The notes under the pieces are model-generated. The model saw only the letters and a list, made by a program, of their open reading frames with translations. It was not told the origin of the DNA and did not search any database. Shown here in pieces: positions 1 to 64,000 of a stretch of DNA of 64,000 bases. Position numbers and translations under genes: made by a program. Positions within the stretch are counted from its first letter, which is position 1, and each line of letters begins with the position of its first letter. Source of the DNA: a virus (lineage: Duplodnaviria > Caudoviricetes); IMG/VR virus record IMGVR_UViG_3300022591_000002. One strand, 5' to 3'.

Positions 1-67
1 GTCATTCACCCCGCTTTATAAATTCTGCATGTCGTCAAACTTGCTACCTTAATAAAGGAGACTAGAG

Positions 68-598
68 ATGGCAAAATTTTACTCAACAAAAACTTACGGT
101 AACGACCGCGGCTTATCATGCTGTTTTAGACAATGGAGAGCTACACACTCACATTGTTCAACACTACATGGTTACTCAATTGGCATCAAGCTCGTGTTTG
201 AATGCGACACACTAGATGACAAAAACTGGTGTATGGACTTTGGTGGTCTGAAGGAATTCAAAGCGTGGGCAGACTATATGTTTGATCATACTTTGGTAAT
301 TGCCCAAGATGATCCCCATTTGAACTTCTTCCAACAAATGTCCAATATGGGCAATGTTCCTAGTTCAGGAAATGGTGACCAAGGCTTTGATACTTTAGAA
401 CCATACCAGCGAGGTGCAATCTGTGACCTGCGTATTGTTCCCGGTGTAGGCTGTGAAATGTTTGCCAAAATGGCATACGACAAAATGGCTGAACTATTAG
501 CATCGGGCGATATGCGTTACCCAATTAACCCAACTGTGCGTATTAAAACAGTTGAAGTATTCGAACATGGTGCTAATTCTGCTACATACGAAGGATAA
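68..598 (+). CDS. queD: 6-carboxy-5,6,7,8-tetrahydropterin synthase (QueD/PTPS family)
   Basis: CSTLHGY (CxxxHG motif), DFGGLK, DHT, GCE and final VEVFEHGANSA motifs typical of QueD; RBS upstream. Confidence 0.88.
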   Translation: MAKFYSTKTYGNDRGLSCCFRQWRATHSHCSTLHGYSIGIKLVFECDTLDDKNWCMDFGGLKEFKAWADYMFDHTLVIAQDDPHLNFFQQMSNMGNVPSSGNGDQGFDTLEPYQRGAICDLRIVPGVGCEMFAKMAYDKMAELLASGDMRYPINPTVRIKTVEVFEHGANSATYEG

Positions 599-601
599 TT
601 A

Positions 602-736
602 ATGAACGACAAACAATGGCTGGAACGAGTATCACTTGCGTACAAGGCATATCCGTACCCTAACAAAGACATTGAAGCATTTGTAACTTGGATATATAAG
701 CAGTACGGAGTAATACCTCCAAATGATAAGAAGTAA
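602..736 (+). CDS. small hypothetical protein (44 aa, not in ORF track)
   Basis: Manual translation MNDKQWLERVSLAYKAYPYPNKDIEAFVTWIYKQYGVIPPNDKK*; fills the gap after queD. Confidence 0.6.
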   Translation: MNDKQWLERVSLAYKAYPYPNKDIEAFVTWIYKQYGVIPPNDKK

Positions 737-887
737 ATTCTGGCGACTTTGGGCTAAAGCGTTAGGAGAGAAAGCAGGCAAAACGGATGCGGAAGCAGAC
801 CGAATTGCTTGTATTCGTACGTGTATTGTGTTAATATATGTTATAACGAACTTTTTTATAATCGCAGGCGTCATAAGGCATTGGTAA
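723..887 (+). CDS. small membrane protein (54 aa, not in ORF track)
   Basis: MIRSKFWRLWAKALGEKAGKTDAEADRIACIRTCIVLIYVITNFFIIAGVIRHW*; hydrophobic C-terminal helix; its TAA overlaps the next ATG (TAATG). Confidence 0.75.
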   Translation: MIRSKFWRLWAKALGEKAGKTDAEADRIACIRTCIVLIYVITNFFIIAGVIRHW

Positions 888-1906
888 TGAAACGTATAGG
901 CTTCGCATGTAAATGGATTGATGGCCCTAGTCAAATCGACGGGATTAAGCAAGATGATCCGGCTAAGAAATATAACACCAGCACAACTACAGTCGCTTGG
1001 TTAAATAGACAATCGAGAGATGTAGCGGAGCAAAAGTTATGGGACCTAATGGTAGGCAATATCGAAGCAACTCGATTATTGGTAGAACGTGTCGGCACAC
1101 TTGAGCCTGCTCTTCGGATGGTTAGGATTAGCAGTGACATCCTGCCTGTTTATACTCACGCTAGCTATGCTGATTATTGGCGTAAACCTGACGTTATTTC
1201 ATACGCCGAAACCGCGTTCAAAAGAGTGGGTGATATTGCTAGGGATCGCAATGTTCGGTTGTCTATGCATCCTGGGCAGTTCACTGTCCTGGCAAGCGAT
1301 AACCCAGGCATTGTCGAGCGGTCAATTGAAGAATTCGAATACCACGCAGACATGGCCCGCTGGATGGGGTACGGAAGAAACTTCCAAGATTTCAAAATCA
1401 ATGTCCACATCTCCGGCAAGCAAGGCCCAGAAGGCATCCGTCGTGCCTACAAGCGACTAAGTCCAGAGGCTCGCAACTGTATTACTATCGAAAACGAAGA
1501 AAACTCATGGGGGTTAGATGACTGTCTTACTATTAGCGATATCGTTCCTATTGTGCTCGATATACATCATCATTGGATACGTGAAGGGGAATATATCTCT
1601 CCGAGTGATCCTAGGGTTAAGCGTGTTGTGGATAGCTGGCGCGGTGTGCGCCCTACTTGTCATTATTCAGTATCTCGTGAAGATATCCTTGTGGGGCATG
1701 ACCAGTTTACCGCACCTATTCATGCCCAACTCCTTTTAGACGGCTATAAGAAGCAAAAACTACGTGCCCATTCTAACTTCTATTGGAATCAAGCAGTTAA
1801 CGATTGGGCATTGGGTTTCTTAGAAACACACGATATCATGTGCGAGTCTAAAGCAAAGAATCTTGCTAGCCACGCATTATATAAATATTATTTGAGCGGT
1901 CAATAG
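887..1906 (+). CDS. uvsE: UV-damage endonuclease (UvdE/UvsE family)
   Basis: RIGFACK N-terminus, RISSDILP, RLSMHPGQF, HISG, IENEE, VLDIHHH motifs; true start likely ATG 887 rather than TTG 809. Confidence 0.9.
   Translation: MKRIGFACKWIDGPSQIDGIKQDDPAKKYNTSTTTVAWLNRQSRDVAEQKLWDLMVGNIEATRLLVERVGTLEPALRMVRISSDILPVYTHASYADYWRKPDVISYAETAFKRVGDIARDRNVRLSMHPGQFTVLASDNPGIVERSIEEFEYHADMARWMGYGRNFQDFKINVHISGKQGPEGIRRAYKRLSPEARNCITIENEENSWGLDDCLTISDIVPIVLDIHHHWIREGEYISPSDPRVKRVVDSWRGVRPTCHYSVSREDILVGHDQFTAPIHAQLLLDGYKKQKLRAHSNFYWNQAVNDWALGFLETHDIMCESKAKNLASHALYKYYLSGQ
1880..1887 (+). promoter_or_regulatory. T4-type late promoter TATAAATA inside the uvsE 3' end
   Basis: Exact TATAAATA, 113 nt upstream of the SOD ATG. 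Confidence 0.5.
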
Positions 1907-1952
1907 GGCATCCGAGGATCCGCAAGCCGTGAATTTTCCCTATTTCTTTTTT
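1902..1952 (+). terminator. terminator-like stem (AATAGGG/CCCTATT) followed by a U-rich tract
   Basis: 7-bp stem 1902-1908/1938-1944 with large internal region, then TTCTTTTTT. Confidence 0.45.
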
Positions 1953-2000
1953 CAGCACAGCCAATGTGGCTAAACGGTAAATCGGCGCTCACTTAATATT

Positions 2001-2546
2001 ATGTACAATTTTATACGACAAATAACAGAAGGCAGACTTGGCAAGACACTAGAACGTGTTAAGTTGCCCTATCCCATTGACGGGTTAGGCAAAAGTCTTA
2101 GCAAGCAGGCCTTAGAATATCACTACGGAAAATTGTATAAAGCCTATTGTGATCGATACAACGCAGGCGAAGGCGATGCTGATTTTAATGAGGCAGGCGC
2201 TTACTTACACAGTATCTATTTTAGTCAGTTCCGTGCGCCTAAGGGTTCTAACAAACCAGACGGTGCGGTACTAGCACTTATTGAAGAACACTTCAAATCT
2301 TGGGACAAGTTTCAAGAAGCATTTGAAAAAGCCGCTATGGCCGTACAAGGTAGCGGATGGGTGTATCTGGACAAAAGCGGAAACATTCAGACAATAAAAA
2401 ACCACCAAATCAAGAAGGATGTTGTAATCCTAATTGACTGGTGGGAACATGCTTTTCAATTTGATTTTGGTTCGGACAAAAAGAAATATCTTTCAAAACA
2501 ATGGAATATCATAGACTGGGACATAATTAATCAACGATTAATATAA
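2001..2546 (+). CDS. Fe/Mn superoxide dismutase (Mn-type QGSGW signature)
   Basis: LPY, H(YGK), LHSIYF, QGSGW and DWWEHAF provide all four metal ligands. Confidence 0.85.
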   Translation: MYNFIRQITEGRLGKTLERVKLPYPIDGLGKSLSKQALEYHYGKLYKAYCDRYNAGEGDADFNEAGAYLHSIYFSQFRAPKGSNKPDGAVLALIEEHFKSWDKFQEAFEKAAMAVQGSGWVYLDKSGNIQTIKNHQIKKDVVILIDWWEHAFQFDFGSDKKKYLSKQWNIIDWDIINQRLI

Positions 2547-2549
2547 ATA
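2542..2549 (+). promoter_or_regulatory. T4-type late promoter TATAAATA for the HNH gene
   Basis: Exact TATAAATA overlapping the SOD stop codon, 24 nt before ATG 2574. Confidence 0.65.
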
Positions 2550-2573
2550 CTTTCGTGGGAGCATACTAGCACT

Positions 2574-3203
2574 ATGAAAGATTACAGAAAGATATACGAA
2601 AGACATTACCAATGTAGCCTGTTACCAGGAATTGATATTCATCATAAAGATGGTGACCATGATAACAATCTGCCATCTAATCTTCAACCAGTTACATTAG
2701 AAGAACACTATCTTATACATAAATCCCAAAAAGATTATTATGCCGCATATCTTATTGGCCGTAGAATGAAAATTAAACCAGAAGATTGGGAACAAATGGC
2801 TAGAGAGAATGGTAGAAAATCTGCTATTCAAAATAGAGACAACGGTGTGGGATTAACTGCATGGGCTAAAAACAATCCCGAATTAGCACAAAAAATTAGA
2901 TCAGAGAACGGTAAAAAATCTGGTAGAAAATGTGCAGAAGAAAAACTCGGAATACACGGTGCTGATCCTGAACAAAGAAAAGAATGGAGTTCTAAAGCAG
3001 GTAAAGCATCACCCGGATTCAAATTAGGACATGCTTCTACAGCAGGAAAGATTGGTGGAAAAAAGGGAGGTGCCTATGCGAAAGAAAATCGCACAGGCAT
3101 ATTTGCGTTAAATCCTGAGAAGAACAAACAACGACATCTTAACTCTGTAATATCAAAATTGATAAAAAGCGGTAAGATGTGTGCTTGGCCAAGACTTACT
3201 TAG
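2574..3203 (+). CDS. free-standing HNH endonuclease (probable homing endonuclease)
   Basis: DIHHKDGDHDNNLPSNLQPVTLEEH HNH motif at the N-terminus; Gly/Lys-rich repeats in the C-terminus. Confidence 0.8.
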   Translation: MKDYRKIYERHYQCSLLPGIDIHHKDGDHDNNLPSNLQPVTLEEHYLIHKSQKDYYAAYLIGRRMKIKPEDWEQMARENGRKSAIQNRDNGVGLTAWAKNNPELAQKIRSENGKKSGRKCAEEKLGIHGADPEQRKEWSSKAGKASPGFKLGHASTAGKIGGKKGGAYAKENRTGIFALNPEKNKQRHLNSVISKLIKSGKMCAWPRLT

Positions 3204-3477
3204 CTTTTGGCTTACGAGTAGCAGTCTTCTTAGCAGGCGCCTTTTTAGCAGGTGCCTTTTTTACGGCTTCTGCTTTTGGCTTACGTGGGGCACGTGGCTT
3301 CTTAGCAGGAGCAATGCTTTCAACAACTGCCTGTGTTGCTTGTTCAGCAACTGGGCTTGGTGCTTCAACAGTTTCTACTTTGTATGGTGCAACTTCAGCT
3401 ACTCTTTCTTCTGGTTTACGGAAGAAAACAAAATAACCAACAACACCAAGAACGATTAAACCGATAATAAGTTCCAT
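3196..3477 (-). CDS. membrane-anchored Lys/Ala/Pro-rich protein
   Basis: N-terminal TM helix (IIGLIVLGVVGYFVFF), PAKK repeats; AGGAGA RBS. Confidence 0.75.
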   Translation of the reverse strand: MELIIGLIVLGVVGYFVFFRKPEERVAEVAPYKVETVEAPSPVAEQATQAVVESIAPAKKPRAPRKPKAEAVKKAPAKKAPAKKTATRKPKAK

Positions 3478-3504
3478 ATTGGACTCTCCTTTATATACAG
3501 CTTT

Positions 3505-3510
3505 TATTTA
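3505..3510 (-). promoter_or_regulatory. late-promoter core TAAATA (minus strand)
   Basis: GTAAATA on minus strand about 27 nt upstream of ATG 3477. Confidence 0.4.
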
Positions 3511-3543
3511 CTATTGTTATTTCTGTGCCGTAAAATTCTGGTT

Positions 3544-3831
3544 TTAAAGTTTACTAATATCATCGCCTAAACTAGCAGGCTTATTCCAAATTACTTTTTT
3601 GTCCACACCCTTCTTTTGGGCAAACTTTTTAGGATCACATTTTTCACAGCAATGAAAGTAGGCATTGCTTAATCTCTTTGGTTCCATTTTTGCCGCAGGG
3701 CGTTCAAATATTTCGTTACAGTTATCGCATCTAAAAACCGCAATGGTTTTAAGTCGCTTGTAAGTATGCGAGTTACCTAACTTACTTTCGCGAACATAGG
3801 ATGTTAGAACCTTGACTATTTCTATGAACAT
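3544..3831 (-). CDS. Cys-rich putative Zn-binding protein
   Basis: CDNC...CCEKC; likely start MFIE at 3831, since the track start 3942 would overlap the divergent gene. Confidence 0.7.
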   Translation of the reverse strand: MFIEIVKVLTSYVRESKLGNSHTYKRLKTIAVFRCDNCNEIFERPAAKMEPKRLSNAYFHCCEKCDPKKFAQKKGVDKKVIWNKPASLGDDISKL

Positions 3832-3836
3832 ACAGT

Positions 3837-3842
3837 TATTTA
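3837..3842 (-). promoter_or_regulatory. late-promoter core TAAATA (minus strand)
   Basis: TGTAAATA on minus strand, 5 nt before ATG 3831. Confidence 0.5.
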
Positions 3843-3866
3843 CATTAGGATTATAAAAATTATTGG

Positions 3867-3872
3867 TAAATA
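3867..3872 (+). promoter_or_regulatory. late-promoter core TAAATA for the structural operon
   Basis: GGTAAATA upstream of AGAGGA RBS and ATG 3901. Confidence 0.45.
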
Positions 3873-3900
3873 TTGGTAGACCCCCCTTAGAGGAATTATT

Positions 3901-6900
3901 ATGGCAGATATTATCAAAAAGCACATTAACGTAGGTAGCCAATCAAATGACGGCACCGGCGACAGCATCCGCGATGCATTTCAGAAAGTAAACGACAACT
4001 TCGATATATTATACGCGGCTAACGGACTTGGTAACGGATTATTGTTTACCAGCTTGCAAGATGCTCCAACTACGTTAACTTCGCAAAAGATTCTAGTTAG
4101 TGATGCTAGCGGATTAACACTAACACAGATGACTGTAGTAGGTTCTCAAGGTATTCAAATTACTTACGATTATACGCATGGTCAATTAGTAGTTGCTAGT
4201 ACACTTACTTCGTTAGTAAGCGATCCAGCTCCAGTTATCCAAGCAGGTGCAAATCTAGACGGTGGCTTAACTGCTCGAGCAGTACAGTTTGCTGATCCAA
4301 AGCGTGACACAGACCTAGTAACTAAGCAGTGGGTTGAACAGAATTTCCTTAATAGAGATGGTAAATTTGAGTCTGACACAGGTACAGCACCTAGTCAATC
4401 TACTGCTACAATCGTAGAAGGTAGCACTCTAAGACACAATATCGTCCTTGCGCCAAATGCTATTCAAACTAGCACAAACGTTGGCAAAGTTATTAGTACA
4501 ATAAATGCGTCTGGTATCACTGCCACAATTAATCTAGCATACCAAGCATGGAAAAACGAACACGTAACACGTAAAGACTATGTAGACACTAAGATCAGTT
4601 TACAAGGTATTAGCACAATTGATTCACTAACTGGTGAAGTAAATCCAGGGTTTGGTCAAATGACTGGTGCCTTACAGTTGTTCCGTGATCCAATAGAAAC
4701 TGATGATCCATTAACAGCGGCAACAAAGAACTATGTAGACTCAACTGGATTTCCAAGTAAGAGTAACTTCTTCGTTGCACTAAATGGTAACGACAACCGC
4801 ACAGACATTCCTACATTCAAACGTGGTCGTTCTTGGGCATGGGCTTTCCGAACAATTAACAAAGCCGCACAGGCCGCAGAAGCTTATCAAAACAGCAGTC
4901 AAATTGTTCTTGGTCCTTATGTAAAGACTATTACAACAAATAACTTTACTAACCCTGTACAGATTATTCAAATTACAGGAAGTACTATTCCTAAGGCAGT
5001 CAAGCTAGTTGTTAACTATGACGGTACTGGTGGTACAGATCCATTTATTAATTCTAGTATCTATCCAGGTATCTATATCATCGGCGTCGACACAGGTGCA
5101 ACTGCCGAAGTCTTAAACGTAACTAACGGCGGTGTTGGCACAGAGTATTATGAAGTAGTCCCAGTTGACTACTCCAACGGCTTCCCAACTTCCATTGTTG
5201 CTTTGGGAACTACAGGTACTGTAAGAGTTAATTTTACACAACAAAACCTAGTAGGTATTCCAGAATTCTGGACAGACTACACATTTAAACTAGACGATTC
5301 AGTCGGTGGCGGTCAAGGTACAATTATTGGTTCAGATGTTCACTATGATGCAACTGGAAATGTATACGATCAATTGATTGTTCGAGTTACTAAACCATTT
5401 GGACAATCTAATGTATCAATCCCGCAGGCCAACTGGCATGTATTTGCCGGTGATTGGTCTGACACAAGCAACAATACAGGTGGTTTTAGTTTATCCGAAA
5501 CACTAAAATACGGACAAGGTTACAACAGAACTGAAGTTTCTATTAAGATTGAATCAGGCGAGTATGATGAGGACCTACCAATTAGGCTAGCAGATAACGT
5601 ATCTATTGTAGGTGATGAGTTCCGCCGAAGCATGGTACGTCCTGGCAAATGGCCCAATACTCAGCGTCCATTGCGCACTACTAGCCCCTATGCTAACTTG
5701 TATTTTAGACGCGATACACAAGTTGATGGTTTAATTATTACAGAAATAGATACATCAACTAACTTTGCGTCAGCAGTAGCTATTACTCCGGACGGCATTA
5801 CTAACAGCGGACTGACTGGTGTTATTAACTTTACACTGAATCAAAGTACTGCTAACCCATCATGGGTCAGCAAAGTCTTTGTCGGTGCTAACGGCATTGG
5901 TACTGTTACTGCGGTTAACGGTAGTGTATTCTCTGTGGATATTGCAGAAAACGCACAGGGCATTAGAACTATTAACTCAAGCACAACTATTTCAACAGGT
6001 AGTTGGGCAATTTATGCACCTATCAACTTTGGTTACCATTATCTAAAAGATCCTACAAAGCCAATGAACTTGCTTGGTTGGGAACCAGGTGGTAGCTTAT
6101 CTAATCCAGGTGGATATAATGTTGCTACGCAAACACTTTTAGCCAACAAGGAGTTTATTCAAGAGGAAGTTATTAGATATATAGATGCTACAACTTCTGG
6201 AACCTTTGTTTATAATAAACCAAAATACAAACGTGATGTTGCTTACTTTGTTGAGGGCCTAGCTTATGACCTACAGGTAGGCGGTGTAAGCAGAACTATT
6301 AACATACCCGAATTATATTTTAATTCTTCTGAATCAATTGTTTATCAACAACAATTACCACAACTAACATCTGCAATAAGCTATGTAGGTGCCTTAGCCG
6401 CACAGGTTATGAGTAACTCTACTGTTACTGCTTATCAATCAACAGTAACACAGGTATTTGCTAATGTAAGTTTAGAACCAGATGCTCCTACAAAAGTTGT
6501 AGAAATGGTAGGCACTATCAATACTATTTTAAACAATAGTAATCCAGCTTACAACCCAGGTAAATTCAATAATGAACTAGACATCTTCTTGATGAATGAT
6601 GCTACTATGATTCGTTATCTAGCTGGCCAAGGTCACGGCGGTTTTATGAAAGTTCTTGACCCATATGGTCAGGTTAAGGCCAAATCACCTTACACACAAA
6701 CTGCAAGTTCATTTAGTGAAAGCACAGGACGTCACCGCTTTGCAGGTGGATTCTTTGTTGACGGTTACACAGGTAACATGTTGTTAACTCCGACTGCGGC
6801 AAATGCAACTCAAAACACAGCAGGCGACTATGTTGCTATCCCTGTTCAAGGCTATGCACTAACATTACGCACACCGTTAACACCTAGCTTCTTTGTTTAT

Positions 6901-9900
6901 AACGGTATCCAATATCAAGTAGACTACATTTCTGATTGGAATCAAACTGCTAATGCAAACTACGGTACTGCTACACTAAACTTAGATCCTAATAAGCCAG
7001 GTGGTATCCAAGGCGTTACCTTAAGCGGTACGCTTAACAATTTCAAACCAAACCAAGCGCAAATTCCAGTAACAATTAGTAGTCCAGGAACTGCCGGTGG
7101 CCTAACAGCTAGAGCGTATGTAACTACAGACGGTAGCGGTACTATACAGGCTATGACTATTACCTATCCTGGTATCGGTTATGTTCGCTCTACAGATCCT
7201 GGTTATGATCCAGTTGCCAATGCTATTACATTTGTCCTAGGTGGTGCAACATTTAACATGACCATTGTTGGTGGTGTAATCAAAACAATGACTGTTGCCA
7301 ATCCAGGTGCAGGCTATACAACTAACACTTCTATCAATATTGCGTCCCCAGGTAGCGGTACTCGAGCTACTGCATCGATTACAGCAGTTGATTCGAATGG
7401 TGGTATTGTAAGCGTTAACTTATCAAACGGTGGTACTGGTTATACTTCAACTCCAAAAGTTACATTCGGTAACAGCAATATTACCTATGCTACTGTAATT
7501 AAGAAAGGATTTATTGGCACATTACCTAGCTCAATCGAAGTTGTTACCGCTGGTAACAGATCTATGTTGGCTAACGACTTTACACAGATTAACGATTATG
7601 CTTACGGTATTTTTGCTACCAACGGTGGTTTCATTGAAAACGTTTCCATGTTCTCATACTACTGCTGGACTTCATACTATGCTCTAAACGGCGCACAGTT
7701 AAGAACTATTACTGGTTCTAGTGCCTACGGTACATATGGTTTGATTGCAGAAGGTAGCGATCCTACAGAAATTCCTATTGCAATCAGCGTACCAGATGAA
7801 CTACAACAAGTCATTACAATTTACAATCAAGCGCCATATAGCAACCTAGCAGGTGGTACAGCTATCTATGCAATCGTAGGTGGCGCAATTAGTTACGTAC
7901 CCCGTGACGAAAGTGACTTAGAAATTAATCACGGTGGCGCTAGAAAAACTTATAGAATTAAAACTGCAACATTTGTAACTACTGCAAGCGGTAACTATGT
8001 TTATTCTCTAGCACTTGACTCAAGCATTAGCTCGTCGGGTCTATATGCGGCTGTACCAGATGGTACTACAGGTATTATTCGTAGTAAAGCACAGTTTAGA
8101 CTAAGTGGTGTTAATGCCGCAACGTTAACTCGTCCAAGTACTGTATTGTCATTAAATGAAGATCCAGTAAACGTATATCGTATTCTTTCATACACTGATC
8201 AAGGTAACGATGTTGCCCTAGCAGAAGCAGATCAGTCATATGACTATATGACTATCCAACCTTACCAGGTAAACAATCAGTATCGTCAAGGTGTTACTCG
8301 TCCATTAATTTCTAGTGCAGGTAGCAATTATACTGGTGCTATATCAACATTGACTTTTGCAACTCCAAGTCCATTTACAATCACTGCGGCTGTTAATGGT
8401 AACCAAGGTACTGCAAGTGCTCCTGTTTCAACATTCTTAATTACAGGCGCAGGCTCAACAATCCATCCAGGCATGACTGTTAGTGGTACTGGAGTGCTTC
8501 CAGCTACTTACGTAACATGGTGCTCAAGCGACTTAGGTACTATTGCTGTTAACCAACTACAATATCTAACAGGTGGTACAACACTAACATTTACTGCGGT
8601 TACTGCTACAGGTTATGCTACAATCGCAAGCGGTGCCGTTAATGGTGTTGTTATTACTGACCCGGGTGTTGGTTATAATACTGCACCGGCAATTACTGCA
8701 ATTACTCCAGCAGGCGGAACTAGTGCTACAATTACTGTCAGCCTAGCAGGCGTTGCAGGTAGTAACTATATTAAAGTAATCGACGTTGGCGCACAGAGTC
8801 TAGCACGTTTCCAAAAGTCTGCCACAGCTGGCACATACAGCTATAGATTTGGTTATGATGGCAAGATTTATAACATCAACTCATATACACCTCCAAGTGC
8901 AACTGTACCTTGGGGCGAACTAACAGTTAGTACATATTCAACTGGTACTGGACTAGCTAGTGAAATTACTGCTGATCCATTGTATGCAGGCGTAAGTGCA
9001 AACACAACTGGTAGTATTACAGTTCGTATTTCAACTCTACGTGCTACATCACACGATATGGTTGACGTTGGTACTGGTGGCTATGCAACTACCAAGATTC
9101 CAAATGACTTATACGGACCTCCATTAATTGCTCCTAACCAAGCACATGAAGTTATCGAAAAGTCTAAAGGTCGTGTTTACTATGTAACAACTGACCAAGA
9201 TGGTAACTTCCGTGTTGGTAAGTATTTCCACGTTGACCAAGGTCGTGGTACTGTTACAATTAATGCTCCAATTAGTTTAAGCGGTGTTGAAAGTTTAGGA
9301 TTCAAGAAAGGCGTAACAGTTAATGAATTCTCAATCGACGGCAACATGGCCGCAGAGTCAACTAGCAAAGTTCCTACAGAACAAGCTCTTGTTAACTATA
9401 TTAATTCACGTTTAGGAATTAGCAAGACTGGTGCTATATGGCCAACATTAATTGGTGCAGGATTCTTACCGTTAAGCGGTTCAAGTAGCGGCGGTGGTCT
9501 ACCTCAAATGACTGGCGCCATTAACATGAATGGCAACTTCCTATACAACTTGCCAGCGCCGACTCAACCAAGCTACGCGGCCAACAAGGCCTTTGCTGAT
9601 ACAAAGATCAGTTTAGCAGGTATGAACGAAGTTCAAAATAATGGTGGTCAACTTGCAGGACAAATGACTGGTCCATTAGAGCTAGTAGGTAATCCAGGTA
9701 CTACTACTGGTGTAACTACACAACTTGCTAATTCATCTAATACAATCTTGTACGTCAACACAAGTACATTATACTTGGGTATGCAGGTAAACAATTCTGC
9801 CGCAAGCACAGGTACATACATTAGCAGTATTGGTAACGGTTATATTACACTAAGCGCAGGACTAATTGGATCTATTCCAAATGGTACTACTGTAACATTT

Positions 9901-11760
9901 GATCCTATATATCAGGCCGCAACTAAACAGTATGTTGATTCAAGTGCGCAAATCAGTAAACTACGTGATGTAACACTAACAAGTCCAACTAACCAAGACC
10001 TGTTGATGTTTACAACACAGGCAGTACCACAAGTTAACCAACCTGTATCATTCTACAATACTGCTACTACTGTAGTCAACGTTTCAAACAACGGTGCTAC
10101 AATTACTAATACATCATCAGCAAATGGCGGTGGTAGTGATGTGTACTTGACAAGAACAGGCAATTCATTAACTATCAAACTACAAGGTGGTACTCTTGGT
10201 GGCGCTAATAACCCAATCACAGATTATCATGTAAACTCTGCGGCACAGATTCAGCAGAGCAAATTGTTAATGACTGTTGCTTCTGCTAGTGCAAGTAGCC
10301 CTACAGGAACACAACAACAGATACAGGCCAACTTAGGTTTGTCGCAATACAACAACAAGATATTCTCACTAACTAACGGTTGGGTAGATTTATTAACTGC
10401 ATCAAGTACAACTACTGGTGTTCCGGCAACAGCATTACGTTGGATCCCTGGATCAAGTACAGGTGGATTGTTAGGTAGTGTTGCTACAGGTAACGCAGAC
10501 GCGGCAGTGACAGCACTAAGTAGCTCAACTGTTCGTTCATGGTTAAACGTTGGTAGTTTGTCAGCAGGTGGTAACTTTACTGGTGCTGTAACATTTTCAG
10601 GTGGTGTAACTGTAAACACAGCTAGTATGGACGTACAGTCTACACTATACACACATAGCATTTTACCAGACGCAAACAACTCATACACTATAGGTGCAAA
10701 TGGCAACGTTTACTCTGCAATGTACGCAAGTACATTCTATGGAGCATTAAACGGTTCTGGTGCAAGCATTAGTGCTACTACTATTCCAAATAGCGCATTG
10801 GTTAATAATGCTATAACAATTTCAGCTGGCACTGGTATGACTGGTGGTGGTACACCGGCATTAGGTGGAAGTGTAACATTAACTAACAACGGTGTCGTTG
10901 GGCTAGCAAATGGCGGACATATTACTGCAACAGGAACAGCAGGCGGAACATTCACTTTAGGTTCAGATGCTACAAGTGCTAATACCGCTGGTGCGATTGT
11001 TGCTCGAGATGGTAGTAACAATTTTAGTGCTGGTACAATTACTGCTACACTTGCAGGAACTGCTAACAACATAAGAGATTATACAATTAATCAAAGTGTA
11101 GGTACTGGTGATGCTCCTACATTTGCAGGTATTACTAGTTCTGGTAACATCGAACTTACTAATACTACTGCAAACTATCTACGCATGAAAAATGGTAGTG
11201 GTGGTTATGTACAGTTCTTTGATAGCAAGGATCCGGATGGCGGCATTTACAACTATACCCTATCAATGGATGCTGGTTACTTTGGCTTCAACTTTGGAAC
11301 AAATAATAGTGCATACGAGGTTGGCGCCCTAGCTTCGTATATTTCATCAGACGGTGTATACCACGGAACTGCTACTGCGGCACGTTACGCTGACTTGGCA
11401 GAACGTTATACAAGCGATGAGCAGTACGAGCCTGGTACAGTACTAGTTTTTGGTGGTACTAAAGAAGTTACTGAAAGCACAACTGCTAACGATCGTAGAG
11501 TGGCAGGTGTTGTATCTACACAGCCTGCGCATATCATGAACGACGAGTTAGAAGGCGGTATTGCTCTAGCGTTAACTGGTCGTGTTCCATGTAAAGTTAT
11601 TGGCACAATCAAGAAAGGTGACTTAATGGTAACCAGCCATATACCAGGAGTAGCAATGGCAAACGATGATCCTAAGATGGGAACTGTTATAGGTAAAGCG
11701 TTAGAAGATTACGATAGTCCGGAAGTAGGAGTTATCGAAGTTGTTGTAGGACGTCTATAA
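3901..11760 (+). CDS. giant baseplate/tail-fibre protein (2619 aa) with gp9/10-like N-terminus and C-terminal intramolecular-chaperone (peptidase G2-like) domain
   Basis: INVGSQSNDGTGDSIRDAFQKVNDNF N-terminal motif; repeated TKxYVD and QMTG fibre motifs; G/T/S/N-rich beta-strand regions; C-terminal ARYADLAERY...GRVPCKV...KKGDL...IGKALE. Confidence 0.8.
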   Translation: MADIIKKHINVGSQSNDGTGDSIRDAFQKVNDNFDILYAANGLGNGLLFTSLQDAPTTLTSQKILVSDASGLTLTQMTVVGSQGIQITYDYTHGQLVVASTLTSLVSDPAPVIQAGANLDGGLTARAVQFADPKRDTDLVTKQWVEQNFLNRDGKFESDTGTAPSQSTATIVEGSTLRHNIVLAPNAIQTSTNVGKVISTINASGITATINLAYQAWKNEHVTRKDYVDTKISLQGISTIDSLTGEVNPGFGQMTGALQLFRDPIETDDPLTAATKNYVDSTGFPSKSNFFVALNGNDNRTDIPTFKRGRSWAWAFRTINKAAQAAEAYQNSSQIVLGPYVKTITTNNFTNPVQIIQITGSTIPKAVKLVVNYDGTGGTDPFINSSIYPGIYIIGVDTGATAEVLNVTNGGVGTEYYEVVPVDYSNGFPTSIVALGTTGTVRVNFTQQNLVGIPEFWTDYTFKLDDSVGGGQGTIIGSDVHYDATGNVYDQLIVRVTKPFGQSNVSIPQANWHVFAGDWSDTSNNTGGFSLSETLKYGQGYNRTEVSIKIESGEYDEDLPIRLADNVSIVGDEFRRSMVRPGKWPNTQRPLRTTSPYANLYFRRDTQVDGLIITEIDTSTNFASAVAITPDGITNSGLTGVINFTLNQSTANPSWVSKVFVGANGIGTVTAVNGSVFSVDIAENAQGIRTINSSTTISTGSWAIYAPINFGYHYLKDPTKPMNLLGWEPGGSLSNPGGYNVATQTLLANKEFIQEEVIRYIDATTSGTFVYNKPKYKRDVAYFVEGLAYDLQVGGVSRTINIPELYFNSSESIVYQQQLPQLTSAISYVGALAAQVMSNSTVTAYQSTVTQVFANVSLEPDAPTKVVEMVGTINTILNNSNPAYNPGKFNNELDIFLMNDATMIRYLAGQGHGGFMKVLDPYGQVKAKSPYTQTASSFSESTGRHRFAGGFFVDGYTGNMLLTPTAANATQNTAGDYVAIPVQGYALTLRTPLTPSFFVYNGIQYQVDYISDWNQTANANYGTATLNLDPNKPGGIQGVTLSGTLNNFKPNQAQIPVTISSPGTAGGLTARAYVTTDGSGTIQAMTITYPGIGYVRSTDPGYDPVANAITFVLGGATFNMTIVGGVIKTMTVANPGAGYTTNTSINIASPGSGTRATASITAVDSNGGIVSVNLSNGGTGYTSTPKVTFGNSNITYATVIKKGFIGTLPSSIEVVTAGNRSMLANDFTQINDYAYGIFATNGGFIENVSMFSYYCWTSYYALNGAQLRTITGSSAYGTYGLIAEGSDPTEIPIAISVPDELQQVITIYNQAPYSNLAGGTAIYAIVGGAISYVPRDESDLEINHGGARKTYRIKTATFVTTASGNYVYSLALDSSISSSGLYAAVPDGTTGIIRSKAQFRLSGVNAATLTRPSTVLSLNEDPVNVYRILSYTDQGNDVALAEADQSYDYMTIQPYQVNNQYRQGVTRPLISSAGSNYTGAISTLTFATPSPFTITAAVNGNQGTASAPVSTFLITGAGSTIHPGMTVSGTGVLPATYVTWCSSDLGTIAVNQLQYLTGGTTLTFTAVTATGYATIASGAVNGVVITDPGVGYNTAPAITAITPAGGTSATITVSLAGVAGSNYIKVIDVGAQSLARFQKSATAGTYSYRFGYDGKIYNINSYTPPSATVPWGELTVSTYSTGTGLASEITADPLYAGVSANTTGSITVRISTLRATSHDMVDVGTGGYATTKIPNDLYGPPLIAPNQAHEVIEKSKGRVYYVTTDQDGNFRVGKYFHVDQGRGTVTINAPISLSGVESLGFKKGVTVNEFSIDGNMAAESTSKVPTEQALVNYINSRLGISKTGAIWPTLIGAGFLPLSGSSSGGGLPQMTGAINMNGNFLYNLPAPTQPSYAANKAFADTKISLAGMNEVQNNGGQLAGQMTGPLELVGNPGTTTGVTTQLANSSNTILYVNTSTLYLGMQVNNSAASTGTYISSIGNGYITLSAGLIGSIPNGTTVTFDPIYQAATKQYVDSSAQISKLRDVTLTSPTNQDLLMFTTQAVPQVNQPVSFYNTATTVVNVSNNGATITNTSSANGGGSDVYLTRTGNSLTIKLQGGTLGGANNPITDYHVNSAAQIQQSKLLMTVASASASSPTGTQQQIQANLGLSQYNNKIFSLTNGWVDLLTASSTTTGVPATALRWIPGSSTGGLLGSVATGNADAAVTALSSSTVRSWLNVGSLSAGGNFTGAVTFSGGVTVNTASMDVQSTLYTHSILPDANNSYTIGANGNVYSAMYASTFYGALNGSGASISATTIPNSALVNNAITISAGTGMTGGGTPALGGSVTLTNNGVVGLANGGHITATGTAGGTFTLGSDATSANTAGAIVARDGSNNFSAGTITATLAGTANNIRDYTINQSVGTGDAPTFAGITSSGNIELTNTTANYLRMKNGSGGYVQFFDSKDPDGGIYNYTLSMDAGYFGFNFGTNNSAYEVGALASYISSDGVYHGTATAARYADLAERYTSDEQYEPGTVLVFGGTKEVTESTTANDRRVAGVVSTQPAHIMNDELEGGIALALTGRVPCKVIGTIKKGDLMVTSHIPGVAMANDDPKMGTVIGKALEDYDSPEVGVIEVVVGRL

Positions 11761-11761
11761 T

Positions 11762-14700
11762 ATGGCGGCTCCAGTTTGGTCAACCCCAGCGGGCTTCCTG
11801 GGGACATATACACAACAGATCCAGTTTGTCGCAACTGGATCTAATATCACTTTGCAACTGCAAACTGATGTTCCTGATTCTACGTTTTCAATTATAAGCG
11901 GTAGTCTTCCTGGCGGACTACACTTATACACTGGCAACGGAATCATTTATGGTACACCATTCTACACCAACCAAATTATAACTAGCGAGTTTGTTGTTCG
12001 TGCAACCAACAGCGAAGGTGTTGCTGACAGAACATTTAGTATAGATATTGAAGGACCAAGAGATCCAATATGGGTTACAGACAACGGTCTACTGCCTGTT
12101 GGTCCTAATCTAGAACTATACGCACTAAACAGAGAACGTGTTCATCTTCAACTAAACGCCACTACACCAAAATTGCCTAACGGCCAATCAATACGTTACT
12201 ATCTTAAACCAAATGCAGGAAGACTGCCTCCGGGGGTAACACTTAATCAACAGGGTCTGCTATCTGGCATTGTTCAGGACATATTACAATTAGATTACCT
12301 TGCCAATATACAAGGCGGATATGACGAAGAGTTTTATGATTCAGCACCATATGACCACGTGGTTATTATCCGTGATACAAAACTAGGTCGTCCAGAATCT
12401 ATTGCAAAAGTTTATCAATTTGTTGTCGTTGCAACAGACGGAGTTTCTAGTGCTGAACGATCTTTCTTATTACGAGTTGAAGATCCAAATGCTTTTAGAG
12501 CAGACAACGTAGAACTAAGTGACCGGACTGTTCCAGTAACTGGTACTGCTGGTTCTAATACCCTGCACATAACAGGTACTGATAAGAGTAAGATGCCGCC
12601 TGTTGGTTCTTTAATATTTGGCCCTGGAATTCCAGAAGCATTGTATGGTGTTCAACCTACCAAAGTTAAAAGTATTGATTTTACAGCCTTCACATTTGTT
12701 ATTACCAACAACCTAACTGATAATGTTGCAGGCAGTTTATTCTTTAGAGCTCCACTTCTAAACGACAGCATTGGCGTTAATTCTGCGTTAACACTAGACA
12801 GTGATATATTCCGAGCCGACGTTGGTTTCTTAGTGCCACCAGAATGGGTTGACAGTAACGGGGTGGTGTTGCCAGCAGTTGCAAACTTAGGTAGCTACAG
12901 ATCTAACAACTATCAAATCATTCCTCTAACAACTTATGATGCGTATCCTTATGAAGGACCTGTAACTTATGATTGGTTAGCACGTACTTTCAATCCTGAA
13001 GTACGCATGATCACAGACAGCGCATACAACGCGGCTGGTTTACCTACGGCTAACTTACTTGGCTTATCTCAGATCTATGTTAAATCTGCAACAAGTGTAC
13101 CTCAAGTAGGAATGCAATTAAAACTAGATGGTTATGTGCCAAAAGCGGATAACAAGATCTATACCATTGCAGGTGTGACAGCCAACGGCAATGGTTACAT
13201 ATTGGACTTGGGTATTACTACAAAATACATTAGCAATTTACAAGACAATACAACAACTCCTCCAGAAGGTTATAATACCAAATTTAATTTACCGCCAACA
13301 GTAACAACTGCCGCAGTAGGAACCGCTGGCAAAACAGAATTAGCCGTTAGCAATATTTTTGCGGTAGCCGCTGGTATGACTGTTACTGGCCCTGGCGTTC
13401 AAAACTTTACACAGATTAAGAGTATCAACACTTCTCGCAGAACAGTAGAACTTACTGTTCCATTAATTACCAACATCAATAGTACTTTGACATTTGGTCC
13501 TGCGCTAGGAGATACTTACTATTATTACAATACAATCACAAGTACTACACACTATGTTGTTCGTACTGACAGTGGCTGGGTAGACTACGGAACTAACCCA
13601 GGCTATATTGTATCTGGTGCTGGAATTATTAAACTAAGCACCAACATACTAGACACTACAAACATATTCTGCGGTAGCAAGGCTGTACATCCACCAGGAT
13701 TGGAATTAGATACTGCAACAGCAGAACTATACGGTGTACTGCCATATCAACCTAGCTATAGTGAAAGTTATAAGTTTACTGTTCGTGTTATTAAACAAGA
13801 CTATGCTACTGGTGATACAGCATTCAAAGATCAAATGTTTAGTCTTACCCTCCAAGGTGACGTACAGACTAGAATTGAATTTGTATCTACCGGTTCTATC
13901 GGTGTACTAGTACCAGGTATTCCATCAGAGCTACAGGTTGTTGCAAAACATACAGACAGCAGTACGTTGAGTATCAACTATATTAAGACAAGTGGCAAAC
14001 TACCAAACGGTATTACACTACAACGTGACGGAACACTAGTAGGTAAAGTTCCGTATGGTAACTTATTCTCCATTGACTTTAACACAGTTGGATTTGATAA
14101 GTTTAAACTAGATCAGGGCACTACAACATTTGATAAGAAATTTACGTTTGACGTAACTGCTAATGACGTGTACTTGATGTCTAGTGTTACTAAACCGTTT
14201 AGTGTTACTATCGATGAATACACCCCAATTGCCTACACTGGCATCTATCTAAAACCATTAATGGCTGTATCAAGCAGACAATATTTTAGAAGCCTAGTAC
14301 AAGACTTTAATATCTTTAGTAGCGATCTACTGTATCGTCCAGATGATCCTGCATTCGGTGTACAAAACTCAGTCAAGATGTATCTAGAGTACGGCCTGCA
14401 AGAGCTTAACTTAGACTACTATATGCCTGCTCTAGTTAACTACTTCAAGCGTAAACGTTTTTACTTTGGTGATCTAAAGATAGCTACTGCAAAAGACGAT
14501 CTCGGTAATTCAATCTACGATGTAGTATACGTGGACATTATAGACGACCAAATGATTGGCAGTATTAATCCGGATGCTAGTTTTACAGAATCTTCAAACG
14601 GTACTGTAATGACGTTCTATCCAGACTCTGTTGGCAATATGCAAACAGCGTTAGAAAACATTCCGAACTCTCAAAACATTGGGGGCATCATCAGCGTTGA

Positions 14701-15073
14701 CAATAGCTTCCGTCCAAGATTTATGAAGACTATCCAAAGTGCTACAGGTACTCCGCTAGGATTTGTAAAAGCAGTTATTCTATGCTATGCCCTACCTGGT
14801 AAAGGTGCAGACATTATTAGTCGCATAAAAACCACAAGTTTTGACTTTAAGAAACTAGACTTCGACGTTGATAGATTGTATGTCGAGCAGAGCTTAACAA
14901 GTACGTCTACTTCATATCTATTGTTTGGTACAGGCGCAAGCTCGTCTGGATTTAACATTATTACAGATGACGGCATCCTTGATCCTGCAAATCCTGAGTA
15001 CAACGCACAGTATATCCAATTTATTGCTGGTCAAGATATCTTATCTGAAGACGGCTCAGTTTTAACCATATAA
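11762..15073 (+). CDS. large structural (baseplate-associated) protein with putative Ig-like repeats
   Basis: Repeated LPxGxxL...GxxxG (He_PIG-like) units; lies in the late structural operon. Confidence 0.65.
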   Translation: MAAPVWSTPAGFLGTYTQQIQFVATGSNITLQLQTDVPDSTFSIISGSLPGGLHLYTGNGIIYGTPFYTNQIITSEFVVRATNSEGVADRTFSIDIEGPRDPIWVTDNGLLPVGPNLELYALNRERVHLQLNATTPKLPNGQSIRYYLKPNAGRLPPGVTLNQQGLLSGIVQDILQLDYLANIQGGYDEEFYDSAPYDHVVIIRDTKLGRPESIAKVYQFVVVATDGVSSAERSFLLRVEDPNAFRADNVELSDRTVPVTGTAGSNTLHITGTDKSKMPPVGSLIFGPGIPEALYGVQPTKVKSIDFTAFTFVITNNLTDNVAGSLFFRAPLLNDSIGVNSALTLDSDIFRADVGFLVPPEWVDSNGVVLPAVANLGSYRSNNYQIIPLTTYDAYPYEGPVTYDWLARTFNPEVRMITDSAYNAAGLPTANLLGLSQIYVKSATSVPQVGMQLKLDGYVPKADNKIYTIAGVTANGNGYILDLGITTKYISNLQDNTTTPPEGYNTKFNLPPTVTTAAVGTAGKTELAVSNIFAVAAGMTVTGPGVQNFTQIKSINTSRRTVELTVPLITNINSTLTFGPALGDTYYYYNTITSTTHYVVRTDSGWVDYGTNPGYIVSGAGIIKLSTNILDTTNIFCGSKAVHPPGLELDTATAELYGVLPYQPSYSESYKFTVRVIKQDYATGDTAFKDQMFSLTLQGDVQTRIEFVSTGSIGVLVPGIPSELQVVAKHTDSSTLSINYIKTSGKLPNGITLQRDGTLVGKVPYGNLFSIDFNTVGFDKFKLDQGTTTFDKKFTFDVTANDVYLMSSVTKPFSVTIDEYTPIAYTGIYLKPLMAVSSRQYFRSLVQDFNIFSSDLLYRPDDPAFGVQNSVKMYLEYGLQELNLDYYMPALVNYFKRKRFYFGDLKIATAKDDLGNSIYDVVYVDIIDDQMIGSINPDASFTESSNGTVMTFYPDSVGNMQTALENIPNSQNIGGIISVDNSFRPRFMKTIQSATGTPLGFVKAVILCYALPGKGADIISRIKTTSFDFKKLDFDVDRLYVEQSLTSTSTSYLLFGTGASSSGFNIITDDGILDPANPEYNAQYIQFIAGQDILSEDGSVLTI

Positions 15074-15076
15074 ATA
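15069..15076 (+). promoter_or_regulatory. T4-type late promoter TATAAATA
   Basis: Exact motif 16 nt upstream of ATG 15093. Confidence 0.65.
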
Positions 15077-15092
15077 CTTCAAAGAGAACACG

Positions 15093-15701
15093 ATGAGTAC
15101 TATTACTAATACAAGCAACTTAATTAACATTGATTTTCCTATCGCAGGACAGGATAACGACTCTGCTGGATTTAGAGATAACTATAATCTTATCCAAGAG
15201 AGCTTTACCACAGCGTCTGAAGAAATCAGCGACCTACAGGGAAAAGCCTTATTAGTAACTCCCCTAATTGGAACTACTAGTACTAACAATGACTTTGCTG
15301 GCGCAGTTATTAAAAACGTAGTAACACAAGGTGGTGGTGTTCAAACAGTAAACCACTTGTTACGTGCAGTCGGTGGCGCAGTAACTATTGACTACTCTGC
15401 TGGTACATATCACAAGTATTCTGTTAGTTCTGCTACAACATTTACAATTAGTTGGCCAACTAACAGCCTTAACGTGCTTAACAAGTTAACACTCGAATTG
15501 TCAAAAGACAGTACACTAACTTCAGTAAATGTAACATTTGCAACACCAGTCGGTGGCTCAATTAAAACAGATAGCAACGTAGGGGTATCATTGCCGTTGA
15601 GTATTTCACAGTCAGCACCTGCAATTTCTCTATACGAAATCTTTACAACAGACGGCGGCTTTACCAGCTACCTAAGATACCTAGGAGGTCCGTTCACATA
15701 A
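15093..15701 (+). CDS. structural protein, paralog of 15945..16886 (N-terminus)
   Basis: IDFPIAGQDNDSAGFRDNY motif shared with the downstream gene. Confidence 0.6.
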   Translation: MSTITNTSNLINIDFPIAGQDNDSAGFRDNYNLIQESFTTASEEISDLQGKALLVTPLIGTTSTNNDFAGAVIKNVVTQGGGVQTVNHLLRAVGGAVTIDYSAGTYHKYSVSSATTFTISWPTNSLNVLNKLTLELSKDSTLTSVNVTFATPVGGSIKTDSNVGVSLPLSISQSAPAISLYEIFTTDGGFTSYLRYLGGPFT

Positions 15702-15940
15702 TGTTCCATCCACTACTTGAAGATCTAACACAATTAAAAGATCAAGACTTAGAAAATAAAATTGCCGACCTAAGCAAGAAATATTTTCAAGCTCTTAAAT
15801 TTGGACAAGGTGCGGCCGCACATCAAATTACTATGATCTTGGACAGCATCAATGCAGAGAAACAGCGTAGACAAGTAGAAGCCGCACAGAAGAACAAAGA
15901 GCAGACTCAGCAGTTCAACGATCTAATTAAAATAAGTTAA
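15701..15940 (+). CDS. hypothetical coiled-coil protein
   Basis: 79-aa ORF with TAATG coupling; helical, charged composition. Confidence 0.6.
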   Translation: MFHPLLEDLTQLKDQDLENKIADLSKKYFQALKFGQGAAAHQITMILDSINAEKQRRQVEAAQKNKEQTQQFNDLIKIS

Positions 15941-15944
15941 AATC

Positions 15945-16886
15945 ATGTCATCAACTATATCAAATTTCACATCAATTCTAGACGTTACATTTCCAATTCC
16001 GGGAGTAGATAACGATACACAGGGGTTTAGAGACAACTACGCAATTATCGCAGGTGGATTGTCTGCACTTGGTAATGAAGTAACTGACCTACAAGCCTCT
16101 ACTAGTACGCTTCTGTCGTTGATCAACACATTAACAAACAGTATTTCCAACCCCAATAGTATAACTGTTAATACAACTGTAACTACCGTTGATTTGGAAA
16201 CTGTGTCGATTACTGCAAATTCGATTAATGTCAGAACGGTGTCCTCTACTGCAACAATAACTGCTAATAAATTTGCAGGGGATGGTAGCTTATTAACAAA
16301 TATTACTCTTAGCAGTAGTACTTTTAATACATTACGAGCCAATTCTATTACATTGCTTGGACAACAAAACGTATTATTAACTTCTACAAATAATACCTTA
16401 TTGATACTTGGAACTACATCGTTAACCCTAGAGGGATTTAGTACAACTTCAACAGGAGTGACTGGGTTCTTAGACAATTTATATGATGCTCCACATACTA
16501 TTATGTTTGTAACCACTACATCTAATATTGTGCCTGGATCAACTTTTTACTTTCCGGGCGGATCAACTAAGCATACTGTATTAGGTGTAGAATCTAATGT
16601 TAGTATCTGGCCAACTTTGCCGGCAAATACAGGTGGCGCATTGTTTGTCGATGCTCCGAGCACGGAATATCCGCAAGCACCTACTACTATTACCTTCAAG
16701 ACAGGTAAATTAATGAATGTAGTTGATTATGCTAAATCAGCTCCTCAAAGCAGTAAAGGTGCGCCCGGTGATAAAAAGGGACTAATTTTTTGCGATGGAA
16801 GTTATGTATATGTGTGCTACCAAACTTATACAAATGGTGTTTTAGATATTTGGTCACGAGTCGCAACTTCAGGTACAACTTGGTAA
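15945..16886 (+). CDS. structural/tail protein
   Basis: VTFPIPGVDNDTQGFRDNY N-terminus, Thr/Ser-rich body, C-terminal SSKGAPGDKKGLIFCDGSYVYVC..W.R motif typical of fibre-like proteins. Confidence 0.6.
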   Translation: MSSTISNFTSILDVTFPIPGVDNDTQGFRDNYAIIAGGLSALGNEVTDLQASTSTLLSLINTLTNSISNPNSITVNTTVTTVDLETVSITANSINVRTVSSTATITANKFAGDGSLLTNITLSSSTFNTLRANSITLLGQQNVLLTSTNNTLLILGTTSLTLEGFSTTSTGVTGFLDNLYDAPHTIMFVTTTSNIVPGSTFYFPGGSTKHTVLGVESNVSIWPTLPANTGGALFVDAPSTEYPQAPTTITFKTGKLMNVVDYAKSAPQSSKGAPGDKKGLIFCDGSYVYVCYQTYTNGVLDIWSRVATSGTTW

Positions 16887-16889
16887 AGG

Positions 16890-16918
16890 TTGACCTTACT
16901 CAAACAATCTAGTATAAT
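16890..16918 (+). promoter_or_regulatory. sigma70-type early promoter
   Basis: TTGACC-17nt-TATAAT. Confidence 0.75.
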
Positions 16919-16924
16919 GTGAGT

Positions 16925-17452
16925 ATGAAGCTCACAGAATTCGGCGAAGTAATTTTAAACAAACAGGATATATTCGAAGGACTATATTCTGGTAAAATTA
17001 CGAGCTTGGAAAATCTAAACATAGACGATCCAGAGCTAGTTGCAGAATTCAACAAATCCCGCACACAAAACGCAGATCCTGTTCCAAATCTTCAAGAGTA
17101 TAAACCTTGGATATTGAGTCAACGTGAGTTTGACGAAGCTAACCAAGAGAAGTGGTTTATGCCTAAGGAATATGAAGACTTTGAAATTGAACTGTTTTTG
17201 TTAGAGAAGTGCAAAACTACTGAAGAATATGAACGTGTAGCACAGGAAATCGACTTGTTTTATCAACATAATATGGTCGACCTCCTTAGATACCTTAAAT
17301 ACTTAGTAGACACAATGCGCTCAAACGATATTGTGTGGGGTGTGGGCCGAGGTTCAAGCGTTGCTAGTTATTGCTTGTATCTTTTAGGAGTCCACAAGAT
17401 CGATAGTATTAAATACAAACTCGATATACACGAATTTTTAAAGGAGTCCTAA
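16925..17452 (+). CDS. dnaE: DNA polymerase III alpha (DnaE)-like fragment, ending before the catalytic Asp motif
   Basis: DNDIVWGVGRGSSVASYCLYLLGVHKIDSIKY..EFLK matches the DnaE GRGS region; ATG 16925 preferred over GTG 16919. Confidence 0.75.
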   Translation: MKLTEFGEVILNKQDIFEGLYSGKITSLENLNIDDPELVAEFNKSRTQNADPVPNLQEYKPWILSQREFDEANQEKWFMPKEYEDFEIELFLLEKCKTTEEYERVAQEIDLFYQHNMVDLLRYLKYLVDTMRSNDIVWGVGRGSSVASYCLYLLGVHKIDSIKYKLDIHEFLKES

Positions 17453-17453
17453 A

Positions 17454-17642
17454 ATGGGCAAGTACAGAACAATGCAAGGCAAAGAAGTAGATATGGATAA
17501 GCTAATGCTTAAGAACGAAATGATGCCGGCAGTCGGAAACGTTAAGATGAATGCTCGCGGGGACGAATTAGGTCCAGGCGGTAAAGTAATCAAGACACGT
17601 GAAGAAATCATGGCAGAAAAATATAAAAACCAGAATCGATAA
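17454..17642 (+). CDS. hypothetical protein
   Basis: 62-aa ORF with AGGAG RBS; GNVKMNARGDELGPGG motif. Confidence 0.65.
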   Translation: MGKYRTMQGKEVDMDKLMLKNEMMPAVGNVKMNARGDELGPGGKVIKTREEIMAEKYKNQNR

Positions 17643-17651
17643 GAGGCGAAA

Positions 17652-18056
17652 TTGTTTAACAAATCAGGATCTATTACAAAAGTAAAAGGTGAGTTCCGAG
17701 CACTACACGACAAGGTGTTTGTAACTGACATGGAATTTGGAGCAGAAGTAACAGAGGGCGGTATTGTAATGCCTAGCTCTAATGGTAAGAGTGAAGGTAT
17801 CCACCCACGTTGGGGTCGTGTATGGGCTGTTGGTCCAGACCAAAAGGATATCAAGATTGGCGAATGGATCTTAATCGAACACAGTCGTTGGACTCGTACT
17901 ATTCATCATGAAGATAATGATGGTAATCTTACTGAATTCCGTATGGTAGAACTAGATTCTATTATTGTATCGTCTGATGAAAAACCATCTGATGTTATGC
18001 GTAGTATCAAAGTTGGTGCTGGTTCAAACGTAAACTTTAACATCCCAGGCGCATAA
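17652..18056 (+). CDS. groES: co-chaperonin GroES/Cpn10-like
   Basis: ALHDKVFV, TEGGIVMP mobile loop, GRVWAVGP, IKIGE; TTG start with GAGG RBS. Confidence 0.8.
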   Translation: MFNKSGSITKVKGEFRALHDKVFVTDMEFGAEVTEGGIVMPSSNGKSEGIHPRWGRVWAVGPDQKDIKIGEWILIEHSRWTRTIHHEDNDGNLTEFRMVELDSIIVSSDEKPSDVMRSIKVGAGSNVNFNIPGA

Positions 18057-18071
18057 ACGAGCGTCTAATCT

Positions 18072-18102
18072 AAAATAGGGTCTTGACAGGCCCTATTTTT
18101 TT
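18072..18102 (+). terminator. intrinsic terminator whose loop is the -35 hexamer of the next promoter
   Basis: Stem AAAATAGGGTC/GGCCCTATTTT, loop TTGACA, poly-T. Confidence 0.7.
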
Positions 18103-18111
18103 CTATATAAT
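18083..18111 (+). promoter_or_regulatory. sigma70-type early promoter
   Basis: TTGACA-17nt-TATAAT perfect consensus. Confidence 0.85.
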
Positions 18112-18116
18112 AAAGT

Positions 18117-18581
18117 ATGATTTTCAATAAAATAAAAGCACTCAAAGCGGAAGGTAAAAGAATTGGCATCACATTTAGCCAATTTGATATGTTACATGCA
18201 GGCCATATTGCCATGCTAAGTGAAGTTAAGAATCATTGCGATTACCTAATTGCAGGATTACAAAACAATGCTCAATGGGACCGTCCAGAAAAGAACGCAC
18301 CTATTCAAAGTATTGTTGAACGACAAATACAATTAAGTGCTGTTCGTTATGTAGACGAAATTGTAGTTTACAATACCGAAAAGGACTTAGAAGACATCTT
18401 GCTAACTCTACCAATTGATGTTAGAATATTAGGTGTAGAGTATAAAGAAAAAGAATTTACAGGTAAAAATATCTGTAATGCTAGAGGAATTGAAATTATT
18501 TACAACGGACGAGACCATAGTTTTAGTTCAAGCAGTCTACGTAAACGAGTAGTACAAGCGGAGAAAGAAAAGAATGGATAG
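18117..18581 (+). CDS. TagD-like (glycerol-3-phosphate) cytidylyltransferase, HIGH superfamily
   Basis: ITFSQFDMLHAGH, DYLIAGL, ER..QL.AVRYVDE, SSSSLR. Confidence 0.8.
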   Translation: MIFNKIKALKAEGKRIGITFSQFDMLHAGHIAMLSEVKNHCDYLIAGLQNNAQWDRPEKNAPIQSIVERQIQLSAVRYVDEIVVYNTEKDLEDILLTLPIDVRILGVEYKEKEFTGKNICNARGIEIIYNGRDHSFSSSSLRKRVVQAEKEKNG

Positions 18582-18759
18582 ATATTGTGATACATGTATG
18601 CGAAACATAACACCCGATTGCGATTGGAATCAAGGTCGTTGCCCGCATCGTGAACCCCCAATTGACGTTAGTCAGTATCAGGCAAGATTTTATAATCTGC
18701 TAAAGGCAATTAAAAACTTTTTTACAAAGGATGACTGCAACTGCGGTCATAAACACTAA
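18574..18759 (+). CDS. small Cys-rich hypothetical protein
   Basis: CDTC...C...C; coupled to neighbouring ORFs. Confidence 0.55.
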   Translation: MDRYCDTCMRNITPDCDWNQGRCPHREPPIDVSQYQARFYNLLKAIKNFFTKDDCNCGHKH

Positions 18760-18953
18760 TGGATATTCAACCAAAAGACACAAGCAAGGGACATTTTTAC
18801 ATCAGCCTAGCCAAGAGCTTTATTCGTATTGTGGCAGGTGTATGTTTAGTGCTAGTTGATGTAGAGCCAGCGACTACTATCTCCTTTATTAAGACAGCCG
18901 GAGCATTGTTAATTGCCGCTGAGGTATTAGGTATTTTAGAGGAACTGGTATAA
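18759..18953 (+). CDS. small membrane protein
   Basis: Two hydrophobic segments; TAATG coupling. Confidence 0.6.
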   Translation: MDIQPKDTSKGHFYISLAKSFIRIVAGVCLVLVDVEPATTISFIKTAGALLIAAEVLGILEELV

Positions 18954-19279
18954 TGGCAGGTAAAGGAAGCAGGCGGAGACCTACTCGTATTTCAAAGGAA
19001 GTAGCAGATGCAAACTATGAAACTATCTTTGGCAAATACGTTCCGCCATATTTAAGAAGATCAACAGAGGAAAAAGAAATGCAAGTAAGAGCAAATCCAG
19101 AAGGTAAAATTGGTACGTGTGGTTGCGGTCGTTCACCAACAGGTGATTGTATCGGCTGGCATGGCCTAAATGAAGAACAGTTAACAGAAGCCAAGCGTAA
19201 ATGGGACTTGGACCAATACGCTAAACAAGCACAAGAAACTTGGAATGACAGTTGCACAACGCCAAGAAAGGCTGACTAA
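18953..19279 (+). CDS. protein with CDGSH-like (Cys3His) Fe-S/Zn motif
   Basis: CGCGRSPTGDCIGWH; N-terminal AGKGSRRRP basic peptide. Confidence 0.6.
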   Translation: MAGKGSRRRPTRISKEVADANYETIFGKYVPPYLRRSTEEKEMQVRANPEGKIGTCGCGRSPTGDCIGWHGLNEEQLTEAKRKWDLDQYAKQAQETWNDSCTTPRKAD

Positions 19280-20202
19280 TGAAAGAATTATGGACTGAAA
19301 AGTACCGTCCCAAGACAGTAGACGGATATGTGTTTGCAGACGAGAATCAGCGTCAGCAGGTATCTACTTGGATCAAAGACAAGTCAATTCCGCACTTACT
19401 GTTAAGCGGTAGTCCAGGCATTGGCAAAACTACTCTAGCAAAACTAATCCTTAATGAGATTGGTATTGAAGAATACGACATTCTAGAAATTAACGCATCA
19501 CGTGATAACGGTGTTGATTTCCTTAAGAGCAAGATTTTGAGCTTTGCTCAAATGATTCCATTTGGTCCATTTAAGGTTATTTTGCTAGATGAGGCAGATT
19601 ACTTGTCGTTAAACGCACAGGCTGTCTTACGTGGCGCTATGGAAGAATATGCGGACACAGCACGTTTCATTCTAACTTGTAACAGTAAGCAAAAGATTAT
19701 GGAAGCAGTCCGTAGTCGTTGTCAACACTTTCACGTTGAGAAAACTGATCAAGTAGAATATACAGCTCGTGTTGCTACAATTCTAGTAACTGAAGAAGTT
19801 GAGTTTGATTTAGACACACTAGACACGTTTGTTAAGATTGCGTATCCAGACTTGCGTAAGTGTATTAACCTAATCCAACAAAACGTCTATGAAGGCAAAT
19901 TAACATTGCCTAGTGCTAGTACCAGCACAGGCGATGGCGACTACAAAGTTGAAATGGTTAATTTGTTTAAGAAGGGCGCAATTCAAGAAGCACGTAAACT
20001 ATTGTGTTCACGAGCTCGCCCAGAAGAGATGGAAGAAATCTATCGCTGGATGTATGACAACTTAGATTTGTTTGGTAAGACAGAAGAACAAAAAGACTCT
20101 GCACTTATCATTATCAAACAGGGCTTGTTGGACAATGGCATCATTGCTGATCCAGAAATCAACTTGGCCGCAACAATGGTTAAACTTGCACGTCTGCAAT
20201 GA
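19279..20202 (+). CDS. sliding-clamp loader ATPase subunit (gp44/RFC-like)
   Basis: LWTEKYRP, GSPGIGKT, EINAS, ILLDEAD, SRCQ sensor motif. Confidence 0.92.
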   Translation: MKELWTEKYRPKTVDGYVFADENQRQQVSTWIKDKSIPHLLLSGSPGIGKTTLAKLILNEIGIEEYDILEINASRDNGVDFLKSKILSFAQMIPFGPFKVILLDEADYLSLNAQAVLRGAMEEYADTARFILTCNSKQKIMEAVRSRCQHFHVEKTDQVEYTARVATILVTEEVEFDLDTLDTFVKIAYPDLRKCINLIQQNVYEGKLTLPSASTSTGDGDYKVEMVNLFKKGAIQEARKLLCSRARPEEMEEIYRWMYDNLDLFGKTEEQKDSALIIIKQGLLDNGIIADPEINLAATMVKLARLQ

Positions 20203-20870
20203 TTAGATTTACCCCAGTACCATTAACCCAGCATGATGCTTTGTTGGGTCCAGACTTTAGTAAAAACTTTGAAGCAGAAATGAAGGAGTACTATGCTCCT
20301 TTCATTAAAAAGAATCGTAAGTTACAGGTAGCTAAAGAAACCTGGGAGTACGGAGTAGCTGATAGTATTCCCGGAGCAGACTGGATCGGTAGTGGTAATA
20401 GTGTTGTTGATGTTAAGGCTCCTGCTTGTGATCTAGATGTCAAAGGCATTAGTGTAGACAAGCTAGGCAAAGAAACAACTGAAGCAAGTTTCCTGCAGAA
20501 CCTTAAGAAGGGTGCTAACGGTTACAGCGTTGCTTGGGAAAACAGAGACTGGGCAAGTCTTAAAAAGATCTTTGTCGATCCGTTGACTCCTAAACATACT
20601 GGATTAAACAATCTGCACTTGTTGGCCATTGTTCGTACTAAAGACGACAATGGAGTACACTATGCACTACTTAAGATAGATCACACTACATTAACCGACA
20701 CACAGTTTATTAGTGAAATGGTTCAACAAGCAGAAAGCGGTGTAGATCTTCCTATGATTGATCCCAAGTACGGACGTACCTATATTTGTATTAGTAAGCG
20801 CAGATTAGAAATTAGGCTTGATACAGCAGGAATGGCTCCATTCCTAAAGTTCTCACACTACTCAAAGTGA
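20199..20870 (+). CDS. hypothetical protein, possible PD-(D/E)xK restriction-endonuclease-like
   Basis: E..W...G.GNSVVDV...DLDVKG...TEASFLQ arrangement resembles type II REase catalytic cores; pattern only, not a database hit. Confidence 0.4.
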   Translation: MIRFTPVPLTQHDALLGPDFSKNFEAEMKEYYAPFIKKNRKLQVAKETWEYGVADSIPGADWIGSGNSVVDVKAPACDLDVKGISVDKLGKETTEASFLQNLKKGANGYSVAWENRDWASLKKIFVDPLTPKHTGLNNLHLLAIVRTKDDNGVHYALLKIDHTTLTDTQFISEMVQQAESGVDLPMIDPKYGRTYICISKRRLEIRLDTAGMAPFLKFSHYSK

Positions 20871-20914
20871 AACCGCACATTCCACGATTGCAGGTCGGAT
20901 TGAATGTGCGGTTT
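20870..20914. terminator. long hairpin between convergent genes (likely bidirectional terminator or processing site)
   Basis: Perfect 13-bp arms AAACCGCACATTC (20870-20882) / GAATGTGCGGTTT (20902-20914). Confidence 0.6.
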
Positions 20915-20938
20915 GGTGTTTGTTAGTGTATGGGTGAA

Positions 20939-21682
20939 TTACTCGTTATCGAGCTCCTTATAGATTGATAATACCTCTTTGACCACTGGGTGACGTTCGA
21001 TGTCTTTAGTCTCAAACCTTACCATCGCAATCATACGATAATCACCTCCTTGGCCGTATAATTCGCAAAATTGTAGCAAGCCGTTCTCTTTAGGACGGTC
21101 CGCTTGAGCTAAGTCTCCAGTTACCACCATTCTGCTACCCTCGCCTAAACGAGTTAGTAACATCTTCATCTGGCTAGGTGTAGCATTTTGCATTTCATCT
21201 GCAACAATGAAAGCGTTCTTAAATGTACGACCACGCATGTATGCCAGCGGTGATATTTCGATTACTCCTTCTTCTAGCATTTCTGCTATTTGTTTTGTGT
21301 GATAATACTCTTGGAATACGTCCATAATGGGCTTAGTCCAAGGTTCCATCTTTTGGTTCAATGTTCCTGGTAGGAAACCGTGCTCTTCGTCAACGGACAC
21401 AGCTGGCCTAGTAATTACAATCTTATCAATCACCCCCTCTTTGAATAGTTTGATGGCCATTTGAACACCCAACATTGTTTTACCCGTGCCCGCAGGCCCG
21501 ATAGCAAATGTAATGTATTTCTTGGGATTTTTTAGCAGTTCGATATACTTTTCCTGGTTTAGAGACCTAGGAACGATATTTACCTGCTGATGCTTTTTAA
21601 AGTACTGCTTTAATTCGATTAAGTTATTTTGACTTTCGTCATTACGAGCGTTAACTCGTTGTTTTTGCTTAAATCTTGACAA
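20939..21682 (-). CDS. phoH: PhoH-like ATPase
   Basis: GPAGTGKT, ITRPAV, GFLPG, PLAYMRGRT, DEMQN, VTGD..Q, RHP; TTG start with GGAGGT RBS. Confidence 0.93.
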   Translation of the reverse strand: MSRFKQKQRVNARNDESQNNLIELKQYFKKHQQVNIVPRSLNQEKYIELLKNPKKYITFAIGPAGTGKTMLGVQMAIKLFKEGVIDKIVITRPAVSVDEEHGFLPGTLNQKMEPWTKPIMDVFQEYYHTKQIAEMLEEGVIEISPLAYMRGRTFKNAFIVADEMQNATPSQMKMLLTRLGEGSRMVVTGDLAQADRPKENGLLQFCELYGQGGDYRMIAMVRFETKDIERHPVVKEVLSIYKELDNE

Positions 21683-21717
21683 ATCTAACCTCCGTTAGTT
21701 AGGACGACCTGCAATGA

Positions 21718-21723
21718 TATTTA
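21718..21723 (-). promoter_or_regulatory. late-promoter core TAAATA for phoH
   Basis: TGTAAATA on minus strand, divergent from the late promoter at 21769. Confidence 0.45.
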
Positions 21724-21768
21724 CATGGAATCCAAAAAACAGTAATGAAACGGTAGAATTTTAAATCG

Positions 21769-21776
21769 TATAAATA
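21769..21776 (+). promoter_or_regulatory. T4-type late promoter TATAAATA
   Basis: Exact motif 21 nt before ATG 21798. Confidence 0.65.
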
Positions 21777-21797
21777 TTATCATACAAGAGAACCCTT

Positions 21798-22373
21798 ATG
21801 CACGATATCGTAGACGTAATTAAAAACATAGAAACTCTAACTATCAATGATTCAGCTTTCAAGATCCTAAAGGATTTTGAGCGAGTATTAGATGAGTTGG
21901 ATTTGTATGTATATCAAAATTGGGAAGAAGGCGAGCTATTAGCAGGACCTGCTGTTAGTCGTTATCACGTTGAATGTAAATTCATGTGGCCCTATGAAGA
22001 AATGCCAGACCCAGTCGGCGGTGAGCGTTTGCTCGATTACGGCTGTAAAGTATCATACGCAAAAGAAAAAGTCCTAGTACCACGCAAGGTACGTAAACCG
22101 GATGACTTCCGTCCTGGTACAAAGAAAGGTAAGATTGATGCACATCCTATTTGGGTTGTTACTATCAGCATGCCTAAGAAACTAATGCAGGATATATTCC
22201 AAGGGTACGAACGTAACCTACACGATCAAATGGCTGATCATATGATGCCAATTGAAAACGAAGGTATATCAGCAGGTAATGCCGCACAGGGTTTGCTTAA
22301 CCCAGCGCCAGCAGAAGCCGCAATGCCAGACGCAACAGCAGGAGGAGATGCAGGTGCACCACCAGCCGCTTAA
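21798..22373 (+). CDS. hypothetical late protein
   Basis: 191-aa ORF behind a late promoter; DFERVLDELDLYVYQNW, MPDPVGGERL motifs. Confidence 0.7.
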   Translation: MHDIVDVIKNIETLTINDSAFKILKDFERVLDELDLYVYQNWEEGELLAGPAVSRYHVECKFMWPYEEMPDPVGGERLLDYGCKVSYAKEKVLVPRKVRKPDDFRPGTKKGKIDAHPIWVVTISMPKKLMQDIFQGYERNLHDQMADHMMPIENEGISAGNAAQGLLNPAPAEAAMPDATAGGDAGAPPAA

Positions 22374-23115
22374 TGAAGGGCTCCGCAGAGGAGACTTAAA
22401 AGATTCCGTAGAACCAATTTTTACTATTGACCAGTTCAAGAGTAAGATGGGTGCGGACCAAGACGTTATTGTTATGCGTTTCCGTTGTGCTGAAAAAATG
22501 CCAGCAACTGACTTGATGGAGTTTATCGAGAAAGGTTACGCATACGTGCTTGACGCAGATATTAGTCAAGGCGAAGAGAAAGATGGCAAGTATAGTGTAT
22601 TCGTTGAATTAGAACGTACACAACATGCGGCCACTCAAATGAAAGAAATACTAGAAGGTGTTGGACAACTGTGCAATAACACTGAATGGAAATTTCGTTT
22701 CCATAGAGATCACACTAGCAAAGAGTTTAGTGAAGATGCTATCTTGGAAGCAGTACCATTAACACCAGAAGATTATCAAACACGTTTGACAGAAATTCAA
22801 ACACCAAATGTAAACGCAGAAGTAAATGAATTCTTTGATCAAGGTGCATTAGATAATGTAACTGTTGACGAAGATAACACAGTTACTTTTAGCAAATCAT
22901 ACGCTGGTGATTTTATTGCCACTCTAGAAGAAATTGGTGATTACGATACACTTAAAGAAAGTCTACGTGGCGGTATTGCACTAGATGATCAAAGTCGCAG
23001 TCAAACAGTATGGCTTAACAAGTTCTTAGGCAATTACGATATAAACAAAATAGCAGGAAAGTTTTTAGTTCGAAACGGTAACAGAGCAGTTATTTTATCG
23101 AAGGATAATTGGTAA
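22348..23115 (+). CDS. hypothetical late protein
   Basis: Long ORF (track start 22252; ATG 22348 more plausible); IDQFKSKMGAD, FIEKGY..VLDADIS. Confidence 0.7.
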   Translation: MQVHHQPLNEGLRRGDLKDSVEPIFTIDQFKSKMGADQDVIVMRFRCAEKMPATDLMEFIEKGYAYVLDADISQGEEKDGKYSVFVELERTQHAATQMKEILEGVGQLCNNTEWKFRFHRDHTSKEFSEDAILEAVPLTPEDYQTRLTEIQTPNVNAEVNEFFDQGALDNVTVDEDNTVTFSKSYAGDFIATLEEIGDYDTLKESLRGGIALDDQSRSQTVWLNKFLGNYDINKIAGKFLVRNGNRAVILSKDNW

Positions 23116-23612
23116 TGCATCAAATATATTGGATGATCAGTTTAATACCTGATAGCGTTCTAATTTGGATTTACGGCTTGTTGTTCACAGGAGGTATTAC
23201 TCTATACCTTGGCAGTAAATTGTTTAGAATGTTCCCATTCAAGTATATTCCTTTTGTAGGACAGTATCCACTGTTGTCCGAAGTAGGCGGAGTTGTTCTA
23301 ATGGTATTCAGTGCTATGCTCTACGGTGGATTTGCTAATGAAATGGAATGGCGTGCCAAAGTAGCAGAACTAGAAGCAAAGGTTGCCATCAGCGAACAAA
23401 AGTCTAAAGATGCTAACGTACAGATTAGAACTAAGATAGTTGAAAAGATTAAAAAAGTTAAAGAAGTACAAGTTGTTATTAAAGAACGTATTGTAAAAGA
23501 TGCCGCCAAAATGGATGCAGAATGTAAAGTTGCTCCCGAAGCAATTAGTATTTTAAATGATTCTGCTAAGAACCAAAAAGGGTCTGTTACAATTGAAGGA
23601 GTTAATAAATGA
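23115..23612 (+). CDS. Rz-like inner-membrane spanin
   Basis: N-terminal TM helices followed by a coiled-coil; ATGA overlap with a lipoprotein gene. Confidence 0.65.
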   Translation: MHQIYWMISLIPDSVLIWIYGLLFTGGITLYLGSKLFRMFPFKYIPFVGQYPLLSEVGGVVLMVFSAMLYGGFANEMEWRAKVAELEAKVAISEQKSKDANVQIRTKIVEKIKKVKEVQVVIKERIVKDAAKMDAECKVAPEAISILNDSAKNQKGSVTIEGVNK

Positions 23613-23878
23613 AAAAACTATTAGCTCTACTTCCAGTGTTGATGCTTGCAGGTTGTTTATCCGACGTCCCAGTAGCAAGACACTTTCCAGAAGTACCACA
23701 GGAATTATTAACAGCATGTCCTGATTTAAAATTAGTTGACCCAAACACTACAAAACTAAGCGAAGTAGTTGGCGTAGTAGCAGACAACTATGGGCAGTAT
23801 CATGAATGTCGAATCCAAGTCGATGGATGGATCGAATGGTACAAAACGCAAAAGGATATATTTGACAGCGTAAAGTAG
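23609..23878 (+). CDS. Rz1-like outer-membrane lipoprotein spanin
   Basis: Lipobox LAGC after signal peptide MKKLLALLPVLM; Pro-rich, with conserved Cys. Confidence 0.72.
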   Translation: MKKLLALLPVLMLAGCLSDVPVARHFPEVPQELLTACPDLKLVDPNTTKLSEVVGVVADNYGQYHECRIQVDGWIEWYKTQKDIFDSVK

Positions 23879-23901
23879 TACACTAAAAAGGAGCGATTTA
23901 A

Positions 23902-24444
23902 ATGTCAGAAGAGTACAACGCAATGAGCGACAGTGAAAAGAAAAAAGAAGATTGGATGAATTCAAAATGGCGTCCAATGATGGGTTGGTTATATATGGGC
24001 GTCTGCGCATTTGACTTTGTAGTGTTTCCAATACTATGGTCATTGCTACAGGCTGTTATGCATGCCACTCAAATGACACAATGGCAACCATTAACATTAC
24101 AAGGTGCTGGTTTATTCCACATCGCAATGGGTGCTGTTTTAGGTATTGCGGCAATGGGCCGTACACAGGAAAAACTAGCAGGAGCGAACAATGGCGGCAT
24201 CTCAACCCCAGCACCAAGCGGCTTTACAGCACCTAGCACACCTTCGTCAGGATTTGGTGCATCGACAGGGGGCTTCAGCTCTCCAGCACCAGCCGCAAGT
24301 AGCTTTGGCGGAAGCGGGTTTGGAAGCACACCTGCGCCAGCACCAGCGCCAACAACAAGTCCTGGATTTGGAGGCGGCTTTGCTCCACCAAGCCCAACAA
24401 GCAGTGGATCCAAAATAGCGCCACCGGCGTTTCCTCCAATCTAA
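23902..24444 (+). CDS. holin (GTA 3TM-holin-like) with low-complexity C-terminal tail
   Basis: KWRPMMGWLYMGVC.FDFVVFP...FHIAMGAVLG...GRTQEK; adjacent to spanins. Confidence 0.65.
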   Translation: MSEEYNAMSDSEKKKEDWMNSKWRPMMGWLYMGVCAFDFVVFPILWSLLQAVMHATQMTQWQPLTLQGAGLFHIAMGAVLGIAAMGRTQEKLAGANNGGISTPAPSGFTAPSTPSSGFGASTGGFSSPAPAASSFGGSGFGSTPAPAPAPTTSPGFGGGFAPPSPTSSGSKIAPPAFPPI

Positions 24445-24454
24445 TAATCAAAGA

Positions 24455-24484
24455 TTGACATAGCCAGGCAACTCGTAGTATAAT
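24455..24484 (+). promoter_or_regulatory. sigma70-type promoter for the dnaJ-def-clpA operon
   Basis: TTGACA-18nt-TATAAT, embedded in an inverted repeat. Confidence 0.7.
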
Positions 24485-24513
24485 TACTATATTACAGTTG
24501 CCTATTTCTACGA

Positions 24514-25329
24514 ATGGACTATTACAATACTTTAGGCGTCCCAAAAGACGCATCAGAATCAGATATTAAAAAGGCTTATCGCTCAAAAGCGATGAAGCAC
24601 CATCCTGACCGCGGTGGTGATCCAAAAGTGTTCCAGGATATCCAGGCCGCATACGATACACTAAGCGATCCGCAAAAACGACAGGAGTACGATAACCCAC
24701 AACCACAATATGGTAATATGGGCGGTGATCCTTTTGCAGGTCAAGGTGTTCCTCCAGGCTTTGAAGATGTGTTTAAATTCTTTGGCGGTGGTAATCCTTT
24801 CTTTAGAGCAAGTATGCCACGAAACAGAAACGTACAGTTACAGGCCGCAGTTACACTAGAAGATGCGTTCCACGGTAAAGAACTAGTAGTCAATGTTCGC
24901 TTGCCTAGCGGTAGAGAGCAAATGATCAATGTCAAAGTTCCTGCCGGTGTACAAGATGGTGTCAATTTGCGTCTAGCAGGTATGGGAGATGACAGCGTAC
25001 AAAATGCACCACGTGGTGATGTTATTGTACATATAGCAATTATTCCACATCCTAGATTTGTGCGTCAAGGTGATGATCTTATTCAAGAAATTACTATTAA
25101 CGCAATTGAAGCAATGTTAGGTAAGGATATTACTATTGACACTATTGATGGTAAACAATTTACAGGCAATATTCCAGCTGGAACACAACCAGATGCAGTA
25201 CTAGGTATAGGCGGACTGGGAATGCCAAATATGAACAACACTTCTATTAGAGGTCGTATGTTACTCAAAATAAAAATAACTGTACCTATACTTGATCTAC
25301 GTCAACGAGAATTACTGAAAGCATTATGA
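24514..25329 (+). CDS. dnaJ: DnaJ-class chaperone (J domain + C-terminal domain, no Zn finger)
   Basis: DYYNTLGV, HHPDRGGD (HPD motif), G/F-rich linker, DnaJ_C motifs. Confidence 0.92.
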   Translation: MDYYNTLGVPKDASESDIKKAYRSKAMKHHPDRGGDPKVFQDIQAAYDTLSDPQKRQEYDNPQPQYGNMGGDPFAGQGVPPGFEDVFKFFGGGNPFFRASMPRNRNVQLQAAVTLEDAFHGKELVVNVRLPSGREQMINVKVPAGVQDGVNLRLAGMGDDSVQNAPRGDVIVHIAIIPHPRFVRQGDDLIQEITINAIEAMLGKDITIDTIDGKQFTGNIPAGTQPDAVLGIGGLGMPNMNNTSIRGRMLLKIKITVPILDLRQRELLKAL

Positions 25330-25820
25330 ATATAGTTAAGTTTCCAAATGACATACTGCGCGAGCAGATGCCTGAATTTGATTTTAAAAATCCAACCGAA
25401 GATCCTGTACAATTAGAGCAGGAGATGTTACAATTAATGTACGCAATGGACGGGATTGGCCTAGCCGCTAATCAAGTTGGCAAGCGTGTTCGTATGTTTG
25501 TAATGGGCCATAGGACTAATCCAGAAGAAGGAATGGCTTTCTTTAATCCAATGGTTATAGCAAATACGGATGATGTAGATGATCTGGAAGAAGGGTGCTT
25601 GAGTTTTCCAGGGGTCTTTGTTAATATAAAAAGACCCAAAGCAATAAAGGCTCGCTGGCAAAATTCCAAAGGGGAATTTATAGAAGGCGAATTTAGCGGT
25701 TATGAATGTAAATGCTTTTTGCACGAATTAGACCACTTAGAGGGTATTGTTTTCAAAGACAGAGTAAGTACTTTAAAGTGGGCGATGAGTGTAAAGAAAG
25801 CTAAAAAGGAAAGGAAATAA
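25326..25820 (+). CDS. def: peptide deformylase
   Basis: GIGLAANQVG, EGCLSFPG, HELDHLEG. Confidence 0.95.
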   Translation: MNIVKFPNDILREQMPEFDFKNPTEDPVQLEQEMLQLMYAMDGIGLAANQVGKRVRMFVMGHRTNPEEGMAFFNPMVIANTDDVDDLEEGCLSFPGVFVNIKRPKAIKARWQNSKGEFIEGEFSGYECKCFLHELDHLEGIVFKDRVSTLKWAMSVKKAKKERK

Positions 25821-28099
25821 TGTTGGAACCAAGTCAAGACCTAGAAAAAATCTTTGAGCGAAGCGTCAAGATTGCGGCTAATCACAACCACGAATATATT
25901 ACTATTGAACACTTCTTATATAGTGTTTTGCTAGATAATAAAATAGAAAAACTACTTACCGACTTTGGTGCCGACGTAAGCGAACTAAAGGCAAACGTAG
26001 TTAAGTTTATTGACGAAGAACTAAAAGAAATTGCAGTTCCAGAACTTAAACAAAAGCCAAAGAAAACAAATTCAATGGAACGTATGTTGAATCGTGCGTT
26101 TACACAAGTATTGTTCAATGCTCGTAATATCATTGAGCCGTTAGATTGCTTTATTGCTATCTTCCAAGAAAAGAAAAGCCATGCGGCATTCTTCTTGAAG
26201 CAGGCTAAAATTGACAAAGAAAAGTTTGTTGAGTTTATTAACAACGAAGCATTGTTAACCGAAGAAGAAGAAAGTCCAGCAGATGCTAAAGCCGCACATT
26301 TAGAGCGTGTATTAGTTCAATTCTGCTCCAACCTTAACAACAAGGTTAAACAAAAGAAAATTGATCCAGTTATTGGACGTGAAAAAGAAATTGAAGAAAT
26401 TCAACTTGTTCTTGCTCGCCGTACTAAGAGCAACGTAATGATGATCGGTGACCCAGGTGTAGGTAAGACTGCTATTGCAGAAGGACTGGCACGTAACATT
26501 GTTGAAGGTAAAGTTCCTAAGTTTATTTCCGATCATACCGTTTACAACTTAGACATCTCAGCTATGCTTGCTGGTTCTAAATACCGCGGTGACTTTGAAG
26601 AACGTCTAAAAATGGTTATCACAGCACTTGAAAAGAAAAAGAACTGTATCCTGTTTATTGACGAAGCACACATGATGAGTGGTGCAGGTGCAGTTAGTGG
26701 TGGCTCTAATGACATGGCTAATATGTTAAAGCCGGCACTAGGCAAGGGTACTATTAAAGTTATTGCTTCAACTACATGGGAAGAGTTCCGTAAGCACTTT
26801 GAAAAGGATCGTGCTCTAATGCGTCGATTCCAACGTGTTACAGTTGACGAGCCTAACGAAGCAACCGCTATTAAGATCATGAAAGGTCTTAAGAAGTATT
26901 ACGAAAAACATCACGGTGTTAAGATTACTAATCAAGCTATTATTGATTCAGTTAAGTATTCTACAAAATACATTAGCGATCGTAAGTTACCAGATAAGGC
27001 TATTGACTTAATCGACTGCGCTTCTGCACGTTTTAAAGTACGTGACGAAGAAGGTGGTACTGTTGATCATGATGAAATCGTTTTTGAAGTAGCTAAGATC
27101 ACAGGCTTGCCATTAGAACAAGTTGCGGCCAAAGAAAACAAGAACCTTAAAGACCTCGAAAAGAATATGCGTGGTAAGGTTTATGGTCAAGACAAAGCTA
27201 TCGATGTATTACTTGATAAGATTTACATTAGTCAAGCAGGTCTTAAATCACTTAACAAGCCAGTTGGTAACTTCTTGTTTGTTGGCCCTACAGGTTGTGG
27301 TAAGACTGAAACGGCTAAAGCACTTGCATCAAGCATGGGTGTAGAACTTGTACGCTTTGATATGAGTGAATTCCAAGAACAGCACTCTGTAGCTAAGTTT
27401 ATTGGTGCGCCTCCGGGCTATGTTGGCTTCGATGACAACGCAGGTCAGTTGGTAACTAAACTACAAGAACATCCTAACTGTGTTCTATTGTTAGACGAAA
27501 TTGAAAAAGCACATCCTAGTGTTAGCCAAGTATTACTAGGCCTAATGGATAACGGCTTTATCACAGGTTCTAATGGTAAGAAAGCAGATGGTCGCCAAGC
27601 TATTGTTATTATGACATCAAACTTGGGTGCGGCAGATGCTGAGAAGAACGCTGTAGGTTTTGGTAGTTTAGAAAAAGACGGTGATCCTAAGGATGCTGTT
27701 AACAGTTTCTTTGCTCCAGAGTTCCGCAATCGTTTAGATGGCATTATTAAGTTTGGTAAACTTGAGCATACTACTATGGTACGTATTATCAAGAAATTTA
27801 TCGACGAACTTAACAGCCTACTCAAAGACAAGAGTGTTCATGTTAAGCCAGATACTGATGCTGTTGAATGGCTAGTTAAGAAGGGCTTCGATCGCAAGAT
27901 GGGTGCTCGTCCATTACAACGCATTATTGACGAATCTATTAAGAAACCTTTATCTAGAGAGATCCTATTTGGTCACTTGGTTAACGGTGGTATTGTAGAA
28001 TTAACTATTAAGAACAATGCTATTGATTTCAACTATGTTGATGTACTACCAGTAGCAACAGTAGAAGATAGTGTCGAAGATGCTCCTGAAGCCAACTGA
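25820..28099 (+). CDS. clpA: ClpA-like Hsp100 AAA+ ATPase
   Basis: Clp N-domain, GDPGVGKT and GPTGCGKT Walker A, two Walker B motifs, GAPPGYVG pore loop, VGF ClpP-docking loop, MGARPL. Confidence 0.92.
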
Positions 28100-28751
28100 T
28101 AAATTATACTACGGCAAATACCCCTATAAGATCGACTTTGATCTTTATGGGGTGTCTTTACTACGTGTTCGCGGGCTCGACTGGGCAAAAGAATACTGTA
28201 ATGATAAAAATAGACTGTGTTCTTGGGTAGATGAAAAGCGCATTAATAGAAAAGAACTAAAGAAGTTTATTCTAGCTTTAGAGCCTTATATCACCAAAGA
28301 AGACGGGTTTAAAACTAGAACAGAAGGCAGTCGTTTTAGTTACTATACTGCCGATCTGGACGAAATTAAAACTTTGTCAAAAGAATTAAAATGGTGCTGT
28401 TCAGAGACTTGGGGTCCTACTACTCAACAAGAACTAGACTATTTGCTATCAAACAGACGTAAGATGTTATGCGATGCATTACCTTACGAGCAGTATAGAT
28501 TTAAAGTATTCTTGCGAGAAAATACTCCAGTAGGTGTTAGAACACAATTCCACACTTGGAAAAGCAACTACACACAAGATGATATTAAAGTAAGTGGTAG
28601 CACAGAATACTGGCTATCAGGCTCTAAACGATACGTACAAAGCCCTTTTTTCTACATTAAAGACGAAAAATTACTTACTTTTGCCAGCCTTTTCCTATCT
28701 AGTCACGTTAAAACGGTGTATGAATACATTCCTCGGCATACTGTTATTTGA
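28071..28751 (+). CDS. hypothetical protein
   Basis: 226-aa ORF overlapping the clpA end; start GTG 28071 or ATG 28080. Confidence 0.65.
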   Translation: MSKMLLKPTDKLYYGKYPYKIDFDLYGVSLLRVRGLDWAKEYCNDKNRLCSWVDEKRINRKELKKFILALEPYITKEDGFKTRTEGSRFSYYTADLDEIKTLSKELKWCCSETWGPTTQQELDYLLSNRRKMLCDALPYEQYRFKVFLRENTPVGVRTQFHTWKSNYTQDDIKVSGSTEYWLSGSKRYVQSPFFYIKDEKLLTFASLFLSSHVKTVYEYIPRHTVI

Positions 28752-28758
28752 ATAAATA
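28751..28758 (+). promoter_or_regulatory. late-promoter variant AATAAATA
   Basis: 19 nt upstream of ATG 28778, with GAGGA RBS between. Confidence 0.5.
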
Positions 28759-28777
28759 ATGGGTCAGAGGAACCTTT

Positions 28778-29236
28778 ATGCCGGCTATAAGCAAATCACT
28801 TCAATTCGATCTAACAATACTAGGTGTTACGACACAGACTCAAGTGTCTATAACAATGCCCCAGATTTATCAGGGCCAACCTACGTTTAATCGCACACTA
28901 ACATTCACTAGTAATCCAGAGCCCGGTGCTGGATACTACGGAATTCCTGCAGGATTACATACTGTGACCTATACAGTAGGTGGTGCATTCAGAGGTGAAT
29001 GTACTATGCAAGCTACTCTAGCAACAGTTCCTACAGAAGGCGACTGGTTTGATGTATATCAAACTCCTATACAGTTTGATGGAACAGAAACTACAGGTTC
29101 TACTAGCTTAGGCACCACTAGTCGCACAGTACCAACCGTTACTCGTTATGTAACATTCGTAGGCAACTTTACATACGTTAGAAGTAAAGTTGATATCAAT
29201 CAAGGTACTATGCTTGGAATAAGGTATAACTTTTAA
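28778..29236 (+). CDS. hypothetical beta-rich protein, probably structural
   Basis: Thr/Gly-rich; G..YYG...GLHTVTY motif; behind a late promoter. Confidence 0.6.
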   Translation: MPAISKSLQFDLTILGVTTQTQVSITMPQIYQGQPTFNRTLTFTSNPEPGAGYYGIPAGLHTVTYTVGGAFRGECTMQATLATVPTEGDWFDVYQTPIQFDGTETTGSTSLGTTSRTVPTVTRYVTFVGNFTYVRSKVDINQGTMLGIRYNF

Positions 29237-29237
29237 T

Positions 29238-29621
29238 ATGAAACTTTACGAATTTTTTGGCCATCAGAATTTAGACTTTTACAAAGGCTCTGAACAAGAT
29301 AACGCCCACGAAGAGAAAAAAGAACAAAATACACATATGGCAGATGACTTATTCTGGTATATAGTAGACCACGACGATCTGCATAAAAAAGATTTCTTTG
29401 AAAAAGCAGATACAATTAGAACAAAACACAAGAATGACGAAGGTCACGATCCTAAGGTTTGGGAAGATATGGTTAAGAAAGGTTGCGTAGACTTTTTCCA
29501 TCATCACAAAATGAAGGGTGACATCAAAGAACTTTTTGACAAAGATCTAAGAGATGAACTATGTCAACGCCTAGCCGATCATTATCACAAGGATATCATT
29601 GACGGCACATATAAGCTGTAA
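29238..29621 (+). CDS. probable internal head protein
   Basis: MKLYEFF N-terminal LxE motif; highly charged. Confidence 0.6.
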   Translation: MKLYEFFGHQNLDFYKGSEQDNAHEEKKEQNTHMADDLFWYIVDHDDLHKKDFFEKADTIRTKHKNDEGHDPKVWEDMVKKGCVDFFHHHKMKGDIKELFDKDLRDELCQRLADHYHKDIIDGTYKL

Positions 29622-29630
29622 GGGACCTTA

Positions 29631-32600
29631 ATGTTTCTAAATGAAATATTCAATCGTAAAGTAGTAGCAACCGTTATCGCAGAAGGCGGTAATGTTTCCT
29701 CACAAAGTCCAGGCTGGCAAGGCGTTCCCGGCGAGCACAAAGCCGACGAGATTGATCTGAAGTTACACAATCGTACATTTATGGTTGGCAAGATTGCCGA
29801 TACACTATATGCTATCAACAATGCCTATGCCAAAGCAAATGGTGCTCCGATTTGGGATCCATCATTAATTAACAAACGTGAAGCACTAAGCGGAAGTAGT
29901 ATTCAATTCTTTGACGTTGAAGGTATTTCCGATGACGACTTCCTTAATAAACTAAAGAAACAAAAAGTAGGCGACATTGACACGCAAGTTGATCAACAGA
30001 TTGGCGATCAATTACACAAATGGCTTACTAGTGTTATTGGAAAGAAGATCGGCCCTGCTACTTTCTTAGGATTTAATAGTTCATTATCTGGCCTATGGTT
30101 ATTAGATGATCCACAAGTACGTGTACAGATTGACTTTGAATTAGGTCCGTACACACAAGCAACAGATAAAGAACCTGCTAAACCAACTGAATGGTTTAAG
30201 TTTAGTCACAGTTCACATCTAGATGATTTGAGTGCAGGTATTAAAGGTGTATTCCATAAATGGATCTACCGTGCTATTCCACACGCACAAACTAGTACCA
30301 AATATGTTGCCCGTGTACTTAAGAAGAGTACAAAGATCAGTGACGAGCCAGTAACAGACAGCGACTTTAGTTTTGCAGTTACAGGCGGACAAGGTGGCGG
30401 ATTAAGTTTAAAATACAAACCTTATATCAATCCAGAAACAGGTAAGCCAGGCATGATTGGCAATCTCCCTGTTATGCAGTTATTAAGTCCAGACCAACGT
30501 GACTACGATCAGAACCTTGCAAGTCAGTTTGAAAAATTGCTTGGCAAGAAACCAACTGCACAAGATTCTGCAGGTCAACAGAGTTTTGTTGGCACTATAC
30601 AGTTACTAAACAAATACATGAACGAAGAGCAACGTGAAGAAATTGCTCAACGTTTCTTAGATTTAAACTTCTCTCCAGAAGCACAAATGATTACTGCTGG
30701 TGATCCAGTTAGAGATCGCGACACAAAGTTTGCGGCAATTGATGCTATGTTGCTTGGCGGTAATGGAGTACAACCTCTTAAGATTGCCAACGCTAAAGGA
30801 CTACGCCAACAGGCAGTTAAGATGGCTATGGAATACGAAGCCAAGTTTAACGCTAAACCTAAGAAGGCCGCAACAGAATCTTTTTTAAGAGAGGCTGACG
30901 AGCCAGAACAACCAGCTGTTAAGGCACAGCTACGTAAAGGTATGCCACACCTACGTGATTTAAAGTCAGTTGACTTTTTAGATCTACTAGACGAACTGCA
31001 TCAAGGTAACGGACAATTTAAGTTACAAAATATTCCATTGAATGTTAAGGTAGACGGCTTTGGCGGACGCTTTGGTAAGAACGCAGAAGGCAAACCTTTC
31101 ATGGGTACTAGCCGCACCGAGCCACGTTACGAAGCAGGCTTTTTAAAGTATCATCAACAAAAAGGTACCGAGGATCCAGAGATCCTAGGCCGTGCAAAAG
31201 TATTTGATGAGTTGTTTAACGAGATGATGGCCGCTGTTAAATTAGTCGACAGCAAACTAGGTCCAAAGTTTTTAGTTAATAAACAAGTTACTTGCGAAGT
31301 TCTATTCCTGCCATTTGCCACAGAAACAGATGAAGGTAAATTAAAGTTTGTTGGTATTCACTATGACAAACTACCGCAGGGTGTTCAATTAGCTTTAGTT
31401 CCATTCCGTGTGGTTGATGCAGACACAGGTGAAGACTTACCTGATAGTCAAGCATACATTAAGAAATTACTAAGTGTCGGCAAGTCAGGTAGCGTAATGT
31501 TTATTGACAACAGCCTAACACAACAAGAAGCATTAGATGTAACTGCTATGGTTCCTCCATTAGAAAACATTGAGCAGTTCAAGGCTATGTTAGCTAGTAA
31601 GAAACGTGATCAGGCCGCAGAAGTTAAAGCCGCACTTGAACCAGTTAAACTAGCATTAGAAAAAGCAATTATTAATGACCCTAACATCTTAGGTAAAGAT
31701 ATATTAGGTAAGGACTACGAAGGTATTGTTATTAACAGTCGCCTAGGTCCTATTAAAGTTACTAGCCAAGAACAGCGTGATGTTATTGCGGCTAAGAATG
31801 CGGCTAAAGCATCAGCAAGAACAGAACGTCCACGTGGTGAAAATAAAACTGCCGTAGTTGCTATTGGTAGTTTCGTTGGGCACATTGGTCACGAACAGTT
31901 ATTTGAGTACACAATTAATAAAGCAAAACAAGTAGGCGGTGATCCTTACTTGTTTATTGGTAATGCACAAGGCAAGGACGATCCTATTCCTCCAGCTGTT
32001 AAAGTACAGACATGGCATAAGATGTATCCTAACTATGCTAACCATATCAGTACTGTAACACAAGAGGGCGGAAGTTTGATGCAAAAGATCAAACACGAAT
32101 TGATCAATCCGTTGCCAGGTAAGCCTCCACGCTATGATAATATTATCATCATGGTGGGAGAAGATCAAGCCAACATGCCCATTGCAGGCGCACTGATGAA
32201 AGCGGTTAACAAGTTTCAAGGGTACGAACACGTTAAAGTTACATTAGAAGCTACACCACGCGGTACTGGCATGAGCTTTACTAAGTTGCGCAATATTTTA
32301 AAAGATCCTAATGCTACTCCAGAACAACAGTTAAAAGTTTGGTGTCAAGGATTTGATGTTAAGAAATTAGGTGCCGAATGGATTAAACATCTAATGGACT
32401 TAACTCGCAAAGGTATGGGCATTGCCCCGACACACGTAAGTCCAAGTGGTGCTAAGACTAATATGAGTCCAAAAGATGACGACTACGCAATTAACTATGG
32501 AAAAAATGGTATGGCCGCACAAGATAAACAAGAACAACCTATGTCTGAAAGTAAACAGCCATTAGGTAGACTATTCAACGAAATCATTGGTGTTGCTAGT

Positions 32601-32948
32601 CCTGTCACAGAAGCTATGCTACCTAAGAAAGCATTTGCAGGTGCGGACAAGAACAAACTAGGCACAGCAGGACAAGCACGTGGAGAACCTAAGAAAAGTC
32701 AAAAGGCTCCACTAAAAGGTCTAATGGTAGGCGAAGATGGTGTTGAAGAAGCCGCTATTGCTATTGCTAAAAAGAAAAAGAAAGATGTTAAAGAAGTAAA
32801 GCAACGCCTTGATCCAAAGTGCTGGAAAGGTTATCGCAAAGCTGGTACAAAGATGAAAGGCGGCAAGCGTGTTAATAACTGTGTCCCAGTTAGCGAAGAC
32901 GTTGAAAGCGTAATGGGTAGTTTGATTGCTATCCTAGAATCAAAATGA
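29631..32948 (+). CDS. multidomain nucleotidyltransferase: Pol-beta-type NTase + ligase-like (KxDG) domain + HIGH-family NTase + CWxGY tail
   Basis: SGSS...GDID...QID; NVKVDG...YEGIVI; GSFVGHIGHE...VGED...SFTKLR; C-terminal CWKGYRKAGTKMKGGKRVNNCVP. Confidence 0.7.
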   Translation: MFLNEIFNRKVVATVIAEGGNVSSQSPGWQGVPGEHKADEIDLKLHNRTFMVGKIADTLYAINNAYAKANGAPIWDPSLINKREALSGSSIQFFDVEGISDDDFLNKLKKQKVGDIDTQVDQQIGDQLHKWLTSVIGKKIGPATFLGFNSSLSGLWLLDDPQVRVQIDFELGPYTQATDKEPAKPTEWFKFSHSSHLDDLSAGIKGVFHKWIYRAIPHAQTSTKYVARVLKKSTKISDEPVTDSDFSFAVTGGQGGGLSLKYKPYINPETGKPGMIGNLPVMQLLSPDQRDYDQNLASQFEKLLGKKPTAQDSAGQQSFVGTIQLLNKYMNEEQREEIAQRFLDLNFSPEAQMITAGDPVRDRDTKFAAIDAMLLGGNGVQPLKIANAKGLRQQAVKMAMEYEAKFNAKPKKAATESFLREADEPEQPAVKAQLRKGMPHLRDLKSVDFLDLLDELHQGNGQFKLQNIPLNVKVDGFGGRFGKNAEGKPFMGTSRTEPRYEAGFLKYHQQKGTEDPEILGRAKVFDELFNEMMAAVKLVDSKLGPKFLVNKQVTCEVLFLPFATETDEGKLKFVGIHYDKLPQGVQLALVPFRVVDADTGEDLPDSQAYIKKLLSVGKSGSVMFIDNSLTQQEALDVTAMVPPLENIEQFKAMLASKKRDQAAEVKAALEPVKLALEKAIINDPNILGKDILGKDYEGIVINSRLGPIKVTSQEQRDVIAAKNAAKASARTERPRGENKTAVVAIGSFVGHIGHEQLFEYTINKAKQVGGDPYLFIGNAQGKDDPIPPAVKVQTWHKMYPNYANHISTVTQEGGSLMQKIKHELINPLPGKPPRYDNIIIMVGEDQANMPIAGALMKAVNKFQGYEHVKVTLEATPRGTGMSFTKLRNILKDPNATPEQQLKVWCQGFDVKKLGAEWIKHLMDLTRKGMGIAPTHVSPSGAKTNMSPKDDDYAINYGKNGMAAQDKQEQPMSESKQPLGRLFNEIIGVASPVTEAMLPKKAFAGADKNKLGTAGQARGEPKKSQKAPLKGLMVGEDGVEEAAIAIAKKKKKDVKEVKQRLDPKCWKGYRKAGTKMKGGKRVNNCVPVSEDVESVMGSLIAILESK

Positions 32949-33247
32949 AACAGTTTAAGATAACCACAGAACACTTAAATACAGATAGTCCAGATGACGC
33001 CTACCTTGCGCCAGATGATCCTATACACGAATTAAAAATTGTACAGTATCTAGCAGGGTTAGGGTCAGAAGCTAGATTACAAGAATACAGAATAAAAACA
33101 GCCGAGCAACAAGGTGGTAGTAATATAACAAAGACTGCTAACGAAAATGCTCGGATTATGCGTGAACAAAACATTAAACCCGGAACACCAGAGTGGTTCA
33201 AGTTATGGTTTAGTTTACCGTACTTAACAGGCGAAAAGAAAGAATGA
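32945..33247 (+). CDS. hypothetical protein
   Basis: 100-aa ORF with ATGA coupling; IKPGTPEWFKLWF motif. Confidence 0.65.
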   Translation: MKQFKITTEHLNTDSPDDAYLAPDDPIHELKIVQYLAGLGSEARLQEYRIKTAEQQGGSNITKTANENARIMREQNIKPGTPEWFKLWFSLPYLTGEKKE

Positions 33248-33621
33248 GAGCAAACGAATTTATCAATGAAGGCAAAAATAAAATGCCTGACTCTGCTACA
33301 CAAGGAATTCCTGGCGCACATCGCTGGGATCAATTAGATAACTCTAGCCCGTATCACGCATATCGCTTTGGTGTAGCTCTTGCAGGCATGCCTGACTATC
33401 CTATGAACTTAGAAGGCCCAGTTGGACAAAAGACTGTAACAATTGGTTACACAGAAGCCGACGATGAAATTATTAAAGCAACTGGCAAGCACTTAGGATT
33501 CCAAGGTCTTGTACTAACACCGCGTGGTAGTAAAGAATTATCAGACACTGATACAAAGAGTCCAGTAGCAGATTGGCGTAAGAATGATACGGAAAAAGCC
33601 AAGGTTGCAAAAAAGAAATAA
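33244..33621 (+). CDS. probable internal head protein
   Basis: MRANEFINEG N-terminus; PYHAYRFGVALAG motif. Confidence 0.65.
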   Translation: MRANEFINEGKNKMPDSATQGIPGAHRWDQLDNSSPYHAYRFGVALAGMPDYPMNLEGPVGQKTVTIGYTEADDEIIKATGKHLGFQGLVLTPRGSKELSDTDTKSPVADWRKNDTEKAKVAKKK

Positions 33622-33633
33622 AGATGTTATAAT
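33605..33633 (+). promoter_or_regulatory. sigma70-type promoter with extended -10
   Basis: TTGCAA-17nt-TATAAT, preceded by TGn. Confidence 0.7.
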
Positions 33634-33639
33634 ACTAAC

Positions 33640-34494
33640 ATGAAAAAAGATGAATTTGCACAAGGAGTAGGAAATACAGCTTTCCAAGTTGGAAAAGCCC
33701 TATCTCAATCTAAACAAGCACCAGTTAAGTCAGGCGGATCCAGTGCGCCTAAAATTTATCTAGATATGGACGGAGTGCTTGCAGACTTCTTTACTGAATA
33801 TGCTAAACTTGCTGGAATTACTAACGGCAACTATAGAGATATTCCTCCAGCAAAAACAGATCCAACATTAAACAAAATGGTAGGCACAGACTTCTTTGCT
33901 CGCTTACCAGAATGTCGCAATGCACAGCAAGTAGTAGAGATGGCATTAGAATTTGCTAAATCGCATGGTGCCAAGGGGTATTGCATTTGCTCTAGCCCCC
34001 TACGTGGCGATCATCAAAACTCAGAAGTACAAAAAAGAATTTGGATTCAGAAACATCTAAACCCGCAACCTACTGAAATTATTATTGCGGCTGACAAATC
34101 AAAGTACGCTGTACAACAAGACGGTACTCCTAATATCTTAATTGATGACAGGGGCAGTAATATCAGCGGTTGGGAAGCTAAGGGCGGAATTGGTATTAAA
34201 TACCAAGCAGATGAAAACGGCTTAGATGTTATCGTTAACGGCCTAAGTCGTGCTAACAAGATCTTAAAAGGTCAAGAAAAGCACAAACCCCAACAGATGG
34301 TTAGTAAAGATCGCAGTATGCCTGTAGCAACACAAAAAGATCATCCAACCAGTGCGGCTGACGTTAAAGAAGCCGCAACTGGAGGTAGTACTAGTGTTGG
34401 TTCTGGAGTTGGCGGTGGTGCCGCTGTGCCTGTAGTTGTAGGCGGCAAAGGCAAGAAAGCAAAAGTTATAAGACGAGCAAGCATAGTAGTCTAA
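33640..34494 (+). CDS. HAD-superfamily 5'(3')-deoxyribonucleotidase-like phosphatase
   Basis: IYLDMDGVLADF, SSP, K..W, ILIDDR...W...GGIGI. Confidence 0.82.
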   Translation: MKKDEFAQGVGNTAFQVGKALSQSKQAPVKSGGSSAPKIYLDMDGVLADFFTEYAKLAGITNGNYRDIPPAKTDPTLNKMVGTDFFARLPECRNAQQVVEMALEFAKSHGAKGYCICSSPLRGDHQNSEVQKRIWIQKHLNPQPTEIIIAADKSKYAVQQDGTPNILIDDRGSNISGWEAKGGIGIKYQADENGLDVIVNGLSRANKILKGQEKHKPQQMVSKDRSMPVATQKDHPTSAADVKEAATGGSTSVGSGVGGGAAVPVVVGGKGKKAKVIRRASIVV

Positions 34495-34503
34495 GGAACG
34501 GTT

Positions 34504-35277
34504 ATGATCAACGAACACAAAAAAGGCGTCAAAGCCGTAAAATATACAAAAAAAGCCAAAGGTATAGAACCAATGAAGCCACGCAACTTTGTTGCAAAGA
34601 ATGCCGTTAATACTGGTGCAGGCGCACATACTGATAAAAAGAAAGCCGCAAAGCAAGGCATAACAAAACACAAAAAGAGTTATGCTGAAGCATTAGAAGC
34701 TGAATTGAAACAGTTAAGCGAACTAAAAGATACTACAAAAGCCAGTTACAAAGAAAAAGCACAAGCTCAAGTTAAAGAATTAGAGCCACACGCTAAAAAC
34801 GGTGAGTATAAAGATATTGCCCAACGTGCGATTGACCGCCGTAAAAAAGGTTTAGCAAAAGTTAAAGAAAGCTGGACACACGATACATTAGCCGCAGAAT
34901 TATTTGAAACTCCGTCATACGAAACTCGTCTACAAGAAATGTTAGAAGGTGCAGTTGCGTTTATGGAAGGTGGTACTGATGATGGTGTTACAATGTTTTC
35001 AAAGAGCCCAGGTAGTCATCAACATTTAAACGATGCAAGTGACGACCATAAATCAAGAGAAAAAGACCTAGAGGGCGATACTGTTAAGAATAGTTTGCAC
35101 ACTATTGTTCGTGTAGCTACTCATTTAGAAAAAGCAGTAACTGATGACGAAGAATTTCCAGAATGGGTTTCAGAAAAGATTGGTGCTATCAAAAGCATGA
35201 TGGTAAGTGTTATGGACTATGTTATTAGTTCGCATGAACAACAAGACGGAGATCGATTAGATCACGGGCCTAAATAA
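34504..35277 (+). CDS. probable internal head protein (composite of short motifs)
   Basis: MINE N-terminus, PRNFVAKN..GAGAH, LSELKDTTKASYKEKA repeat-type motif, EWVSEKI motif. Confidence 0.65.
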   Translation: MINEHKKGVKAVKYTKKAKGIEPMKPRNFVAKNAVNTGAGAHTDKKKAAKQGITKHKKSYAEALEAELKQLSELKDTTKASYKEKAQAQVKELEPHAKNGEYKDIAQRAIDRRKKGLAKVKESWTHDTLAAELFETPSYETRLQEMLEGAVAFMEGGTDDGVTMFSKSPGSHQHLNDASDDHKSREKDLEGDTVKNSLHTIVRVATHLEKAVTDDEEFPEWVSEKIGAIKSMMVSVMDYVISSHEQQDGDRLDHGPK

Positions 35278-35296
35278 GCCAAATTACAATCAAGAC

Positions 35297-35325
35297 TTGA
35301 CAATCTCCTGTTGCTAGTATATAAT
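35297..35325 (+). promoter_or_regulatory. sigma70-type promoter in a hairpin
   Basis: TTGACA-17nt-TATAAT perfect consensus. Confidence 0.85.
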
Positions 35326-35345
35326 TACTAACACAGGAGATTTTT

Positions 35346-35648
35346 ATGAGCAAAGTATTTGGCGCACCAGAACAGGCTAAGATTAAACAATTGATTTCTG
35401 AGGGTGTAACAGTCCTACAAGAAATTGAAGATTTGAACGAAGGCCTCAACGACACTATCAAAGCTGTCGCAGAAGAACTAGAAGTTAAACCTAGTATTAT
35501 TAAAAAAGCAATCAAGATCGCACAAAAAGGCGACTGGGATCGTGTATTCACAGAATTTGATGATTTGGAAACTATCGTTGAAGTTAGTGGTCACGCTATT
35601 CGTCAAAGTGATTACGATGCAGAAAATCCAAACCGTACTGAAAATTAA
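35346..35648 (+). CDS. T4 DsbA/GapR-like dsDNA-binding protein
   Basis: Coiled-coil ..EIEDLNEGLNDTIKAVAEELEVKPSIIKKAIK.. pattern; AGGAGA RBS. Confidence 0.6.
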   Translation: MSKVFGAPEQAKIKQLISEGVTVLQEIEDLNEGLNDTIKAVAEELEVKPSIIKKAIKIAQKGDWDRVFTEFDDLETIVEVSGHAIRQSDYDAENPNRTEN

Positions 35649-35938
35649 TGATTGATACGTTGTTTGAACCAACATTAAGGTGGATTAAAGATGACTGGAG
35701 TTCTAATAAGTTTAGGTTCCTTATTGAGCTCCTTGCTTGGGCTATATCTATTGGCTGTTCTATTACGATGGCAGTCACAGTCCCTAATCCTCCTCTTCTC
35801 ATACTATATCCTATCTGGATTAGTGGCTGTGCTATGTATGCATGGGCTAGCTGGACTCGTAAGAGCTTTGGCATGTTGGCTAATTACATCCTGCTAGTCA
35901 GTATCGATACAGTCGGTTTGATTAGAATGATTGCTTAA
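35648..35938 (+). CDS. multi-TM membrane protein
   Basis: About three hydrophobic segments; TAATG coupling. Confidence 0.65.
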   Translation: MIDTLFEPTLRWIKDDWSSNKFRFLIELLAWAISIGCSITMAVTVPNPPLLILYPIWISGCAMYAWASWTRKSFGMLANYILLVSIDTVGLIRMIA

Positions 35939-36010
35939 ATAATATTGAGAAAGGTTCAGCGAGCCATAAATCGCTATTTAGAAGGTTAACCGGCCATAAG
36001 CGGTAGGAGA
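35936..36010 (+). promoter_or_regulatory. PolB leader: TAAATA followed by two hairpins with GCCATAA(A/G) loops abutting the RBS
   Basis: AGCGA-GCCATAAA-TCGCT (35958-35975) and ACCG-GCCATAAG-CGGT (35989-36004), each preceded by AAGGTT; AGGAGA at 36005. Confidence 0.6.
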
Positions 36011-36014
36011 AAAT

Positions 36015-38687
36015 ATGAGTTACGTAGATGCCATCTGGGATCGCGACAAAGACGTTGTACGTGTCGTTGAGCGAGATCCAAAAAAGGGCCGAATCTTTAT
36101 TGATTACCCAGCCCGATATCAATTTTACTATCCCGATCAAAAGGGCAAGTACACATCAATACATGGTGAGTCATTAAGCAAAGTCACAGCTAAGACTTTC
36201 AAAGACTTTATCAAAGAACAAAAAATTCACAGTACCCACAAGTTATACGAATCAGATATTAATGCTGTATTCCGTGTGCTTGAAGAAAAGTATCTAGGTA
36301 CTGAACCTCCCAAATTACACACAGCCTTTTGGGATATTGAGGTGGACTTTGATCCAGAACGCGGCTATGCATCTCCAGAAGATGCGTTCATGCCAATTAC
36401 TGCGATTGCTGTTCACCTACAATGGTTAGATACACTAATCTGTCTTGCAGTTCCTCCTAAGACACTTACAATGGAGCAGGCAAGAGAACAAGTTAAGGAA
36501 TTTCCTAATACACACTTGTTCGAAACAGAAGCAGAAATGCTTGACACTTTCTTACAGCTAATCGAAGATGCAGATATCTTAAGTGGTTGGAACAGTGAAG
36601 GCTTCGATATGCCGTATACTGTTAATCGTATTATTAAAGTTCTAAGCAAAGAAGATACACGCAGGCTGTGTTTATGGGATCATTTCCCAAAGAAGAGAGA
36701 ATATGAAAAATACGGAAAAACTGCGATCACTTATGATCTCGTGGGCCGAGTACACCTTGACTCATTGGAACTTTATAGAAAGTATACATATGAAGAACGC
36801 CACACCTACAGACTTGATGCTATTGGAGAAATGGAAGTCGGAGAGAGCAAAACAGTTTACGAAGGAACTCTCGATCAGTTATACAACAACGACTTCAGAA
36901 AGTTTATCGAATACAACAGACAAGACTGTGCGCTACTAGACAAATTAGATAAAAAACTAAAATTCTTAGATCTAGCCAACACACTGGCGCATGAAAATAC
37001 TGTATTGCTACAGACTACAATGGGTGCCGTTGCTGTTACAGAACAGGCTATTATTAATGAAGCACACCATAGAGGTATGATTGTTCCAAGTCGTCCTAAA
37101 CGTGATGACACAGAAAATAACCAAGCCGCAGGTGCTTATGTTGCTTATCCAAAGAAAGGTCTTCATGACTGGATTGGATCAATGGACATTAACTCACTGT
37201 ATCCATCTGTGATTCGTGCATTAAACATGGGCCCAGAAACTATTGTAGGACAACTGCGCCCTACAAAGACTGATGAATTCATTGAAGAACAAATGACCTT
37301 ACAGAAAAAGTCCTTTGCCGCGGCATGGGAAGATAAGTTTGGCACATTTGAATACGAAGCTGTTATGGATAAGGATCGAGCATTTGAAATTACTGTTGAC
37401 TGGGAAAACGGTGGCAGTGATGTAATGAGTGCCGCAGAAGTCTACAGATTGATCTTTGAAAGCAATCAACCGTGGATGCTAAGTGCTAACGGCACAATCT
37501 TTACACATGAGCAGGACGGTGTTATTCCAGGTTTGTTAAAACGCTGGTATGCTGAACGTAAAGATATGCAGAAAAAATTAAAGGAGGCAATCGATGCTGG
37601 TAACAAAATTGAGGAAGAGTATTGGGATAAGCGACAGCTTGTTAAGAAAATTAACCTTAACAGTCTATACGGTGCTATTCTTAATGCTGGTTGCAGGTTC
37701 TTTGATAAGCGTATTGGCCAATCCACAACTCTTACAGGAAGACAAATTGCTCGCCATATGGCCGCAAAAGTAAATGAAGTGATTACTGGAGAGTATGACT
37801 ATAAAGGCAAGAGCGTAATCTACGGTGACACAGACTCTGTGTACTTTAGTGCGTACTCTAGTCTTAAAAACGAAATTGCCAAAGGACAGATTCCTTGGGA
37901 TAGAGATACTGTTGTTCAACTGTATGATACTATTGCTACTAACGTGAATAGTACATTCCCAGAATTTATGCTGGAAGGGTTCCATTGTCCAAAGAGCCGC
38001 GGTGAGGTTATCAAGGCAGGACGTGAAATTGTTGCCGTCAAAGGCTTGTTCATTACTAAGAAACGTTATGCTGTACTGTATTACGATAAAGACGGCAAGA
38101 GACAAGACGTTGATGGTAAGCCAGGTAAGATCAAAGCTATGGGCTTGGACTTGAAGCGTTCAGATACTCCAGAATTTATGCAGAAGTTCCTAGAAGAAAT
38201 TTTAACTAACGTGCTTAATGGTGCTCAGGAAAAAGAAACTCTAGAACGCATTAGTGAATTCCGAACTGAGTTTAAGGCAAGACCTGGTTGGGAGAAAGGC
38301 AGTCCAAAACGTGCTAACAACATCACAGACTATCAAGAACGTGAAAAGAAAACTGGAAAGATTACTATTCCAGGCCATGTACGTGCTAGTATGAATTGGA
38401 ATACTCTAAAGACCATGCACGGTGACAAATACAGTCAACAGATTGTCGACGGCATGAAAGTAATTGTTTGTAAAATTAAAGACAATCCATTAGGATATAC
38501 TAGCGTTGCATATCCGGTTGATGAATTGCGTTTGCCAAAATGGTTCCAAGATTTACCATTTGACCACTCTGAGATGGAAACAACAATTATTAACAACAAG
38601 TTGGACAATCTTATTGGTGTTTTGGAATGGGATTTAGAATCAACAGTACAAAATAATACATTTGGCAAATTGTTCTCATTTGATTGA
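36015..38687 (+). CDS. family B DNA polymerase (gp43-like) with 3'-5' exonuclease
   Basis: DIEVD (ExoI), GWNSEGFD (ExoII), YNRQD (ExoIII), DINSLYPS, KINLNSLYG, YGDTDS, KKRY. Confidence 0.97.
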   Translation: MSYVDAIWDRDKDVVRVVERDPKKGRIFIDYPARYQFYYPDQKGKYTSIHGESLSKVTAKTFKDFIKEQKIHSTHKLYESDINAVFRVLEEKYLGTEPPKLHTAFWDIEVDFDPERGYASPEDAFMPITAIAVHLQWLDTLICLAVPPKTLTMEQAREQVKEFPNTHLFETEAEMLDTFLQLIEDADILSGWNSEGFDMPYTVNRIIKVLSKEDTRRLCLWDHFPKKREYEKYGKTAITYDLVGRVHLDSLELYRKYTYEERHTYRLDAIGEMEVGESKTVYEGTLDQLYNNDFRKFIEYNRQDCALLDKLDKKLKFLDLANTLAHENTVLLQTTMGAVAVTEQAIINEAHHRGMIVPSRPKRDDTENNQAAGAYVAYPKKGLHDWIGSMDINSLYPSVIRALNMGPETIVGQLRPTKTDEFIEEQMTLQKKSFAAAWEDKFGTFEYEAVMDKDRAFEITVDWENGGSDVMSAAEVYRLIFESNQPWMLSANGTIFTHEQDGVIPGLLKRWYAERKDMQKKLKEAIDAGNKIEEEYWDKRQLVKKINLNSLYGAILNAGCRFFDKRIGQSTTLTGRQIARHMAAKVNEVITGEYDYKGKSVIYGDTDSVYFSAYSSLKNEIAKGQIPWDRDTVVQLYDTIATNVNSTFPEFMLEGFHCPKSRGEVIKAGREIVAVKGLFITKKRYAVLYYDKDGKRQDVDGKPGKIKAMGLDLKRSDTPEFMQKFLEEILTNVLNGAQEKETLERISEFRTEFKARPGWEKGSPKRANNITDYQEREKKTGKITIPGHVRASMNWNTLKTMHGDKYSQQIVDGMKVIVCKIKDNPLGYTSVAYPVDELRLPKWFQDLPFDHSEMETTIINNKLDNLIGVLEWDLESTVQNNTFGKLFSFD

Positions 38688-38716
38688 TTGACAAATACCA
38701 AAAACCTAAATATAAT
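38688..38716 (+). promoter_or_regulatory. sigma70-type promoter for the clamp-dpdA operon
   Basis: TTGACA-17nt-TATAAT perfect consensus. Confidence 0.85.
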
Positions 38717-38735
38717 ATAGAAAAGGAATATTAAT

Positions 38736-39470
38736 ATGAAAGCAATATTACAAGACATCGTATCTCATACACACAATCTAGGTTTCCTAGAGATTGTTAA
38801 AGTTACTGGTGACGACAAAACAACTAAGATCGATTCCATGGCAGACGATCGTACAGTTATTATGACTGCAGAAACTGCAAATCCATACGCAGATATCCAA
38901 GGCGTATTTGGTATGCCACAACTTAACAAGTTGAAGATTCATTTAGACTGTCCGGAATATCGCGAAGATGCCAAGATTGATGTTGTTAAGGCACAGCGTA
39001 ACGGTGTTGACATTCCAGTAGGTTTACACTTTGAAAACAAAGCAGGCGACTTCCAGAATGATTATCGCTTTATGAACATGGAAGTTATTAACACAAAATT
39101 AAACGTGCCTAAGTTTAAAGGTGTTAACTGGAACGTAGATGTTGTTCCAACTGTTGCAGGTGTACAGCGTTTTAACTTTCAAGCTACTGCTAACAATGAA
39201 CACACAACATTCACTGTTAAAACAGATGGCAATAAATTAGTATTCTCATTTGGCGATGCATCAACACACGCAGGTGAGTTTGTGTTTGCCGAAGGCATTA
39301 CAGGTAAGCTGAAGAACCAAATGAGCTGGCCAGTTGCACAAGTACAAAGCATCTTGAAGATCGCCGATGTAAACAATACAACAATGAGCTTCAGTGATGA
39401 AGGTGCGTTACAAATTACTTTAGACAGCGGTTTGGCAACTTACAAATACATTTTACCAGCACAAGCATGA
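38736..39470 (+). CDS. DNA polymerase sliding clamp (gp45/PCNA-like)
   Basis: 244 aa directly after PolB; two-repeat size and C-terminal EGALQITLDSGLATYKYILP; clamp loader present in the window. Confidence 0.7.
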   Translation: MKAILQDIVSHTHNLGFLEIVKVTGDDKTTKIDSMADDRTVIMTAETANPYADIQGVFGMPQLNKLKIHLDCPEYREDAKIDVVKAQRNGVDIPVGLHFENKAGDFQNDYRFMNMEVINTKLNVPKFKGVNWNVDVVPTVAGVQRFNFQATANNEHTTFTVKTDGNKLVFSFGDASTHAGEFVFAEGITGKLKNQMSWPVAQVQSILKIADVNNTTMSFSDEGALQITLDSGLATYKYILPAQA

Positions 39471-39877
39471 TAAAAGGTTTAATGGGCTCAACAGGAGTTA
39501 TAGTCGACGGCGGTAATACATCATTGCCGTGGACTAACTCAAATGACAGTGACAGCTATCAAGGCATGTTGCGCCTTAGAGGTAGTGACATACAGTACTA
39601 TAACGCAGGAGTTTGGCAGACATTGCCTACTAGTTATGCTACTGTAAGACTTGACGGATCGGTAGAAACTCTGTTACAATGGGTAAGACAGAAGCAACAA
39701 GAAGAAACTGAATTTAAAACAATTCTTGGAAATCACGAACACCCTGCTGTACAGATTGCACAAGAAAACCTAAATAAAGCTATTGCCGCAGTAAAACAAG
39801 CAGAATTACAATTAAAAATAACCAGCAAACTTGCCGAAGATACTTATGTAGGCACAGAGGAAATGCAAGCACCATGA
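39467..39877 (+). CDS. hypothetical protein with C-terminal coiled coil
   Basis: 136-aa ORF, ATGA-coupled on both sides. Confidence 0.6.
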   Translation: MIKGLMGSTGVIVDGGNTSLPWTNSNDSDSYQGMLRLRGSDIQYYNAGVWQTLPTSYATVRLDGSVETLLQWVRQKQQEETEFKTILGNHEHPAVQIAQENLNKAIAAVKQAELQLKITSKLAEDTYVGTEEMQAP

Positions 39878-41394
39878 GCAAACAACCAGTTAATTTAACA
39901 CCATTACAGAAGGACTATGCTGTCTATTTGCCAGCTATTAGTACTTTCTTTTCAACTTACATAAGCAAACAACGTTTTGACAAGTTTGTTCCTGATGATC
40001 GTATTCCTGCGGGATTTGATCGTGGGATTGAAGGTATGAACTTTCTTAATCCGGAAGAAGGGTACTTTACTTACAAGTATGGTTTGTATTCAGCAGGTCA
40101 CGCACAGTTGGATTTGCAAAAGACCATGATTCAAGATGCTATGTTGCAAGATCGTGATCGTGCAAACACAATGATCCTAGGAGACTCCGGTGGTTACCAG
40201 ATTGGTAAGGGTGTTCTTAAATTTGACTGGGCAGACTTTGAAGGCGCAAAAGCCAACAAGACTCGTGATGACATTCTCAATTGGTTAGAACTAACTGCCG
40301 ATTGGTCAATGTTACTAGACGTTCCTACTTGGGCATGTGACCATATTCATAGTCCAAAGACAGGTCTTAAATCATTCCAAGACTGTTTAGATAAAACACT
40401 ACACAACAATGATTACTTTTTGCGTAATCGCTTAGGTCAAACTAAGTTCTTGAACGTGTTACAAGGCAGTGACTGGGAAACCGCAGAAGCTTGGTATAAC
40501 GCAGTAAAGCATTTGCCTACAGAAGGTTGGGCAATGGGTGGTAAGAACATGTGCGATATGGAAGTTGCACTCAAACGTCTTATCATCTTACGTGATGAGA
40601 AATTGTTAGATGATCGTAACTGGATGCACTTCTTGGGTACTGCCCAATTAGACTGGTCATGCTACTTAACTAGTATTCAACGTGAAATCCGTTCAACTGT
40701 AAATGAGAACTTTACAATTAGCTTTGACTGTGCAAGTCCTTTTATTGCAACAGCACACGGTCTAGTTTACACAAACGCACAACACACTAACAAGCGTTGG
40801 TCAGTTATTATGGACAAGGCGCCAGATAACAAGGCACTTGCATCTACAGATATTCCTTTCCCATTCGAAAGCGAAATTGGTAACCGTTTGACAATGAAAG
40901 ATATTTGTCATTACAAGCCAGGTATGTTAAACAAGATCGGTAAGGAAGGCAAAACAAGTTGGGATAGCTTTGGTTATGCTCTAATGATGGCACATAATAC
41001 ATATTGTCATATTCGTGCTGTACAACGTGCTAACGTTCTTGCTGATATTGAAAGCCATAAGATACAGCCAGACTATCGTTACTGGAAACGTGTTAAAGAA
41101 CGTGATATGAGTGATGAATACTCAGATTGGGTTCCACGCAACATTCTGTATTTCAATGCGTTTGTTAAGGATTTGTTTAAATCTCAAAACCCAATGCAGA
41201 TGATTGAAGATGCAAAACCAATGCTTAACAGCATGATGGGTATGCGACTACGTGGTGGTACTGCTTCTAATACATTTAAGAATTTGTTTGAAGAAGAAAC
41301 TGCTACTAACATATTGGGCGTCGAAGATCTTAATGATCCAGATGATGAAAAATTGTTAGAACTCGAACATGAGTTCAACGAACAGAAAGGTTAA
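39874..41394 (+). CDS. dpdA: TGT-fold guanine transglycosylase, DpdA-type (probably DpdA2-like)
   Basis: ILGDSGGYQ (TGT catalytic Asp motif), LDVP, VLQG, GWAMGG, MHFLG, SFDCASP (nucleophile Asp), AHN; folE, queE and queD in the same window. Confidence 0.8.
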   Translation: MSKQPVNLTPLQKDYAVYLPAISTFFSTYISKQRFDKFVPDDRIPAGFDRGIEGMNFLNPEEGYFTYKYGLYSAGHAQLDLQKTMIQDAMLQDRDRANTMILGDSGGYQIGKGVLKFDWADFEGAKANKTRDDILNWLELTADWSMLLDVPTWACDHIHSPKTGLKSFQDCLDKTLHNNDYFLRNRLGQTKFLNVLQGSDWETAEAWYNAVKHLPTEGWAMGGKNMCDMEVALKRLIILRDEKLLDDRNWMHFLGTAQLDWSCYLTSIQREIRSTVNENFTISFDCASPFIATAHGLVYTNAQHTNKRWSVIMDKAPDNKALASTDIPFPFESEIGNRLTMKDICHYKPGMLNKIGKEGKTSWDSFGYALMMAHNTYCHIRAVQRANVLADIESHKIQPDYRYWKRVKERDMSDEYSDWVPRNILYFNAFVKDLFKSQNPMQMIEDAKPMLNSMMGMRLRGGTASNTFKNLFEEETATNILGVEDLNDPDDEKLLELEHEFNEQKG

Positions 41395-41396
41395 GA

Positions 41397-41924
41397 ATGA
41401 AACGTGAATATACTGACGGTATTTCAGAAGACGTCTTGTTCTTTATTGGAACAGAAATTGAACGCACACCTGCATTTAATATGAAAACATTATTTGTAGT
41501 TGGCGTCCAAAATGAGCAGACTATTGTTAACCTAGCCGCAGATAACGGATGCACACATATCTATTTTGGTGCCAATCAAAGTTTTCCAAAACTAGAAACT
41601 AATGATGCAAGCAACTGGCGTCTATGGGAAGATATGATTCAGTATTGCCTAGATGCAGGTTTTTGGTGTACACTAGACTTTGATGTTGCGCAAACTGAAG
41701 GTTTATTAGAAAGCGGTCTGGTTGAGTATAGAAAATTTATTCCGCAGATTTCGGTGAAATTGCCCTATTTACAACAGCTAGGATATAATGCTACAATTAA
41801 GATAGACGATATCGGCTTTGAAGCAACAAATCCAGGTGTCTGGTGTGTACCAATTGGCGCTGTTACACAACGTAAGTATTTTACCAATTGGGATGAATAC
41901 AGTAACGATGAGATTATTAAATGA
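41397..41924 (+). CDS. hypothetical protein inside the dpdA cluster
   Basis: 175 aa; GTEIERTPA..KTLFVVG, HIYFGANQSF motifs; tightly coupled to dpdA and to the QueD paralog. Confidence 0.65.
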   Translation: MKREYTDGISEDVLFFIGTEIERTPAFNMKTLFVVGVQNEQTIVNLAADNGCTHIYFGANQSFPKLETNDASNWRLWEDMIQYCLDAGFWCTLDFDVAQTEGLLESGLVEYRKFIPQISVKLPYLQQLGYNATIKIDDIGFEATNPGVWCVPIGAVTQRKYFTNWDEYSNDEIIK

Positions 41925-42364
41925 GTATTGAAACTATTAAAGAAGCCGCACAACGGCAAATTTGGGTTACCTTTCAAAAGGAAGGCATTCACTGCTATCC
42001 TGCCGCGGCAACAGACCCAGCACTTGCTACAGGAGATGAATATGATGTATCGTTTTTGGGCACTCCTCATCGTCATATCTTTCACTTCCGGGTGTCAATC
42101 GATGTATTCCACAATGACAGGGACATCGAATTCATCCAATTCAAACGGTGGCTCGAGAGTCTCTATACCGGTAACAACACTAATAACGGTTCCGTTTTAG
42201 CACTTAACTACAAGTCTTGCGAAATGATTGCAGATGATTTGTACGACCAGATTGCGTCACGATACCCAAATCGTAACGTAGTAATTGATGTATCCGAGGA
42301 CGGCGAGAACGGATGCATCATTCATTATAACCTTACTCGCCCGTCACAATCCATTGTAATTTAA
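41921..42364 (+). CDS. QueD-like T-fold paralog (DpdL-like, predicted CDG decarboxylase)
   Basis: LGTPHRHIF = LxxxHRHxF replacing QueD CxxxHGH; DIEFIQFK, SCEM, VSEDGENG T-fold motifs. Confidence 0.65.
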   Translation: MSIETIKEAAQRQIWVTFQKEGIHCYPAAATDPALATGDEYDVSFLGTPHRHIFHFRVSIDVFHNDRDIEFIQFKRWLESLYTGNNTNNGSVLALNYKSCEMIADDLYDQIASRYPNRNVVIDVSEDGENGCIIHYNLTRPSQSIVI

Positions 42365-42376
42365 GGAACTTAAAAA

Positions 42377-42622
42377 ATGGCACAGCCAAAGTGGCTCGAC
42401 AAATATCTGACTATGAAGCCTGAAGTCAGCAAGATCTTTGATGATCTTGAGGCATGGCACGATCATTGCCGTTTTGAAATGATCAACTTCAACCCTGCAG
42501 ACTTATACAAGTCTAAGGCGTACCGCGACTGGCAGTACTACAAGTCGAAGGGCAAGCGTCCGTTTGTGCATCGCGATGACCGTGAGCGCAAGCCATATCA
42601 GGGTAAGAACCCTAGATACTAA
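42377..42622 (+). CDS. hypothetical protein
   Basis: 81-aa ORF with AAGGA RBS. Confidence 0.6.
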   Translation: MAQPKWLDKYLTMKPEVSKIFDDLEAWHDHCRFEMINFNPADLYKSKAYRDWQYYKSKGKRPFVHRDDRERKPYQGKNPRY

Positions 42623-42623
42623 T

Positions 42624-43730
42624 ATGACAGTATTCCTAGTTGATCTAGAAGCTGTTGAGACAAGGTACACGGGTCAGTGGAAGACTCATGTACCTGCTCT
42701 CTTACGTAAAGAAGGACACAATGTTCAAGTTATATCCGGACCTACTGATATACCTAGTGCTACTACTCCTGGCGCTTTTCTTAACTTTGGCGGGACTAAC
42801 ATCTACAAAGCTAGTCAAGTGGAGCAGATGGGTCGCCTATTTTGCTCCGGAGCAGTACATCCTGGGGATCATTTTTTGTTTACTGATGCTTGGCATCCTG
42901 GTATCATAAACTTAAAGTACATGAGTGAGTTGTTAGATATTCCTGTAACAACACACGGCTTATGGCACGCTGGTAGTTATGATCCTCAAGATTTCCTAGG
43001 TCGACTAGTTGGCAATAAACCTTGGGTTCGTAGAGCAGAAGCAAGTTTTTATCACGCATTTGATCACAACTACTTTGCTACAGACTTTCATATTAAACTA
43101 TTCTTTGATGAATTGTTAATGGGTGGTTTGAAATCTGAGAATCCTTGGTATGATGACGATATTGCAGAAGTGCTAGGTGGATTAAATCCTAAGATTGTAC
43201 GCACTGGTTGGCCAATGGAGTATATGGATAATACTTTAACTACGTATAAGAACATGGACAAGCGTGATCTTATCTTGTTCCCACATCGTATTGCTCCAGA
43301 AAAACAAGTTGAAATTTTTCGCGATTTAAAAGAACACTTGCCACAATATGAATTTATTGTGTGTCAAGATCAACAGTTAACAAAGAATGAATATCATAAT
43401 TTGTTAGGCGAAGCAAAGTTAGTATTCAGTGCTAACTTACAAGAAACATTAGGCATTAGTTGTTACGAAGGTGCAGTAGTAGATGCAATACCTATGGTGC
43501 CAGATCGTTTAAGTTATACAGAAATGTATTTTGATACATTTAAGTATCCTAGTGAATGGACTGAAAGTTTTGCTTCTTATGAAGCTCATCGTCCAGAACT
43601 GTGTGGTAAGATTATTCAGTATATGAACAACTATACACATATGGTTCCGCAGATTCGTAAGCAAGCAGAATCATTGACAGAGAATTTTTTTAGTGCAACA
43701 GAGTTGTTAAAGAGGTTTAAAAATGAGTAA
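42624..43730 (+). CDS. GT-B fold glycosyltransferase
   Basis: FPHRIAPEKQ and ETLGISCYEG (GT4-like ExFG/E motif), HAGSYD; start at ATG 42624. Confidence 0.72.
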   Translation: MTVFLVDLEAVETRYTGQWKTHVPALLRKEGHNVQVISGPTDIPSATTPGAFLNFGGTNIYKASQVEQMGRLFCSGAVHPGDHFLFTDAWHPGIINLKYMSELLDIPVTTHGLWHAGSYDPQDFLGRLVGNKPWVRRAEASFYHAFDHNYFATDFHIKLFFDELLMGGLKSENPWYDDDIAEVLGGLNPKIVRTGWPMEYMDNTLTTYKNMDKRDLILFPHRIAPEKQVEIFRDLKEHLPQYEFIVCQDQQLTKNEYHNLLGEAKLVFSANLQETLGISCYEGAVVDAIPMVPDRLSYTEMYFDTFKYPSEWTESFASYEAHRPELCGKIIQYMNNYTHMVPQIRKQAESLTENFFSATELLKRFKNE

Positions 43731-44520
43731 AGTAGGTATTATAGGTTTAGGATTTGTAGGTAACGCAATTAAGCAATCATTTTATGACGATACTAATCTA
43801 GTGCTAGTAGATAAAAATCCCGCACTCGGTCGCGATCCGTTTCAAGATTTAACAACCACTGATGGTGTGTTTATTTGTGTTCCAACTCCACAAGATGACG
43901 ATGGAACATGCCATACTGATATTTTAGAAGATATTCTTGCCAAGTTGAAATTAATCAACTACGAAGGAGTTATTATCAGTAAGTGTACTGCACCTCCCGA
44001 TACCTATACACGGCTTAATGAACAATTTCCAAACCTTGTACATGCTCCAGAATTTTTAACTGCGGCTAATGCTGTACGTGATTACACTAGTGGTAAGTTT
44101 GCTATTATCGGTGGTCGTGTTAAAGCCTATCGCGACTTAGCTGAAACAATTATTCGCAGATCACAATTAGATTTACAAGCAGTACACCATTGCACTATTG
44201 CAGAAGCAAGTTTAGCAAAATACGCTATCAATACCTTTATGGCAACCAAGGTTACATTTATGAATGAAATGTATGCTCTTGCCAAAGCTAGCAACTGTGA
44301 TTATAATAAGATTGCACATATGATTAAAAGTGATGTACGTATTGGAAATAGTCATTTACAAGTTCCTGGGCCAGATGGTGCATTTGGGTTCGGTGGAGCG
44401 TGTTTTCCAAAAGATACAAGCGCATTACTCAAATATGCAGAAAGCGTTGACGTACAAATGAATGTATTGGACGCCGCAGTTAAAAAGAATTTAGTACTAA
44501 GATTGACAGAACCTAAATAA
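43723..44520 (+). CDS. UDP-glucose/GDP-mannose dehydrogenase family, short form
   Basis: GIIGLGFVG, ICVPTP, SKCT, PEFL, KYAIN.F.A.KV.F.NE, GFGGACFPKD. Confidence 0.85.
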   Translation: MSKVGIIGLGFVGNAIKQSFYDDTNLVLVDKNPALGRDPFQDLTTTDGVFICVPTPQDDDGTCHTDILEDILAKLKLINYEGVIISKCTAPPDTYTRLNEQFPNLVHAPEFLTAANAVRDYTSGKFAIIGGRVKAYRDLAETIIRRSQLDLQAVHHCTIAEASLAKYAINTFMATKVTFMNEMYALAKASNCDYNKIAHMIKSDVRIGNSHLQVPGPDGAFGFGGACFPKDTSALLKYAESVDVQMNVLDAAVKKNLVLRLTEPK

Positions 44521-44531
44521 TATTGTAAAAT
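44503..44531 (+). promoter_or_regulatory. sigma70-type promoter for folE
   Basis: TTGACA-17nt-TAAAAT. Confidence 0.65.
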
Positions 44532-44571
44532 AACATATAAGTCATCCACGACTTAAACTCGGAGAAATTAA

Positions 44572-45342
44572 TTGACAACATTTACATCAGAAGATTTACG
44601 AAACGTACTAGCTGGCGCAGAACAGCAAGGCGATGACGATAAGAATTATAAAGAAGCATACTTAGGCGATCACCTTCGTTTTAAAATGAAACGTGAAGGC
44701 AAACGTTTTTGGGCAGGTGACAATATCAGCGAATATGTTACTGAAGAGTTTAAAGAAAAACTAATCGACGAAGCAACAGAAGCATTTGAAACAGTACTAG
44801 ATCGATTGCTTATTGATCGTGAAAACGATCCTAACAGCAAAGGCACAGCACGTCGGCTTGCCAAAATGTACTTTAACGAGATAATGGCAGGAAGATATGA
44901 ACCAGGACCAGATGCAACAGCATTTCCAAATGACTCGCAGGATCGTTACGAAGGTATGCTCGTTGTTCGTAGTGAGCTTCGCAGTATGTGTAGTCATCAT
45001 CACCAACCCGTATCTGGTGTTGCTTATATTGGCATTATTGCCGCTCAGAAACTTATCGGCTTATCAAAGTACACACGTATCGCACAATGGTGCGCCAGAC
45101 GTGGAACTCTCCAGGAGGAACTTTGTAATGACATTGCTAGGGAGATCTCAAAAGCAACTGACTCAGAAAACGTAGCAGTCTACGTTCAAGCAGTTCATGG
45201 ATGTTGCGAGAACCGCGGCATTATGGCACACTCTAGTCTAACTCAAACTACTGTATTAAAAGGTACATTTAAAGATGATCCTCATACAAAGAAAGAGTTC
45301 TTTGACAACATCAAACTACAACAAGAGTTTGCTCCAAGATGA
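44572..45342 (+). CDS. folE: GTP cyclohydrolase I with N-terminal extension
   Basis: TARRLAKMY, SMCSHH, GLSKYTRI, LQEEL, HGCCENRG; TTG start with GGAG RBS. Confidence 0.92.
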   Translation: MTTFTSEDLRNVLAGAEQQGDDDKNYKEAYLGDHLRFKMKREGKRFWAGDNISEYVTEEFKEKLIDEATEAFETVLDRLLIDRENDPNSKGTARRLAKMYFNEIMAGRYEPGPDATAFPNDSQDRYEGMLVVRSELRSMCSHHHQPVSGVAYIGIIAAQKLIGLSKYTRIAQWCARRGTLQEELCNDIAREISKATDSENVAVYVQAVHGCCENRGIMAHSSLTQTTVLKGTFKDDPHTKKEFFDNIKLQQEFAPR

Positions 45343-45566
45343 CCAGCGACTTAATTCTACTTTCGATTGTATTGGGCTTAGGTATTCTTATCGGTCGTAA
45401 TTGGCACGGCGATAAAGAACACGAGTATAAGAAACGGTTGCTAAAAGAAATCAATAATGACATCAAGAACGAATTAGAAGTAGCAACTAATCTAAACGAA
45501 AGTCTCAAAGAAGACATTGTAGAATTAAAACGTAAATTACGCAAGTTTGAACTGGAAAGGAAATAA
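45339..45566 (+). CDS. small membrane-anchored coiled-coil protein
   Basis: N-terminal TM helix, charged helix. Confidence 0.6.
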   Translation: MTSDLILLSIVLGLGILIGRNWHGDKEHEYKKRLLKEINNDIKNELEVATNLNESLKEDIVELKRKLRKFELERK

Positions 45567-45567
45567 C

Positions 45568-46473
45568 ATGGCAACGCTTGAAGAAAAAGAAAAGTTAATG
45601 GAAGTACTTAAATTTACTCCACGTACCTACAAAATTTCAATGTGGGGATATGGTGGTGAAAAAGTTATGGGTACTGTAGATCGTAAGATTTACGATTACT
45701 TTAAATATCGCAGACTTGATCTTAGCGACTACGCATGGGACAGCGACTATGCCGACGAGCATAACATTCCCGAAGATATGCAACCGTTCCCATCGGGTAG
45801 TTGGTACGAGTGCGATGGTATGGGACATGCAGGCGGTGTTAGCCGTAACGCAGGCACACTTCAAATTGAAGATGAAAATGGCGAAGTTATATACGAACGT
45901 AGTCTAGAAGATTTAGACGGCGGTGATGATAGTCCAGAGTTGACATGCTATGACGAAGTTTGGATTGATTCACAACCTGCAGGTACTGTAGTCTTTATTG
46001 GTAACAGTAACGAAAAAGGTACATTCTTTGAATCAGAATTAGAGCTTACTGCTCCGTTTGATATTACTAAACTAACTCTACAATACGATGAAATCGACGG
46101 TGAAGAGATTGTTAATACTGTAATGTACAACAGTGAAGACATTGATAACTGGGGTGGTAGCACAGATGGCAAGAGTTCAGACTTTGGCTTTTACATCGCT
46201 CACTCACAAAGCCAAACAGGCAAGTGGGAAAAGTATACCAATATGGATGACATTGAGTATGCTATGACTGACTGGTTTCCTAAAAAGATTAAACCTGTAC
46301 GCAACGGCATCTACATGGTTAAGACTGCTGGCAAGAACAGTTACACGTATCAGTGCAAGTGGACTGGAGAACGTTGGATCAGTGCGTGGCAAGAAGATAC
46401 TCCAGAAACTGACGAAGTTAAAATTAAAGAATGGCAGGGTCTTGCCAATAACCCAGATGAGGTAACACAATGA
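45568..46473 (+). CDS. acidic hypothetical protein
   Basis: Long ORF; ATG 45568 with AAGGA RBS. Confidence 0.7.
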   Translation: MATLEEKEKLMEVLKFTPRTYKISMWGYGGEKVMGTVDRKIYDYFKYRRLDLSDYAWDSDYADEHNIPEDMQPFPSGSWYECDGMGHAGGVSRNAGTLQIEDENGEVIYERSLEDLDGGDDSPELTCYDEVWIDSQPAGTVVFIGNSNEKGTFFESELELTAPFDITKLTLQYDEIDGEEIVNTVMYNSEDIDNWGGSTDGKSSDFGFYIAHSQSQTGKWEKYTNMDDIEYAMTDWFPKKIKPVRNGIYMVKTAGKNSYTYQCKWTGERWISAWQEDTPETDEVKIKEWQGLANNPDEVTQ

Positions 46474-46781
46474 ATTTCCTAAGCAAGTGGCTTTTTAAAA
46501 AGCTCAAAGAAGGTGCGGAGCAAGAACGCGAAGAAAATATGTATAGTAACTCTATCCCTAAAACAATGGCCATTAGCGGCCGCGATATTGAGAATAGACT
46601 CGATAGCGATCGCGGTATTCGTTTTAATGTATATAAAGCCACAGGCGGTACAATCATCGAAACTCAGTTTTACGATCGTCAAAGAGATCGCCATCATAAT
46701 GCGCTACATGTTATTACCGAAGATAAAGATATTGGTAAAGAACTTGGCAAGATCATTACAATGGAGTCATTAAAGACGTGA
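46470..46781 (+). CDS. hypothetical protein
   Basis: FNVYKATGGTIIE..YD motif; coupled ORF. Confidence 0.65.
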   Translation: MNFLSKWLFKKLKEGAEQEREENMYSNSIPKTMAISGRDIENRLDSDRGIRFNVYKATGGTIIETQFYDRQRDRHHNALHVITEDKDIGKELGKIITMESLKT

Positions 46782-46975
46782 GTTATACCGGACCCGTATT
46801 TGATGGCCCTAGTTTAGACAAACAGACAAAATGGATTAAGAAGTATCAAGTTGATCCGTTAAAATTAGGACGTATGTGTGAACAGTTTCCGGGGTTGCAA
46901 AAATCCTGGAATGAGTTTAAACTAGTGTATGAACTTTGTAGGAGTGCAGATGAAACTAACCGAACGATTCCTTAA
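46778..46975 (+). CDS. small hypothetical protein
   Basis: GTG start with GGAG RBS; coupled ORF. Confidence 0.5.
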   Translation: MSYTGPVFDGPSLDKQTKWIKKYQVDPLKLGRMCEQFPGLQKSWNEFKLVYELCRSADETNRTIP

Positions 46976-47438
46976 CTGGTTAGATCGACACGGCCGTAAA
47001 CGTGTCATTATGGATCGCGAATGTAACGAACCTTATTTGGAACGTTACTATGTCTTTTTGAAAGATCGTAAATGGTTTCCATTTAACGTATTCATTCATA
47101 AATTTTTAAAATCAGACCCAGATGAGGTACATGATCATCCATGGCCTTACGCTACCTTAATTCTTAAAGGTGGTTACTACGAATGGATTCCAATGTTTGC
47201 ACCAGATGGAATTAAAGTTGGCGAAACACGCTACTGGCGTGGTCCCGGACATTTCCGTATTTGTAGTCCTAAGAGTTTTCACCGTATTGAATTGCACCCA
47301 GAGGTAACTGCTTGGACTATGTTCATGCCAGGCCCACAAGTGCGTGAATGGGGATTCTTAGTAGGCAAATTTGAGAATCAAAAGTGGGTACACAACGAAC
47401 AATATTTGGAGGCAAGACGTGAACAAGCTGGTAATTGA
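46950..47438 (+). CDS. cupin-fold protein
   Basis: HDHPW...ILKGGYYE...FHRIEL cupin metal motifs; AGGAG RBS. Confidence 0.7.
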   Translation: MKLTERFLNWLDRHGRKRVIMDRECNEPYLERYYVFLKDRKWFPFNVFIHKFLKSDPDEVHDHPWPYATLILKGGYYEWIPMFAPDGIKVGETRYWRGPGHFRICSPKSFHRIELHPEVTAWTMFMPGPQVREWGFLVGKFENQKWVHNEQYLEARREQAGN

Positions 47439-47955
47439 TGATGCAAAATTTAAAGGCCTAGTTGCCAAAATCTGTAGAGATATTTTACTCAGCGATTGGC
47501 GTCCTGATTATATTGTAGGTATTACTAGAGGCGGACTATTGCCAGCTGTAATGATTAGCCAATACTTAGATATACCTATGCATACACTCAACGTAAGCCT
47601 GCGTGATAATCAAACAGATTTAGGTCCGGAGAGTAATTTATGGATGGCTGAAGATGCCTACGGATATAATGCAGAAAACGTAGGCGAGGCGTTGTGCAAA
47701 AACATTTTAGTAGTTGATGACATCAACGATCAAGGCTCAACTATAAACTGGATCATGGAAGATTGGCGTAGTGGTTGCTTACCTAATGATGCACGTTGGG
47801 AACAAGTATGGAATTACAATGTTCGATTTGCAGTAATTATAGATAATTTATCTAGCAAGTGCAATGTAAAAATGGACTACGTTGGTATGGAAGTTAACAA
47901 AGCTGAAAAAGACGTATGGATCGAATTTCCTTATGAGGAATGGTGGGCTAAATGA
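47419..47955 (+). CDS. type I phosphoribosyltransferase (Gpt/Hpt-like)
   Basis: VGITRGGL and ILVVDDINDQGST PRPP-binding loop, W.EFPYE; GTG start with GGAGG RBS. Confidence 0.85.
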   Translation: MNKLVIDDAKFKGLVAKICRDILLSDWRPDYIVGITRGGLLPAVMISQYLDIPMHTLNVSLRDNQTDLGPESNLWMAEDAYGYNAENVGEALCKNILVVDDINDQGSTINWIMEDWRSGCLPNDARWEQVWNYNVRFAVIIDNLSSKCNVKMDYVGMEVNKAEKDVWIEFPYEEWWAK

Positions 47956-48236
47956 ATTCGCAAGAAAAAGAAGTAATGGATATTCTGCAAGAAGAATGTG
48001 CAGAAGTTATTCAAGCAGTTAGTAAAATTAGTCGCTTTGGTTTAGACAATTACAAACCAGGCAAACCTAAAACTAACCGCGAACATCTAGAAGAAGAACT
48101 AGGTGATATGTTGGCTATGATTGATATTTTGCAAAGTATGGATATTGTTAGCTATGCTAATATCGAACGTGCCCAAGAAGCAAAAATTGAAAAACTTAAG
48201 AAATGGTCTAACATTTATGAAAACAATATTACCTAA
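47952..48236 (+). CDS. MazG-like NTP pyrophosphohydrolase
   Basis: LQEECAEVIQAVSK...LEEELGDMLA. Confidence 0.85.
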   Translation: MNSQEKEVMDILQEECAEVIQAVSKISRFGLDNYKPGKPKTNREHLEEELGDMLAMIDILQSMDIVSYANIERAQEAKIEKLKKWSNIYENNIT

Positions 48237-48402
48237 AGAAGGCAGTAGATGGTCCGGCACTGAGAGGGAAGTTTTTATTGTCCTGCATACCGTTGAAGTA
48301 GACGGTCACACTTGGGTCCATTACAGAAAAAATTCTACTGATACAGAATATAGCTGTTACGTGGAAAGTTTTTTACAAAGATTTAATCCTATATTAGAAT
48401 GA
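48217..48402 (+). CDS. small hypothetical protein
   Basis: MKTILPKEGSRW...CYVESFLQRF; coupled ORF. Confidence 0.55.
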   Translation: MKTILPKEGSRWSGTEREVFIVLHTVEVDGHTWVHYRKNSTDTEYSCYVESFLQRFNPILE

Positions 48403-48758
48403 CACAATTAAAAGGCTTAGTTCCAAAAGGCTGGGGTTCAGAATTTATCTGGGCCACTAATGACAAGTACTGCGGCAAGTTTATGAACTTCAACGCAGGT
48501 GCAAAATTTAGTATGCACTTCCATAAAGATAAAGAAGAAACTTGGTATATACAATCAGGTAAATTTATTATCCGCTGGATTGATACTAACAACGCAGAGG
48601 TTTACGAGAAAGAAGTTAGTGATGGTACCGTATGGCATAACCCCCCGTGCATGCCACATCAAATCGAATGTATCGAAGCAGGTACTGTTATTGAAGTTTC
48701 TACTCCAGATTCAGTAGAAGACAATTATCGTGTAGGCAAGGGCGATAGTCAAAAATGA
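48399..48758 (+). CDS. cupin (mannose-6-phosphate-isomerase-like)
   Basis: KGWGSE, SMHFH..KEETW, PHQIE, EVST.DS.ED.YR. Confidence 0.75.
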   Translation: MTQLKGLVPKGWGSEFIWATNDKYCGKFMNFNAGAKFSMHFHKDKEETWYIQSGKFIIRWIDTNNAEVYEKEVSDGTVWHNPPCMPHQIECIEAGTVIEVSTPDSVEDNYRVGKGDSQK

Positions 48759-49156
48759 CAAAGGTAATTGTTAATGGAACTTTTGATATACTACATCGCG
48801 GCCATTTGGAACTACTTGACTACGCTAAAAGTTGTGGCGGGTATTTGCTTGTGGCTATTGACACAGATCGCCGTGTAAAAGAATTAAAAGGCGACAGTCG
48901 TCCTATTATTAGTCAGTATGATCGTAAGTATCATTTAGAAATGCTTAAACCAGTCGATGAAGTTAGACTGTTTGATAGCAAAGAAGAACTTGTAGAAATT
49001 ATTAAGAATTATAATCCAGACATTATGGTCAAGGGCAGTGATTACAAAGGCCGTAGTGTAGTTGGAGCAACATACGTACCAGAGGTAATTTATTTTGAAC
49101 GACTCGGCGAATACTCAACAACCAAAACAATTGAACATATTACTGCTAGGGGATGA
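48755..49156 (+). CDS. HldE C-terminal (RfaE-II)/TagD-like nucleotidyltransferase
   Basis: VNGTFDILHRGH, ELKG..RPI, VKGSDY, YSTT. Confidence 0.82.
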   Translation: MTKVIVNGTFDILHRGHLELLDYAKSCGGYLLVAIDTDRRVKELKGDSRPIISQYDRKYHLEMLKPVDEVRLFDSKEELVEIIKNYNPDIMVKGSDYKGRSVVGATYVPEVIYFERLGEYSTTKTIEHITARG

Positions 49157-49859
49157 CGGTTTAGACGTCTATCAGTTTGGTAGCGTAGATCGTATTAGCC
49201 CAGAAGCACCTGTTCCCGTCTTTAAACATTCTTATGATATTCATCGGGCTGGCATGGCTCGTAACGTTTGCGAAAACTTAGAAGCATTGGGTTGTAAAGT
49301 AAGTTTCCTACGAGGCCAAACTAGCATCAAGACTAGACTAATTGATATTCGCAGTAAGCAACAAATTGTTAGGATTGACAACGATGTTGAATCAGATCCT
49401 ATTGTGTTTGAAACTAATATTCCCCCAGTGTATGATGCCATTGTTATTAGCGATTATAACAAAGGCACAATTACTTACGAACTAATTGAAGATCTAGTAA
49501 AAACTGTTAAATGCCCTATCTTTGTTGATACAAAGAAAACTGACCTAGCACGATTGGAAGGCTGTATTATTAAAATTAATAAACACGAATACAGTTTGTT
49601 AACTAGCAAGCCAAAAACAGGATTAGTTATTACACAGGGAGAAAATGGTGTTGTATGGGACGGTTGGGCATTTGGCGCAAAGACTGTAGAAGTAGCCGAT
49701 GTGTGTGGAGCAGGGGATACGTTTCTATCTGCACTTACATACCAATACCTAAATACAAACGACATGCACATGGCAATTAACTTTGCAATAGATGCAAGTG
49801 CAGTTACAGTACAACATTTAGGTTGTTACGCACCCAAACTGGAAGAGATAAATGGATAA
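49095..49859 (+). CDS. HldE N-terminal (RfaE-I)-like PfkB sugar kinase
   Basis: RISPEAPVPV, DYNKG, VDTK, DVCGAGDTF. Confidence 0.85.
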   Translation: MNDSANTQQPKQLNILLLGDDGLDVYQFGSVDRISPEAPVPVFKHSYDIHRAGMARNVCENLEALGCKVSFLRGQTSIKTRLIDIRSKQQIVRIDNDVESDPIVFETNIPPVYDAIVISDYNKGTITYELIEDLVKTVKCPIFVDTKKTDLARLEGCIIKINKHEYSLLTSKPKTGLVITQGENGVVWDGWAFGAKTVEVADVCGAGDTFLSALTYQYLNTNDMHMAINFAIDASAVTVQHLGCYAPKLEEING

Positions 49860-50253
49860 TCATATTTTTAAAGGTATCCCAGATGATATCGAAGATAGTG
49901 AAGCACCGTGGACTGAACTAGTCAACGAAGATTATCATGTAAAAGTTTTCAAGGACAAGTATCCTTGTACCCCCGGGCACCTATTGTACGTGCCTAAATA
50001 TAATACGTTAGGAGTATTAAGTGATGCGTTTGAAGATGCTGTTAGATACGGTAAAGGAATGGTGGAAGCCGGAGAATGGGACGGTTTCAATGTTGGCCTT
50101 AACTATGGCCCATGTGCGGGTCAAACTGTTAACTGGCCCCATATCCATCTTATACCGCGCAGAACAGGCGATGTCGAAGATCCGATTGGGGGCGTCCGAA
50201 ACACAATCCCAGGCAAAGGCAATTATCACTCGCCGGACTATAGAGCAGATTAA
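49852..50253 (+). CDS. HIT-family hydrolase
   Basis: DKYPCTPGHLLYVP, N.G..AGQTV..PHIHLIPRR.GD. Confidence 0.82.
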   Translation: MDNHIFKGIPDDIEDSEAPWTELVNEDYHVKVFKDKYPCTPGHLLYVPKYNTLGVLSDAFEDAVRYGKGMVEAGEWDGFNVGLNYGPCAGQTVNWPHIHLIPRRTGDVEDPIGGVRNTIPGKGNYHSPDYRAD

Positions 50254-50746
50254 ACCTATACACTTTCCGTGGCAATCTGATCCCCGTAGCATGTACGCCG
50301 GTAGTGCAGGACAAGTACTGCAATACACTGGTGCCGGTGCTGGATATACTTGGGCATCTACTGGCATGCATAATACTGCAATAGGTTATCAAGCAGGTTA
50401 TCAAATAGGTACAGGAATTACTGCATCGAAGATTATTCCAAACAACAATATTGTATTCAATAGCCCTACCAAGCCCGTATTAACAATTACAGGTGACGGT
50501 GATGTTATCTGGGGTGGTAAGCCTAGCGAGGCCGCAGATGTTTTAGTACAGAGTTTCCAATTTGCTGTAGAAGATAAAAAAGGAATTACCAAAGCGGCCA
50601 GACGCAGATATTATTTGAAGGCCTGCCAAAATATTCTAAATAAAGCAGAAGCAATGGAACACGAAGAATTTCTTGACTTCCTTAAGAAACACGTGTATAA
50701 TAAGGAAAGACGTGTAATTGTCGATGCATTGCAAGGACGAACATGA
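50171..50746 (+). CDS. hypothetical protein (start uncertain)
   Basis: ORF overlapping the HIT end; NTAIGYQAG-like short repeats. Confidence 0.5.
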   Translation: MSKIRLGASETQSQAKAIITRRTIEQIKPIHFPWQSDPRSMYAGSAGQVLQYTGAGAGYTWASTGMHNTAIGYQAGYQIGTGITASKIIPNNNIVFNSPTKPVLTITGDGDVIWGGKPSEAADVLVQSFQFAVEDKKGITKAARRRYYLKACQNILNKAEAMEHEEFLDFLKKHVYNKERRVIVDALQGRT

Positions 50747-50967
50747 AGACAGCTAAAGAAATATTTGACGAAACAATGGGGCGTGTTAAACGCCTACAAG
50801 TGTTTGAAATTAAACGTGAAGTAGGATCTAACTGGATTCCGCAAGGTACAATTCCTTTTGACATTAGTGCCAGGAATGGTATTGCTACATTCAAAGTGTA
50901 TGCTGAATTCTTGCAAGATGCAGAGGATCAAGTAACGCAATTTTTAGAGAAAGATGAAGATGAGTAA
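50743..50967 (+). CDS. hypothetical protein
   Basis: 74-aa coupled ORF with AGGA RBS. Confidence 0.6.
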   Translation: MKTAKEIFDETMGRVKRLQVFEIKREVGSNWIPQGTIPFDISARNGIATFKVYAEFLQDAEDQVTQFLEKDEDE

Positions 50968-51811
50968 GATTAAAGTCGCAGAATTATTTTACAGTATACA
51001 AGGTGAAGGACGGTACATGGGTGTTCCGTCTGTTTTCTTACGTACATTTGGCTGTAATTTTAAATGCCAAGGATTTGGCATGCCTAAAGGAGAACTAAGC
51101 AATGAAGCTGAAAATGTTAACCCAGAAAATTATAAGCAATATAGAGACTTACCATTGGTCAGTACAGGGTGTGATTCATATGCTAGTTGGGATCCTAGGT
51201 TTAAGCATCTTAGCCCTTTGCTGGATAGTTCTGCGATTGCCGATGCTATTGTGGATACGTTACCGTACAAAGAATGGCTCGACGAACATCTCGTAATTAC
51301 CGGCGGTGAGCCATTGCTAGGTTGGCAGAAGGCTTACCCAGATCTGTTAGAACATCCTAAGATGGATAAACTTAAAGAAATTACTTTTGAAACAAACGGT
51401 ACAATGCGTTTGACAAAAGACTTTAAAGAATATCTTAAAGCATGGAAATGGAAACACGAAGGATTTATTGATCGCGAGATTACCTTTAGTGTAAGTGCCA
51501 AACTTCCATGTAGTGGTGAGCCCTGGGAGGATGCCATTAAACCCGAAGTAGTCTGCGACTATGAAAATTATGGTACTACCTATTTAAAATTTGTAATTGC
51601 TACAGAAGAAGACCGCGATTATGCTCTTAAAGCCGCAAGTGAATACCGTGCCGCAGGATTTAAAGGACATGTTTATCTAATGCCAGTTGGCGGTGTTGAA
51701 AGTGTATATGCGTTGAATAACAAGGCAGTAGCCCTAATGGCAATGAAACATGGACTCCGTTATAGTGATCGATTACAAGTCCCATTGTTTAAAAATGAGT
51801 GGGGAACCTAA
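50960..51811 (+). CDS. queE: 7-carboxy-7-deazaguanine synthase (radical SAM)
   Basis: ELFYSIQGEG, FLRTFGCNFKC...GCDS, VITGGEP, ETNGT, SVSAK, SDRLQ. Confidence 0.9.
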   Translation: MSKIKVAELFYSIQGEGRYMGVPSVFLRTFGCNFKCQGFGMPKGELSNEAENVNPENYKQYRDLPLVSTGCDSYASWDPRFKHLSPLLDSSAIADAIVDTLPYKEWLDEHLVITGGEPLLGWQKAYPDLLEHPKMDKLKEITFETNGTMRLTKDFKEYLKAWKWKHEGFIDREITFSVSAKLPCSGEPWEDAIKPEVVCDYENYGTTYLKFVIATEEDRDYALKAASEYRAAGFKGHVYLMPVGGVESVYALNNKAVALMAMKHGLRYSDRLQVPLFKNEWGT

Positions 51812-52104
51812 TGGCTGGGTTCCAGTCAAAAAGATTAATGAGCCTAAGCAGAATGAGTGACGAAGTACAATGTTCACCTCCGTCGGAAGATTGGGGATTG
51901 AACAGAGCAAGATTTTGGGAACTGAAATTATGCTGGCTTCCTAAAAAATGTTTTCTTACTCAAAAATCTCTTTGGGGCAAACGTGCGTATCACGGTGAGA
52001 ACTGGATCACCGGTCCTGGCGACCCTGTTGTTAATCATTACTGGATCGACAAACATGAATTTCTTATTTGGTCACTAAAAGGTAGAAATGTTCGAAACTA
52101 TTAA
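51811..52104 (+). CDS. hypothetical protein
   Basis: TAATG-coupled to queE; Trp-rich. Confidence 0.55.
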   Translation: MAGFQSKRLMSLSRMSDEVQCSPPSEDWGLNRARFWELKLCWLPKKCFLTQKSLWGKRAYHGENWITGPGDPVVNHYWIDKHEFLIWSLKGRNVRNY

Positions 52105-52699
52105 TCCGTGGACTCCTGTAATTTTTAAAGAGCACTACGACGGATTTGGTCCGGAACAACTTGCGGCCGCAAAAGAATCACTTGCTGGAGCAAAAGACAA
52201 CGGTGTTATTTGGTTAGAAGAAGGCGATGCTCGCAGTTCTGTTTCTAATCAAACTACTCCTCCGTTAGCACACCCTGCACTTAGAGACTTTTTTGATTGG
52301 CAACACAAAAAGGCAGGAGAACTGCTTTTAGACAAGATGCACATGTTGGAAACTATTCCCTATTGGATTTCTAACACATGGGTTAATGTACACGGCAAAG
52401 GTGGATTAACTAAAACGCACACGCACGGTATGACTGTATTAAGCATTGCGGCATACTTACAGATGCCAGAAAATGGTGGCTACATTGAATTTAGAGATCC
52501 TTTATATGAGATGCACAGTATTCATAAAAAGTCAAAGCAGTATGACCCGCAAGAATATCATGCAATACCAGCAGTAACAGGAGATGTATTGTTCTTTTTT
52601 GGTTGGTTACATCATAGAACACAGCCAAACCAAAGCGATACAGAGCGTTGGGTCATAACCACTAATTATACATGTGTACAACATAAGGAAATGAAATGA
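52088..52699 (+). CDS. 2OG-Fe(II) oxygenase-like protein
   Basis: W.NV...HTH, AYLQ.P..GG.IEF.DP, GDVLFF..WL.H, R.VI..N double-stranded beta-helix motifs. Confidence 0.72.
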   Translation: MFETINPWTPVIFKEHYDGFGPEQLAAAKESLAGAKDNGVIWLEEGDARSSVSNQTTPPLAHPALRDFFDWQHKKAGELLLDKMHMLETIPYWISNTWVNVHGKGGLTKTHTHGMTVLSIAAYLQMPENGGYIEFRDPLYEMHSIHKKSKQYDPQEYHAIPAVTGDVLFFFGWLHHRTQPNQSDTERWVITTNYTCVQHKEMK

Positions 52700-53073
52700 T
52701 TGAAAAGATAAAACAATTTTTTGCCAAAATAAAAGGTAGAAAACAAGCAAAAGAATATGTAATTAAACCAGAAACGCTTGATCCAAAAGAAGCCGCAACT
52801 GCACGTCAAGAACCATATGTTTCTGTATTAACTACTCACGTCAATAAAGAGAACATTAGAAATGGCTTTTTTGAGCTTGACTGGAACGAGTATTTTATTA
52901 TACAATTAAGAGAAGCAGGATATCGTGGCGAAAGCGAAGAAGCAATCGTCGATGCTTGGTTCAAGGACCTGTGCCGTGACGTTGCAATGGAAGAGCAAGT
53001 AAGTATGGATCGACGTGGTGCAGGTTATATTAATGTAAACCCTTTAGGTAATGGAAGATCGGAAATTAGTTAA
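52696..53073 (+). CDS. hypothetical protein
   Basis: GFFELDWNEYF motif; coupled ORF. Confidence 0.65.
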   Translation: MIEKIKQFFAKIKGRKQAKEYVIKPETLDPKEAATARQEPYVSVLTTHVNKENIRNGFFELDWNEYFIIQLREAGYRGESEEAIVDAWFKDLCRDVAMEEQVSMDRRGAGYINVNPLGNGRSEIS

Positions 53074-54062
53074 TGACATATATTTTGGTAGATACAGCGA
53101 ACACATTCTTTCGTGCTAGACACGTAGTTCGTGGAGACATTTCTGAGAAAGTTGGAATGAGTCTTCATGTGCTTCTTAATAGTGTTCGCAAGGCATGGAA
53201 AGACTTTGATGGAACTCATGTCATATTCTGCCTAGAAGGTCGAAGCTGGCGTAAGGATCATTATGAGCCCTACAAACGTAACCGACAAGTAGCCCGCGAT
53301 GCTCTAAGTCCACGTGACGCAGAAGAAGATAAAGTATTCTGGGAAACGTTTGATGACTTCAAGAATTTTATTCACGATAAGACAAACTGTACAGTCTTAC
53401 AACATCCACAGCTAGAAGCTGACGATTTAATCGCAGGCTTCATTCAAGCACATCCAAATGACAACCACGTTATCATCTCAACAGATGGCGACTTTGCACA
53501 ATTAATTGCACCAAACGTTAAGCAGTACAATGGTGTTTCTAGTGTTACAATTACTCATGAAGGATATTTTGATGACAAAGGTAAACCAGTCAAAGACAAG
53601 AAAACGGGAGTTGCCAAGACTGCTCCAGACCCAGAATGGCTCCTATTCGAAAAGTGTATGCGAGGAGATACGTCCGACAATATCTTTTCTGCTTATCCCG
53701 GAGTCAGAGAGAAAGGCACTAAGAACAAAGTGGGACTCAGAGAAGCATTTGCAGACAGAAACTCAAAAGGATATTCTTGGAACAATCTCATGCTCCAAAA
53801 GTGGGTCGACCATGAAGGTGTAGAACACCGTGTTTTAGACGATTATCTACGTAACGTAAAATTATGCGATCTTACTGCTCAACCCGCTGAAATTAAGACT
53901 CTAATTAAAGAAGCTATTTCTGCTGAAATTGGTAAAGAAAAAAATATTCCCCAGGTTGGAATTCGGCTAATTAAATTTGCAAGCACTTATGATTTAGTAA
54001 AGGTTACGGAGCAAATTGAAAGTTATGCAGATCCATTCAGCGCACGATATATGCAAGTTTAA
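53073..54062 (+). CDS. rnh: T4 RNase H-like 5'-3' exonuclease
   Basis: ILVDTAN, YK.NR, EADD, ISTDGDF.QL, GD.SDNI. Confidence 0.88.
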   Translation: MTYILVDTANTFFRARHVVRGDISEKVGMSLHVLLNSVRKAWKDFDGTHVIFCLEGRSWRKDHYEPYKRNRQVARDALSPRDAEEDKVFWETFDDFKNFIHDKTNCTVLQHPQLEADDLIAGFIQAHPNDNHVIISTDGDFAQLIAPNVKQYNGVSSVTITHEGYFDDKGKPVKDKKTGVAKTAPDPEWLLFEKCMRGDTSDNIFSAYPGVREKGTKNKVGLREAFADRNSKGYSWNNLMLQKWVDHEGVEHRVLDDYLRNVKLCDLTAQPAEIKTLIKEAISAEIGKEKNIPQVGIRLIKFASTYDLVKVTEQIESYADPFSARYMQV

Positions 54063-54108
54063 AGATACTTGCCCACACAAACACAAACATTGCACAGACG
54101 AGGAATAT

Positions 54109-54606
54109 ATGACAGAAGCACAAGCTAAGCCAGTTATCGATGGCAAGTATTGGATAGTAGAAGCAGAAGGTGAAAAATTAGGTACTTTGAGCAAGGAGAA
54201 GAAAGGTTACTCCTTCATGCGCAAAGGACAAAAAGTTGATATTGCAGATCTAGCTGTTTTCCAAACGCTATTCGGTATTACTATCAACGAAGATCAACTC
54301 AAAAAAGAGCGATCTAAAAAAGTTGTACAGGACAAAACTGTCAGCAAGGACTATTCAATTTATGACTATCCTTGCTCTAGTAAGCCCTACGGACCAGTTT
54401 ATGATGTACGTCAAAAACTGCCAATTTACTCAAAGAGCGACAAGTCTAAGAGTCAATACTGTGCTGGATATTATGTAATCAAGTTCCGCAAAGGTTGGGT
54501 TAAATCGTTCTGTCCAAAACTTATTACACTAGAACGTTACGATCACAAAGGACCGTTTAAAACAGAAATCGAAATGAAAACTGTGCTAACGGCTATGAAC
54601 AAATAA
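54109..54606 (+). CDS. hypothetical protein
   Basis: ATG 54109 with GAGGA RBS; CAGYY.IKF.KGW.KSFCPK motif. Confidence 0.7.
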   Translation: MTEAQAKPVIDGKYWIVEAEGEKLGTLSKEKKGYSFMRKGQKVDIADLAVFQTLFGITINEDQLKKERSKKVVQDKTVSKDYSIYDYPCSSKPYGPVYDVRQKLPIYSKSDKSKSQYCAGYYVIKFRKGWVKSFCPKLITLERYDHKGPFKTEIEMKTVLTAMNK

Positions 54607-54607
54607 C

Positions 54608-54841
54608 ATGCAACCTTTAAACACATTTCCTATCGAAAACTACCTAAATAAGGTTAGAATCGCTTCAAAATCACATCAAAAGGTAGTAAATCTGCCTATT
54701 GATGAAGCTGATCAACTTGCGGCATGCCTTACTATTGTAATGACACGTTTAACAGGCGAATTAGACGCTATCGTTAGTCAAATACAGCAGGCCGCACCAG
54801 AAGAAGTAATACAGGTTGAAATGAACGGCGGTACGTTTTAA
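54608..54841 (+). CDS. hypothetical protein
   Basis: 77-aa ORF. Confidence 0.6.
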   Translation: MQPLNTFPIENYLNKVRIASKSHQKVVNLPIDEADQLAACLTIVMTRLTGELDAIVSQIQQAAPEEVIQVEMNGGTF

Positions 54842-54851
54842 GTACAAATAT

Positions 54852-54887
54852 AATAAATAAGTGCGTATATTTGGAGACGCACTTATT
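54852..54887 (+). promoter_or_regulatory. late promoter AATAAATA overlapping an 11-bp hairpin that sequesters the initiation region
   Basis: Arms AATAAGTGCGT (54856-54866) / ACGCACTTATT (54877-54887); GGAG in the loop; ATG at 54888. Confidence 0.65.
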
Positions 54888-55175
54888 ATGTCTAGACCTA
54901 AACCTAAAGTATTACTAGAAATTACAAACAAGAAAAATTACAAAACAGAACAGGTTTTGGAAGCGGAAGCCATTTGGGCCGTTTTCTACAAGGCTCAGCC
55001 AGTAAATTTAAAAACCACTAGTTTGATCGCACATCAACTAGGTCCAAAATACAAAAAGGTTAGTTTTTCAAATAGCGGTCATGCTTTTAACCTAGCGGAA
55101 AAATTAAACAAAATGTTTAATTGTAACGACTTTGCTGTATTCAAACTGACCACAGGTGAACAAATTAGCCAATGA
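54888..55175 (+). CDS. hypothetical (late-regulated) protein
   Basis: MSRPKP..., YKKVSFSNSGHAFNLAEKLN motif. Confidence 0.7.
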   Translation: MSRPKPKVLLEITNKKNYKTEQVLEAEAIWAVFYKAQPVNLKTTSLIAHQLGPKYKKVSFSNSGHAFNLAEKLNKMFNCNDFAVFKLTTGEQISQ

Positions 55176-55549
55176 CACTAAAACATGAATTTACAGAGAA
55201 GATTTATTCTCAACTTCATGTTAAGCCAAAAACTCTAGCAAGTTTTAGAAATGTCTTTTGGACCAACCCCAGAGACAAAGAAGAAGGCGGTTGGGGTATT
55301 ACAGAGTACGGACACAAAGTACTACAAGAAATTGGCGCCAAAAGTTACCCAATTGATCTTGCTTCAGAAACTGTAATTACAAATCAAGTCTTAATTTGGA
55401 TGGATCGTTTCCTTGACGGTCCTTGGTATTGGGAGAACAAAAAGACTCTCCACTGCTACAAAGAAAAAACTGCATTCCAATTGATCCTCTTCTCCGGAGA
55501 CCTCCACAAATACGGCTGGAGTAAGTCCGAAAGTAAAAAACCGTTGTAA
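55172..55549 (+). CDS. hypothetical protein
   Basis: 125-aa ATGA-coupled ORF. Confidence 0.6.
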   Translation: MTLKHEFTEKIYSQLHVKPKTLASFRNVFWTNPRDKEEGGWGITEYGHKVLQEIGAKSYPIDLASETVITNQVLIWMDRFLDGPWYWENKKTLHCYKEKTAFQLILFSGDLHKYGWSKSESKKPL

Positions 55550-55570
55550 AAAACCAACAACCAAAATGTA

Positions 55571-55599
55571 TTGACTTTTGTACCAAGAGACGTTATACT
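55571..55599 (+). promoter_or_regulatory. sigma70-type promoter
   Basis: TTGACT-17nt-TATACT. Confidence 0.7.
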
Positions 55600-55658
55600 A
55601 TATACATAGTGAGCGTTACAAGTTTTCTATTTTAATTTTTTTTTAACTGAGGAACAAA

Positions 55659-56744
55659 ATGGCAAAAGCAGAAGTCAGTACTAACCGTACACAATCGCCC
55701 AACGAAGCCAAAGCGGCCATTCGCAAGTGCTTTAAGGTAAATCGTCCAGTATTCATGTGGGGTCCTCCCGGTATTGGCAAGTCAGATATTATCCATCAAA
55801 TTGCATCAGAGCAAAACCGTGAGGTTATTGACGTGCGTTTGAGTTTGTGGGAACCAACTGACATCAAGGGTATTCCATTCTATAACACTGATGTAAAATC
55901 AATGACTTGGGCTCCTCCGATTGAGTTGCCTAGCGATCCAGAATCTACTGCTGTTTTGTTCCTAGACGAACTTAACTCCGCGGCTCCAGCAACACAGGCC
56001 GCGGCTTATCAACTTATTTTGAACCGTCGTGTTGGTACATACCATTTGCCAAAAGGTGTTAGCATTGTTGCCGCTGGTAACCGCGAAGGCGATAAAGGTG
56101 TTACTTATCGTATGCCTGCTCCGTTGGCTAATCGTTTCTTGCACTTGGAATTGAAGCCTAGCTTTGACGACTGGCAAGAATGGGCTGTGTTGAACAAGCA
56201 ACACGAACAAGTTGTTGGTTACATTGGCTTTGCCAAGAATGACTTGTACGACTATGATCCAAAATCTAGCTCACGCTCTTTTGCTACTCCACGTAGCTGG
56301 TCATTTGTAAGCGATTTGTTGGGCGATGACGACTTGCCAGAAAACACTTTGACTGACTTGGTTGCAGGTGCTATCGGTGAAGGTCTTGCTGTTAAGTTTA
56401 TGGCACACCGCAAGGTTGCTAAACAAATGCCTAAGCCAGAAGATATTTTGGAAGGCAAAGTTAAAAAGATGGACATTAAGGAAATTTCCGCAATGTACTC
56501 TTTGACAATTTCAATGTGCTATGAGCTCCAAAGTGCTTGGGAAAAGAAAGCCAAGAACTGGAATGAAATGGCAGATAACTTCTTCGGATTTATGATGGAT
56601 AATTTCCCAACCGAATTAGTTGTAATGGGTTCCAAAGTTGCGCTCACTAACTACCAATTACCGTTCGACGCAAGTAAGCTGAAGAACTTTGATCGGTTCC
56701 ACGAGCAGTACGGCAAGTACGTAATGGTTGCAATGGAGAACTAA
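55659..56744 (+). CDS. MoxR-type AAA+ ATPase
   Basis: GPPGIGKS, LFLDELN, AAGN, LANRF, TPRSW. Confidence 0.88.
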   Translation: MAKAEVSTNRTQSPNEAKAAIRKCFKVNRPVFMWGPPGIGKSDIIHQIASEQNREVIDVRLSLWEPTDIKGIPFYNTDVKSMTWAPPIELPSDPESTAVLFLDELNSAAPATQAAAYQLILNRRVGTYHLPKGVSIVAAGNREGDKGVTYRMPAPLANRFLHLELKPSFDDWQEWAVLNKQHEQVVGYIGFAKNDLYDYDPKSSSRSFATPRSWSFVSDLLGDDDLPENTLTDLVAGAIGEGLAVKFMAHRKVAKQMPKPEDILEGKVKKMDIKEISAMYSLTISMCYELQSAWEKKAKNWNEMADNFFGFMMDNFPTELVVMGSKVALTNYQLPFDASKLKNFDRFHEQYGKYVMVAMEN

Positions 56745-56748
56745 GAAT

Positions 56749-56773
56749 AGGACCTTCGGGTCCTTTCTTTTTT
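56749..56773 (+). terminator. intrinsic terminator with UUCG tetraloop
   Basis: AGGACC-TTCG-GGTCCT followed by TTCTTTTTT. Confidence 0.85.
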
Positions 56774-56790
56774 AAATAAAGGAAAATAAA

Positions 56791-56958
56791 ATGGCTGTTA
56801 AGTCTTGGTACCTATCTGTTGTAGAAACAGAGTCACATAAGCCCGTATTACATAAAATGTTTTTTACGGCACCCAAAATGAATGAGTTCATTAAAGAACA
56901 GGAAATTTTGGAGAAGTACCCTAAGCCTACATACTACATTGTCAAAGAAAACTATTGA
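56791..56958 (+). CDS. small hypothetical protein (55 aa, not in ORF track)
   Basis: MAVKSWYLSVVETESHKPVLHKMFFTAPKMNEFIKEQEILEKYPKPTYYIVKENY*; AAGGA RBS. Confidence 0.65.
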   Translation: MAVKSWYLSVVETESHKPVLHKMFFTAPKMNEFIKEQEILEKYPKPTYYIVKENY

Positions 56959-56983
56959 CAAACTGGTAAAAAGGCAGTATAAT
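56955..56983 (+). promoter_or_regulatory. sigma70-type promoter
   Basis: TTGACA-17nt-TATAAT perfect consensus. Confidence 0.85.
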
Positions 56984-57015
56984 ATATACATACAGTCAAA
57001 CAACGGAGTTAAATT

Positions 57016-58278
57016 ATGGCAGTAATGAAGCAAGAAAAAACTAAAAAAATAGACAAAGAACGTGTCTATACCGCACAAGAACAAAACAAAGTAATTGAGA
57101 AATTAACTACTGCACGTGTTGGTCTTTTGCTGAAGCATCCATTTTTTGGTAACCTAGCTACTCGCATGAAATTAATTGATGCAAGTAAATGGTGTTCAAC
57201 TCTTGCTACAGATGGTCGTAATTTTTATTACAACATTGGTTTCGTAGATGCACTTACTCCACGTGAAGCAGAATTTGGCTTTGCTCACGAAGTTCTACAT
57301 AACGTATTTGACCATATGGGTCGCCGTAATGAACGTGATCCTCAACTGTCAAACATTGCGGCAGACTTTGCGGCTAACCAAATCCTTAAAGATGAGCGAA
57401 TTGGTGATGTGCCGCACATGATTAAAATTTTCCAAGACGACAAATATCGTGGTTGGAGTTACGAAAAGATTTACGAAGACCTTGAAAGCAAGGCTATTAA
57501 AATCGACTTAAACTCACTCGGCGAATTGCTCGACGATCACCTAGATGACGGCGATGGAGAAGGTCAAGGAGCAGATGGTGACAAAGAAGGTAAAGATGGC
57601 AAAGGTGGTGGTCGTCCAAAACTTTCTGAAGAAGAAAAGAAAAAGATCCGTGACGAAATCAAAGAAGCAATGATCAGTGCCGCGCAGGCCGCAGGTGCCG
57701 GTCGTGTACCAGCAGGTATTGCTCGTATGATTAAAGATCTTACTGAGCCAAAAATGGATTGGCGTCAACTGTTGCGTATGCAAATCCAAAGTATCATTAA
57801 GAACAATTTTAGTTTTAGTCGTCCTAACCGTAAAAGCCAAATGTGCGGTGCAGTATTGCCCGGACTTATGAATGAAGAAACTATCGATGTGTCTTGTGCT
57901 ATCGACATGTCGGGTAGTATTTCGGATGCAATGGCTAATGACTTTATTTCAGAAGTCAAAGGCATTATGGAAGAATATCAAGACTTTAAATTAGACATCT
58001 GGTGTTTTGATACTAGCGTGTACAATTACGAAACATATACCGGCGATAATGCAGACGATATTAACGGCTACAAATGCAAAGGTGGCGGTGGTACTGACTT
58101 TGACGCAAACTGGGAATTTATGAAGAACGAAGAAATTGTTCCTAAAAAGTTCATTATGTTTACAGACGGTTATCCATGTGGTAGCTGGGGTGACGAAGAC
58201 TACTGTGATACGCTGTTTATCATCCACGGAAACGATTCCATAATTCCACCATTCGGCAATGTGGCCTACTATAAATAA
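57016..58278 (+). CDS. metallopeptidase-like (HExxH) + vWA domain protein
   Basis: ATDG, AHEVLH, D/G-rich linker, IDMSGS (MIDAS), GGGGTDF, FTDG. Confidence 0.85.
   Translation: MAVMKQEKTKKIDKERVYTAQEQNKVIEKLTTARVGLLLKHPFFGNLATRMKLIDASKWCSTLATDGRNFYYNIGFVDALTPREAEFGFAHEVLHNVFDHMGRRNERDPQLSNIAADFAANQILKDERIGDVPHMIKIFQDDKYRGWSYEKIYEDLESKAIKIDLNSLGELLDDHLDDGDGEGQGADGDKEGKDGKGGGRPKLSEEEKKKIRDEIKEAMISAAQAAGAGRVPAGIARMIKDLTEPKMDWRQLLRMQIQSIIKNNFSFSRPNRKSQMCGAVLPGLMNEETIDVSCAIDMSGSISDAMANDFISEVKGIMEEYQDFKLDIWCFDTSVYNYETYTGDNADDINGYKCKGGGGTDFDANWEFMKNEEIVPKKFIMFTDGYPCGSWGDEDYCDTLFIIHGNDSIIPPFGNVAYYK
58270..58277 (+). promoter_or_regulatory. T4-type late promoter TATAAATA
   Basis: Exact motif 13 nt before ATG 58291. 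Confidence 0.6.
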
Positions 58279-58290
58279 AGTAGGTACATT

Positions 58291-58572
58291 ATGGCACTAG
58301 CTAGAAATCAAGTTAATGCTCTTAATGTTTTAGGAGTAAGAAAGTTAGATCATATTCCAGACAATTTTACCAAATTGTCTATTAATGGAGTAGATACTAT
58401 GGCTTTGGAAAGCTGGGTTATGTATAATCTAGACAGCAGGTTTGCTATTAAAAAGAGTCTTAAATTAGACTCTAATAACAAACTTATTGAAAACCAAGAA
58501 ATAGGTATTGAGGATCCTAGAGAGATAACTATGCTTACCCTGGCGTGTCCACATTTACATAGGAGATATTAA
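58291..58572 (+). CDS. hypothetical protein
   Basis: 93-aa ORF behind a late promoter. Confidence 0.65.
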   Translation: MALARNQVNALNVLGVRKLDHIPDNFTKLSINGVDTMALESWVMYNLDSRFAIKKSLKLDSNNKLIENQEIGIEDPREITMLTLACPHLHRRY

Positions 58573-58574
58573 AA

Positions 58575-58844
58575 ATGGCAGATACATTAGATCAAGGTCA
58601 AGCAGAACAACAAGCACCAGCTGGAACAGAAGCACCAGCGGCCGCTCCAGAATTAACTATTGCTGATCTTACAAACTTACGTTCAGTTATTGACGTAGCC
58701 GCACAACGAGGCGCATTCCGTGCCGCTGAAATGAGTGCAGTCGGCGCAGTTTTCAATAAACTAAACGCATTCTTAGAGGCAGTTTATCCTCAACAATTAC
58801 CACCTTCTGAAGGCACACCAGACGGCGTAAAACAAGACGCTTAA
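58575..58844 (+). CDS. hypothetical protein
   Basis: LTIADL...IDVAAQRGAFRAAEM..VG..FNKL motif; AGGAGA RBS. Confidence 0.7.
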   Translation: MADTLDQGQAEQQAPAGTEAPAAAPELTIADLTNLRSVIDVAAQRGAFRAAEMSAVGAVFNKLNAFLEAVYPQQLPPSEGTPDGVKQDA

Positions 58845-58854
58845 GGAGCTCAAT

Positions 58855-59442
58855 ATGAAACACGTTGGTAAAATGAAAAACAATGGCGCGAAAGTTGCTA
58901 TTGTTTACCGTACTTTGCCAGGAGATCCTTTAAGCGCCTTAGTAGTCGGTACACAAGGATTAACTGATATGCATCATGACGGTTTAATGACTGTTGTTGA
59001 AAGCGAAAGCGGTCAACAAGCAAATGAACTAGCTGATGTTTTGGCAGTACGTAAATTTGCTGATGGCACAAATATGTTGGCATTTTTACATACCAACGGT
59101 CATTTGAAAAAAGTTCCTACAGTGAACGTTACAGTTACTCCACAGTTGAATGCTAACCACATCCAATTAGACGAGCTTAATGTTTTGATTGCTGAACAAA
59201 AAGGAATTGCCTTAGAGGACTTAGCAGTAAACGATGGTTCTGAAGCTAAGAAAGTTGCTCCTAAAAAGAAAGCAACTACACCTACAGAAGAATCAGTAGA
59301 AGACGCTAACAGCGACTTTGAGCTTACTCCTGCAGAATTACGGTCACGTGCTGATGCTTTATTCAAACAAGCACAGGCACTACGTAAGCAAGCAGATGCG
59401 ATTGATCCACCAAAGAAGAAAACAGCAAAAGCTGAAGCATAA
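58855..59442 (+). CDS. hypothetical protein
   Basis: MKHVGKMK...VYRTLPGD motif; AAGGAG RBS. Confidence 0.7.
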   Translation: MKHVGKMKNNGAKVAIVYRTLPGDPLSALVVGTQGLTDMHHDGLMTVVESESGQQANELADVLAVRKFADGTNMLAFLHTNGHLKKVPTVNVTVTPQLNANHIQLDELNVLIAEQKGIALEDLAVNDGSEAKKVAPKKKATTPTEESVEDANSDFELTPAELRSRADALFKQAQALRKQADAIDPPKKKTAKAEA

Positions 59443-59443
59443 G

Positions 59444-59471
59444 AAAAGCTCCTTAATTGGAGCTTTTTTTT
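59444..59471. terminator. bidirectional intrinsic terminator
   Basis: AAAAGCTCC-TTAATT-GGAGCTTTT then a T-run, between convergent genes. Confidence 0.8.
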
Positions 59472-61572
59472 AGACCTTAACTTCTATTACACCCGGACCG
59501 TCCTGCGCATTTTCCAATGCTCGGCCAATTACGGCTAATGGACTATCACCTTCTTTAAATGCTTCTGCATGACCTGGAGTTGCACTAGTAACTAGCAAGT
59601 CACCTTTCTTAATTGGGCCAACTACTCGACACGGAACACGACCTTTTAGTGCAACTTCAACTCCTTCAATTCCGTCATTCATTAAATGCGCAGGATTAGT
59701 TGAAACAATACCTGCCCAATTTAAACTAGCACGGTTGATAGATAATGTAGTTTCTGCTTCACCGCCAATTACCAAAACTGTGCCTGGTTCGTATTCATTA
59801 TCGGCAGTATATTTTTCTGCCAAGTCAGCGTATTGTGCCGATGTTGCTAAGCCATGGAATATGTTTCCGTAGAAATCAGTTCCGTGAAAATCGTTAGCAT
59901 AAACGTTTTTACTAGAATCACGTTGTACAATAGTGTTTGCTTGTGTGCCATCTGTTGTTGCCGCAAAGTAACCACCAGTACCCAATAATGAAGTTGCTTG
60001 TAAACTTGCACCAGAACCAATTTGCCATTGTCCGTAGAAGTTACCAGTGTCTGAACTATTAGCACCTGCTCTTAATGCAGGACCTTGGAAACTTGCACCG
60101 TAGAAAGAAATACCGCTAATGCCGCCGGTGCCATCACGCTGTACTAGAGTATTTTTAATTGTGTCAGTTGTACCAGATACTGTGGGGGTAATGTATGCAT
60201 CGCCTGCCGCATTTTTAAGACTGCTGGCCTGGAAAGAAGCGCCACTATCTAGTATCCAAGTACCTCTAATTTTAGGACTGTTAGTTCCGCTTAGACCGCG
60301 TACAGTTGCATATCCACTGCCATCTAATTGTAGTATTGATGTAGGTGTTGAGTCTGTTGCAGAGTGTATATAACCACCGTTATCTGCACTTTGTAAAAAG
60401 TTTGCGTTTGTTGCTAATCCTGCTGTAGTCGCGGCCACAGTACCACCGCCAACAACACTAATACTTCCATTTACTGTCCAGTTACCTGTAATAACTCCGT
60501 TTCCAGATGCAGGTGCAACTGTAGGTTCTGTTGCGCCCGGTGCTGTTAATGTTGCCGAAATTAAATTAGATGCATATAGTTTATTGAAAGAATTTCCAGA
60601 ACCAGTTGCACCAAGATTTGTTAATGCACTAGCGTTTGGAAGAATAGCATTAGTTGAGCCGCCCCCGTCAATATGGAATATTTCTGTTAGTGCAGAATTT
60701 TTTGTAACGTTAAAATTAATTCTACTAGCTTGAATGTTTGATAAGTTACCAACTGTGTTTTGAGTAACGTGTAAGTGAACAATTTTATTTGTACCTACAT
60801 ACAATCCATCGTCAACTGCAATATTAATTGCACCGCTAATACCTGCAAGTTCTGATTTTAATAAGTAATCATCACCGGTGTGAATAGTACTATAGTTTTC
60901 TGTTCTTCTTACTAGGCCTTGTGCAGAACTTGCAGTACCCCAGAACAAATAGTCTGTTGATATACCAATTCTATTTGCACCACGAACTGTAACACCTGCG
61001 CCAACAGCTGGATATTTTGCAATCAAGCCATCGCTGTTGTTTGTTATAAAACTAAAATCAGATATTAACGCAGGCACGTCGCCAGCAACTTGTTGAAGAA
61101 TTACTGATCGTTTAACAGCCGCATCATCTGTAATAGTACCAACGATTGCACCAGTAGTCAATGAACTACTTGAGCCAACTGGTCCAATTAGAACGTGTTG
61201 AGTTCCGTTATAAACATAAAGTTTTTGTAGTGCGCGGTCCCAGTAAAAATCACCGATAGTTTGATCAACTGGAAAGTATGATTCTAACGGATTAATCAAC
61301 GCTAGTTTTTTCCAGCCAGCTGTAGTCCCGTCTGTGTTTACATTCAATTTTTTATTTGCAGAATCGTACCATACTTGACCAACTACTGGCTTTGCAGGAC
61401 TTGTTGAGTTTGCAAAATTTTCTAGTAATTGAAAAAAGTTTTCGTTAACAACTTGTCCATAACCTGAATAATTCTTACCAACAAATGTTAAGTCAGCAGT
61501 AGTAGAATTAATGCTACCGTCTTGAATGACAGCAATTTGTTGTCCATTTGTTTTGTTTAAGATATATGGCAT
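59470..61572 (-). CDS. tail fibre protein with C-terminal intramolecular-chaperone (peptidase G2-like) domain
   Basis: N-terminal GKNY.GYG...NENF.QLLENFA..P..P..GQ.W.D; C-terminal AQYADLAEKY...GRVPC.V...KKGDL...IGRALE. Confidence 0.8.
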   Translation of the reverse strand: MPYILNKTNGQQIAVIQDGSINSTTADLTFVGKNYSGYGQVVNENFFQLLENFANSTSPAKPVVGQVWYDSANKKLNVNTDGTTAGWKKLALINPLESYFPVDQTIGDFYWDRALQKLYVYNGTQHVLIGPVGSSSSLTTGAIVGTITDDAAVKRSVILQQVAGDVPALISDFSFITNNSDGLIAKYPAVGAGVTVRGANRIGISTDYLFWGTASSAQGLVRRTENYSTIHTGDDYLLKSELAGISGAINIAVDDGLYVGTNKIVHLHVTQNTVGNLSNIQASRINFNVTKNSALTEIFHIDGGGSTNAILPNASALTNLGATGSGNSFNKLYASNLISATLTAPGATEPTVAPASGNGVITGNWTVNGSISVVGGGTVAATTAGLATNANFLQSADNGGYIHSATDSTPTSILQLDGSGYATVRGLSGTNSPKIRGTWILDSGASFQASSLKNAAGDAYITPTVSGTTDTIKNTLVQRDGTGGISGISFYGASFQGPALRAGANSSDTGNFYGQWQIGSGASLQATSLLGTGGYFAATTDGTQANTIVQRDSSKNVYANDFHGTDFYGNIFHGLATSAQYADLAEKYTADNEYEPGTVLVIGGEAETTLSINRASLNWAGIVSTNPAHLMNDGIEGVEVALKGRVPCRVVGPIKKGDLLVTSATPGHAEAFKEGDSPLAVIGRALENAQDGPGVIEVKV

Positions 61573-61575
61573 GGG

Positions 61576-63759
61576 TTAACTTCCGTTTCTAAATTTAATA
61601 ATTGGTAGTAGAGCAACGTTACGTGGTCTAACTTCATTTGCTGTACCTGCTGACTCTGTTCTGTTTTTAATTGTCCAAATAGTGTTGTCATTTGTACCAC
61701 CATCATTATAACTGGTGTCATTAATAGGTTGTACATAAGCACCATAACCTGCTTCTGGTTCTGCTTGCCCTAAGGCGTTACGTGCTGGGTAACCATAACT
61801 GCCATCTAAGTTTCTGCTTCCAGTAATTGGGTTAGATGCATCAGATTGTATTAACCATACGTCATCAATCAAGTGAGTATGGTTGCCGATATCACCAGTT
61901 TGGAATGATCCTAGGTTACGTCCGATATCAACTCCTCGACCTAAGTCAACACCTCTAATAAATTCACCCAACAAGTTAGGAATTTTAAATGTATTGCCTG
62001 CGCCGCCGTATGTATAACCAACAGCCGCAAATAATTCTGGGTATGAAGTGGTTACTAGTGAACTTCCATCGCACACTAAGTATCCGCCAGGTGCAGTAGA
62101 ACCGGCATGGTGCATAATTGTACCTGCAGGAACTGCTGTAAAGCCACTAAGTGCTGTGTTTAATGCTCTAGTCAATGCATCTATTTGATTTTGTAAATCG
62201 CTATATCTGTTGTCAACGTAGGTTTTAACGGCATGTTGAGTCGGCAATCTTGATGCTAGATTACCTGTTAATGCAACATCATCGTCAAACTGTGTCACTA
62301 TGTTGTTAACGCTGTCAGTAATAGAAACTAAATTTGCAGTTAAGGCGTTAGTTTGGACTGTTCTACTGATCACATCTCCAGCATTAAGAGATCTCCATGT
62401 ATTACCAGGGGCACCTAAGTTGTAACTTAGGTCATCGCTTGGAAGCATGTCTCCTTTAACTGACCAAGAACCAATTAGGTTACCTGGATTATTAAGACCT
62501 GCACTAAATGTTCTAGCATTAACTGTGTCAAAACGTTGAGTTGAATTACCTAAGTTATTTGAATAGTCTGCATTAGGAACGATTGTTGCATTTGTATCTA
62601 ATTTCCAGTTACCTGCAATATCACCAATTTGTGATCCTGAATCAATAGCACCAGTATAAACTTTATTAAAACGTAGTACACTAGTTCCTAAGGTGTTACC
62701 TAAGTCAGCAAAAGGTGCAATTAAACTGTTATTAGTTAATTGCCAGTTACCTTCAATGGTGCCGTTGGCAATTGCCGATCCTGCACTTAGTTCTAGACTG
62801 TAAACATTTTTCCATACGTTATTTGAATTACCTAATTGTTGACGATTATAGTTTGCAGGAATAATACCTTCTTGCAATACTTGAGCTACTTTATTTGCAC
62901 CATCGTTAACAAACAAACTCATGCCCGGACCATATGCATTAACAATTAGATTGTCATTAATGTCATTGTTAAGTGTGGATGCATTTCTACCTATTGTTAC
63001 GCCCGATTGGAATGACCATAGGCTAGCAATAGTTTCAGTTTGATCACGCTGTGGGTATGTTGTATCTAATAAATTTGGAATACCGTATAGTGCAACATCA
63101 GTACTTGTAGTAACATGACGGTTAGCAATATTGTAATTTTTAAATGTAATACCTCTGTAGACATTTGGAAAACCGCTAGCAACTAGTGTAGCAGTTGACG
63201 CAAATGTTCTTTGAGAGAATATTGCCATTGCTTCGCCGTTGATAATCAATTCAACGACTGGGTGATTTGTACCTGTGCTGTCAGCTACCGCAGTAGAACG
63301 CATCTTAGTTTCTAAGAAACCTGGAACACGCTCTGGACCAATTAATTGATATCCTGTGCTTGTAGTAGCGATATATAGTTGACGGTCGTCACTCTTATAC
63401 CAGAAGTCTCCTGGCTGACTAGCGGCTACAGGAGCACCGCCTGCTCTTTGATTAATAGTTGTATCGGTAGAAGTTGTACTGTACAACATTGTACCAAGCG
63501 GGCGCCAATTAGTATTATCGTATACCATTGGACGTAACACGCTAGCAGAATTGTCAAACCAAATTTGTCCCTGTATTGGATTCAAAGGACTTTGTACATC
63601 AGAAAAATGTTCTAGCATCCATACAAAGTTATCGTTTTGATATTGTCCAAATCCGGAAACATTCTTTCCAATAAGATTTAAGGTAGTAGTGTTATCTATT
63701 TGCCCATCAGGAATAGATGTTAGTAGTGTGTTATTTGTTAATCTTATTAGATATGACAT
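61576..63759 (-). CDS. short-tail-fibre-like protein with tail-collar domain
   Basis: Same N-terminal module as the 59470 gene; internal LG....RF..V repeats; VPAGTI...PGGYLVCDGS...YPELFAAVG...F.IPNL.GEFIRG collar. Confidence 0.82.
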   Translation of the reverse strand: MSYLIRLTNNTLLTSIPDGQIDNTTTLNLIGKNVSGFGQYQNDNFVWMLEHFSDVQSPLNPIQGQIWFDNSASVLRPMVYDNTNWRPLGTMLYSTTSTDTTINQRAGGAPVAASQPGDFWYKSDDRQLYIATTSTGYQLIGPERVPGFLETKMRSTAVADSTGTNHPVVELIINGEAMAIFSQRTFASTATLVASGFPNVYRGITFKNYNIANRHVTTSTDVALYGIPNLLDTTYPQRDQTETIASLWSFQSGVTIGRNASTLNNDINDNLIVNAYGPGMSLFVNDGANKVAQVLQEGIIPANYNRQQLGNSNNVWKNVYSLELSAGSAIANGTIEGNWQLTNNSLIAPFADLGNTLGTSVLRFNKVYTGAIDSGSQIGDIAGNWKLDTNATIVPNADYSNNLGNSTQRFDTVNARTFSAGLNNPGNLIGSWSVKGDMLPSDDLSYNLGAPGNTWRSLNAGDVISRTVQTNALTANLVSITDSVNNIVTQFDDDVALTGNLASRLPTQHAVKTYVDNRYSDLQNQIDALTRALNTALSGFTAVPAGTIMHHAGSTAPGGYLVCDGSSLVTTSYPELFAAVGYTYGGAGNTFKIPNLLGEFIRGVDLGRGVDIGRNLGSFQTGDIGNHTHLIDDVWLIQSDASNPITGSRNLDGSYGYPARNALGQAEPEAGYGAYVQPINDTSYNDGGTNDNTIWTIKNRTESAGTANEVRPRNVALLPIIKFRNGS

Positions 63760-63769
63760 TTAGTGTTCC

Positions 63770-64000
63770 TTAAGCGATTGGGTTAGCTGGATCTGCTACC
63801 CAAGTTGAACCCGATACATAGTATCTGTAGATGTGTTGTACGCAAACTGGTTGTTGATTTGGCTGTGTAGCAACTGTAATACCTGGAGTTCCGTACAATA
63901 CTGATTGACTGTTTTGTACACCGCCCTTGTCAACGCTTACATACTGACCAGAGAATGTAACGTTAGTCAATAGTGACGGTATGATATAGTTTAGTGTGTT
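63770..64000 (-). CDS. 3' end of a structural gene continuing beyond the window
   Basis: Frame stays open from 63970 to the window edge; ends ...YYVSGSTWVADPANPIA*. Confidence 0.6.
   Translation of the reverse strand, partial: NTLNYIIPSLLTNVTFSGQYVSVDKGGVQNSQSVLYGTPGITVATQPNQQPVCVQHIYRYYVSGSTWVADPANPIA

Follow-up and report, generated by a model that had tools for sequence, protein, structure and literature searches.

The window analysed here, meaning the whole stretch of 64,000 bp, is part of the genome of an uncultured pond jumbo phage with a size of about 330 kb. Its DNA was found solely in pond and viral metagenomes, where it was recovered at a word share of 0.96-0.99 in runs from 2019, 2020 and 2023, and its presence in runs of several years indicates that it is not a single-assembly artefact. 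No cultured relative of the phage was found. The following features of the window are relevant to this analysis:

1..64000, both strands: GCWGC-free stretch, 0 sites against 48-94 expected, with synonymous avoidance in all three reading-frame classes
4861..4881, + strand: example of recoded Ala-Ala, AAAGCCGCACAGGCCGCAGAA, an exact match at 4861
19279..20202, + strand: clamp-loader AAA+ ATPase (Pfam AAA, DNA_pol3_delta2, Gp44_lid)
20199..20870, + strand: orphan type II restriction-endonuclease-like gene (223 aa, PD-(D/E)XK), candidate GCWGC cutter
20939..21682, - strand: PhoH-like ATPase flanking the nuclease insertion (Pfam PhoH, E = 4.6e-73)
36015..38687, + strand: family B DNA polymerase, marker gene (Pfam DNA_pol_B), recoded at orthologous positions
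39874..41394, + strand: divergent TGT-fold protein, DpdA-like candidate (Foldseek)
44572..45342, + strand: GTP cyclohydrolase I, FolE (Pfam GTP_cyclohydroI, E = 2.2e-39)
50954..51811, + strand: QueE-like radical SAM protein (PHROG 2076 'QueE-like radical SAM domain', E = 1.9e-53; weak Pfam Radical_SAM)

An exact search of both strands of the window, whose GC content is 40.0%, gave 0 GCAGC and 0 GCTGC, which bears out the absence over 64 kb that an earlier note had reported from the letters alone. The several tens of sites that the note had expected by chance, at a GC content put at roughly 40%, also agree with the computed values: 100 dinucleotide-preserving shuffles of the window gave about 50 sites (99.9 ± 8.9 when counted on both strands), and in the k-mer ranking that had been proposed as a check, a maximum-order Markov model of the window gave 48 sites and a z-score of -12.75, making GCWGC the top outlier and the most strongly depleted of the 4-6-mers. 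The expectation rose to 94.5 ± 5.8 sites, with 79 in the lowest of 300 shuffles, when synonymous codons were shuffled inside 75 crude gene calls, a procedure that leaves proteins and per-gene codon usage unchanged. GCWGC is the only short palindrome that stands at zero with a high expectation in the window, and all the comparison sites that had been said to occur freely are present (GCSGC 122, GATC 260, GAATTC 19, GGATCC 9, CCWGG 81, GANTC 127, CTGCAG 8 and CAGCAG 26). AAGCTT, GTGCAC, AGCGCT and ACGCGT are also absent or nearly so. GCWGC is given as the recognition site of TseI and ApeKI in two papers (PMC3643589, PMC8557920), and its loss has the marks of restriction-site avoidance: depletion against both composition and codon nulls, a known restriction endonuclease site, and a lineage-specific occurrence.

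The sites were removed from the window by synonymous recoding. Although GCA and GCT account for 77% of the Ala codons, none of the 97 Ala-Ala pairs begins with either of them, GCC opening 56 and GCG 41, as the earlier note had deduced from examples that we located at 4861, 31788, 57679 and 42002. Furthermore, the gene calls of the window contain no AGC or TGC after a codon ending in GC, and neither G-CAG-C nor G-CTG-C.

Comparison with several hundred related IMG/VR loci revealed three states of avoidance: none (state A), avoidance of HGCWGCD with tolerance of GGCWGC (state B) and avoidance of all GCWGC (state C), to which the window belongs. Conserved Ala-Ala positions of PolB are mostly GCA or GCT in state A and solely GCC or GCG in state C, including the window, and the polB gene carries on average 3.5, 0.73 and 0.07 GCWGC sites in states A, B and C, respectively. 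The recoding of these orthologous pairs with respect to non-avoiding relatives, together with 94 sites expected and none seen under the codon null, substantiates the strong and specific selection that had been postulated. GCWGC avoidance is gained and lost among close relatives, since at 80-92% PolB identity the number of sites ranges from 0 up to full expectation, and it is present in at least three separate clades. GCWGC occurs at expectation in relatives G003, G005 and G009, with 823 sites, in genomes like the window in GC content, codon usage and proteins; because such close relatives of equal codon usage retain their sites, a general codon-pair bias, which the earlier note had weighed as an alternative, is excluded. 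Other words are avoided in the relatives, namely TGCA (G001, G009), ACWGT (G004) and also AGCT, CGCG and GGCC. The avoided set of relatives varies with the flanking base, a sign that the DNA is recognised by a protein.

The product of the gene at 20199..20870 has a PD-(D/E)XK restriction-endonuclease fold with a conserved catalytic motif. Its AF2 model (pLDDT 90.8) found in the PDB, in the top rows, almost exclusively type II restriction endonucleases, ThaI (Z 6.8) and NhoI (Z 6.6) being followed by HinP1I (Z 5.8), NaeI, EcoRV, MspI and MutH; the Z-scores of the model are only 5-7, and the top match is a modest one (Z up to 6.8, rmsd 4.5 Å, 157 residues aligned). One structural match in AFDB is named an NgoFVII-type restriction endonuclease. 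Searches of Pfam, PHROG and NCBIfam gave no match for the protein, no curated restriction endonuclease family fits it, and it has no sequence match in the PDB. Across 13 homologues, down to 34% identity, E47, E50, D71, D80-V-K82 and E95 are invariant, and the family conserves an E...D...DxK catalytic motif. The protein is additionally predicted to form a homodimer, with a model score of 0.62 against 0.00 for the best control, a partner pLDDT of 89 and at least 95% of contacts shared between runs; among proteins of solved structure, 20 of the 30 that are pairs of one chain attained this mark, as did 1 of the 23 that are single chains.

The nuclease gene is tightly joined to its upstream neighbour, the stop codon of the clamp loader overlapping its start in the ATGA at 20199-20202 (junction gcaATGAtt). 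In most relatives PhoH lies directly after the clamp loader, with a gap of 57-90 bp. Between the window and the carrier locus L166 the nuclease-PhoH tract shares 90-95% DNA identity and the flanks 74-83%, and the greater likeness of the tract than of its flanks indicates recombination. Distant members of the nuclease family (E = 1e-15 to 1e-16) occur with a C5 methylase (PF00145) in four of four contexts, being fused to it in one case (P0145) and adjoining it in three (P0146, P0143 and P0148), and such an adjoining pair is found on a giant-virus-like contig. The window, 86 carrier loci and the relative G001 (93% complete) yielded no C5 methylase, and the search for N6/N4 methylases gave no solid match and one below threshold. 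As no cognate methylase was found in the window, the carrier loci or G001, the nuclease gene is considered an orphan. These data strengthen the choice of this ORF as the nuclease candidate, which the earlier note had made: it belongs to a restriction endonuclease family whose members are tied to C5 methylases in other genomes, and here it stands alone.

Homologues of the nuclease gene are confined to phage DNA that has no GCWGC, or has it only when preceded by a 5' G. A homologue is present in 80 IMG/VR loci (29-75% identity, at least five insertion sites, GC 0.35-0.44), and every one of them is purged, with 0-2 HGCWGCD sites in about 1.2 Mb, and six further carrier loci (L166, L168, L169 and L301-L303) agree, with almost no HGCWGCD. 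For comparison, 62 of 153 loci without the gene (41%) are purged, as are 54%, 64% and 65% of the loci with three control genes, likewise accessory genes of the window. The co-variation of depletion with this ORF, which the earlier note had suggested as a test, was thus found in one direction: every carrier is purged, and purging is also common where the gene was not found. The gene was not found in the site-avoiding relatives G002, G004, G006 and G007, of which 31-70% of the genomes is assembled, and in G002 the insertion site is empty; these four relatives suggest that avoidance does not require the gene. GGCWGC is tolerated by many carriers, in which either the enzymes spare that context or something protects it. 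The tolerance is clustered on the tree of the nuclease, where it changes 4 times, against 14.9 times in shuffles, with 0 of 500 shuffles as low. The carriers are related phages, which possibly have hosts and a gene pool in common, a confounding that the three control genes lessen and do not abolish.

In addition to the nuclease, the window holds genes that bear on 7-deazaguanine, a DNA modification that the earlier note had taken for granted. The premise stands in part: a TGT-fold protein, FolE and a QueE-like protein are encoded in the window, and no QueC and no Pfam TGT match accompany them. The protein at 39874..41394 matches the tRNA-guanine transglycosylase of Z. mobilis in Foldseek (E = 5e-7, probability 1.00, about 400 columns; mean pLDDT of the model 65) and leads to TGT and DpdA clusters in a protein atlas. 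It has no match in Pfam, including TGT, PHROG or NCBIfam, Pfam TGT has no match in the relatives' genomes either, and QueC gave sub-threshold matches only, in the records of five relatives. The DpdA modification of phage CAjan places preQ0 at GA and GGC (PMC7544227). The window resembles DpdA phages in encoding the TGT-fold, FolE and QueE-like proteins, the likeness being one of genes, and the relatives tolerate exactly the G-preceded GCWGC, a GGC context. It differs from DpdA systems in that its protein has no Pfam TGT/DpdA match and its relatives have no QueC. Moreover, the window has purged the GGC-context sites too, and the TGT-fold gene, with homologues in loci of states A, B and C, is kept in all relatives regardless of avoidance.

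We propose, with a probability of roughly 60%, that GCWGC is missing from the window as a result of selection for escape from a type II restriction endonuclease specific for this word, and that the phage encodes such an enzyme without a methylase. The specificity of a restriction endonuclease is not readable from its fold or sequence; the product of 20199..20870 probably cuts GCWGC. The idea that a GCWGC-cutting nuclease, of the host or of the phage, was the selecting agent is supported by the recoding, by the association with carriers and by the restriction endonuclease family, and the two alternatives of the earlier note probably both play a part. An outside GCWGC nuclease, in a host restriction-modification system of the same specificity or in rival phages carrying the nuclease, probably began the purge, because purging is several times commoner among the relatives than the nuclease gene. 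The phage's own orphan enzyme probably maintains and enforces it now. The gene would be tolerable only in a site-free genome, the absence of sites acting as self-immunity of the phage, and the enzyme, produced together with the replication genes, would be directed at unmethylated host DNA or at co-infecting rival phages; its action on host DNA is what we infer. A broader proposal, for which we see the chances as evenly balanced, is that a mobile family of methylase-less GCWGC endonucleases exists in freshwater jumbo phages, in which the purge of a genome of about 330 kb provides an immunity that replaces methylation, use against hosts or rivals spreads the purge, and the flank rule, covering either all GCWGC or HGCWGCD alone, changes along with the lineage of the nuclease, the avoidance pattern of each genome following it.

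Lytic phages avoid the restriction sites of their hosts, which is the standard explanation for missing palindromes, and the GATC-free Staphylococcus phage K is an example. The phage studied here resembles such lytic dsDNA phages, as a palindromic restriction site was purged by synonymous changes and the avoided word differs between relatives. According to this, a host GCWGC restriction-modification system, similar to TseI/ApeKI or BbvI, could have driven the loss by itself, while the ORF at 20199..20870 has another role or specificity and merely circulates among the phages of that host. Purging does exceed the gene, in 41% of the gene-free loci and in four large gene-free records, the other words avoided by relatives (TGCA, ACWGT, AGCT, CGCG, GGCC) are typical of varied host systems, and the window lacks or nearly lacks AAGCTT, GTGCAC, AGCGCT and ACGCGT as well. 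GCWGC methylation also exists in lake Chloroflexi and Microcystis, the known methylases for this word including M.ApeKI and, from lake Chloroflexi, M.AbaBS3I. However, an incidental link should hold for other accessory genes, and the three controls reach 54-65% against 100% for the nuclease gene; homologues down to 29% identity, in at least five insertion sites, all lie in purged DNA; and an active endonuclease without methylase, whatever its short specificity, must lack its own sites, GCWGC being the sole high-expectation palindrome at zero. We consider this explanation unlikely for these reasons. Two features depart from ordinary avoidance, namely that the purged phage carries a methylase-less gene of a restriction endonuclease family whose distribution is nested within purged genomes, and that the relatives show the flank-dependent avoided set HGCWGCD.

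Less likely still is a modification-dependent nuclease similar to BisI or NhoI, which would cut cytosine-methylated GCWGC in a host that methylates this word, so that host DNA is degraded and the phage must be site-free. NhoI, which belongs to the BisI family and cuts GCNGC when methylated, was the second-best fold match (Z 6.6), enzymes of this family with GCNGC/GCWGC-type specificities are described in the literature, GCWGC-methylating freshwater bacteria exist, and such a nuclease would account for a phage attack on a host that owns a GCWGC methylase. The NhoI match is, however, tied with ordinary restriction endonucleases (ThaI 6.8, HinP1I 5.8) and extends over 122 residues with an identity of 10%, and the C5-methylase linkage of four out of four distant relatives is a classical restriction-modification layout, unlike that of methyl-dependent enzymes. 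Lastly, a reading with no nuclease, in which mutational or codon-pair bias removed GCWGC or the word is a rare functional signal barred elsewhere, is highly improbable and already contradicted by the comparative data, given that the similar relatives G003, G005 and G009 carry GCWGC at expectation, the codon-aware null gives 94 sites, a signal should appear at least once where the window has 0, and the flank-dependent avoided set in relatives suggests protein-DNA recognition.

The proposed selection by a GCWGC endonuclease, partly the phage's own, has parallels in known systems. TseI and ApeKI (G^CWGC) and BbvI (GCAGC) recognise the word that is proposed for the phage protein, and systems of this kind occur in freshwater bacteria. 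Chlorovirus restriction-modification systems and T4 endonucleases II and IV are virus nucleases that degrade host DNA. Like these, the phage enzyme would be encoded by a virus, act at specific sites or bases and leave the viral genome uncut, and whereas chloroviruses and T4 protect themselves through methylation or hydroxymethylcytosine, this phage would do so through site absence. To our knowledge, the one other instance of immunity by site absence is the bacterial rare cutter PacI. PacI is a solitary endonuclease from Pseudomonas alcaligenes, a bacterium without PacI sites in its genome (PMC3488263), and the phage enzyme, with its inferred specificity, is similar in having no methylase and a carrier made safe by the absence of sites. 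The PacI site is 8 bp long and AT-only and is lost almost free in a GC-rich genome, whereas the 5-bp site of the phage, with about 500-800 expected per genome of about 330 kb, was actively purged, in a virus, and repeatedly so, in a gene family that shifts from one insertion site to another.

Site avoidance itself is textbook knowledge, and the window alone is an ordinary, though very clean, example of it. What is unusual is a methylase-less restriction-endonuclease-like gene of phages that is present in more than 80 independent metagenomic loci and confined to genomes lacking the site. This leads to a specificity prediction for an uncharacterised endonuclease family, GCWGC with a clade-specific sensitivity to a 5' G, and suggests that the motifs avoided by genomes can be used as fingerprints to assign a specificity to orphan nucleases of metagenomes. 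In addition, these phages form, with hundreds of close uncultured relatives, a natural setting for tracing how avoidance of a 5-bp word is acquired and lost, and they probably represent a viral case in which immunity to a frequent-cutting nuclease is achieved by recoding the virus's own genome rather than by modifying it.

Exact counting found neither GCAGC nor GCTGC on the two strands of the 64,000 bp (40.0% GC), so that the absence of GCWGC, the recognition word of TseI and ApeKI, is real and extreme, as the earlier note had claimed from inspection by eye. Dinucleotide-preserving shuffles gave 99.9±8.9 matches over both strands, which corresponds to about 50 expected sites, and a maximum-order Markov model predicted 48 sites (z = -12.75), a deviation larger than that of any other 4-, 5- or 6-mer. 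Furthermore, when synonymous codons were permuted within 75 crude gene calls (95% coding), keeping the proteins and per-gene codon usage, the expectation was 94.5±5.8 sites and the lowest of 300 trials was 79. GCA and GCT make up 77% of the Ala codons, yet GCC or GCG was the first codon in 97 of 97 Ala-Ala pairs, which agrees with the recoding that the note had described, with correct example coordinates. In addition, AGC or TGC never followed a codon ending in GC in the window, and G-CAG-C and G-CTG-C did not occur there. The other restriction sites named in the note were present, as was GCSGC (122 in the window), and GCWGC was the sole short palindrome combining zero sites with a high expectation. 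Selection by a GCWGC-specific endonuclease is very likely the cause. Other words were also low in the window: AAGCTT (2 observed, 28 expected), GTGCAC (1 and 16.5), AGCGCT (0 and 11), ACGCGT (0 and 9), CASTG (51 and 129) and CTSAG (27 and 88).

The window is part of an uncultured jumbo phage whose family B polymerase (PolB) shares 45-50% identity with the enzymes of Sinorhizobium phage Phosso and Agrobacterium phage Atu_ph07, and which also codes for a clamp loader, PhoH, DnaJ, a peptide deformylase and a ClpB-like ATPase; no tRNA genes were found in the window. Megablast of 20 kb gave no near DNA match in cultured phages, and the same DNA recurred in sequencing runs from 2019, 2020 and 2023, all of them labelled as pond or viral metagenomes. 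IMG/VR holds hundreds of relatives (PolB 80-92% identity), and two features were compared with their large records (G-numbers):

2574-3203, + strand: HNH or intron-like homing-endonuclease ORF (PHROG 12324, E = 3e-12), found in none of the five large relatives compared
43723-52699: sugar/nucleotide-metabolism gene run adjoining FolE, shared with G001 and G002 but not with G003 and G005

The members of this run are UDP-glucose dehydrogenase-like, phosphoribosyltransferase, cupin, cytidylyltransferase, PfkB-like kinase, cysteine-dioxygenase-like and 2OG-Fe(II) oxygenase genes, which together may form a module for hypermodifying nucleotides or DNA.

Avoidance varied widely among the relatives, with observed to Markov-expected GCWGC ratios from 0 to 1.08 in 80 PolB-centred loci. 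Counted directly on the record sequences, GCWGC sites numbered 823 in G009 (364 kb, 100% complete), 21 in 200 kb of G002, 100 in G006 and 125 in G007, and were near expectation in the whole records of G003 and G005. This variation argues against codon bias and rules out the general codon-pair bias that the note had named as a possible refutation, since relatives span zero to roughly expected counts. In the PolB tree the purged lineages fell into three or more separate clades, interspersed with non-purged ones, and the clamp-loader tree gave the same picture of separate purged clades. At conserved Ala-Ala positions of PolB the first codon was mostly GCA or GCT in non-avoiders, and exclusively GCC or GCG in fully avoiding relatives and the window. 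Other words are depleted as well: TGCA was 7- to 12-fold low in G001 (loci L081-L097; 198 vs 1,450 expected, z = -66) and G009 (L282-L300; 133 vs 1,545, z = -72), where AGCT, CGCG and TGCGCA were also low, and ACWGT (ACAGT/ACTGT) was absent from both strands of G004 (L116-L122, 128 kb; about 199 expected, z = -19). We know of no enzyme with ACWGT as its site. AGCT, CGCG and GGCC were depleted in some relatives' records, and together with TGCA and ACWGT these depletions indicate that the clade bears varied restriction fingerprints.

The nuclease gene suspected of a role in this avoidance lies between the clamp-loader and PhoH genes:

20199-20870, + strand: candidate restriction-type nuclease of 223 aa, its start overlapping the clamp-loader stop (ATGA)

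In most relatives PhoH directly follows the clamp loader, without the nuclease between. A profile scan of IMG/VR found homologues (29-75% identity) in 80 loci, with DNA of 35-44% GC and at least five insertion sites, and all 80 were purged: 78 had no HGCWGCD, that is GCWGC without a 5' G on either strand, and the other two had 1 and 2, over about 1.2 Mb. Six further carrier loci from other sources were also purged, some divergent homologues being left unscored as their contigs were too short or lacked DNA. The co-variation of this ORF with depletion, proposed as a check in the note, thus held in one direction, every carrier being purged. By comparison, 62 of 153 nuclease-less loci fetched with unrelated genes (41%) were purged, as were 54%, 64% and 65% of the loci with three other sporadic window genes; with these controls only 54-65% purged, the perfect association between nuclease and purge is not general to the gene pool. 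ORF 45547-46473, which among the large relatives was found only in the strongly purged G002, was rejected as a correlate because its 20 carrier loci include non-avoiders. In the clamp-loader tree, carriers fell in two clades, each nested among non-avoiders. Additionally, the tract with the nuclease and PhoH (window 20200-21650, locus L166 10000-11500) showed 90-95% DNA identity against 74-83% in the flanking genes, which points to recent recombination across the nuclease.

Avoidance does not require the gene: G002, G004, G006 and G007 avoid HGCWGCD with no copy detected by a 59-sequence family HMM in their assembled 31-70%, and in G002 one of the insertion sites is empty. Among loci fetched with other genes, only 1 of 154 holds the nuclease gene and about 40% are purged. 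Since avoiders without the gene exist and all carriers avoid, carriers are a subset of avoiders, the pattern expected if an active, methylase-less GCWGC nuclease could establish only after a genome had lost its sites. As the purge is widespread without the gene, an outside GCWGC nuclease would have to drive it in the clade at large, and this could be a host restriction-modification (R-M) system or the same nuclease brought by co-infecting rival phages. GCWGC methylation is on record in freshwater, in lake Chloroflexi (M.AbaBS3I) and Microcystis. The note's proposal of nuclease selection from host or phage is supported, with the orphan gene occurring only in purged DNA, and its two alternatives probably both play a part. 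We consider that ORF 20199-20870 is probably GCWGC-specific and that the absence of sites is probably the carrier's immunity (probability about 0.6). That avoidance is driven by hosts only, the nuclease being unrelated, would fit the gene-less avoiders, but we regard it as unlikely.

The protein itself has the features of a restriction enzyme. E47, E50, D71, D80-x-K82 and E95 are invariant in 13 homologues, and the AlphaFold model (pLDDT 90.8) has as its best PDB fold matches nearly all type II restriction endonucleases, with modest Z values (ThaI 6.8, NhoI 6.6), followed in order by HinP1I, NaeI, EcoRV, MspI, MutH, SfiI and SwaI. In a full HMMER scan, 159 relatives emerged from 1.84 billion representatives. 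Among the distant relatives inspected, P0145 is a fusion with a C5 DNA methylase and P0146, P0143 and P0148 each adjoin one, an arrangement that marks the family as true R-M endonucleases. A methylation-dependent (BisI/NhoI-like, Type IV) variant of the nuclease, to which the NhoI match would be congenial and this arrangement less so, is quite improbable. Modelling predicts a homodimer, with a score of 0.62 against 0.00 for the best control, a partner pLDDT of 89 and at least 95% of contacts shared between runs; among proteins of solved structure, 20 of 30 one-chain pairs and 1 of 23 single chains attained this mark. No C5 methylase was found in the window, 86 carrier loci or nine large records (positive control E = 9e-122), nor any solid N6/N4 methylase, so the phage copies are orphans. 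The family had no cultured carrier (tblastn of three members against 50,697 phage records), no confirmed relative in a scan of GTDB species genomes, no profile match among PDB sequences and no match in Pfam, PHROGs or NCBIfam. Distant relatives also occur with N-terminal SAP, Rho_N, HeH or IQ modules (P0139, P0149 and P0161 among the proteins concerned). On L253, a giant-virus-like JGI contig of 156 kb, one adjoins an intein-containing C5 methylase, and on the cellular defence-island-like L250/L251 a C5 methylase is fused to a domain of the family, with an RE_Bsp6I (GCNGC-type) gene, an EVE-domain gene, a second C5 methylase, an integrase and an Mrr-type gene as neighbours.

Surviving sites in partly purged relatives, G001 and G004 included, followed a flank rule. 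HGCWGCD was avoided about 50-fold and G-preceded sites were tolerated, GGCWGC (G 5' on one strand) accounting for 21/21 sites in G002 (L098-L108), 99/100 in G006 (L258-L268) and 122/125 in G007 (L269-L281), and for 159 of 166 remaining sites in pooled intermediate loci against 54% in non-avoiding loci. We therefore distinguished state A (without avoidance), state B (HGCWGCD avoided, GGCWGC tolerated) and state C (every GCWGC avoided), the last being that of the window. Residual TGCA, AGCT and CGCG sites in G001 and G004 showed no such rule. GGCWGCC, with G flanks on both strands, was nearly absent in every large record, for example G001, G006 and G007, and in the state A record G009 (0 observed, where its 285 singly flanked sites predict about 25), and this gap is a separate avoidance of a 7-bp palindrome. 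On the nuclease tree, GGCWGC tolerance required 4 changes, compared with 14.9 on average after shuffling, and none of 500 shuffles came so low; this shows strong clustering and not cause, as related rows share labels. Tolerance could mean that the nuclease is sensitive to the flank, or that the DNA is modified in the GGC context. The DpdA of phage CAjan acts on G in GA and GGC and makes sites that contain these contexts resistant to their enzymes (PMC7544227), and by analogy a GGC-specific modification would neatly explain state B; clade-specific flank sensitivity explains it equally well. The 7-deazaguanine modification presumed in the note found partial support: ORF 39874-41394 has a tRNA-guanine-transglycosylase (TGT) fold (Foldseek E = 5e-7, probability 1.0, at a model pLDDT of only 65) and leads to TGT and DpdA clusters in the protein atlas, and FolE and a QueE-like protein are encoded in the window, but Pfam TGT matched neither this ORF nor the relatives' genomes and QueC was not found in five relatives. 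Avoiders and non-avoiders among the relatives both have the TGT-fold gene.

Lastly, solitary restriction enzymes are seldom met in phage genomes (12 in 831 sequenced phages; PMC4176335). The known parallel is PacI, a solitary enzyme of a bacterium that has no copy of the 8-bp PacI site in its genome (PMC3488263); the phage case likewise pairs a solitary enzyme with site-free DNA, but PacI is bacterial with an 8-bp site and the phage case depends on a GCWGC specificity that is inferred. The new element here is an orphan gene of a restriction-endonuclease family that is carried by phage and found only in purged genomes.

Follow-up and report, generated by a model that had tools for sequence, protein, structure and literature searches.

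One polypeptide of an uncultured T4-like giant (jumbo) phage carries three real, separable nucleotidyl-transfer domains, D1, D2 and D3, which are mutually unrelated. It is encoded by an uninterrupted ORF of 1105 aa at positions 29631-32948 (+) of the window, i.e. the whole stretch of 64,000 nucleotides that was analysed. Judging from its leader and cut motifs, the protein is probably packaged in the head, cleaved and injected with the DNA. We give an even chance to the full reading, a capsid-targeted cargo polyprotein that is cut and injected with the DNA, with repair or remodelling of nucleic-acid ends as its most likely job; RNA-end repair is our best guess for the role. The features are as follows.

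28752..28758, +, ATAAATA, probable T4-type late promoter core, 26 nt before the ORF at 28778
29631..29684, +, probable leader for capsid targeting (residues 1-18, MFLNEIFNRKVVATVIAE), predicted to be cut by the prohead protease after E18
29685..30893, +, D1 (residues 19-421), a nucleotidyltransferase with Pol-beta fold whose family is uncatalogued; predicted product 44.5 kDa
29892-29897 (GS), 29973-29981 (DID) and 30126-30140 (QIDFE), +, D1 motifs with invariant residues
30885..30893, +, predicted D1/D2 cleavage site (hydrophobic-x-Glu), L419-R420-E421, then A422
30894..31835, +, D2, residues 422-735, RNA-ligase-like covalent nucleotidyltransferase
31047-31058, +, D2 ligase motif I, KVDG (K473)
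31296-31298, +, D2 ligase motif III, E556
31719-31724, +, D2 ligase motif IV, EG
31755-31763, +, D2 ligase motif V, K709-x-T
31836..32435, +, D3, residues 736-935, HIGH-superfamily (HxGH) nucleotidyltransferase
31881-31892 (HIGH) and 32274-32291 (SFTKLR), +, D3 motifs of an HxGH/SxTxxR enzyme
32436..32948, +, C-terminal tail, residues 936-1105, 8 hydrophobic-x-Glu sites bounding small basic modules
32796-32897, +, two-Cys tail module VKQRLDPKCWKGY...NNCVP, a small basic module
33640..34494, +, NT5C-type HAD gene, 5'(3')-deoxyribonucleotidase-like (284 aa; motif DMDGV), operon neighbour

The initial annotation had described three such enzymes in one ORF, and this held: the frame is open and every quoted string was found, namely GS (residues 88-89), GDID (114-117) and QID (166-168) in D1, NVKVDG (471-476) and YEGIVI (696-701) in D2, GHIGH (750-754), VGED (842-845) and SFTKLR (882-887) in D3, and the linker KKAATESFLREADEPE (411-426). 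Across 17-38 diverse homologs there is no variation at G88, S89, D115, D117, D168 and E170 of D1, at K473, D475, G476, E556, E697, G698 and K709 of D2, or at H751, G753, H754 and R887 of D3, and the motifs are therefore not due to chance. Confident models were obtained for D1 and D2, with Pol-beta-fold NTases and ATP-dependent ligases, respectively, as structural neighbours. A paper on the D1-D2-D3 fusion was not found in the literature searched.

The AF2 model of D1 has a pLDDT of 91.3 (54-56 in the leader), and Pol-beta-fold NTases fill rows 1-23 of its VIA-align results. TUT7 and OAS2 come out on top with Z 6.9 each, and Pol beta aligns with Z 6.5 across 179 aa; these matches are moderate (Z < 7), and the longer alignments are given by family X DNA polymerases. 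None of the 38 D1 family members matches any Pfam family. The label 'CCA-type' previously attached to D1 is unfounded, because neither the CCA-adding nor the RlaP family models match it.

In D2 the ligase motifs follow the order I (KxDG), III, IV (EG) and V (K), as in NgrRnl (Naegleria gruberi RNA ligase) and Deinococcus DraRnl of the Rnl5 family, T4 Rnl2 and Trypanosoma REL1, and every ligase motif is invariant among homologs. The best 50 Foldseek PDB matches of its AF2 model (pLDDT 90.2) comprise nothing but ATP-dependent ligases of RNA or DNA (best E 1.5e-4), and the best 45 VIA-align matches are all of the ligase/capping nucleotidyltransferase fold. The top structural match is NgrRnl (5cot; Z 11.3, rmsd 3.3, 188 aa), followed by REL1 and T4 Rnl2 with Z 9.5 each; DNA ligases match strongly too (Z 8-9). 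The ESM Atlas RNA_ligase clusters fit D2 better (TM 0.50/0.72) than the DNA ligase clusters do (0.44/0.49). D2 differs from NgrRnl, Rnl2 and REL1 in its sequence (identity 9-13%) and by two helical insertions, and no Pfam ligase model matches it. It has no DNA-binding domain, nor the OB-like domain found N-terminally in NgrRnl. No OB domain comes after it, and where Rnl2 has a C-terminal domain the HxGH domain comes next instead.

The D2 model also superposes on clusters of DUF6267 (PF19782; TM 0.65-0.69), a family with a KWDG motif which in T4-like cyanophages is paired with or fused to a CTP_transf_like 'cytidyltransferase' (e.g. S-H9-1 gp144/gp145), just as D2 is joined to an HxGH enzyme. 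At the sequence level, however, no match of D2 to DUF6267 was detected (hhalign E 0.49), and since no function has been described for DUF6267 the comparison adds a relative, not a mechanism.

By its motifs, D3 is an HxGH/SxTxxR enzyme of the HIGH superfamily. It matches phrog_3041 'cytidyltransferase' with E 6.9e-15, and CTP_transf_like viral clusters make up 84 of 100 feature matches in the ESM Atlas. The D3 family profile matched the HxGH region of the RibF FMN-adenylyltransferase (E 4e-4). Weak FAD_syn matches, from 16 of the 17 D3 members, are the best that D3 gives, and it reaches none of the family cut-offs.

More than 1,800 metagenomic relatives of the 1105-aa protein were found. D1, D2 and D3 each occur alone as well, and the gene order is invariably D1, D2, D3: on one contig (L028) they are separate adjacent genes in unchanged order, and the phages BUDD and Ps15 have one additional gene between D1 and D2. 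This arrangement speaks for functional coupling of the three. Beside the D2 homologs of Ps15 and BUDD lie HxGH enzymes that belong to CTP_transf_like and show the motif GRFQPxHxGH; the annotation of the one in Ps15 reads NMNAT. Cytidylyltransferases have been reported from virion proteomes of T4-like cyanophages, and the authors viewed the virion-associated enzyme as an NMNAT homolog (PMC10665884).

The T4 capsid-targeting sequence (CTS), MKTYQEFIAE (PMC8442874), is made up of the initial 10 residues. Processing depends on positions 8 and 10, and the prohead protease cleaves after Glu (PMC9026906, PMC5694885). The leader of the 1105-aa ORF ends in I-A-E, followed by an invariant GGN. All 171 scorable homologs, i.e. 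those with a Glu there and upstream sequence, carry [LIVMF]-x-E immediately before GGN: in 146 it ends a leader of at most 35 aa, and in 25 the site is internal, after another module. Fourteen homologs are leaderless and start with M-GGN, as does D1 in the cultured phages BUDD, Ps15 and phiKT1024, so that their mature end is identical to the predicted cut product once Met is removed. Similar starts are MKLSELMFILE/GGN in gp100 of the cultured Campylobacter phage CP220 (predicted cut between E and G), MKTFKQFLSE in stand-alone D2 proteins (then G after the predicted cut) and KSFGQFLTE in the S-SSM7 cytidylyltransferase copy (then A). A Peptidase_S77 prohead protease (88 bits) is encoded on a related contig that also carries a homolog.

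At the D1/D2 border, [LIVMF]-x-E lies within 22 aa before the first conserved motif of D2 in 142 of 144 fused homologs, against 27% of random 22-aa windows of fused homologs; the homologs share kinship, and such motif counts are not independent events. The D2/D3 linker has a hydrophobic-x-Glu site in only 3 of 193 (background 38%), the other 190 being without a cut motif, and D2 and D3 therefore probably stay joined. Of the Glu-motif linkers formerly placed between all parts, those at the N-terminus, the D1/D2 border and the tail stand, and the one between D2 and D3 does not. The predicted products are D1 as a separate enzyme, a second enzyme of 61-63 kDa in which D2 and D3 remain fused, and small basic peptides (1.6-4.2 kDa, pI ~10). 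The tail modules, which include AMLPKKAFAG... and AAIAIAKKKKK, recur alone or after other cargo (P0243, P0258, P0260), and PHROG matches fall at residues 1043-1089. Homologs may have extra C-terminal modules: lysozyme, LysM or sigma-70 region 4.

The ORF sits between chaperone genes (DnaJ, ClpB) and DNA polymerase rather than among head genes, in an operon (28778-35277) where neighbouring genes overlap or are separated by at most 18 nt. ATAAATA stands at the head of this operon; the motif has 7 copies on the + strand of the window, 6 of them 8-31 nt before a start codon, and the copy at 28752 is a probable T4-type late promoter core. With this promoter, the leader, the hydrophobic-x-Glu sites and the protease of a relative, the proposal of a virion-delivered polyprotein is probably correct, except that D2 and D3 would remain uncut.

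The HAD nucleotidase reported 0.7 kb downstream was recovered, 692 nt from the ORF and within the operon. It matches phrog_2643 (5'-3' deoxyribonucleotidase family) with E 1.5e-20 and scores 21.3 bits against Pfam NT5C, under the 24.8-bit cut-off. It is an operon neighbour and not a conserved partner: of 6 related, distinct loci covering the interval, just 1 has a homolog. As an NT5C-type mononucleotidase it does not fit the part of polynucleotide end-healing phosphatase given to it earlier. Repair of typical ribotoxin cuts needs a polynucleotide kinase and a cyclic phosphodiesterase. Neither (2H enzymes included) was seen near the ORF, and for want of the kinase a complete tRNA-repair kit is not supported.

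We propose the following mechanism. The gene would probably be transcribed late, and the 18-residue leader would carry the polyprotein into the prohead core. There a protease of the T4 gp21 type would cut after hydrophobic-x-Glu motifs, releasing a free 44.5-kDa Pol-beta-fold nucleotidyltransferase with the N-terminus Gly-Gly-Asn, the RNA-ligase-like domain (AMP acceptor Lys473) joined to the HxGH nucleotidyltransferase, and several basic peptides. These products would enter the host with the DNA and act before phage gene expression. D1 may add nucleotides at 3' ends, like RlaP beside RNA ligases, D2 may seal 3'-OH/5'-phosphate breaks via ligase-AMP and an adenylylated 5' end, and D3 may transfer a nucleotide to some phosphate-bearing acceptor. 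The leaderless D1 genes of BUDD, Ps15 and phiKT1024 imply that the pathway does not need packaging. We know of no RNA-repair system that uses an HxGH enzyme.

A Pol-beta NTase acting with an RNA ligase has a precedent in RNA repair, in the RlaP (PF10127) and Rnl-type RNA ligase modules found in bacteria and in jumbo phages (PMC7824862, PMC12776372). In those modules too there is a genetic link between a Pol-beta-fold NTase and an ATP-dependent enzyme of RNA-ligase type, sometimes with a HAD phosphatase close by. The present locus differs in that D1 does not match PF10127 and D2 matches no Pfam ligase, in the kinase and 2H/cyclic phosphodiesterase not seen nearby, and in its constant third partner, the HxGH enzyme.

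Pol beta, TdT, Pol mu, Pol lambda and ASFV Pol X give D1 its longest alignments (156-183 aa, Z 6.0-6.5), RNA-specific TUTases align over ~95-110 aa, and family-X polymerases are among the ESM Atlas rows for D1. Together with the strong DNA ligase matches of D2, this speaks for another reading, that the polyprotein supplies DNA repair to the injected genome, with a parallel in African swine fever virus and its pairing of Pol X with a ligase. D1 would act as a gap-filling or terminal polymerase resembling family X, D2 would seal nicks as a ligase, and the two would treat environmental nicks and gaps in virion DNA, or programmed nicks, right after injection. We consider this rather unlikely, as RNA ligases are the best matches of D2 and also its better fit in the Atlas, D2 lacks the OB-fold and DNA-binding domain that DNA ligases both require, and D3 is left without a role. 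Less probable still is an injected nucleotide-cofactor or signalling toolkit blunting NAD-depleting or cyclic-nucleotide defences, in which D3 would be an NMN or FMN-type adenylyltransferase rebuilding NAD+ or a similar cofactor, and D1 would produce or alter a nucleotide signal or else AMPylate some protein of the host. The CTP_transf_like HxGH enzymes of Ps15 (NMNAT by annotation) and BUDD and the virion-associated cyanophage cytidylyltransferase, viewed as an NMNAT homolog, point this way, as do cGAS/CD-NTase and OAS enzymes among the D1 structural matches (Z 5.5-6.9). D3 nevertheless stays under every family cut-off, rebuilding NAD+ from NADase products takes more than NMNAT, and neither the intact-motif ligase domain nor the conserved D2-D3 fusion is accounted for.

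Lowest we rank an ordinary cytoplasmic multi-enzyme protein, unpackaged and uncut, whose leader and Glu motifs are structural or serve another purpose. It would suit the leaderless D1 genes and the position outside the head genes, but hydrophobic-x-Glu is kept in 171/171 homologs though the remaining leader varies, leaderless forms begin exactly at the predicted mature end, and site frequency is above background at D1/D2 and below it at D2/D3. Lysozyme or LysM cargo in some homologs and the close resemblance of leaders to the T4 CTS also argue against it.

The packaged-cargo reading agrees best with T4 IPI-III and Alt (a packaged ADP-ribosyltransferase), for which a capsid-targeting sequence, gp21 processing and injection are known. 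Shared with these are a short N-terminal leader resembling MKTYQEFIAE with a terminal hydrophobic-x-Glu, a T4-type Peptidase_S77 protease in the lineage, probable late expression and cargo that differs among relatives; here too an enzyme would enter with the DNA. Unlike there, several cargo units come from a single gene as a polyprotein with predicted cut sites inside it, and the cargo, for which we infer packaging, is three nucleotidyltransferases and not a restriction inhibitor or ADP-ribosyltransferase. Phage polyvalent and ejection proteins, which PMC7824862 cites as large multidomain proteins entering with the DNA, are, like the proposed cargo, multi-enzyme and engaged in early host conflict, with domains gained and lost modularly; here, however, delivery would follow the T4 core/CTS route, with dicing by a protease, and the domains are a different set. 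The 1105-aa protein would be a variant of the T4 internal-protein cargo.

The following features of the window are central to this part.

29631-32948 (+): polyprotein gene, an open reading frame of 1105 amino acids with the domains D1 (residues 19-421), D2 (422-735) and D3 (736-935), followed by a C-terminal tail (936-1105)
33640-34494 (+): HAD gene, downstream of the polyprotein gene

The window is a novel phage, and megablast against 50,697 cultured phage records gave no match. Its gene content includes a T4-type family B DNA polymerase, a clamp-loader gene, a ClpB-like ATPase and giant fibre genes. All strings quoted from the 1105-residue protein in the initial annotation were found where it had placed them. 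A single-sequence search of the polyprotein against PDB sequences gave no significant match, and no paper describing the three-domain fusion was found in the literature.

Using a word-indexed protein search, 695 relatives of 607-1934 amino acids were obtained, in which the conserved part corresponds to approximately residues 1-930 (56-83% identity) and the C-termini are variable. An exhaustive search, in which 1,869 cluster representatives matched at E <= 0.001, additionally gave stand-alone proteins for D1 (about 350-390 amino acids), D2 (about 285-350) and D3 (about 250), as well as two-domain proteins of the D1+D2 and D2+D3 types. As each domain is also found alone, the polyprotein is a fusion of three separable units, and the earlier description of three unrelated enzymes in one polypeptide holds. 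Cultured phages with relatives of this family include Campylobacter, Vibrio, Xanthomonas and Stenotrophomonas phages and cyanophages.

Consecutive genes for DnaJ, peptide deformylase and a ClpB-like double-AAA+ chaperone lie directly upstream of the polyprotein gene (24514-28099). In every related locus that was examined, this block is likewise found beside the polyprotein gene.

D2 had been proposed as a ligase-like adenylation domain, and both structure and motifs agree with this. Residues K473-x-D475-G476, R480, E556, E697-G698 and K709-x-T711 are conserved without exception in 20 sequences, which include stand-alone forms at approximately 30% identity, and they follow the order of ligase motifs I (KxDG, with the nucleotide-accepting lysine), III (E), IV (EG) and V (K). 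The AlphaFold model of D2 (pLDDT 90.2) retrieved ATP-dependent RNA or DNA ligases throughout the Foldseek top 50, with a best E of 1.5e-4 and probabilities of 0.51-1.0 (at least 0.97 in the top 27). In VIA-align the ligase/capping nucleotidyltransferase fold was found in all of the top 45 matches. The best of these was a Naegleria RNA ligase (Z 11.3, rmsd 3.3 over 188 amino acids), followed by REL1 and T4 Rnl2 at Z 9.5 each, compared with Z <= 9.0 for DNA ligases and about 7 for capping enzymes. The model was also checked for the following OB-fold domain of DNA ligases and mRNA capping enzymes, and none was present; it ends in a long helix (model residues 288-307), after which a short linker leads to the HxGH domain. 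With E up to 1 allowed, the 20 D2 sequences gave no match to RNA_ligase (PF09414) or RNA_lig_T4_1 (PF09511), no family was found for D2 in Pfam and NCBIfam, and the D2 profile gave nothing at E 0.37 or better against PDB sequences. On the predicted model, D2 is RNA-ligase-like at the level of fold and motifs and a member of no named ligase family.

In D1, G88-S89, G114-D115-x-D117 and Q166-x-D168-x-E170 do not vary among 38 sequences with identities as low as approximately 30%. They supply the motifs of the Pol-beta superfamily, i.e. hG[GS], a DxD pair on the strand that follows it, and, on a later strand, the third acidic residue (D168, in QIDFE); the spacing from GS to DxD is 25 residues, which is longer than usual. 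Foldseek matches of the AlphaFold model (pLDDT 91.3) were weak, none better than E 0.06, with Pol lambda, poly(A) polymerases and ANT(2'') over-represented. In VIA-align, which is independent of Foldseek, rows 1-23 were all Pol-beta-fold nucleotidyltransferases at a moderate Z of 5.5-6.9, the best rows being TUT7 and OAS2 (Z 6.9). Pol beta itself was matched at Z 6.5 over 179 amino acids, and TdT, GLD-2, Trf4 and Pol mu were also among the matches. With the predicted fold and the catalytic residues in agreement, the previous placement of D1 in the Pol-beta superfamily is supported.

The narrower label 'CCA-type' is not supported, as no Pfam or NCBIfam family matches any of the 38 members. At E up to 1 there was no meaningful Pfam match, NCBIfam gave none, and the D1 profile returned no significant hit from PDB sequences. 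Among the 38 sequences the models of RlaP (PF10127) and of CCA-adding enzymes (class II nucleotidyltransferases) were not matched, and neither identity is supported for D1. D1 is therefore assigned, on its modelled structure and motifs and because no catalogued family matches, to a predicted uncatalogued family of Pol-beta-fold nucleotidyltransferases.

D3 contains H751-I-G-H754 and S882-F-T-K-L-R887, which correspond to the HxGH motif and the ISSTxxR-like C-terminal motif, and 17 sequences show no variation at positions G15, H16, G18, H19 and R152 of the domain. Judged by these motifs D3 would belong to the HIGH superfamily (clan CTP_transf_like), as the initial annotation had it. D3 is further matched by phrog_3041 'cytidyltransferase' (E 6.9e-15), and its family profile matches the HxGH region of the RibF FMN adenylyltransferase (E 4e-4). 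FAD_syn was weakly matched by 16 of the 17 members, with a best E of 4.3e-5 and scores of 14.6-16.8 bits against a cut-off of 27. Viral CTP_transf_like clusters made up 84 of 100 Atlas feature matches of D3.

Two more small genes for HxGH-type nucleotidyltransferases are found in the window, at 18117-18581 (FDMLHAGH...SSSSLRKR) and 48755-49156 (GTFDILHRGH). By eye their products look like those of the sugar-nucleotide or glycerol-phosphate cytidylyltransferase type, and they are unrelated to the family of D3.

The N-terminus of the polyprotein, MFLNEIFNRKVVATVIAE/GGN (a slash marks a predicted cut), resembles the capsid-targeting sequence (CTS) of T4, MKTYQEFIAE (PMC8442874). In T4 the capsid is targeted through these first 10 residues, and processing by the prohead protease, which cuts after Glu, depends on positions 8 and 10 (PMC9026906, PMC5694885). 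We used hydrophobic-x-Glu ([LIVMF]-x-E) as the definition of a cut site. All 171 homologs that could be scored, having Glu at the leader end and upstream sequence present, have hydrophobic-x-Glu before GGN. Among the 189 D1-bearing homologs, a leader of at most 35 amino acids with the site abutting the invariant GGN was found in 146, D1 lies behind another module with the site retained in 25, and 14 start with M-GGN. The MGGN start also occurs in the cultured phages BUDD, Ps15 and phiKT1024, and gp100 of Campylobacter phage CP220 starts MKLSELMFILE/GGN. The leaderless genes begin exactly at the predicted mature end, which argues for cutting there and is otherwise hard to explain. The polyprotein leader, as read from its residues, can be classed as a putative T4-type CTS, i.e. 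10-20 residues ending in (L/I)-x-E.

The two internal borders differ. At D1/D2, a cut site lies at most 22 amino acids before the first conserved motif of D2 in 142 of 144 fusions, compared with 27% of random 22-residue windows of the same proteins. Stand-alone D2 proteins start either with leaders of the MKTFKQFLSE/G type or right at this motif. The D2/D3 linker of approximately 34 amino acids holds a cut site in 3 of 193 cases against a background of 38%. Separation of the parts by Glu-motif linkers, as previously proposed, hence applies at D1/D2 and fails at D2/D3, and from this contrast D1 is predicted to be free and D2-D3 to remain joined. Processing would give a leader (residues 1-18), free D1 of 44.5 kDa, joined D2-D3 of 61-63 kDa, and basic tail peptides of 1.6-4.2 kDa with a pI of about 10. 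The C-terminal tail has 8 cut sites in 170 amino acids, and its modules are also found on their own or following an HxGH enzyme that has a CTS leader (proteins P0243, P0258 and P0260).

A gene of the Peptidase_S77 family (that of T4 gp21, the prohead protease) was found at 88 bits on one of four related fragmentary contigs, and this contig carries a homolog of the polyprotein. Homologs have lysozyme plus LysM, sigma-70 region 4 or DUF6321 as extra modules; such modules are typical of delivered cargo and were, like the protease gene, counted in support of packaging.

Some homologs (P0006, P0075 and P0093; alignment A1, columns 1-140) have an extra N-terminal module of approximately 125 amino acids with HELVHAKQ (HExxH-like) before I/V-x-E/GGN. 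This module could be a metalloprotease-like cargo unit.

In one metagenomic contig (L028) D1, D2 and D3 are encoded by separate neighbouring genes whose order is that of the fusion. Here D1 starts MIQHLLE/GGN, D2 starts MLTFSQFRQRLDE/T, and D3 is without a leader. Xanthomonas phage BUDD and Stenotrophomonas phage Ps15 have the order D1, an extra gene, D2 and a CTP_transf_like enzyme, the last at 28.7 and 41.9 bits respectively, over the cut-off. In BUDD, the product of the extra gene belongs to no Pfam family, and the window lacks a counterpart of it. As to an NMN adenylyltransferase identity (NadD/NadM/NadR), D3 carries GSFVGHIGH, and the NadM-like GRFQPxHxGH is found only in the separate-gene partners of Ps15 and BUDD. 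When the D3 profile was aligned to these two proteins with hhalign, the right motifs were aligned without significance (E 0.013-0.029).

Small proteins are encoded 3' of these operons in BUDD (L020:9392-9808) and Ps15 (gp151, L023:6428-6874), and the BUDD protein has a DGHHR motif and looks ParB-like by eye. Both start K-x-R-H-x-MPQ(L/I)...F..DL, similar to the first conserved segment of D2 (RKGMPHLRDLKSVDFLDLLDEL), and this segment may be an N-terminal module that is shared.

In the ESM Atlas, D2 superposes on viral DUF6267 clusters with a TM of 0.65-0.69, and some of these clusters are fused to CTP_transf_like. Synechococcus phage S-H9-1 (L025:2275-4061, gp144-gp145) has a DUF6267 gene (269 bits) with a KWDG motif, overlapping a CTP_transf_like 'cytidyltransferase' gene whose product resembles D3. 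Neither the hhalign comparison of D2 with cyanophage DUF6267 nor that of D1 with S-H9-1 gp143 was significant, and no paper on DUF6267 (PF19782) was found. DUF6267 is probably an unrecognised family of ligase-type nucleotidyltransferases, common in T4-like cyanophages. In another Synechococcus phage, S-SSM7, gp194 (L024:3129-4511) is annotated 'cytidyltransferase' and starts (V)KSFGQFLTE/A, a near copy of the T4 CTS, followed by a low-complexity linker and the enzyme domain; its family is present in 560 phage records. A cyanophage study reported a cytidylyltransferase in the virion proteome, and its authors note that cyanophage virions often contain detectable enzymes of this kind (PMC10665884), which lends indirect support to the predicted presence of the processed polyprotein in virions.

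On the + strand of the window ATAAATA occurs in only 7 copies (1881, 2543, 15070, 21770, 28752, 54853 and 58271), of which 6 lie 8-31 nucleotides before a start codon, one being ahead of the fibre gene at 15093. ATAAATA is probably the late-promoter core of this phage. One copy heads the tight operon 28778-35277, which contains the polyprotein gene, and this was counted as support for packaging. The full T4 late promoter octamer, TATAAATA, is not enriched in the window and is absent near the polyprotein gene.

Several of the small genes around the polyprotein gene in operon 28778-35277 have starts resembling the T4 CTS, and the operon may be an array of capsid-internal proteins. Two such starts are:

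Gene at 29238: begins MKLYEFF...
Gene at 33244: begins MRANEFINE/GKN

The HAD neighbour has a DMDGV motif, of the DxDx(T/V) pattern, and matches phrog_2643 (E 1.5e-20). Its score against Pfam NT5C is 21.3 bits, below the cut-off of 24.8 bits, and it is a putative enzyme of the NT5C-type 5'(3')-deoxyribonucleotidase-like kind. Nucleotidases of this type act on mononucleotides. The gene is present in only one of six distinct related loci spanning the polyprotein gene to DNA polymerase. The end-healing phosphatase of the initial annotation consequently finds little support, and a T4 Pnkp-like role was dropped for this mononucleotidase-type gene, which is not conserved beside the polyprotein gene.

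The most likely job of the predicted injected enzymes is, in our analysis, repair of nucleic-acid ends, with RNA favoured. Before ligation, damaged RNA 3' ends are extended by RlaP with one or two nucleotides (PMC7824862, PMC12776372). RNA repair by RlaP plus Rnl is a precedent for a Pol-beta-fold nucleotidyltransferase acting with an RNA-ligase-type enzyme, as D1 and D2 would. Three points weaken this end-repair reading. No kinase or cyclic phosphodiesterase was seen near the polyprotein gene, we know of no place for an HxGH partner in known repair schemes, and the longer structural alignments of D1 are to family X DNA polymerases. These leave two other explanations live, namely repair of the injected DNA genome and a cofactor or signalling role.

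A bolder extension of end repair is that D2-D3, and DUF6267 plus cytidylyltransferase in cyanophages, form a new two-step enzyme that builds or repairs a pyrophosphate-linked nucleotide cap or other RNA/DNA end structure, with D1 preparing the 3' end, and that T4-like phages inject it across freshwater and marine hosts as an unrecognised early counter-defence. We regard this as improbable.

New in this work is the opposite behaviour of the D1/D2 and D2/D3 borders. Further additions are the M-GGN starts of leaderless genes in cultured phages, operons of separate genes that keep the order of the fusion, the structural relation of D2 to DUF6267, the evidence against the HAD gene as a conserved partner, and the connection to the published virion detection of cyanophage cytidylyltransferases. 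For two uncatalogued or 'DUF' families (D1 and DUF6267/D2) this gives a testable fold-level assignment, and a specific processing map is predicted, in which D1 is released and D2 remains fused to D3. The classic example of proteins that enter the host together with phage DNA is that of the T4 internal proteins; to our knowledge few T4-type cargo enzymes are known, Alt being the main one. If the polyprotein is packaged, nucleic-acid enzymes would arrive ready-made with many aquatic T4-like phages as infection begins, which is exactly when host RNases and nucleases act.

Follow-up and report, generated by a model that had tools for sequence, protein, structure and literature searches.

On balance, a plus-strand gene cluster of an uncultured jumbo phage (IMG/VR record IMGVR_UViG_3300022591_000002; Duplodnaviria; Caudoviricetes) seems to be a module for modifying DNA with 7-deazaguanine; the extra gene that it always includes encodes a GT4-like retaining glycosyltransferase (GT), which would transfer a sugar to the deazaguanine. 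The window, that is, the whole analysed stretch of 64,000 nt, contains a run of ten genes from polB to FolE. Between p244 and the dehydrogenase, neighbouring genes either overlap by 4-8 nt or lie 1-12 nt apart, which indicates tight coupling; polB and p244, as well as the dehydrogenase and FolE, are separated by spacers of about 50 nt. The coordinates confirm the coupled run described in the first-pass annotation, with queE near 51 kb and queD near 0.1 kb. Its gene list omitted, between folE and 52.7 kb, the phosphoribosyltransferase (PRTase), MazG, cupin, split HldE-like pair, HIT and 2OG oxygenase genes. The features are as follows.

68-598, +, QueD/PTPS-family T-fold protein, CPH4 synthase candidate (PF01242 5.3e-15)
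36015-38687, +, polB, family B DNA polymerase, heading the run (PF03104/PF00136 in relative L004; 51% identity to the PA5oct polymerase)
38736-39470, +, p244, conserved (phrog_12062 1.9e-36)
39467-39877, +, p136
39874-41394, +, DpdA-like, remote TGT-superfamily transglycosylase, 506 aa (DSGGYQ and FDC motifs)
41397-41924, +, p175, conserved alpha/beta protein (72/80 relatives)
41921-42364, +, DpdL-type QueD paralogue (motif LGTPHRHIF; phrog_17812 1.2e-33)
42377-42622, +, p81, small conserved ORF in the DpdL/GT interval (77/80 relatives)
42624-43730, +, GT4-like retaining GT-B glycosyltransferase, 368 aa (fold and E-x7-E)
43723-44520, +, truncated UDP-glucose/GDP-mannose-dehydrogenase-family protein (PF03721 and PF00984 only)
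44572-45342, +, FolE, GTP cyclohydrolase I (PF01227 2.2e-39; NCBIfam FolE 2.5e-40)
46929-47438, +, p169, conserved (64/80 relatives; also in L099)
47371-47955, +, purine PRTase, XPRT/HGPRT-like (PF00156 1.1e-12; NCBIfam XPRT 5e-9; PRPP-binding motif)
47952-48236, +, MazG-type nucleotide pyrophosphohydrolase (PF03819 1.8e-7)
48399-48758, +, cupin-domain protein, accessory (PF07883 2e-7)
48755-49156, +, HldE domain II-like sugar-1-phosphate nucleotidyltransferase, accessory (TIGR02199 1.1e-31, below cut-off)
49095-49859, +, HldE domain I-like PfkB sugar kinase, accessory (TIGR02198 1.2e-39, below cut-off)
49852-50253, +, HIT-family nucleotide hydrolase/transferase (PF01230 8.8e-9)
50954-51811, +, QueE, 7-carboxy-7-deazaguanine synthase, divergent (NCBIfam QueE models 2.5e-14 to 5e-10, below cut-offs)
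52088-52699, +, 2OG-Fe(II) oxygenase, variable neighbour (PF13759 3.9e-17; TIGR02466 above cut-off)

FolE, QueD and QueE convert GTP into 7-carboxy-7-deazaguanine (CDG). All three assignments hold through Pfam or NCBIfam matches, QueE scoring below the curated cut-offs; its identity to the annotated QueE of PA5oct is 30%. The motif of the window QueD is CxxxHGY rather than CxxxHGH. The SGGxDS PP-loop signature of QueC is absent in all frames of the window, in agreement with the earlier reading. The LGTPHRHIF motif, likewise recognized at first pass, fits the LxxxHRHxF consensus, and the clade DpdL HMM matches the DpdL of phage phiST at 1.2e-19. The DpdL family is defined by this consensus and has been proposed to decarboxylate CDG; dpdL and dpdA of phage ACP17 alone gave no 2'-deoxy-7-deazaguanosine (dDG) in E. 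coli, and other enzymes were suggested as possibly needed (PMC10516641).

The dpdA call stands as a remote assignment to the TGT family. It is based on the invariant residues D104, S105, G106, G107, Q109 and D285 and on the hhalign comparison with the DpdA3 set of BUDD, ACP17 and phiST (94.6%, E 6.6e-8). A mixed profile (A2) matched almost exclusively TGT chains in the PDB, with the best E of 0.013. The profile of the DpdA-like subfamily alone retrieved no PDB chain, and the protein had no Pfam or NCBIfam match. Among the smaller genes, p175 is core in the clade, and its homologue adjoins DpdA3 in ACP17 (HMM E 2.5e-23); its AF2 model (pLDDT 84) gave no convincing match to known folds. No Pfam or NCBIfam match was found for p169. 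The proposed clamp function of p244 has as its sole basis the sliding clamp label given by the depositor to a 35%-identical Phosso homologue; the PA5oct homologue is labelled a structural protein, and a PDB sequence search with p244 gave zero matches. The 2OG oxygenase (TIGR02466 family) occurs in one of the 80 relatives. Given the PRTase and MazG genes, a route at the level of nucleotides is conceivable, with the GT possibly acting elsewhere.

The GT gene starts at ATG 42624; a TTG start at 42564 was rejected. The GT-B call is confirmed by the AF2 model (pLDDT 92.6, pTM 0.90) and by Foldseek, the best matches being glycogen synthase, BshA, PglA and MshA (E down to 2e-10). The fold is thus nearest to glycogen synthase and to those retaining GT4 enzymes (BshA, MshA, PglA) whose acceptors are small molecules. 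T4-type DNA glucosyltransferases were not among the best 50 PDB fold matches, nor was QTMAN/GTDC1 among the best 30 Swiss-Prot ones, and the protein has no Pfam match. Of the two glutamates of the E-x7-E motif, E283 never varies among 40 members with 28-51% identity and E275 hardly does, and the basic residues K214, R223 and K228 are conserved across the same set. Judging by the model and these residues, the protein looks like an active retaining GT. Within the clade it is 76-84% identical, which is the conservation level of polB; the family comprises 1088 representatives.

In every adequately long context examined, this family adjoins TGT/DpdA or other 7-deazaguanine genes. The linkage holds for the present phage, no fewer than seven further phage lineages, 15 chromosomal islands of bacteria and all 80 IMG/VR clade relatives. 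Its carriers include the cultured phages PA5oct, ACP17, BUDD and Phosso, plus bacteria. The gene order is DpdA-GT-DpdL followed by PRT and QueE in PA5oct; QueD, FolE, p175, DpdA3, GT, DpdL, QueE in ACP17; and FolE, then GT, TGT, DpdL, QueE in the Xanthomonas phage BUDD. Phosso has DpdL-GT and then FolE and QueE, and is the only one among ACP17, BUDD, Phosso and the islands without TGT/DpdA beside the GT. The metagenomic lineage L095-L097 possesses two GT paralogues (QueE, GT2, FolE, polB, DpdL, GT, DpdA). The first pass had raised the possibility that the family and dpdA are not found together across phages; this clearly fails, TGT/DpdA and/or DpdL, FolE and QueE lying nearby in every lineage. 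Because of this constant adjacency, the GT is assigned to the 7-deazaguanine pathway. The DpdL phages phiST, RHph_I1_18, Bakedbeans and Ahp1 lack the GT at the locus, and Vibrio phage 2.275.O has a DpdA of the same subfamily without it, which makes the proposed sugar step an optional addition.

At all 15 alphaproteobacterial loci, the genes for the GT and a DpdA-like protein form a contiguous block with that for a PF02592/YhhQ-like membrane protein, and in 12 of them no DpdL or FolE lies within 8 kb. The Pelagibacterium island, the one annotated for neighbours, is flanked by CBASS-like genes and an OLD-family nuclease. Some islands encode a large protein with a C-terminal part resembling a GT-A glycosyltransferase. 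No earlier mention of such YhhQ-type transporter/GT/DpdA islands was found.

One of the closest known systems is the DpdL/DpdA3 system of the Cellulophaga phage phiST, which forms dDG (Cui, Hutinet et al., NAR 2023, PMC10516641). It shares FolE, QueD, QueE, the LxxxHRHxF DpdL, a remote TGT-family enzyme, a nearby MazG, no reported QueC and the position beside the replicative polymerase. However, phiST has no member of the GT family, and what was measured in its DNA is plain dDG; its DpdA is 259 aa compared with 506 aa in the window, a distinct subfamily with a profile-level link only. The window cluster additionally contains the GT, p175, p81, p169, PRTase and sugar genes. The alpha- and beta-glucosyltransferases of T4 are GT-B enzymes that use nucleotide-sugar donors to decorate a modified DNA base after replication against host nucleases. 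The window GT is also a phage enzyme of this fold class, for which a DNA acceptor is a proposal. Unlike the T4 acceptor, a hydroxymethyl pyrimidine (5-hydroxymethylcytosine) made at the nucleotide level, the product of the partner genes here would be a 7-deazapurine that enters DNA through base exchange, and the GT carries the GT4 E-x7-E signature.

The bacterial Dpd restriction-modification system (dpdA-K) places dPreQ0 and dADG in DNA (PMC10164549). It similarly has a TGT-family DpdA in a genomic island and marks its own DNA with a queuosine-pathway base, and the Pelagibacterium island is also found among defence genes; the alphaproteobacterial islands, in contrast, use another DpdA subfamily with the GT4-like enzyme and a YhhQ-type transporter. 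HuiG, a PF13439 GT4-type enzyme, adds a sugar to a free 7-deazapurine derived from preQ0 in huimycin synthesis (bioRxiv 10.64898/2026.04.15.718813). The phage GT may be compared with it by proposed function and family class only, as a GT4-like enzyme that would act on a 7-deazapurine. The glycosylation site of HuiG and dapiramicin synthesis is the exocyclic 2-amino group. Huimycin and dapiramicin differ in being soluble actinomycete secondary metabolites, whose clusters are defined by the absence of dpdA (bioRxiv 10.64898/2026.04.15.718813). Animal tRNA queuosine glycosylation by QTMAN/GTDC1 and QTGAL also places a sugar on a 7-deazaguanine derivative in nucleic acid, but the acceptor is the queuosine cyclopentenediol, which is beyond the synthetic capacity of these phages. 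GTDC1 is a GT-B enzyme.

The HuiG precedent bears on an unlikely alternative, in which the GT acts on a free base or nucleotide rather than DNA, and its product is a DpdA precursor or soluble metabolite. The PRTase would make a deazaguanine nucleotide, MazG and HIT would shape the pool, and the GT would glycosylate a soluble 7-deazapurine. A PRTase with intact PRPP motif is found in 42 of the 80 relatives and in PA5oct, with MazG and HIT adjoining; the enzymes closest to the GT in structure (BshA, MshA, tetrahydrobiopterin glucosyltransferase) use small-molecule acceptors, and a base transporter is immediately beside the GT in the islands. However, no PRTase was detected at the ACP17, BUDD, Phosso or island loci, where, except in Phosso, TGT/DpdA adjoins the GT. 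Furthermore, TGTs recognize their base in the pocket through N1, N2 and O6, and insertion is not expected for a base with a sugar on one of these atoms.

The dehydrogenase had been read as the sugar-donor enzyme of the GT, with a uronic acid as an example of the sugar. It matches PF03721 and PF00984; the NAD-binding and central domains and the catalytic Cys are present, but the C-terminal UDP-binding domain is missing, the protein aligning to residues 72-297 of a 450-aa enzyme. Among the 80 close relatives, 37 carry it, and none was detected at the PA5oct, ACP17, BUDD, Phosso or island loci; this distribution and the missing domain speak against a dedicated donor role. All 38 proteins, including that of the window, are 256-307 aa long, and 35 of them keep GGxCxxKD. 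The HldE domain II-like gene was found in one of the 80 relatives, the HldE domain I-like and cupin genes in none; sister phages carry GFO/IDH/MocA and Zn-ADH-like oxidoreductases as sugar-tailoring genes. These genes appear to be interchangeable accessories and may vary the sugar. ADP-heptose-type genes usually serve LPS, and their presence could suggest a GT target outside the deazaguanine pathway, whether a protein, sugars of the host envelope or a different DNA base, the gene being merely co-transcribed with replication genes. This is very unlikely. Weak, partial GT members do lie beside GlmS-like and deacetylase genes in PhiXhv-12-like Xanthomonas phages, with no deazaguanine genes within the 15-kb stretch examined. 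However, the HldE-like genes are almost unique to the window, and the adjacency to TGT/DpdA or DpdL survives differing phage gene orders and recurs in bacterial islands without phage replication genes.

It is hardly probable that the acceptor of the GT is a pterin intermediate from the FolE/T-fold branch, in the manner of biopterin glucoside synthesis in cyanobacteria, DpdL being a PTPS-like pterin enzyme and not a CDG decarboxylase. UDP-glucose:tetrahydrobiopterin glucosyltransferases occupy Foldseek ranks 25-44, the GT is often immediately beside the T-fold DpdL gene, and the decarboxylase role is a proposal only; yet these matches are no better than generic GT4 ones, 12 of the 15 islands pair the GT with DpdA and a transporter away from DpdL and FolE, and DpdL-bearing phiST contains dDG. 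A non-catalytic DpdA partner, scaffold or DNA-handling subunit, with a role like that of DpdB in bacterial Dpd, would suit the constant adjacency to a TGT-family gene and the inactivity of DpdA3 enzymes alone in E. coli, but is extremely improbable, as a degenerate enzyme is not expected to keep E-x7-E and the phosphate-binding basic residues (nearly) invariant across 28-51% identity, and variable sugar-metabolism genes cluster around the GT.

We therefore return to glycosylation of the deazaguanine, free or in DNA, which we consider slightly better than an even prospect. FolE, QueD and QueE would supply CDG from GTP; the DpdL-type T-fold protein would convert it into 7-deazaguanine, as proposed in the literature, and the DpdA-like TGT-superfamily enzyme would, by homology, exchange DNA guanine for this base. 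With a nucleotide-sugar as donor, the GT would then glycosylate the deazaguanine, most probably once the base is in DNA, though possibly earlier; this step is proposed because of the conserved linkage and intact catalytic motif. Plain 7-deazaguanine has no hydroxyl, and the acceptor atom is thus ambiguous; N2, O6, a ring carbon or the CDG carboxyl are candidate sites. In keeping with the first-pass statement, no paper describing a sugar-bearing 7-deazaguanine in DNA was found. PA5oct DNA carries a modified base and resists cleavage at several G-containing restriction sites (PMC12191111).

In the bacterial islands, a YhhQ-type 7-deazaguanine transporter would replace the biosynthesis genes as the base supply for DpdA and the GT, and this pair would mark the cell's own DNA. 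The prediction for the phages is a sugar-bearing purine in DNA, and glycosylated 7-deazaguanine would block restriction and other DNA-targeting defences.

The 7-deazaguanine genes of the window lie in a tight run headed by the DNA polymerase. Its order, as read in the first-pass annotation, was borne out with corrections, such as the true start of the 368-aa GT4-like glycosyltransferase (GT). From p244 to the dehydrogenase, successive genes overlap by 4-8 nt or are separated by gaps of 1-12 nt. The genes concerned are given below, the letter p with a number denoting a protein by its length in aa.

36015-38687, + strand, family B DNA polymerase (polB), heading the run
38736-39470, + strand, p244
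39467-39877, + strand, p136
39874-41394, + strand, TGT-like (DpdA-like) protein, 506 aa
41397-41924, + strand, p175
41921-42364, + strand, T-fold protein (DpdL-like), 147 aa
42377-42622, + strand, p81
42624 (true ATG) to 43730, + strand, GT
43723-44520, + strand, dehydrogenase, 265 aa
44572-45342, + strand, FolE, identity unambiguous
downstream of FolE, p169, conserved protein
47371-47955, purine phosphoribosyltransferase (PRTase), XPRT/HGPRT-like, intact PRPP motif
beside the PRTase, MazG, the two spanning 47371-48236
downstream of MazG, cupin
48755-49156, HldE-like nucleotidyltransferase, half of a split pair
49095-49859, HldE-like PfkB kinase, the other half of the pair
between the PfkB kinase and QueE, HIT protein
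50954-51811, QueE
52088-52699, 2OG oxygenase
68-598, QueD/PTPS, motif CxxxHGY against the canonical CxxxHGH

The phage collection, searched at the nucleotide level, contained no match to the 5.5-kb region. The reading of p244 as a sliding clamp was dropped, a PDB sequence search having returned nothing. For p175 (structure model with pLDDT 84), the best Foldseek match (STAS/RsbS, E 0.012) is not convincing, and all matches of a wide structural search (best Z 7.3) fall within the background. The same applies to p175 as the missing enzyme, since its resemblance to QueE partial barrels (Z 5.5-5.7) and, similarly, to GH5 barrels is of background level; an Atlas feature search gave weak glycosyl-hydrolase-like leads only (0.82). 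The window also encodes a UvdE-type UV endonuclease (809-1906; PF03851, 3.7e-40), an Fe/Mn superoxide dismutase (2001-2546) and three very long ORFs at 3901-11760 (2619 aa), 11762-15073 (1103 aa) and 29631-32948 (1105 aa).

FolE, QueD and QueE make 7-carboxy-7-deazaguanine (CDG), and enzymes of the DpdA type replace guanine in DNA with a 7-deazaguanine base. The genes queE and queD were found where they had first been placed, near 51 and 0.1 kb. The reported lack of queC was confirmed by the absence of its PP-loop signature SGGxDS from every frame of the 64-kb window, in which DpdA, FolE, QueD and QueE are all present. The T-fold protein carries the motif LGTPHRHIF (from position 42056), which fits LxxxHRHxF, the corresponding motif of QueD being CxxxHGH. 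LxxxHRHxF is the defining signature of DpdL (Cui, Hutinet et al., PMC10516641), whose function as a CDG decarboxylase is proposed and still unproven in the literature (PMC10516641). An HMM of the DpdL clade matches the published DpdL of phiST (gp040, 1.2e-19) and that of ACP17 (ASD50405, 8.7e-48); tblastn identities are 33% to phiST and 53% to ACP17. Motif and homology thus agree with the initial description of a DpdL-like QueD paralog, and the protein is proposed to be of the DpdL type, a predicted CDG decarboxylase. In the Vibrio phage Bakedbeans, DpdL forms the C-terminal part of a 383-aa fusion (gp176, L092:6212-7363) with an N-terminal part of about 260 aa.

The 506-aa DpdA-like protein has no match in Pfam or NCBIfam. 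A profile of its subfamily, built from 33 long sequences, aligns with the DpdA3 proteins of BUDD, ACP17 and phiST (hhalign 94.6%, E 6.6e-8, 196 columns). This profile alone found no PDB chain, and a mixed profile retrieved TGT chains almost exclusively from the PDB, with a marginal best E of 0.013. Residues D104, S105, G106, G107, Q109 and D285 are invariant in the 33 phage and bacterial sequences; the same residues (DSGGxQ and the later D of FDC/YDS) are also invariant across a seven-sequence cross-subfamily alignment. Judged by sequence, the protein is a remote member of the TGT/DpdA superfamily and presumably acts on DNA. The DpdA3 enzymes were inactive in an E. coli model (PMC10516641). 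A complex prediction for DpdA and the GT, made without controls, scored 0.00 and weighs neither way. In Vibrio phage 2.275.O (L148:7923-14949), a DpdA of the long subfamily accompanies QueF, a YhhQ-like transporter, QueC, an amidotransferase and FolE, with no GT; its 370-aa neighbour was considered as a divergent GT and rejected, being matched by neither GT HMM.

The GT itself matches no curated model in Pfam (including PF00534 and PF13439), NCBIfam or PHROG. Its AF2 model (pLDDT 92.6) has the GT-B fold of two Rossmann domains, and 420 structures in the PDB match it in Foldseek at E <= 0.001 (TM up to 0.66), the best being glycogen synthase, BshA, PglA and MshA, that is, retaining GT4-type enzymes and glycogen synthases. 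T4-type alpha-GT and beta-GT are not among the 50 PDB fold matches listed, nor is GTDC1 (QTMAN) among the 30 listed from Swiss-Prot. In an alignment of 40 members (28-51% identity; numbering +1 relative to the true start), E283 of the C-terminal E-x7-E motif is invariant and E275 nearly so, and the basic residues that bind phosphate vary little or not at all. The family is best described as divergent, unnamed and GT4-like, and from the model and these residues the GT looks catalytically competent. The isoelectric point was tried as a discriminator between DNA and small-molecule acceptors and proved uninformative, the GT (5.45) and DpdA (5.54) both being acidic.

More than 8000 protein clusters match the GT at E <= 0.001, and the best 120 of them are at least 80% identical to it and lie on contigs of up to 358 kb; the window belongs to an abundant clade of uncultured jumbo phages. 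In 80 IMG/VR relatives, the core consists of polB, p244, DpdA, p175, DpdL, p81, GT, FolE, p169 and QueE, with the GT equalling the polymerase in conservation. The family as a whole comprises 1088 representatives at 50% clustering. The co-occurrence of the GT with dpdA across phages, a lack of which would have counted against the first-pass reading, emerged from the neighbourhood comparison, in which the GT lies among 7-deazaguanine genes in all contexts of adequate length. PA5oct-like Pseudomonas jumbo phages combine it with polB, p244, a DpdA-like protein, DpdL, a PRT-like protein and QueE; the T4-like Acidovorax phage ACP17 with QueD, FolE, a p175 homologue, DpdA3, DpdL and QueE; in both, the GT stands between the DpdA-type gene and DpdL. 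In Xanthomonas phage BUDD, FolE is followed by GT, TGT, DpdL and QueE. Sinorhizobium phage Phosso has polB, a clamp-like gene, DpdL, GT, FolE and QueE together and its DpdA-like gene in another part of the genome, and in Burkholderia phage BCSR5 about 3 kb lie between GT and DpdL. A metagenomic lineage with a GT of 28% identity has QueE, a second GT paralogue, FolE, polB, DpdL, GT and DpdA.

Among loci with enough context, several diverse representatives being on contigs too short to count or lacking DNA sequence, no well-supported GT member was found away from 7-deazaguanine genes; weak partial matches of the PhiXhv-12 type are the exceptions. DpdL occurs without the GT in phiST, the DNA base of which is plain 2'-deoxy-7-deazaguanosine (dDG), and at the loci of RHph_I1_18, Bakedbeans and Ahp1. 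The window's long DpdA subfamily likewise occurs without it (Vibrio phage 2.275.O). This nested distribution fits the GT as an optional step added to base exchange. Two GT paralogues per cluster were observed at L095 (1-636 and 7974-9092) and L096 (2736-3953 and 7974-9092), which may point to two different sugars or acceptor sites in that lineage. In some members of the window's clade, the variable region following the GT includes a gene for an HhH-GPD base-excision glycosylase-like protein or a dCMP/cytidine deaminase (L033:12613-13032, L015:12293-12814).

The linkage extends to bacteria. Scanning one genome per prokaryotic species revealed full-length GT homologues (40-52% identity) at 15 loci of alphaproteobacterial genomes, belonging to Pelagibacterium, Ochrobactrum, Devosia, Azospirillum, Methylobacterium, Shimia, Sulfitobacter, Roseobacter, Thalassobius and one unclassified member of Rhizobiales; among the carriers are Methylobacterium frigidaeris JCM 32048, Pelagibacterium mangrovi WS-203, Devosia naphthalenivorans CM5-1 and Shimia ponticola. 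At all 15, the GT has a relative of the 506-aa DpdA-like protein as its neighbour (E 1e-30 to 1e-70 by HMM) and is preceded by a membrane protein of about 178 aa (for example, L100:6089-9041 and L107:5364-9068 for the three genes), hydrophobic throughout in an alignment of 14 members. All three membrane proteins scanned match PF02592 (Vut_1; 31.9, 25.0 and 24.7 bits, cut-off 27.2), which we take to be the YhhQ/COG1738 family of preQ0/preQ1 transporters. A link between COG1738 and preQ0 transport is made in literature cited in PMC5699537. DpdL is present in the three Methylobacterium loci. The surroundings are not phage-like. The Pelagibacterium locus has SMODS and patatin genes of the CBASS type on one side and an OLD-family ATPase-TOPRIM nuclease on the other; integrase fragments occur in 7 of the loci. 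These islands of transporter, GT and DpdA resemble a module for self-marking or defence that has not been described. From the gene content shared by phages and islands, the constant unit is a source of 7-deazaguanine base, a TGT-family transglycosylase and the GT. Beside the bacterial DpdA-GT pair, an 853-aa protein is encoded (L102:3433-5994, - strand; homologues in 6 bacterial loci); in a low-confidence Atlas model, its C-terminal part (about 560-853) resembles GT-A (GT2) glycosyltransferases, and the protein might transfer a second sugar.

The sugar-related genes around the GT are more variable. The dehydrogenase matches PF03721 (3e-12) and PF00984 (1e-23) and has the motifs GLGFVG and GGACFPKD. 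It ends at residue 265 without the C-terminal UDP/GDP-sugar-binding domain (PF03720); its alignment to a 450-aa enzyme covers residues 72-297 of the latter, and FolE starts 50 nt on. Its cluster (37 relatives and the window) retains GxGxxG in 38/38 members and the Cys motif in 35/38, and all 38 are 256-307 aa long. These features place it in the UDP-glucose/GDP-mannose dehydrogenase family; its own cluster is a maintained family, and the protein is not a canonical UDP-sugar dehydrogenase. The sugar-donor role first ascribed to it is doubtful, given the truncation, the presence in only 37 of the 80 relatives and the failure to detect it at loci of other phage lineages or bacterial islands. Speculatively, since it has no domain for binding UDP, its substrate might be a sugar already attached, which it would oxidise. 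The split HldE-like kinase and nucleotidyltransferase with the cupin are almost unique to the window compared with the 80 relatives, and 23 sister phages have GFO/IDH/MocA and Zn-ADH-like oxidoreductases between DpdA and p175 instead (for example, L009:7084-7968 and L039:7916-8821). A constant GT amid changing sugar enzymes is what one would expect if phages were diversifying the sugar that is used. The 2OG oxygenase was rejected as a general maker of the hydroxyl for glycosylation, being present in 1 of the 80 relatives and undetected at the loci of other lineages.

In the proposed pathway, FolE, QueD and QueE would form CDG, which DpdL would decarboxylate to 7-deazaguanine; the DpdA-like enzyme would put this base in place of guanine in DNA, and the GT with a nucleotide-sugar would yield glycosylated 7-deazaguanine, probably in DNA after insertion. 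That the GT is a functional member of this pathway is very likely, and the balance tips slightly towards an end product in which deazaguanine in DNA is glycosylated. The weak point is the chemistry of the sugar acceptor, since 7-deazaguanine has no hydroxyl. A GT4-type enzyme of huimycin synthesis, HuiG, glycosylates a 7-deazapurine base (bioRxiv 10.64898/2026.04.15.718813); a glycosyl ester on the CDG carboxyl or attack on a ring carbon are further conceivable options.

The data also allow the GT to act at the nucleotide level or on the free base, a reading for which the conserved purine PRTase (42 of the 80 relatives and PA5oct) with MazG and HIT in the cluster leaves room; PRTase and MazG could supply and control a pool of 7-deazaguanine nucleotides, providing a pre-replicative route. 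A pterin acceptor is likewise allowed by the tetrahydrobiopterin glucosyltransferases among the fold matches of the GT, but FolE and DpdL are missing from 12 of the 15 bacterial islands. A target outside the 7-deazaguanine pathway and a non-catalytic role both accord poorly with the linkage and with the conservation of the catalytic residues.

Glycosylation of 7-deazaguanine by the GT fits two published observations. ACP17 dpdL and dpdA expressed in E. coli gave no dDG (PMC10516641). The DNA of PA5oct, which carries a modified G of undetermined identity, resists cleavage at G-containing restriction sites and is attacked by nucleases sensing hypermodified DNA (PMC12191111).

The nearest published system is the DpdL/DpdA3 dDG system of phiST, of which the window cluster is a variant that differs by the constant GT and the core proteins p175, p81 and p169. 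No paper linking DpdA with a glycosyltransferase for DNA was found in the literature surveyed; Iyer et al. 2013 (NAR 41:7635), outside the survey, might mention a TGT-GT linkage. The first-pass annotation knew of no sugar-bearing 7-deazaguanine in DNA, and no report of one was found in the literature surveyed either. Both 7-deazaguanine modifications of DNA and sugar-decorated pyrimidines are known, and we know of no glycosylated deazapurine in DNA.

The full proposal, a GT4-like family that glycosylates 7-deazaguanine in DNA, camouflaging jumbo phages against restriction, with sugar-tailoring genes that are interchangeable, and serving alphaproteobacteria as a restriction-modification-like self-marking by transporter, GT and DpdA in defence islands, is tentative, its chances falling a little short of even. 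Several carriers of the GT are cultured (PA5oct, ACP17, Xanthomonas phages BUDD and X1, Phosso), so the prediction is testable at once. If true, the product would be the first DNA purine known to bear a sugar and would add a new chemical class to natural DNA, of importance for sequencing and restriction-based methods, and the GT would represent a new enzyme family acting on DNA purines, useful for labelling 7-deaza-dG DNA. It may also explain the failure of ACP17 DpdL and DpdA in E. coli and reveal the modified G of the therapeutic phage PA5oct. As the clade is very common in metagenomes, the chemistry would be widespread, and the bacterial islands would point to a new self-marking system.
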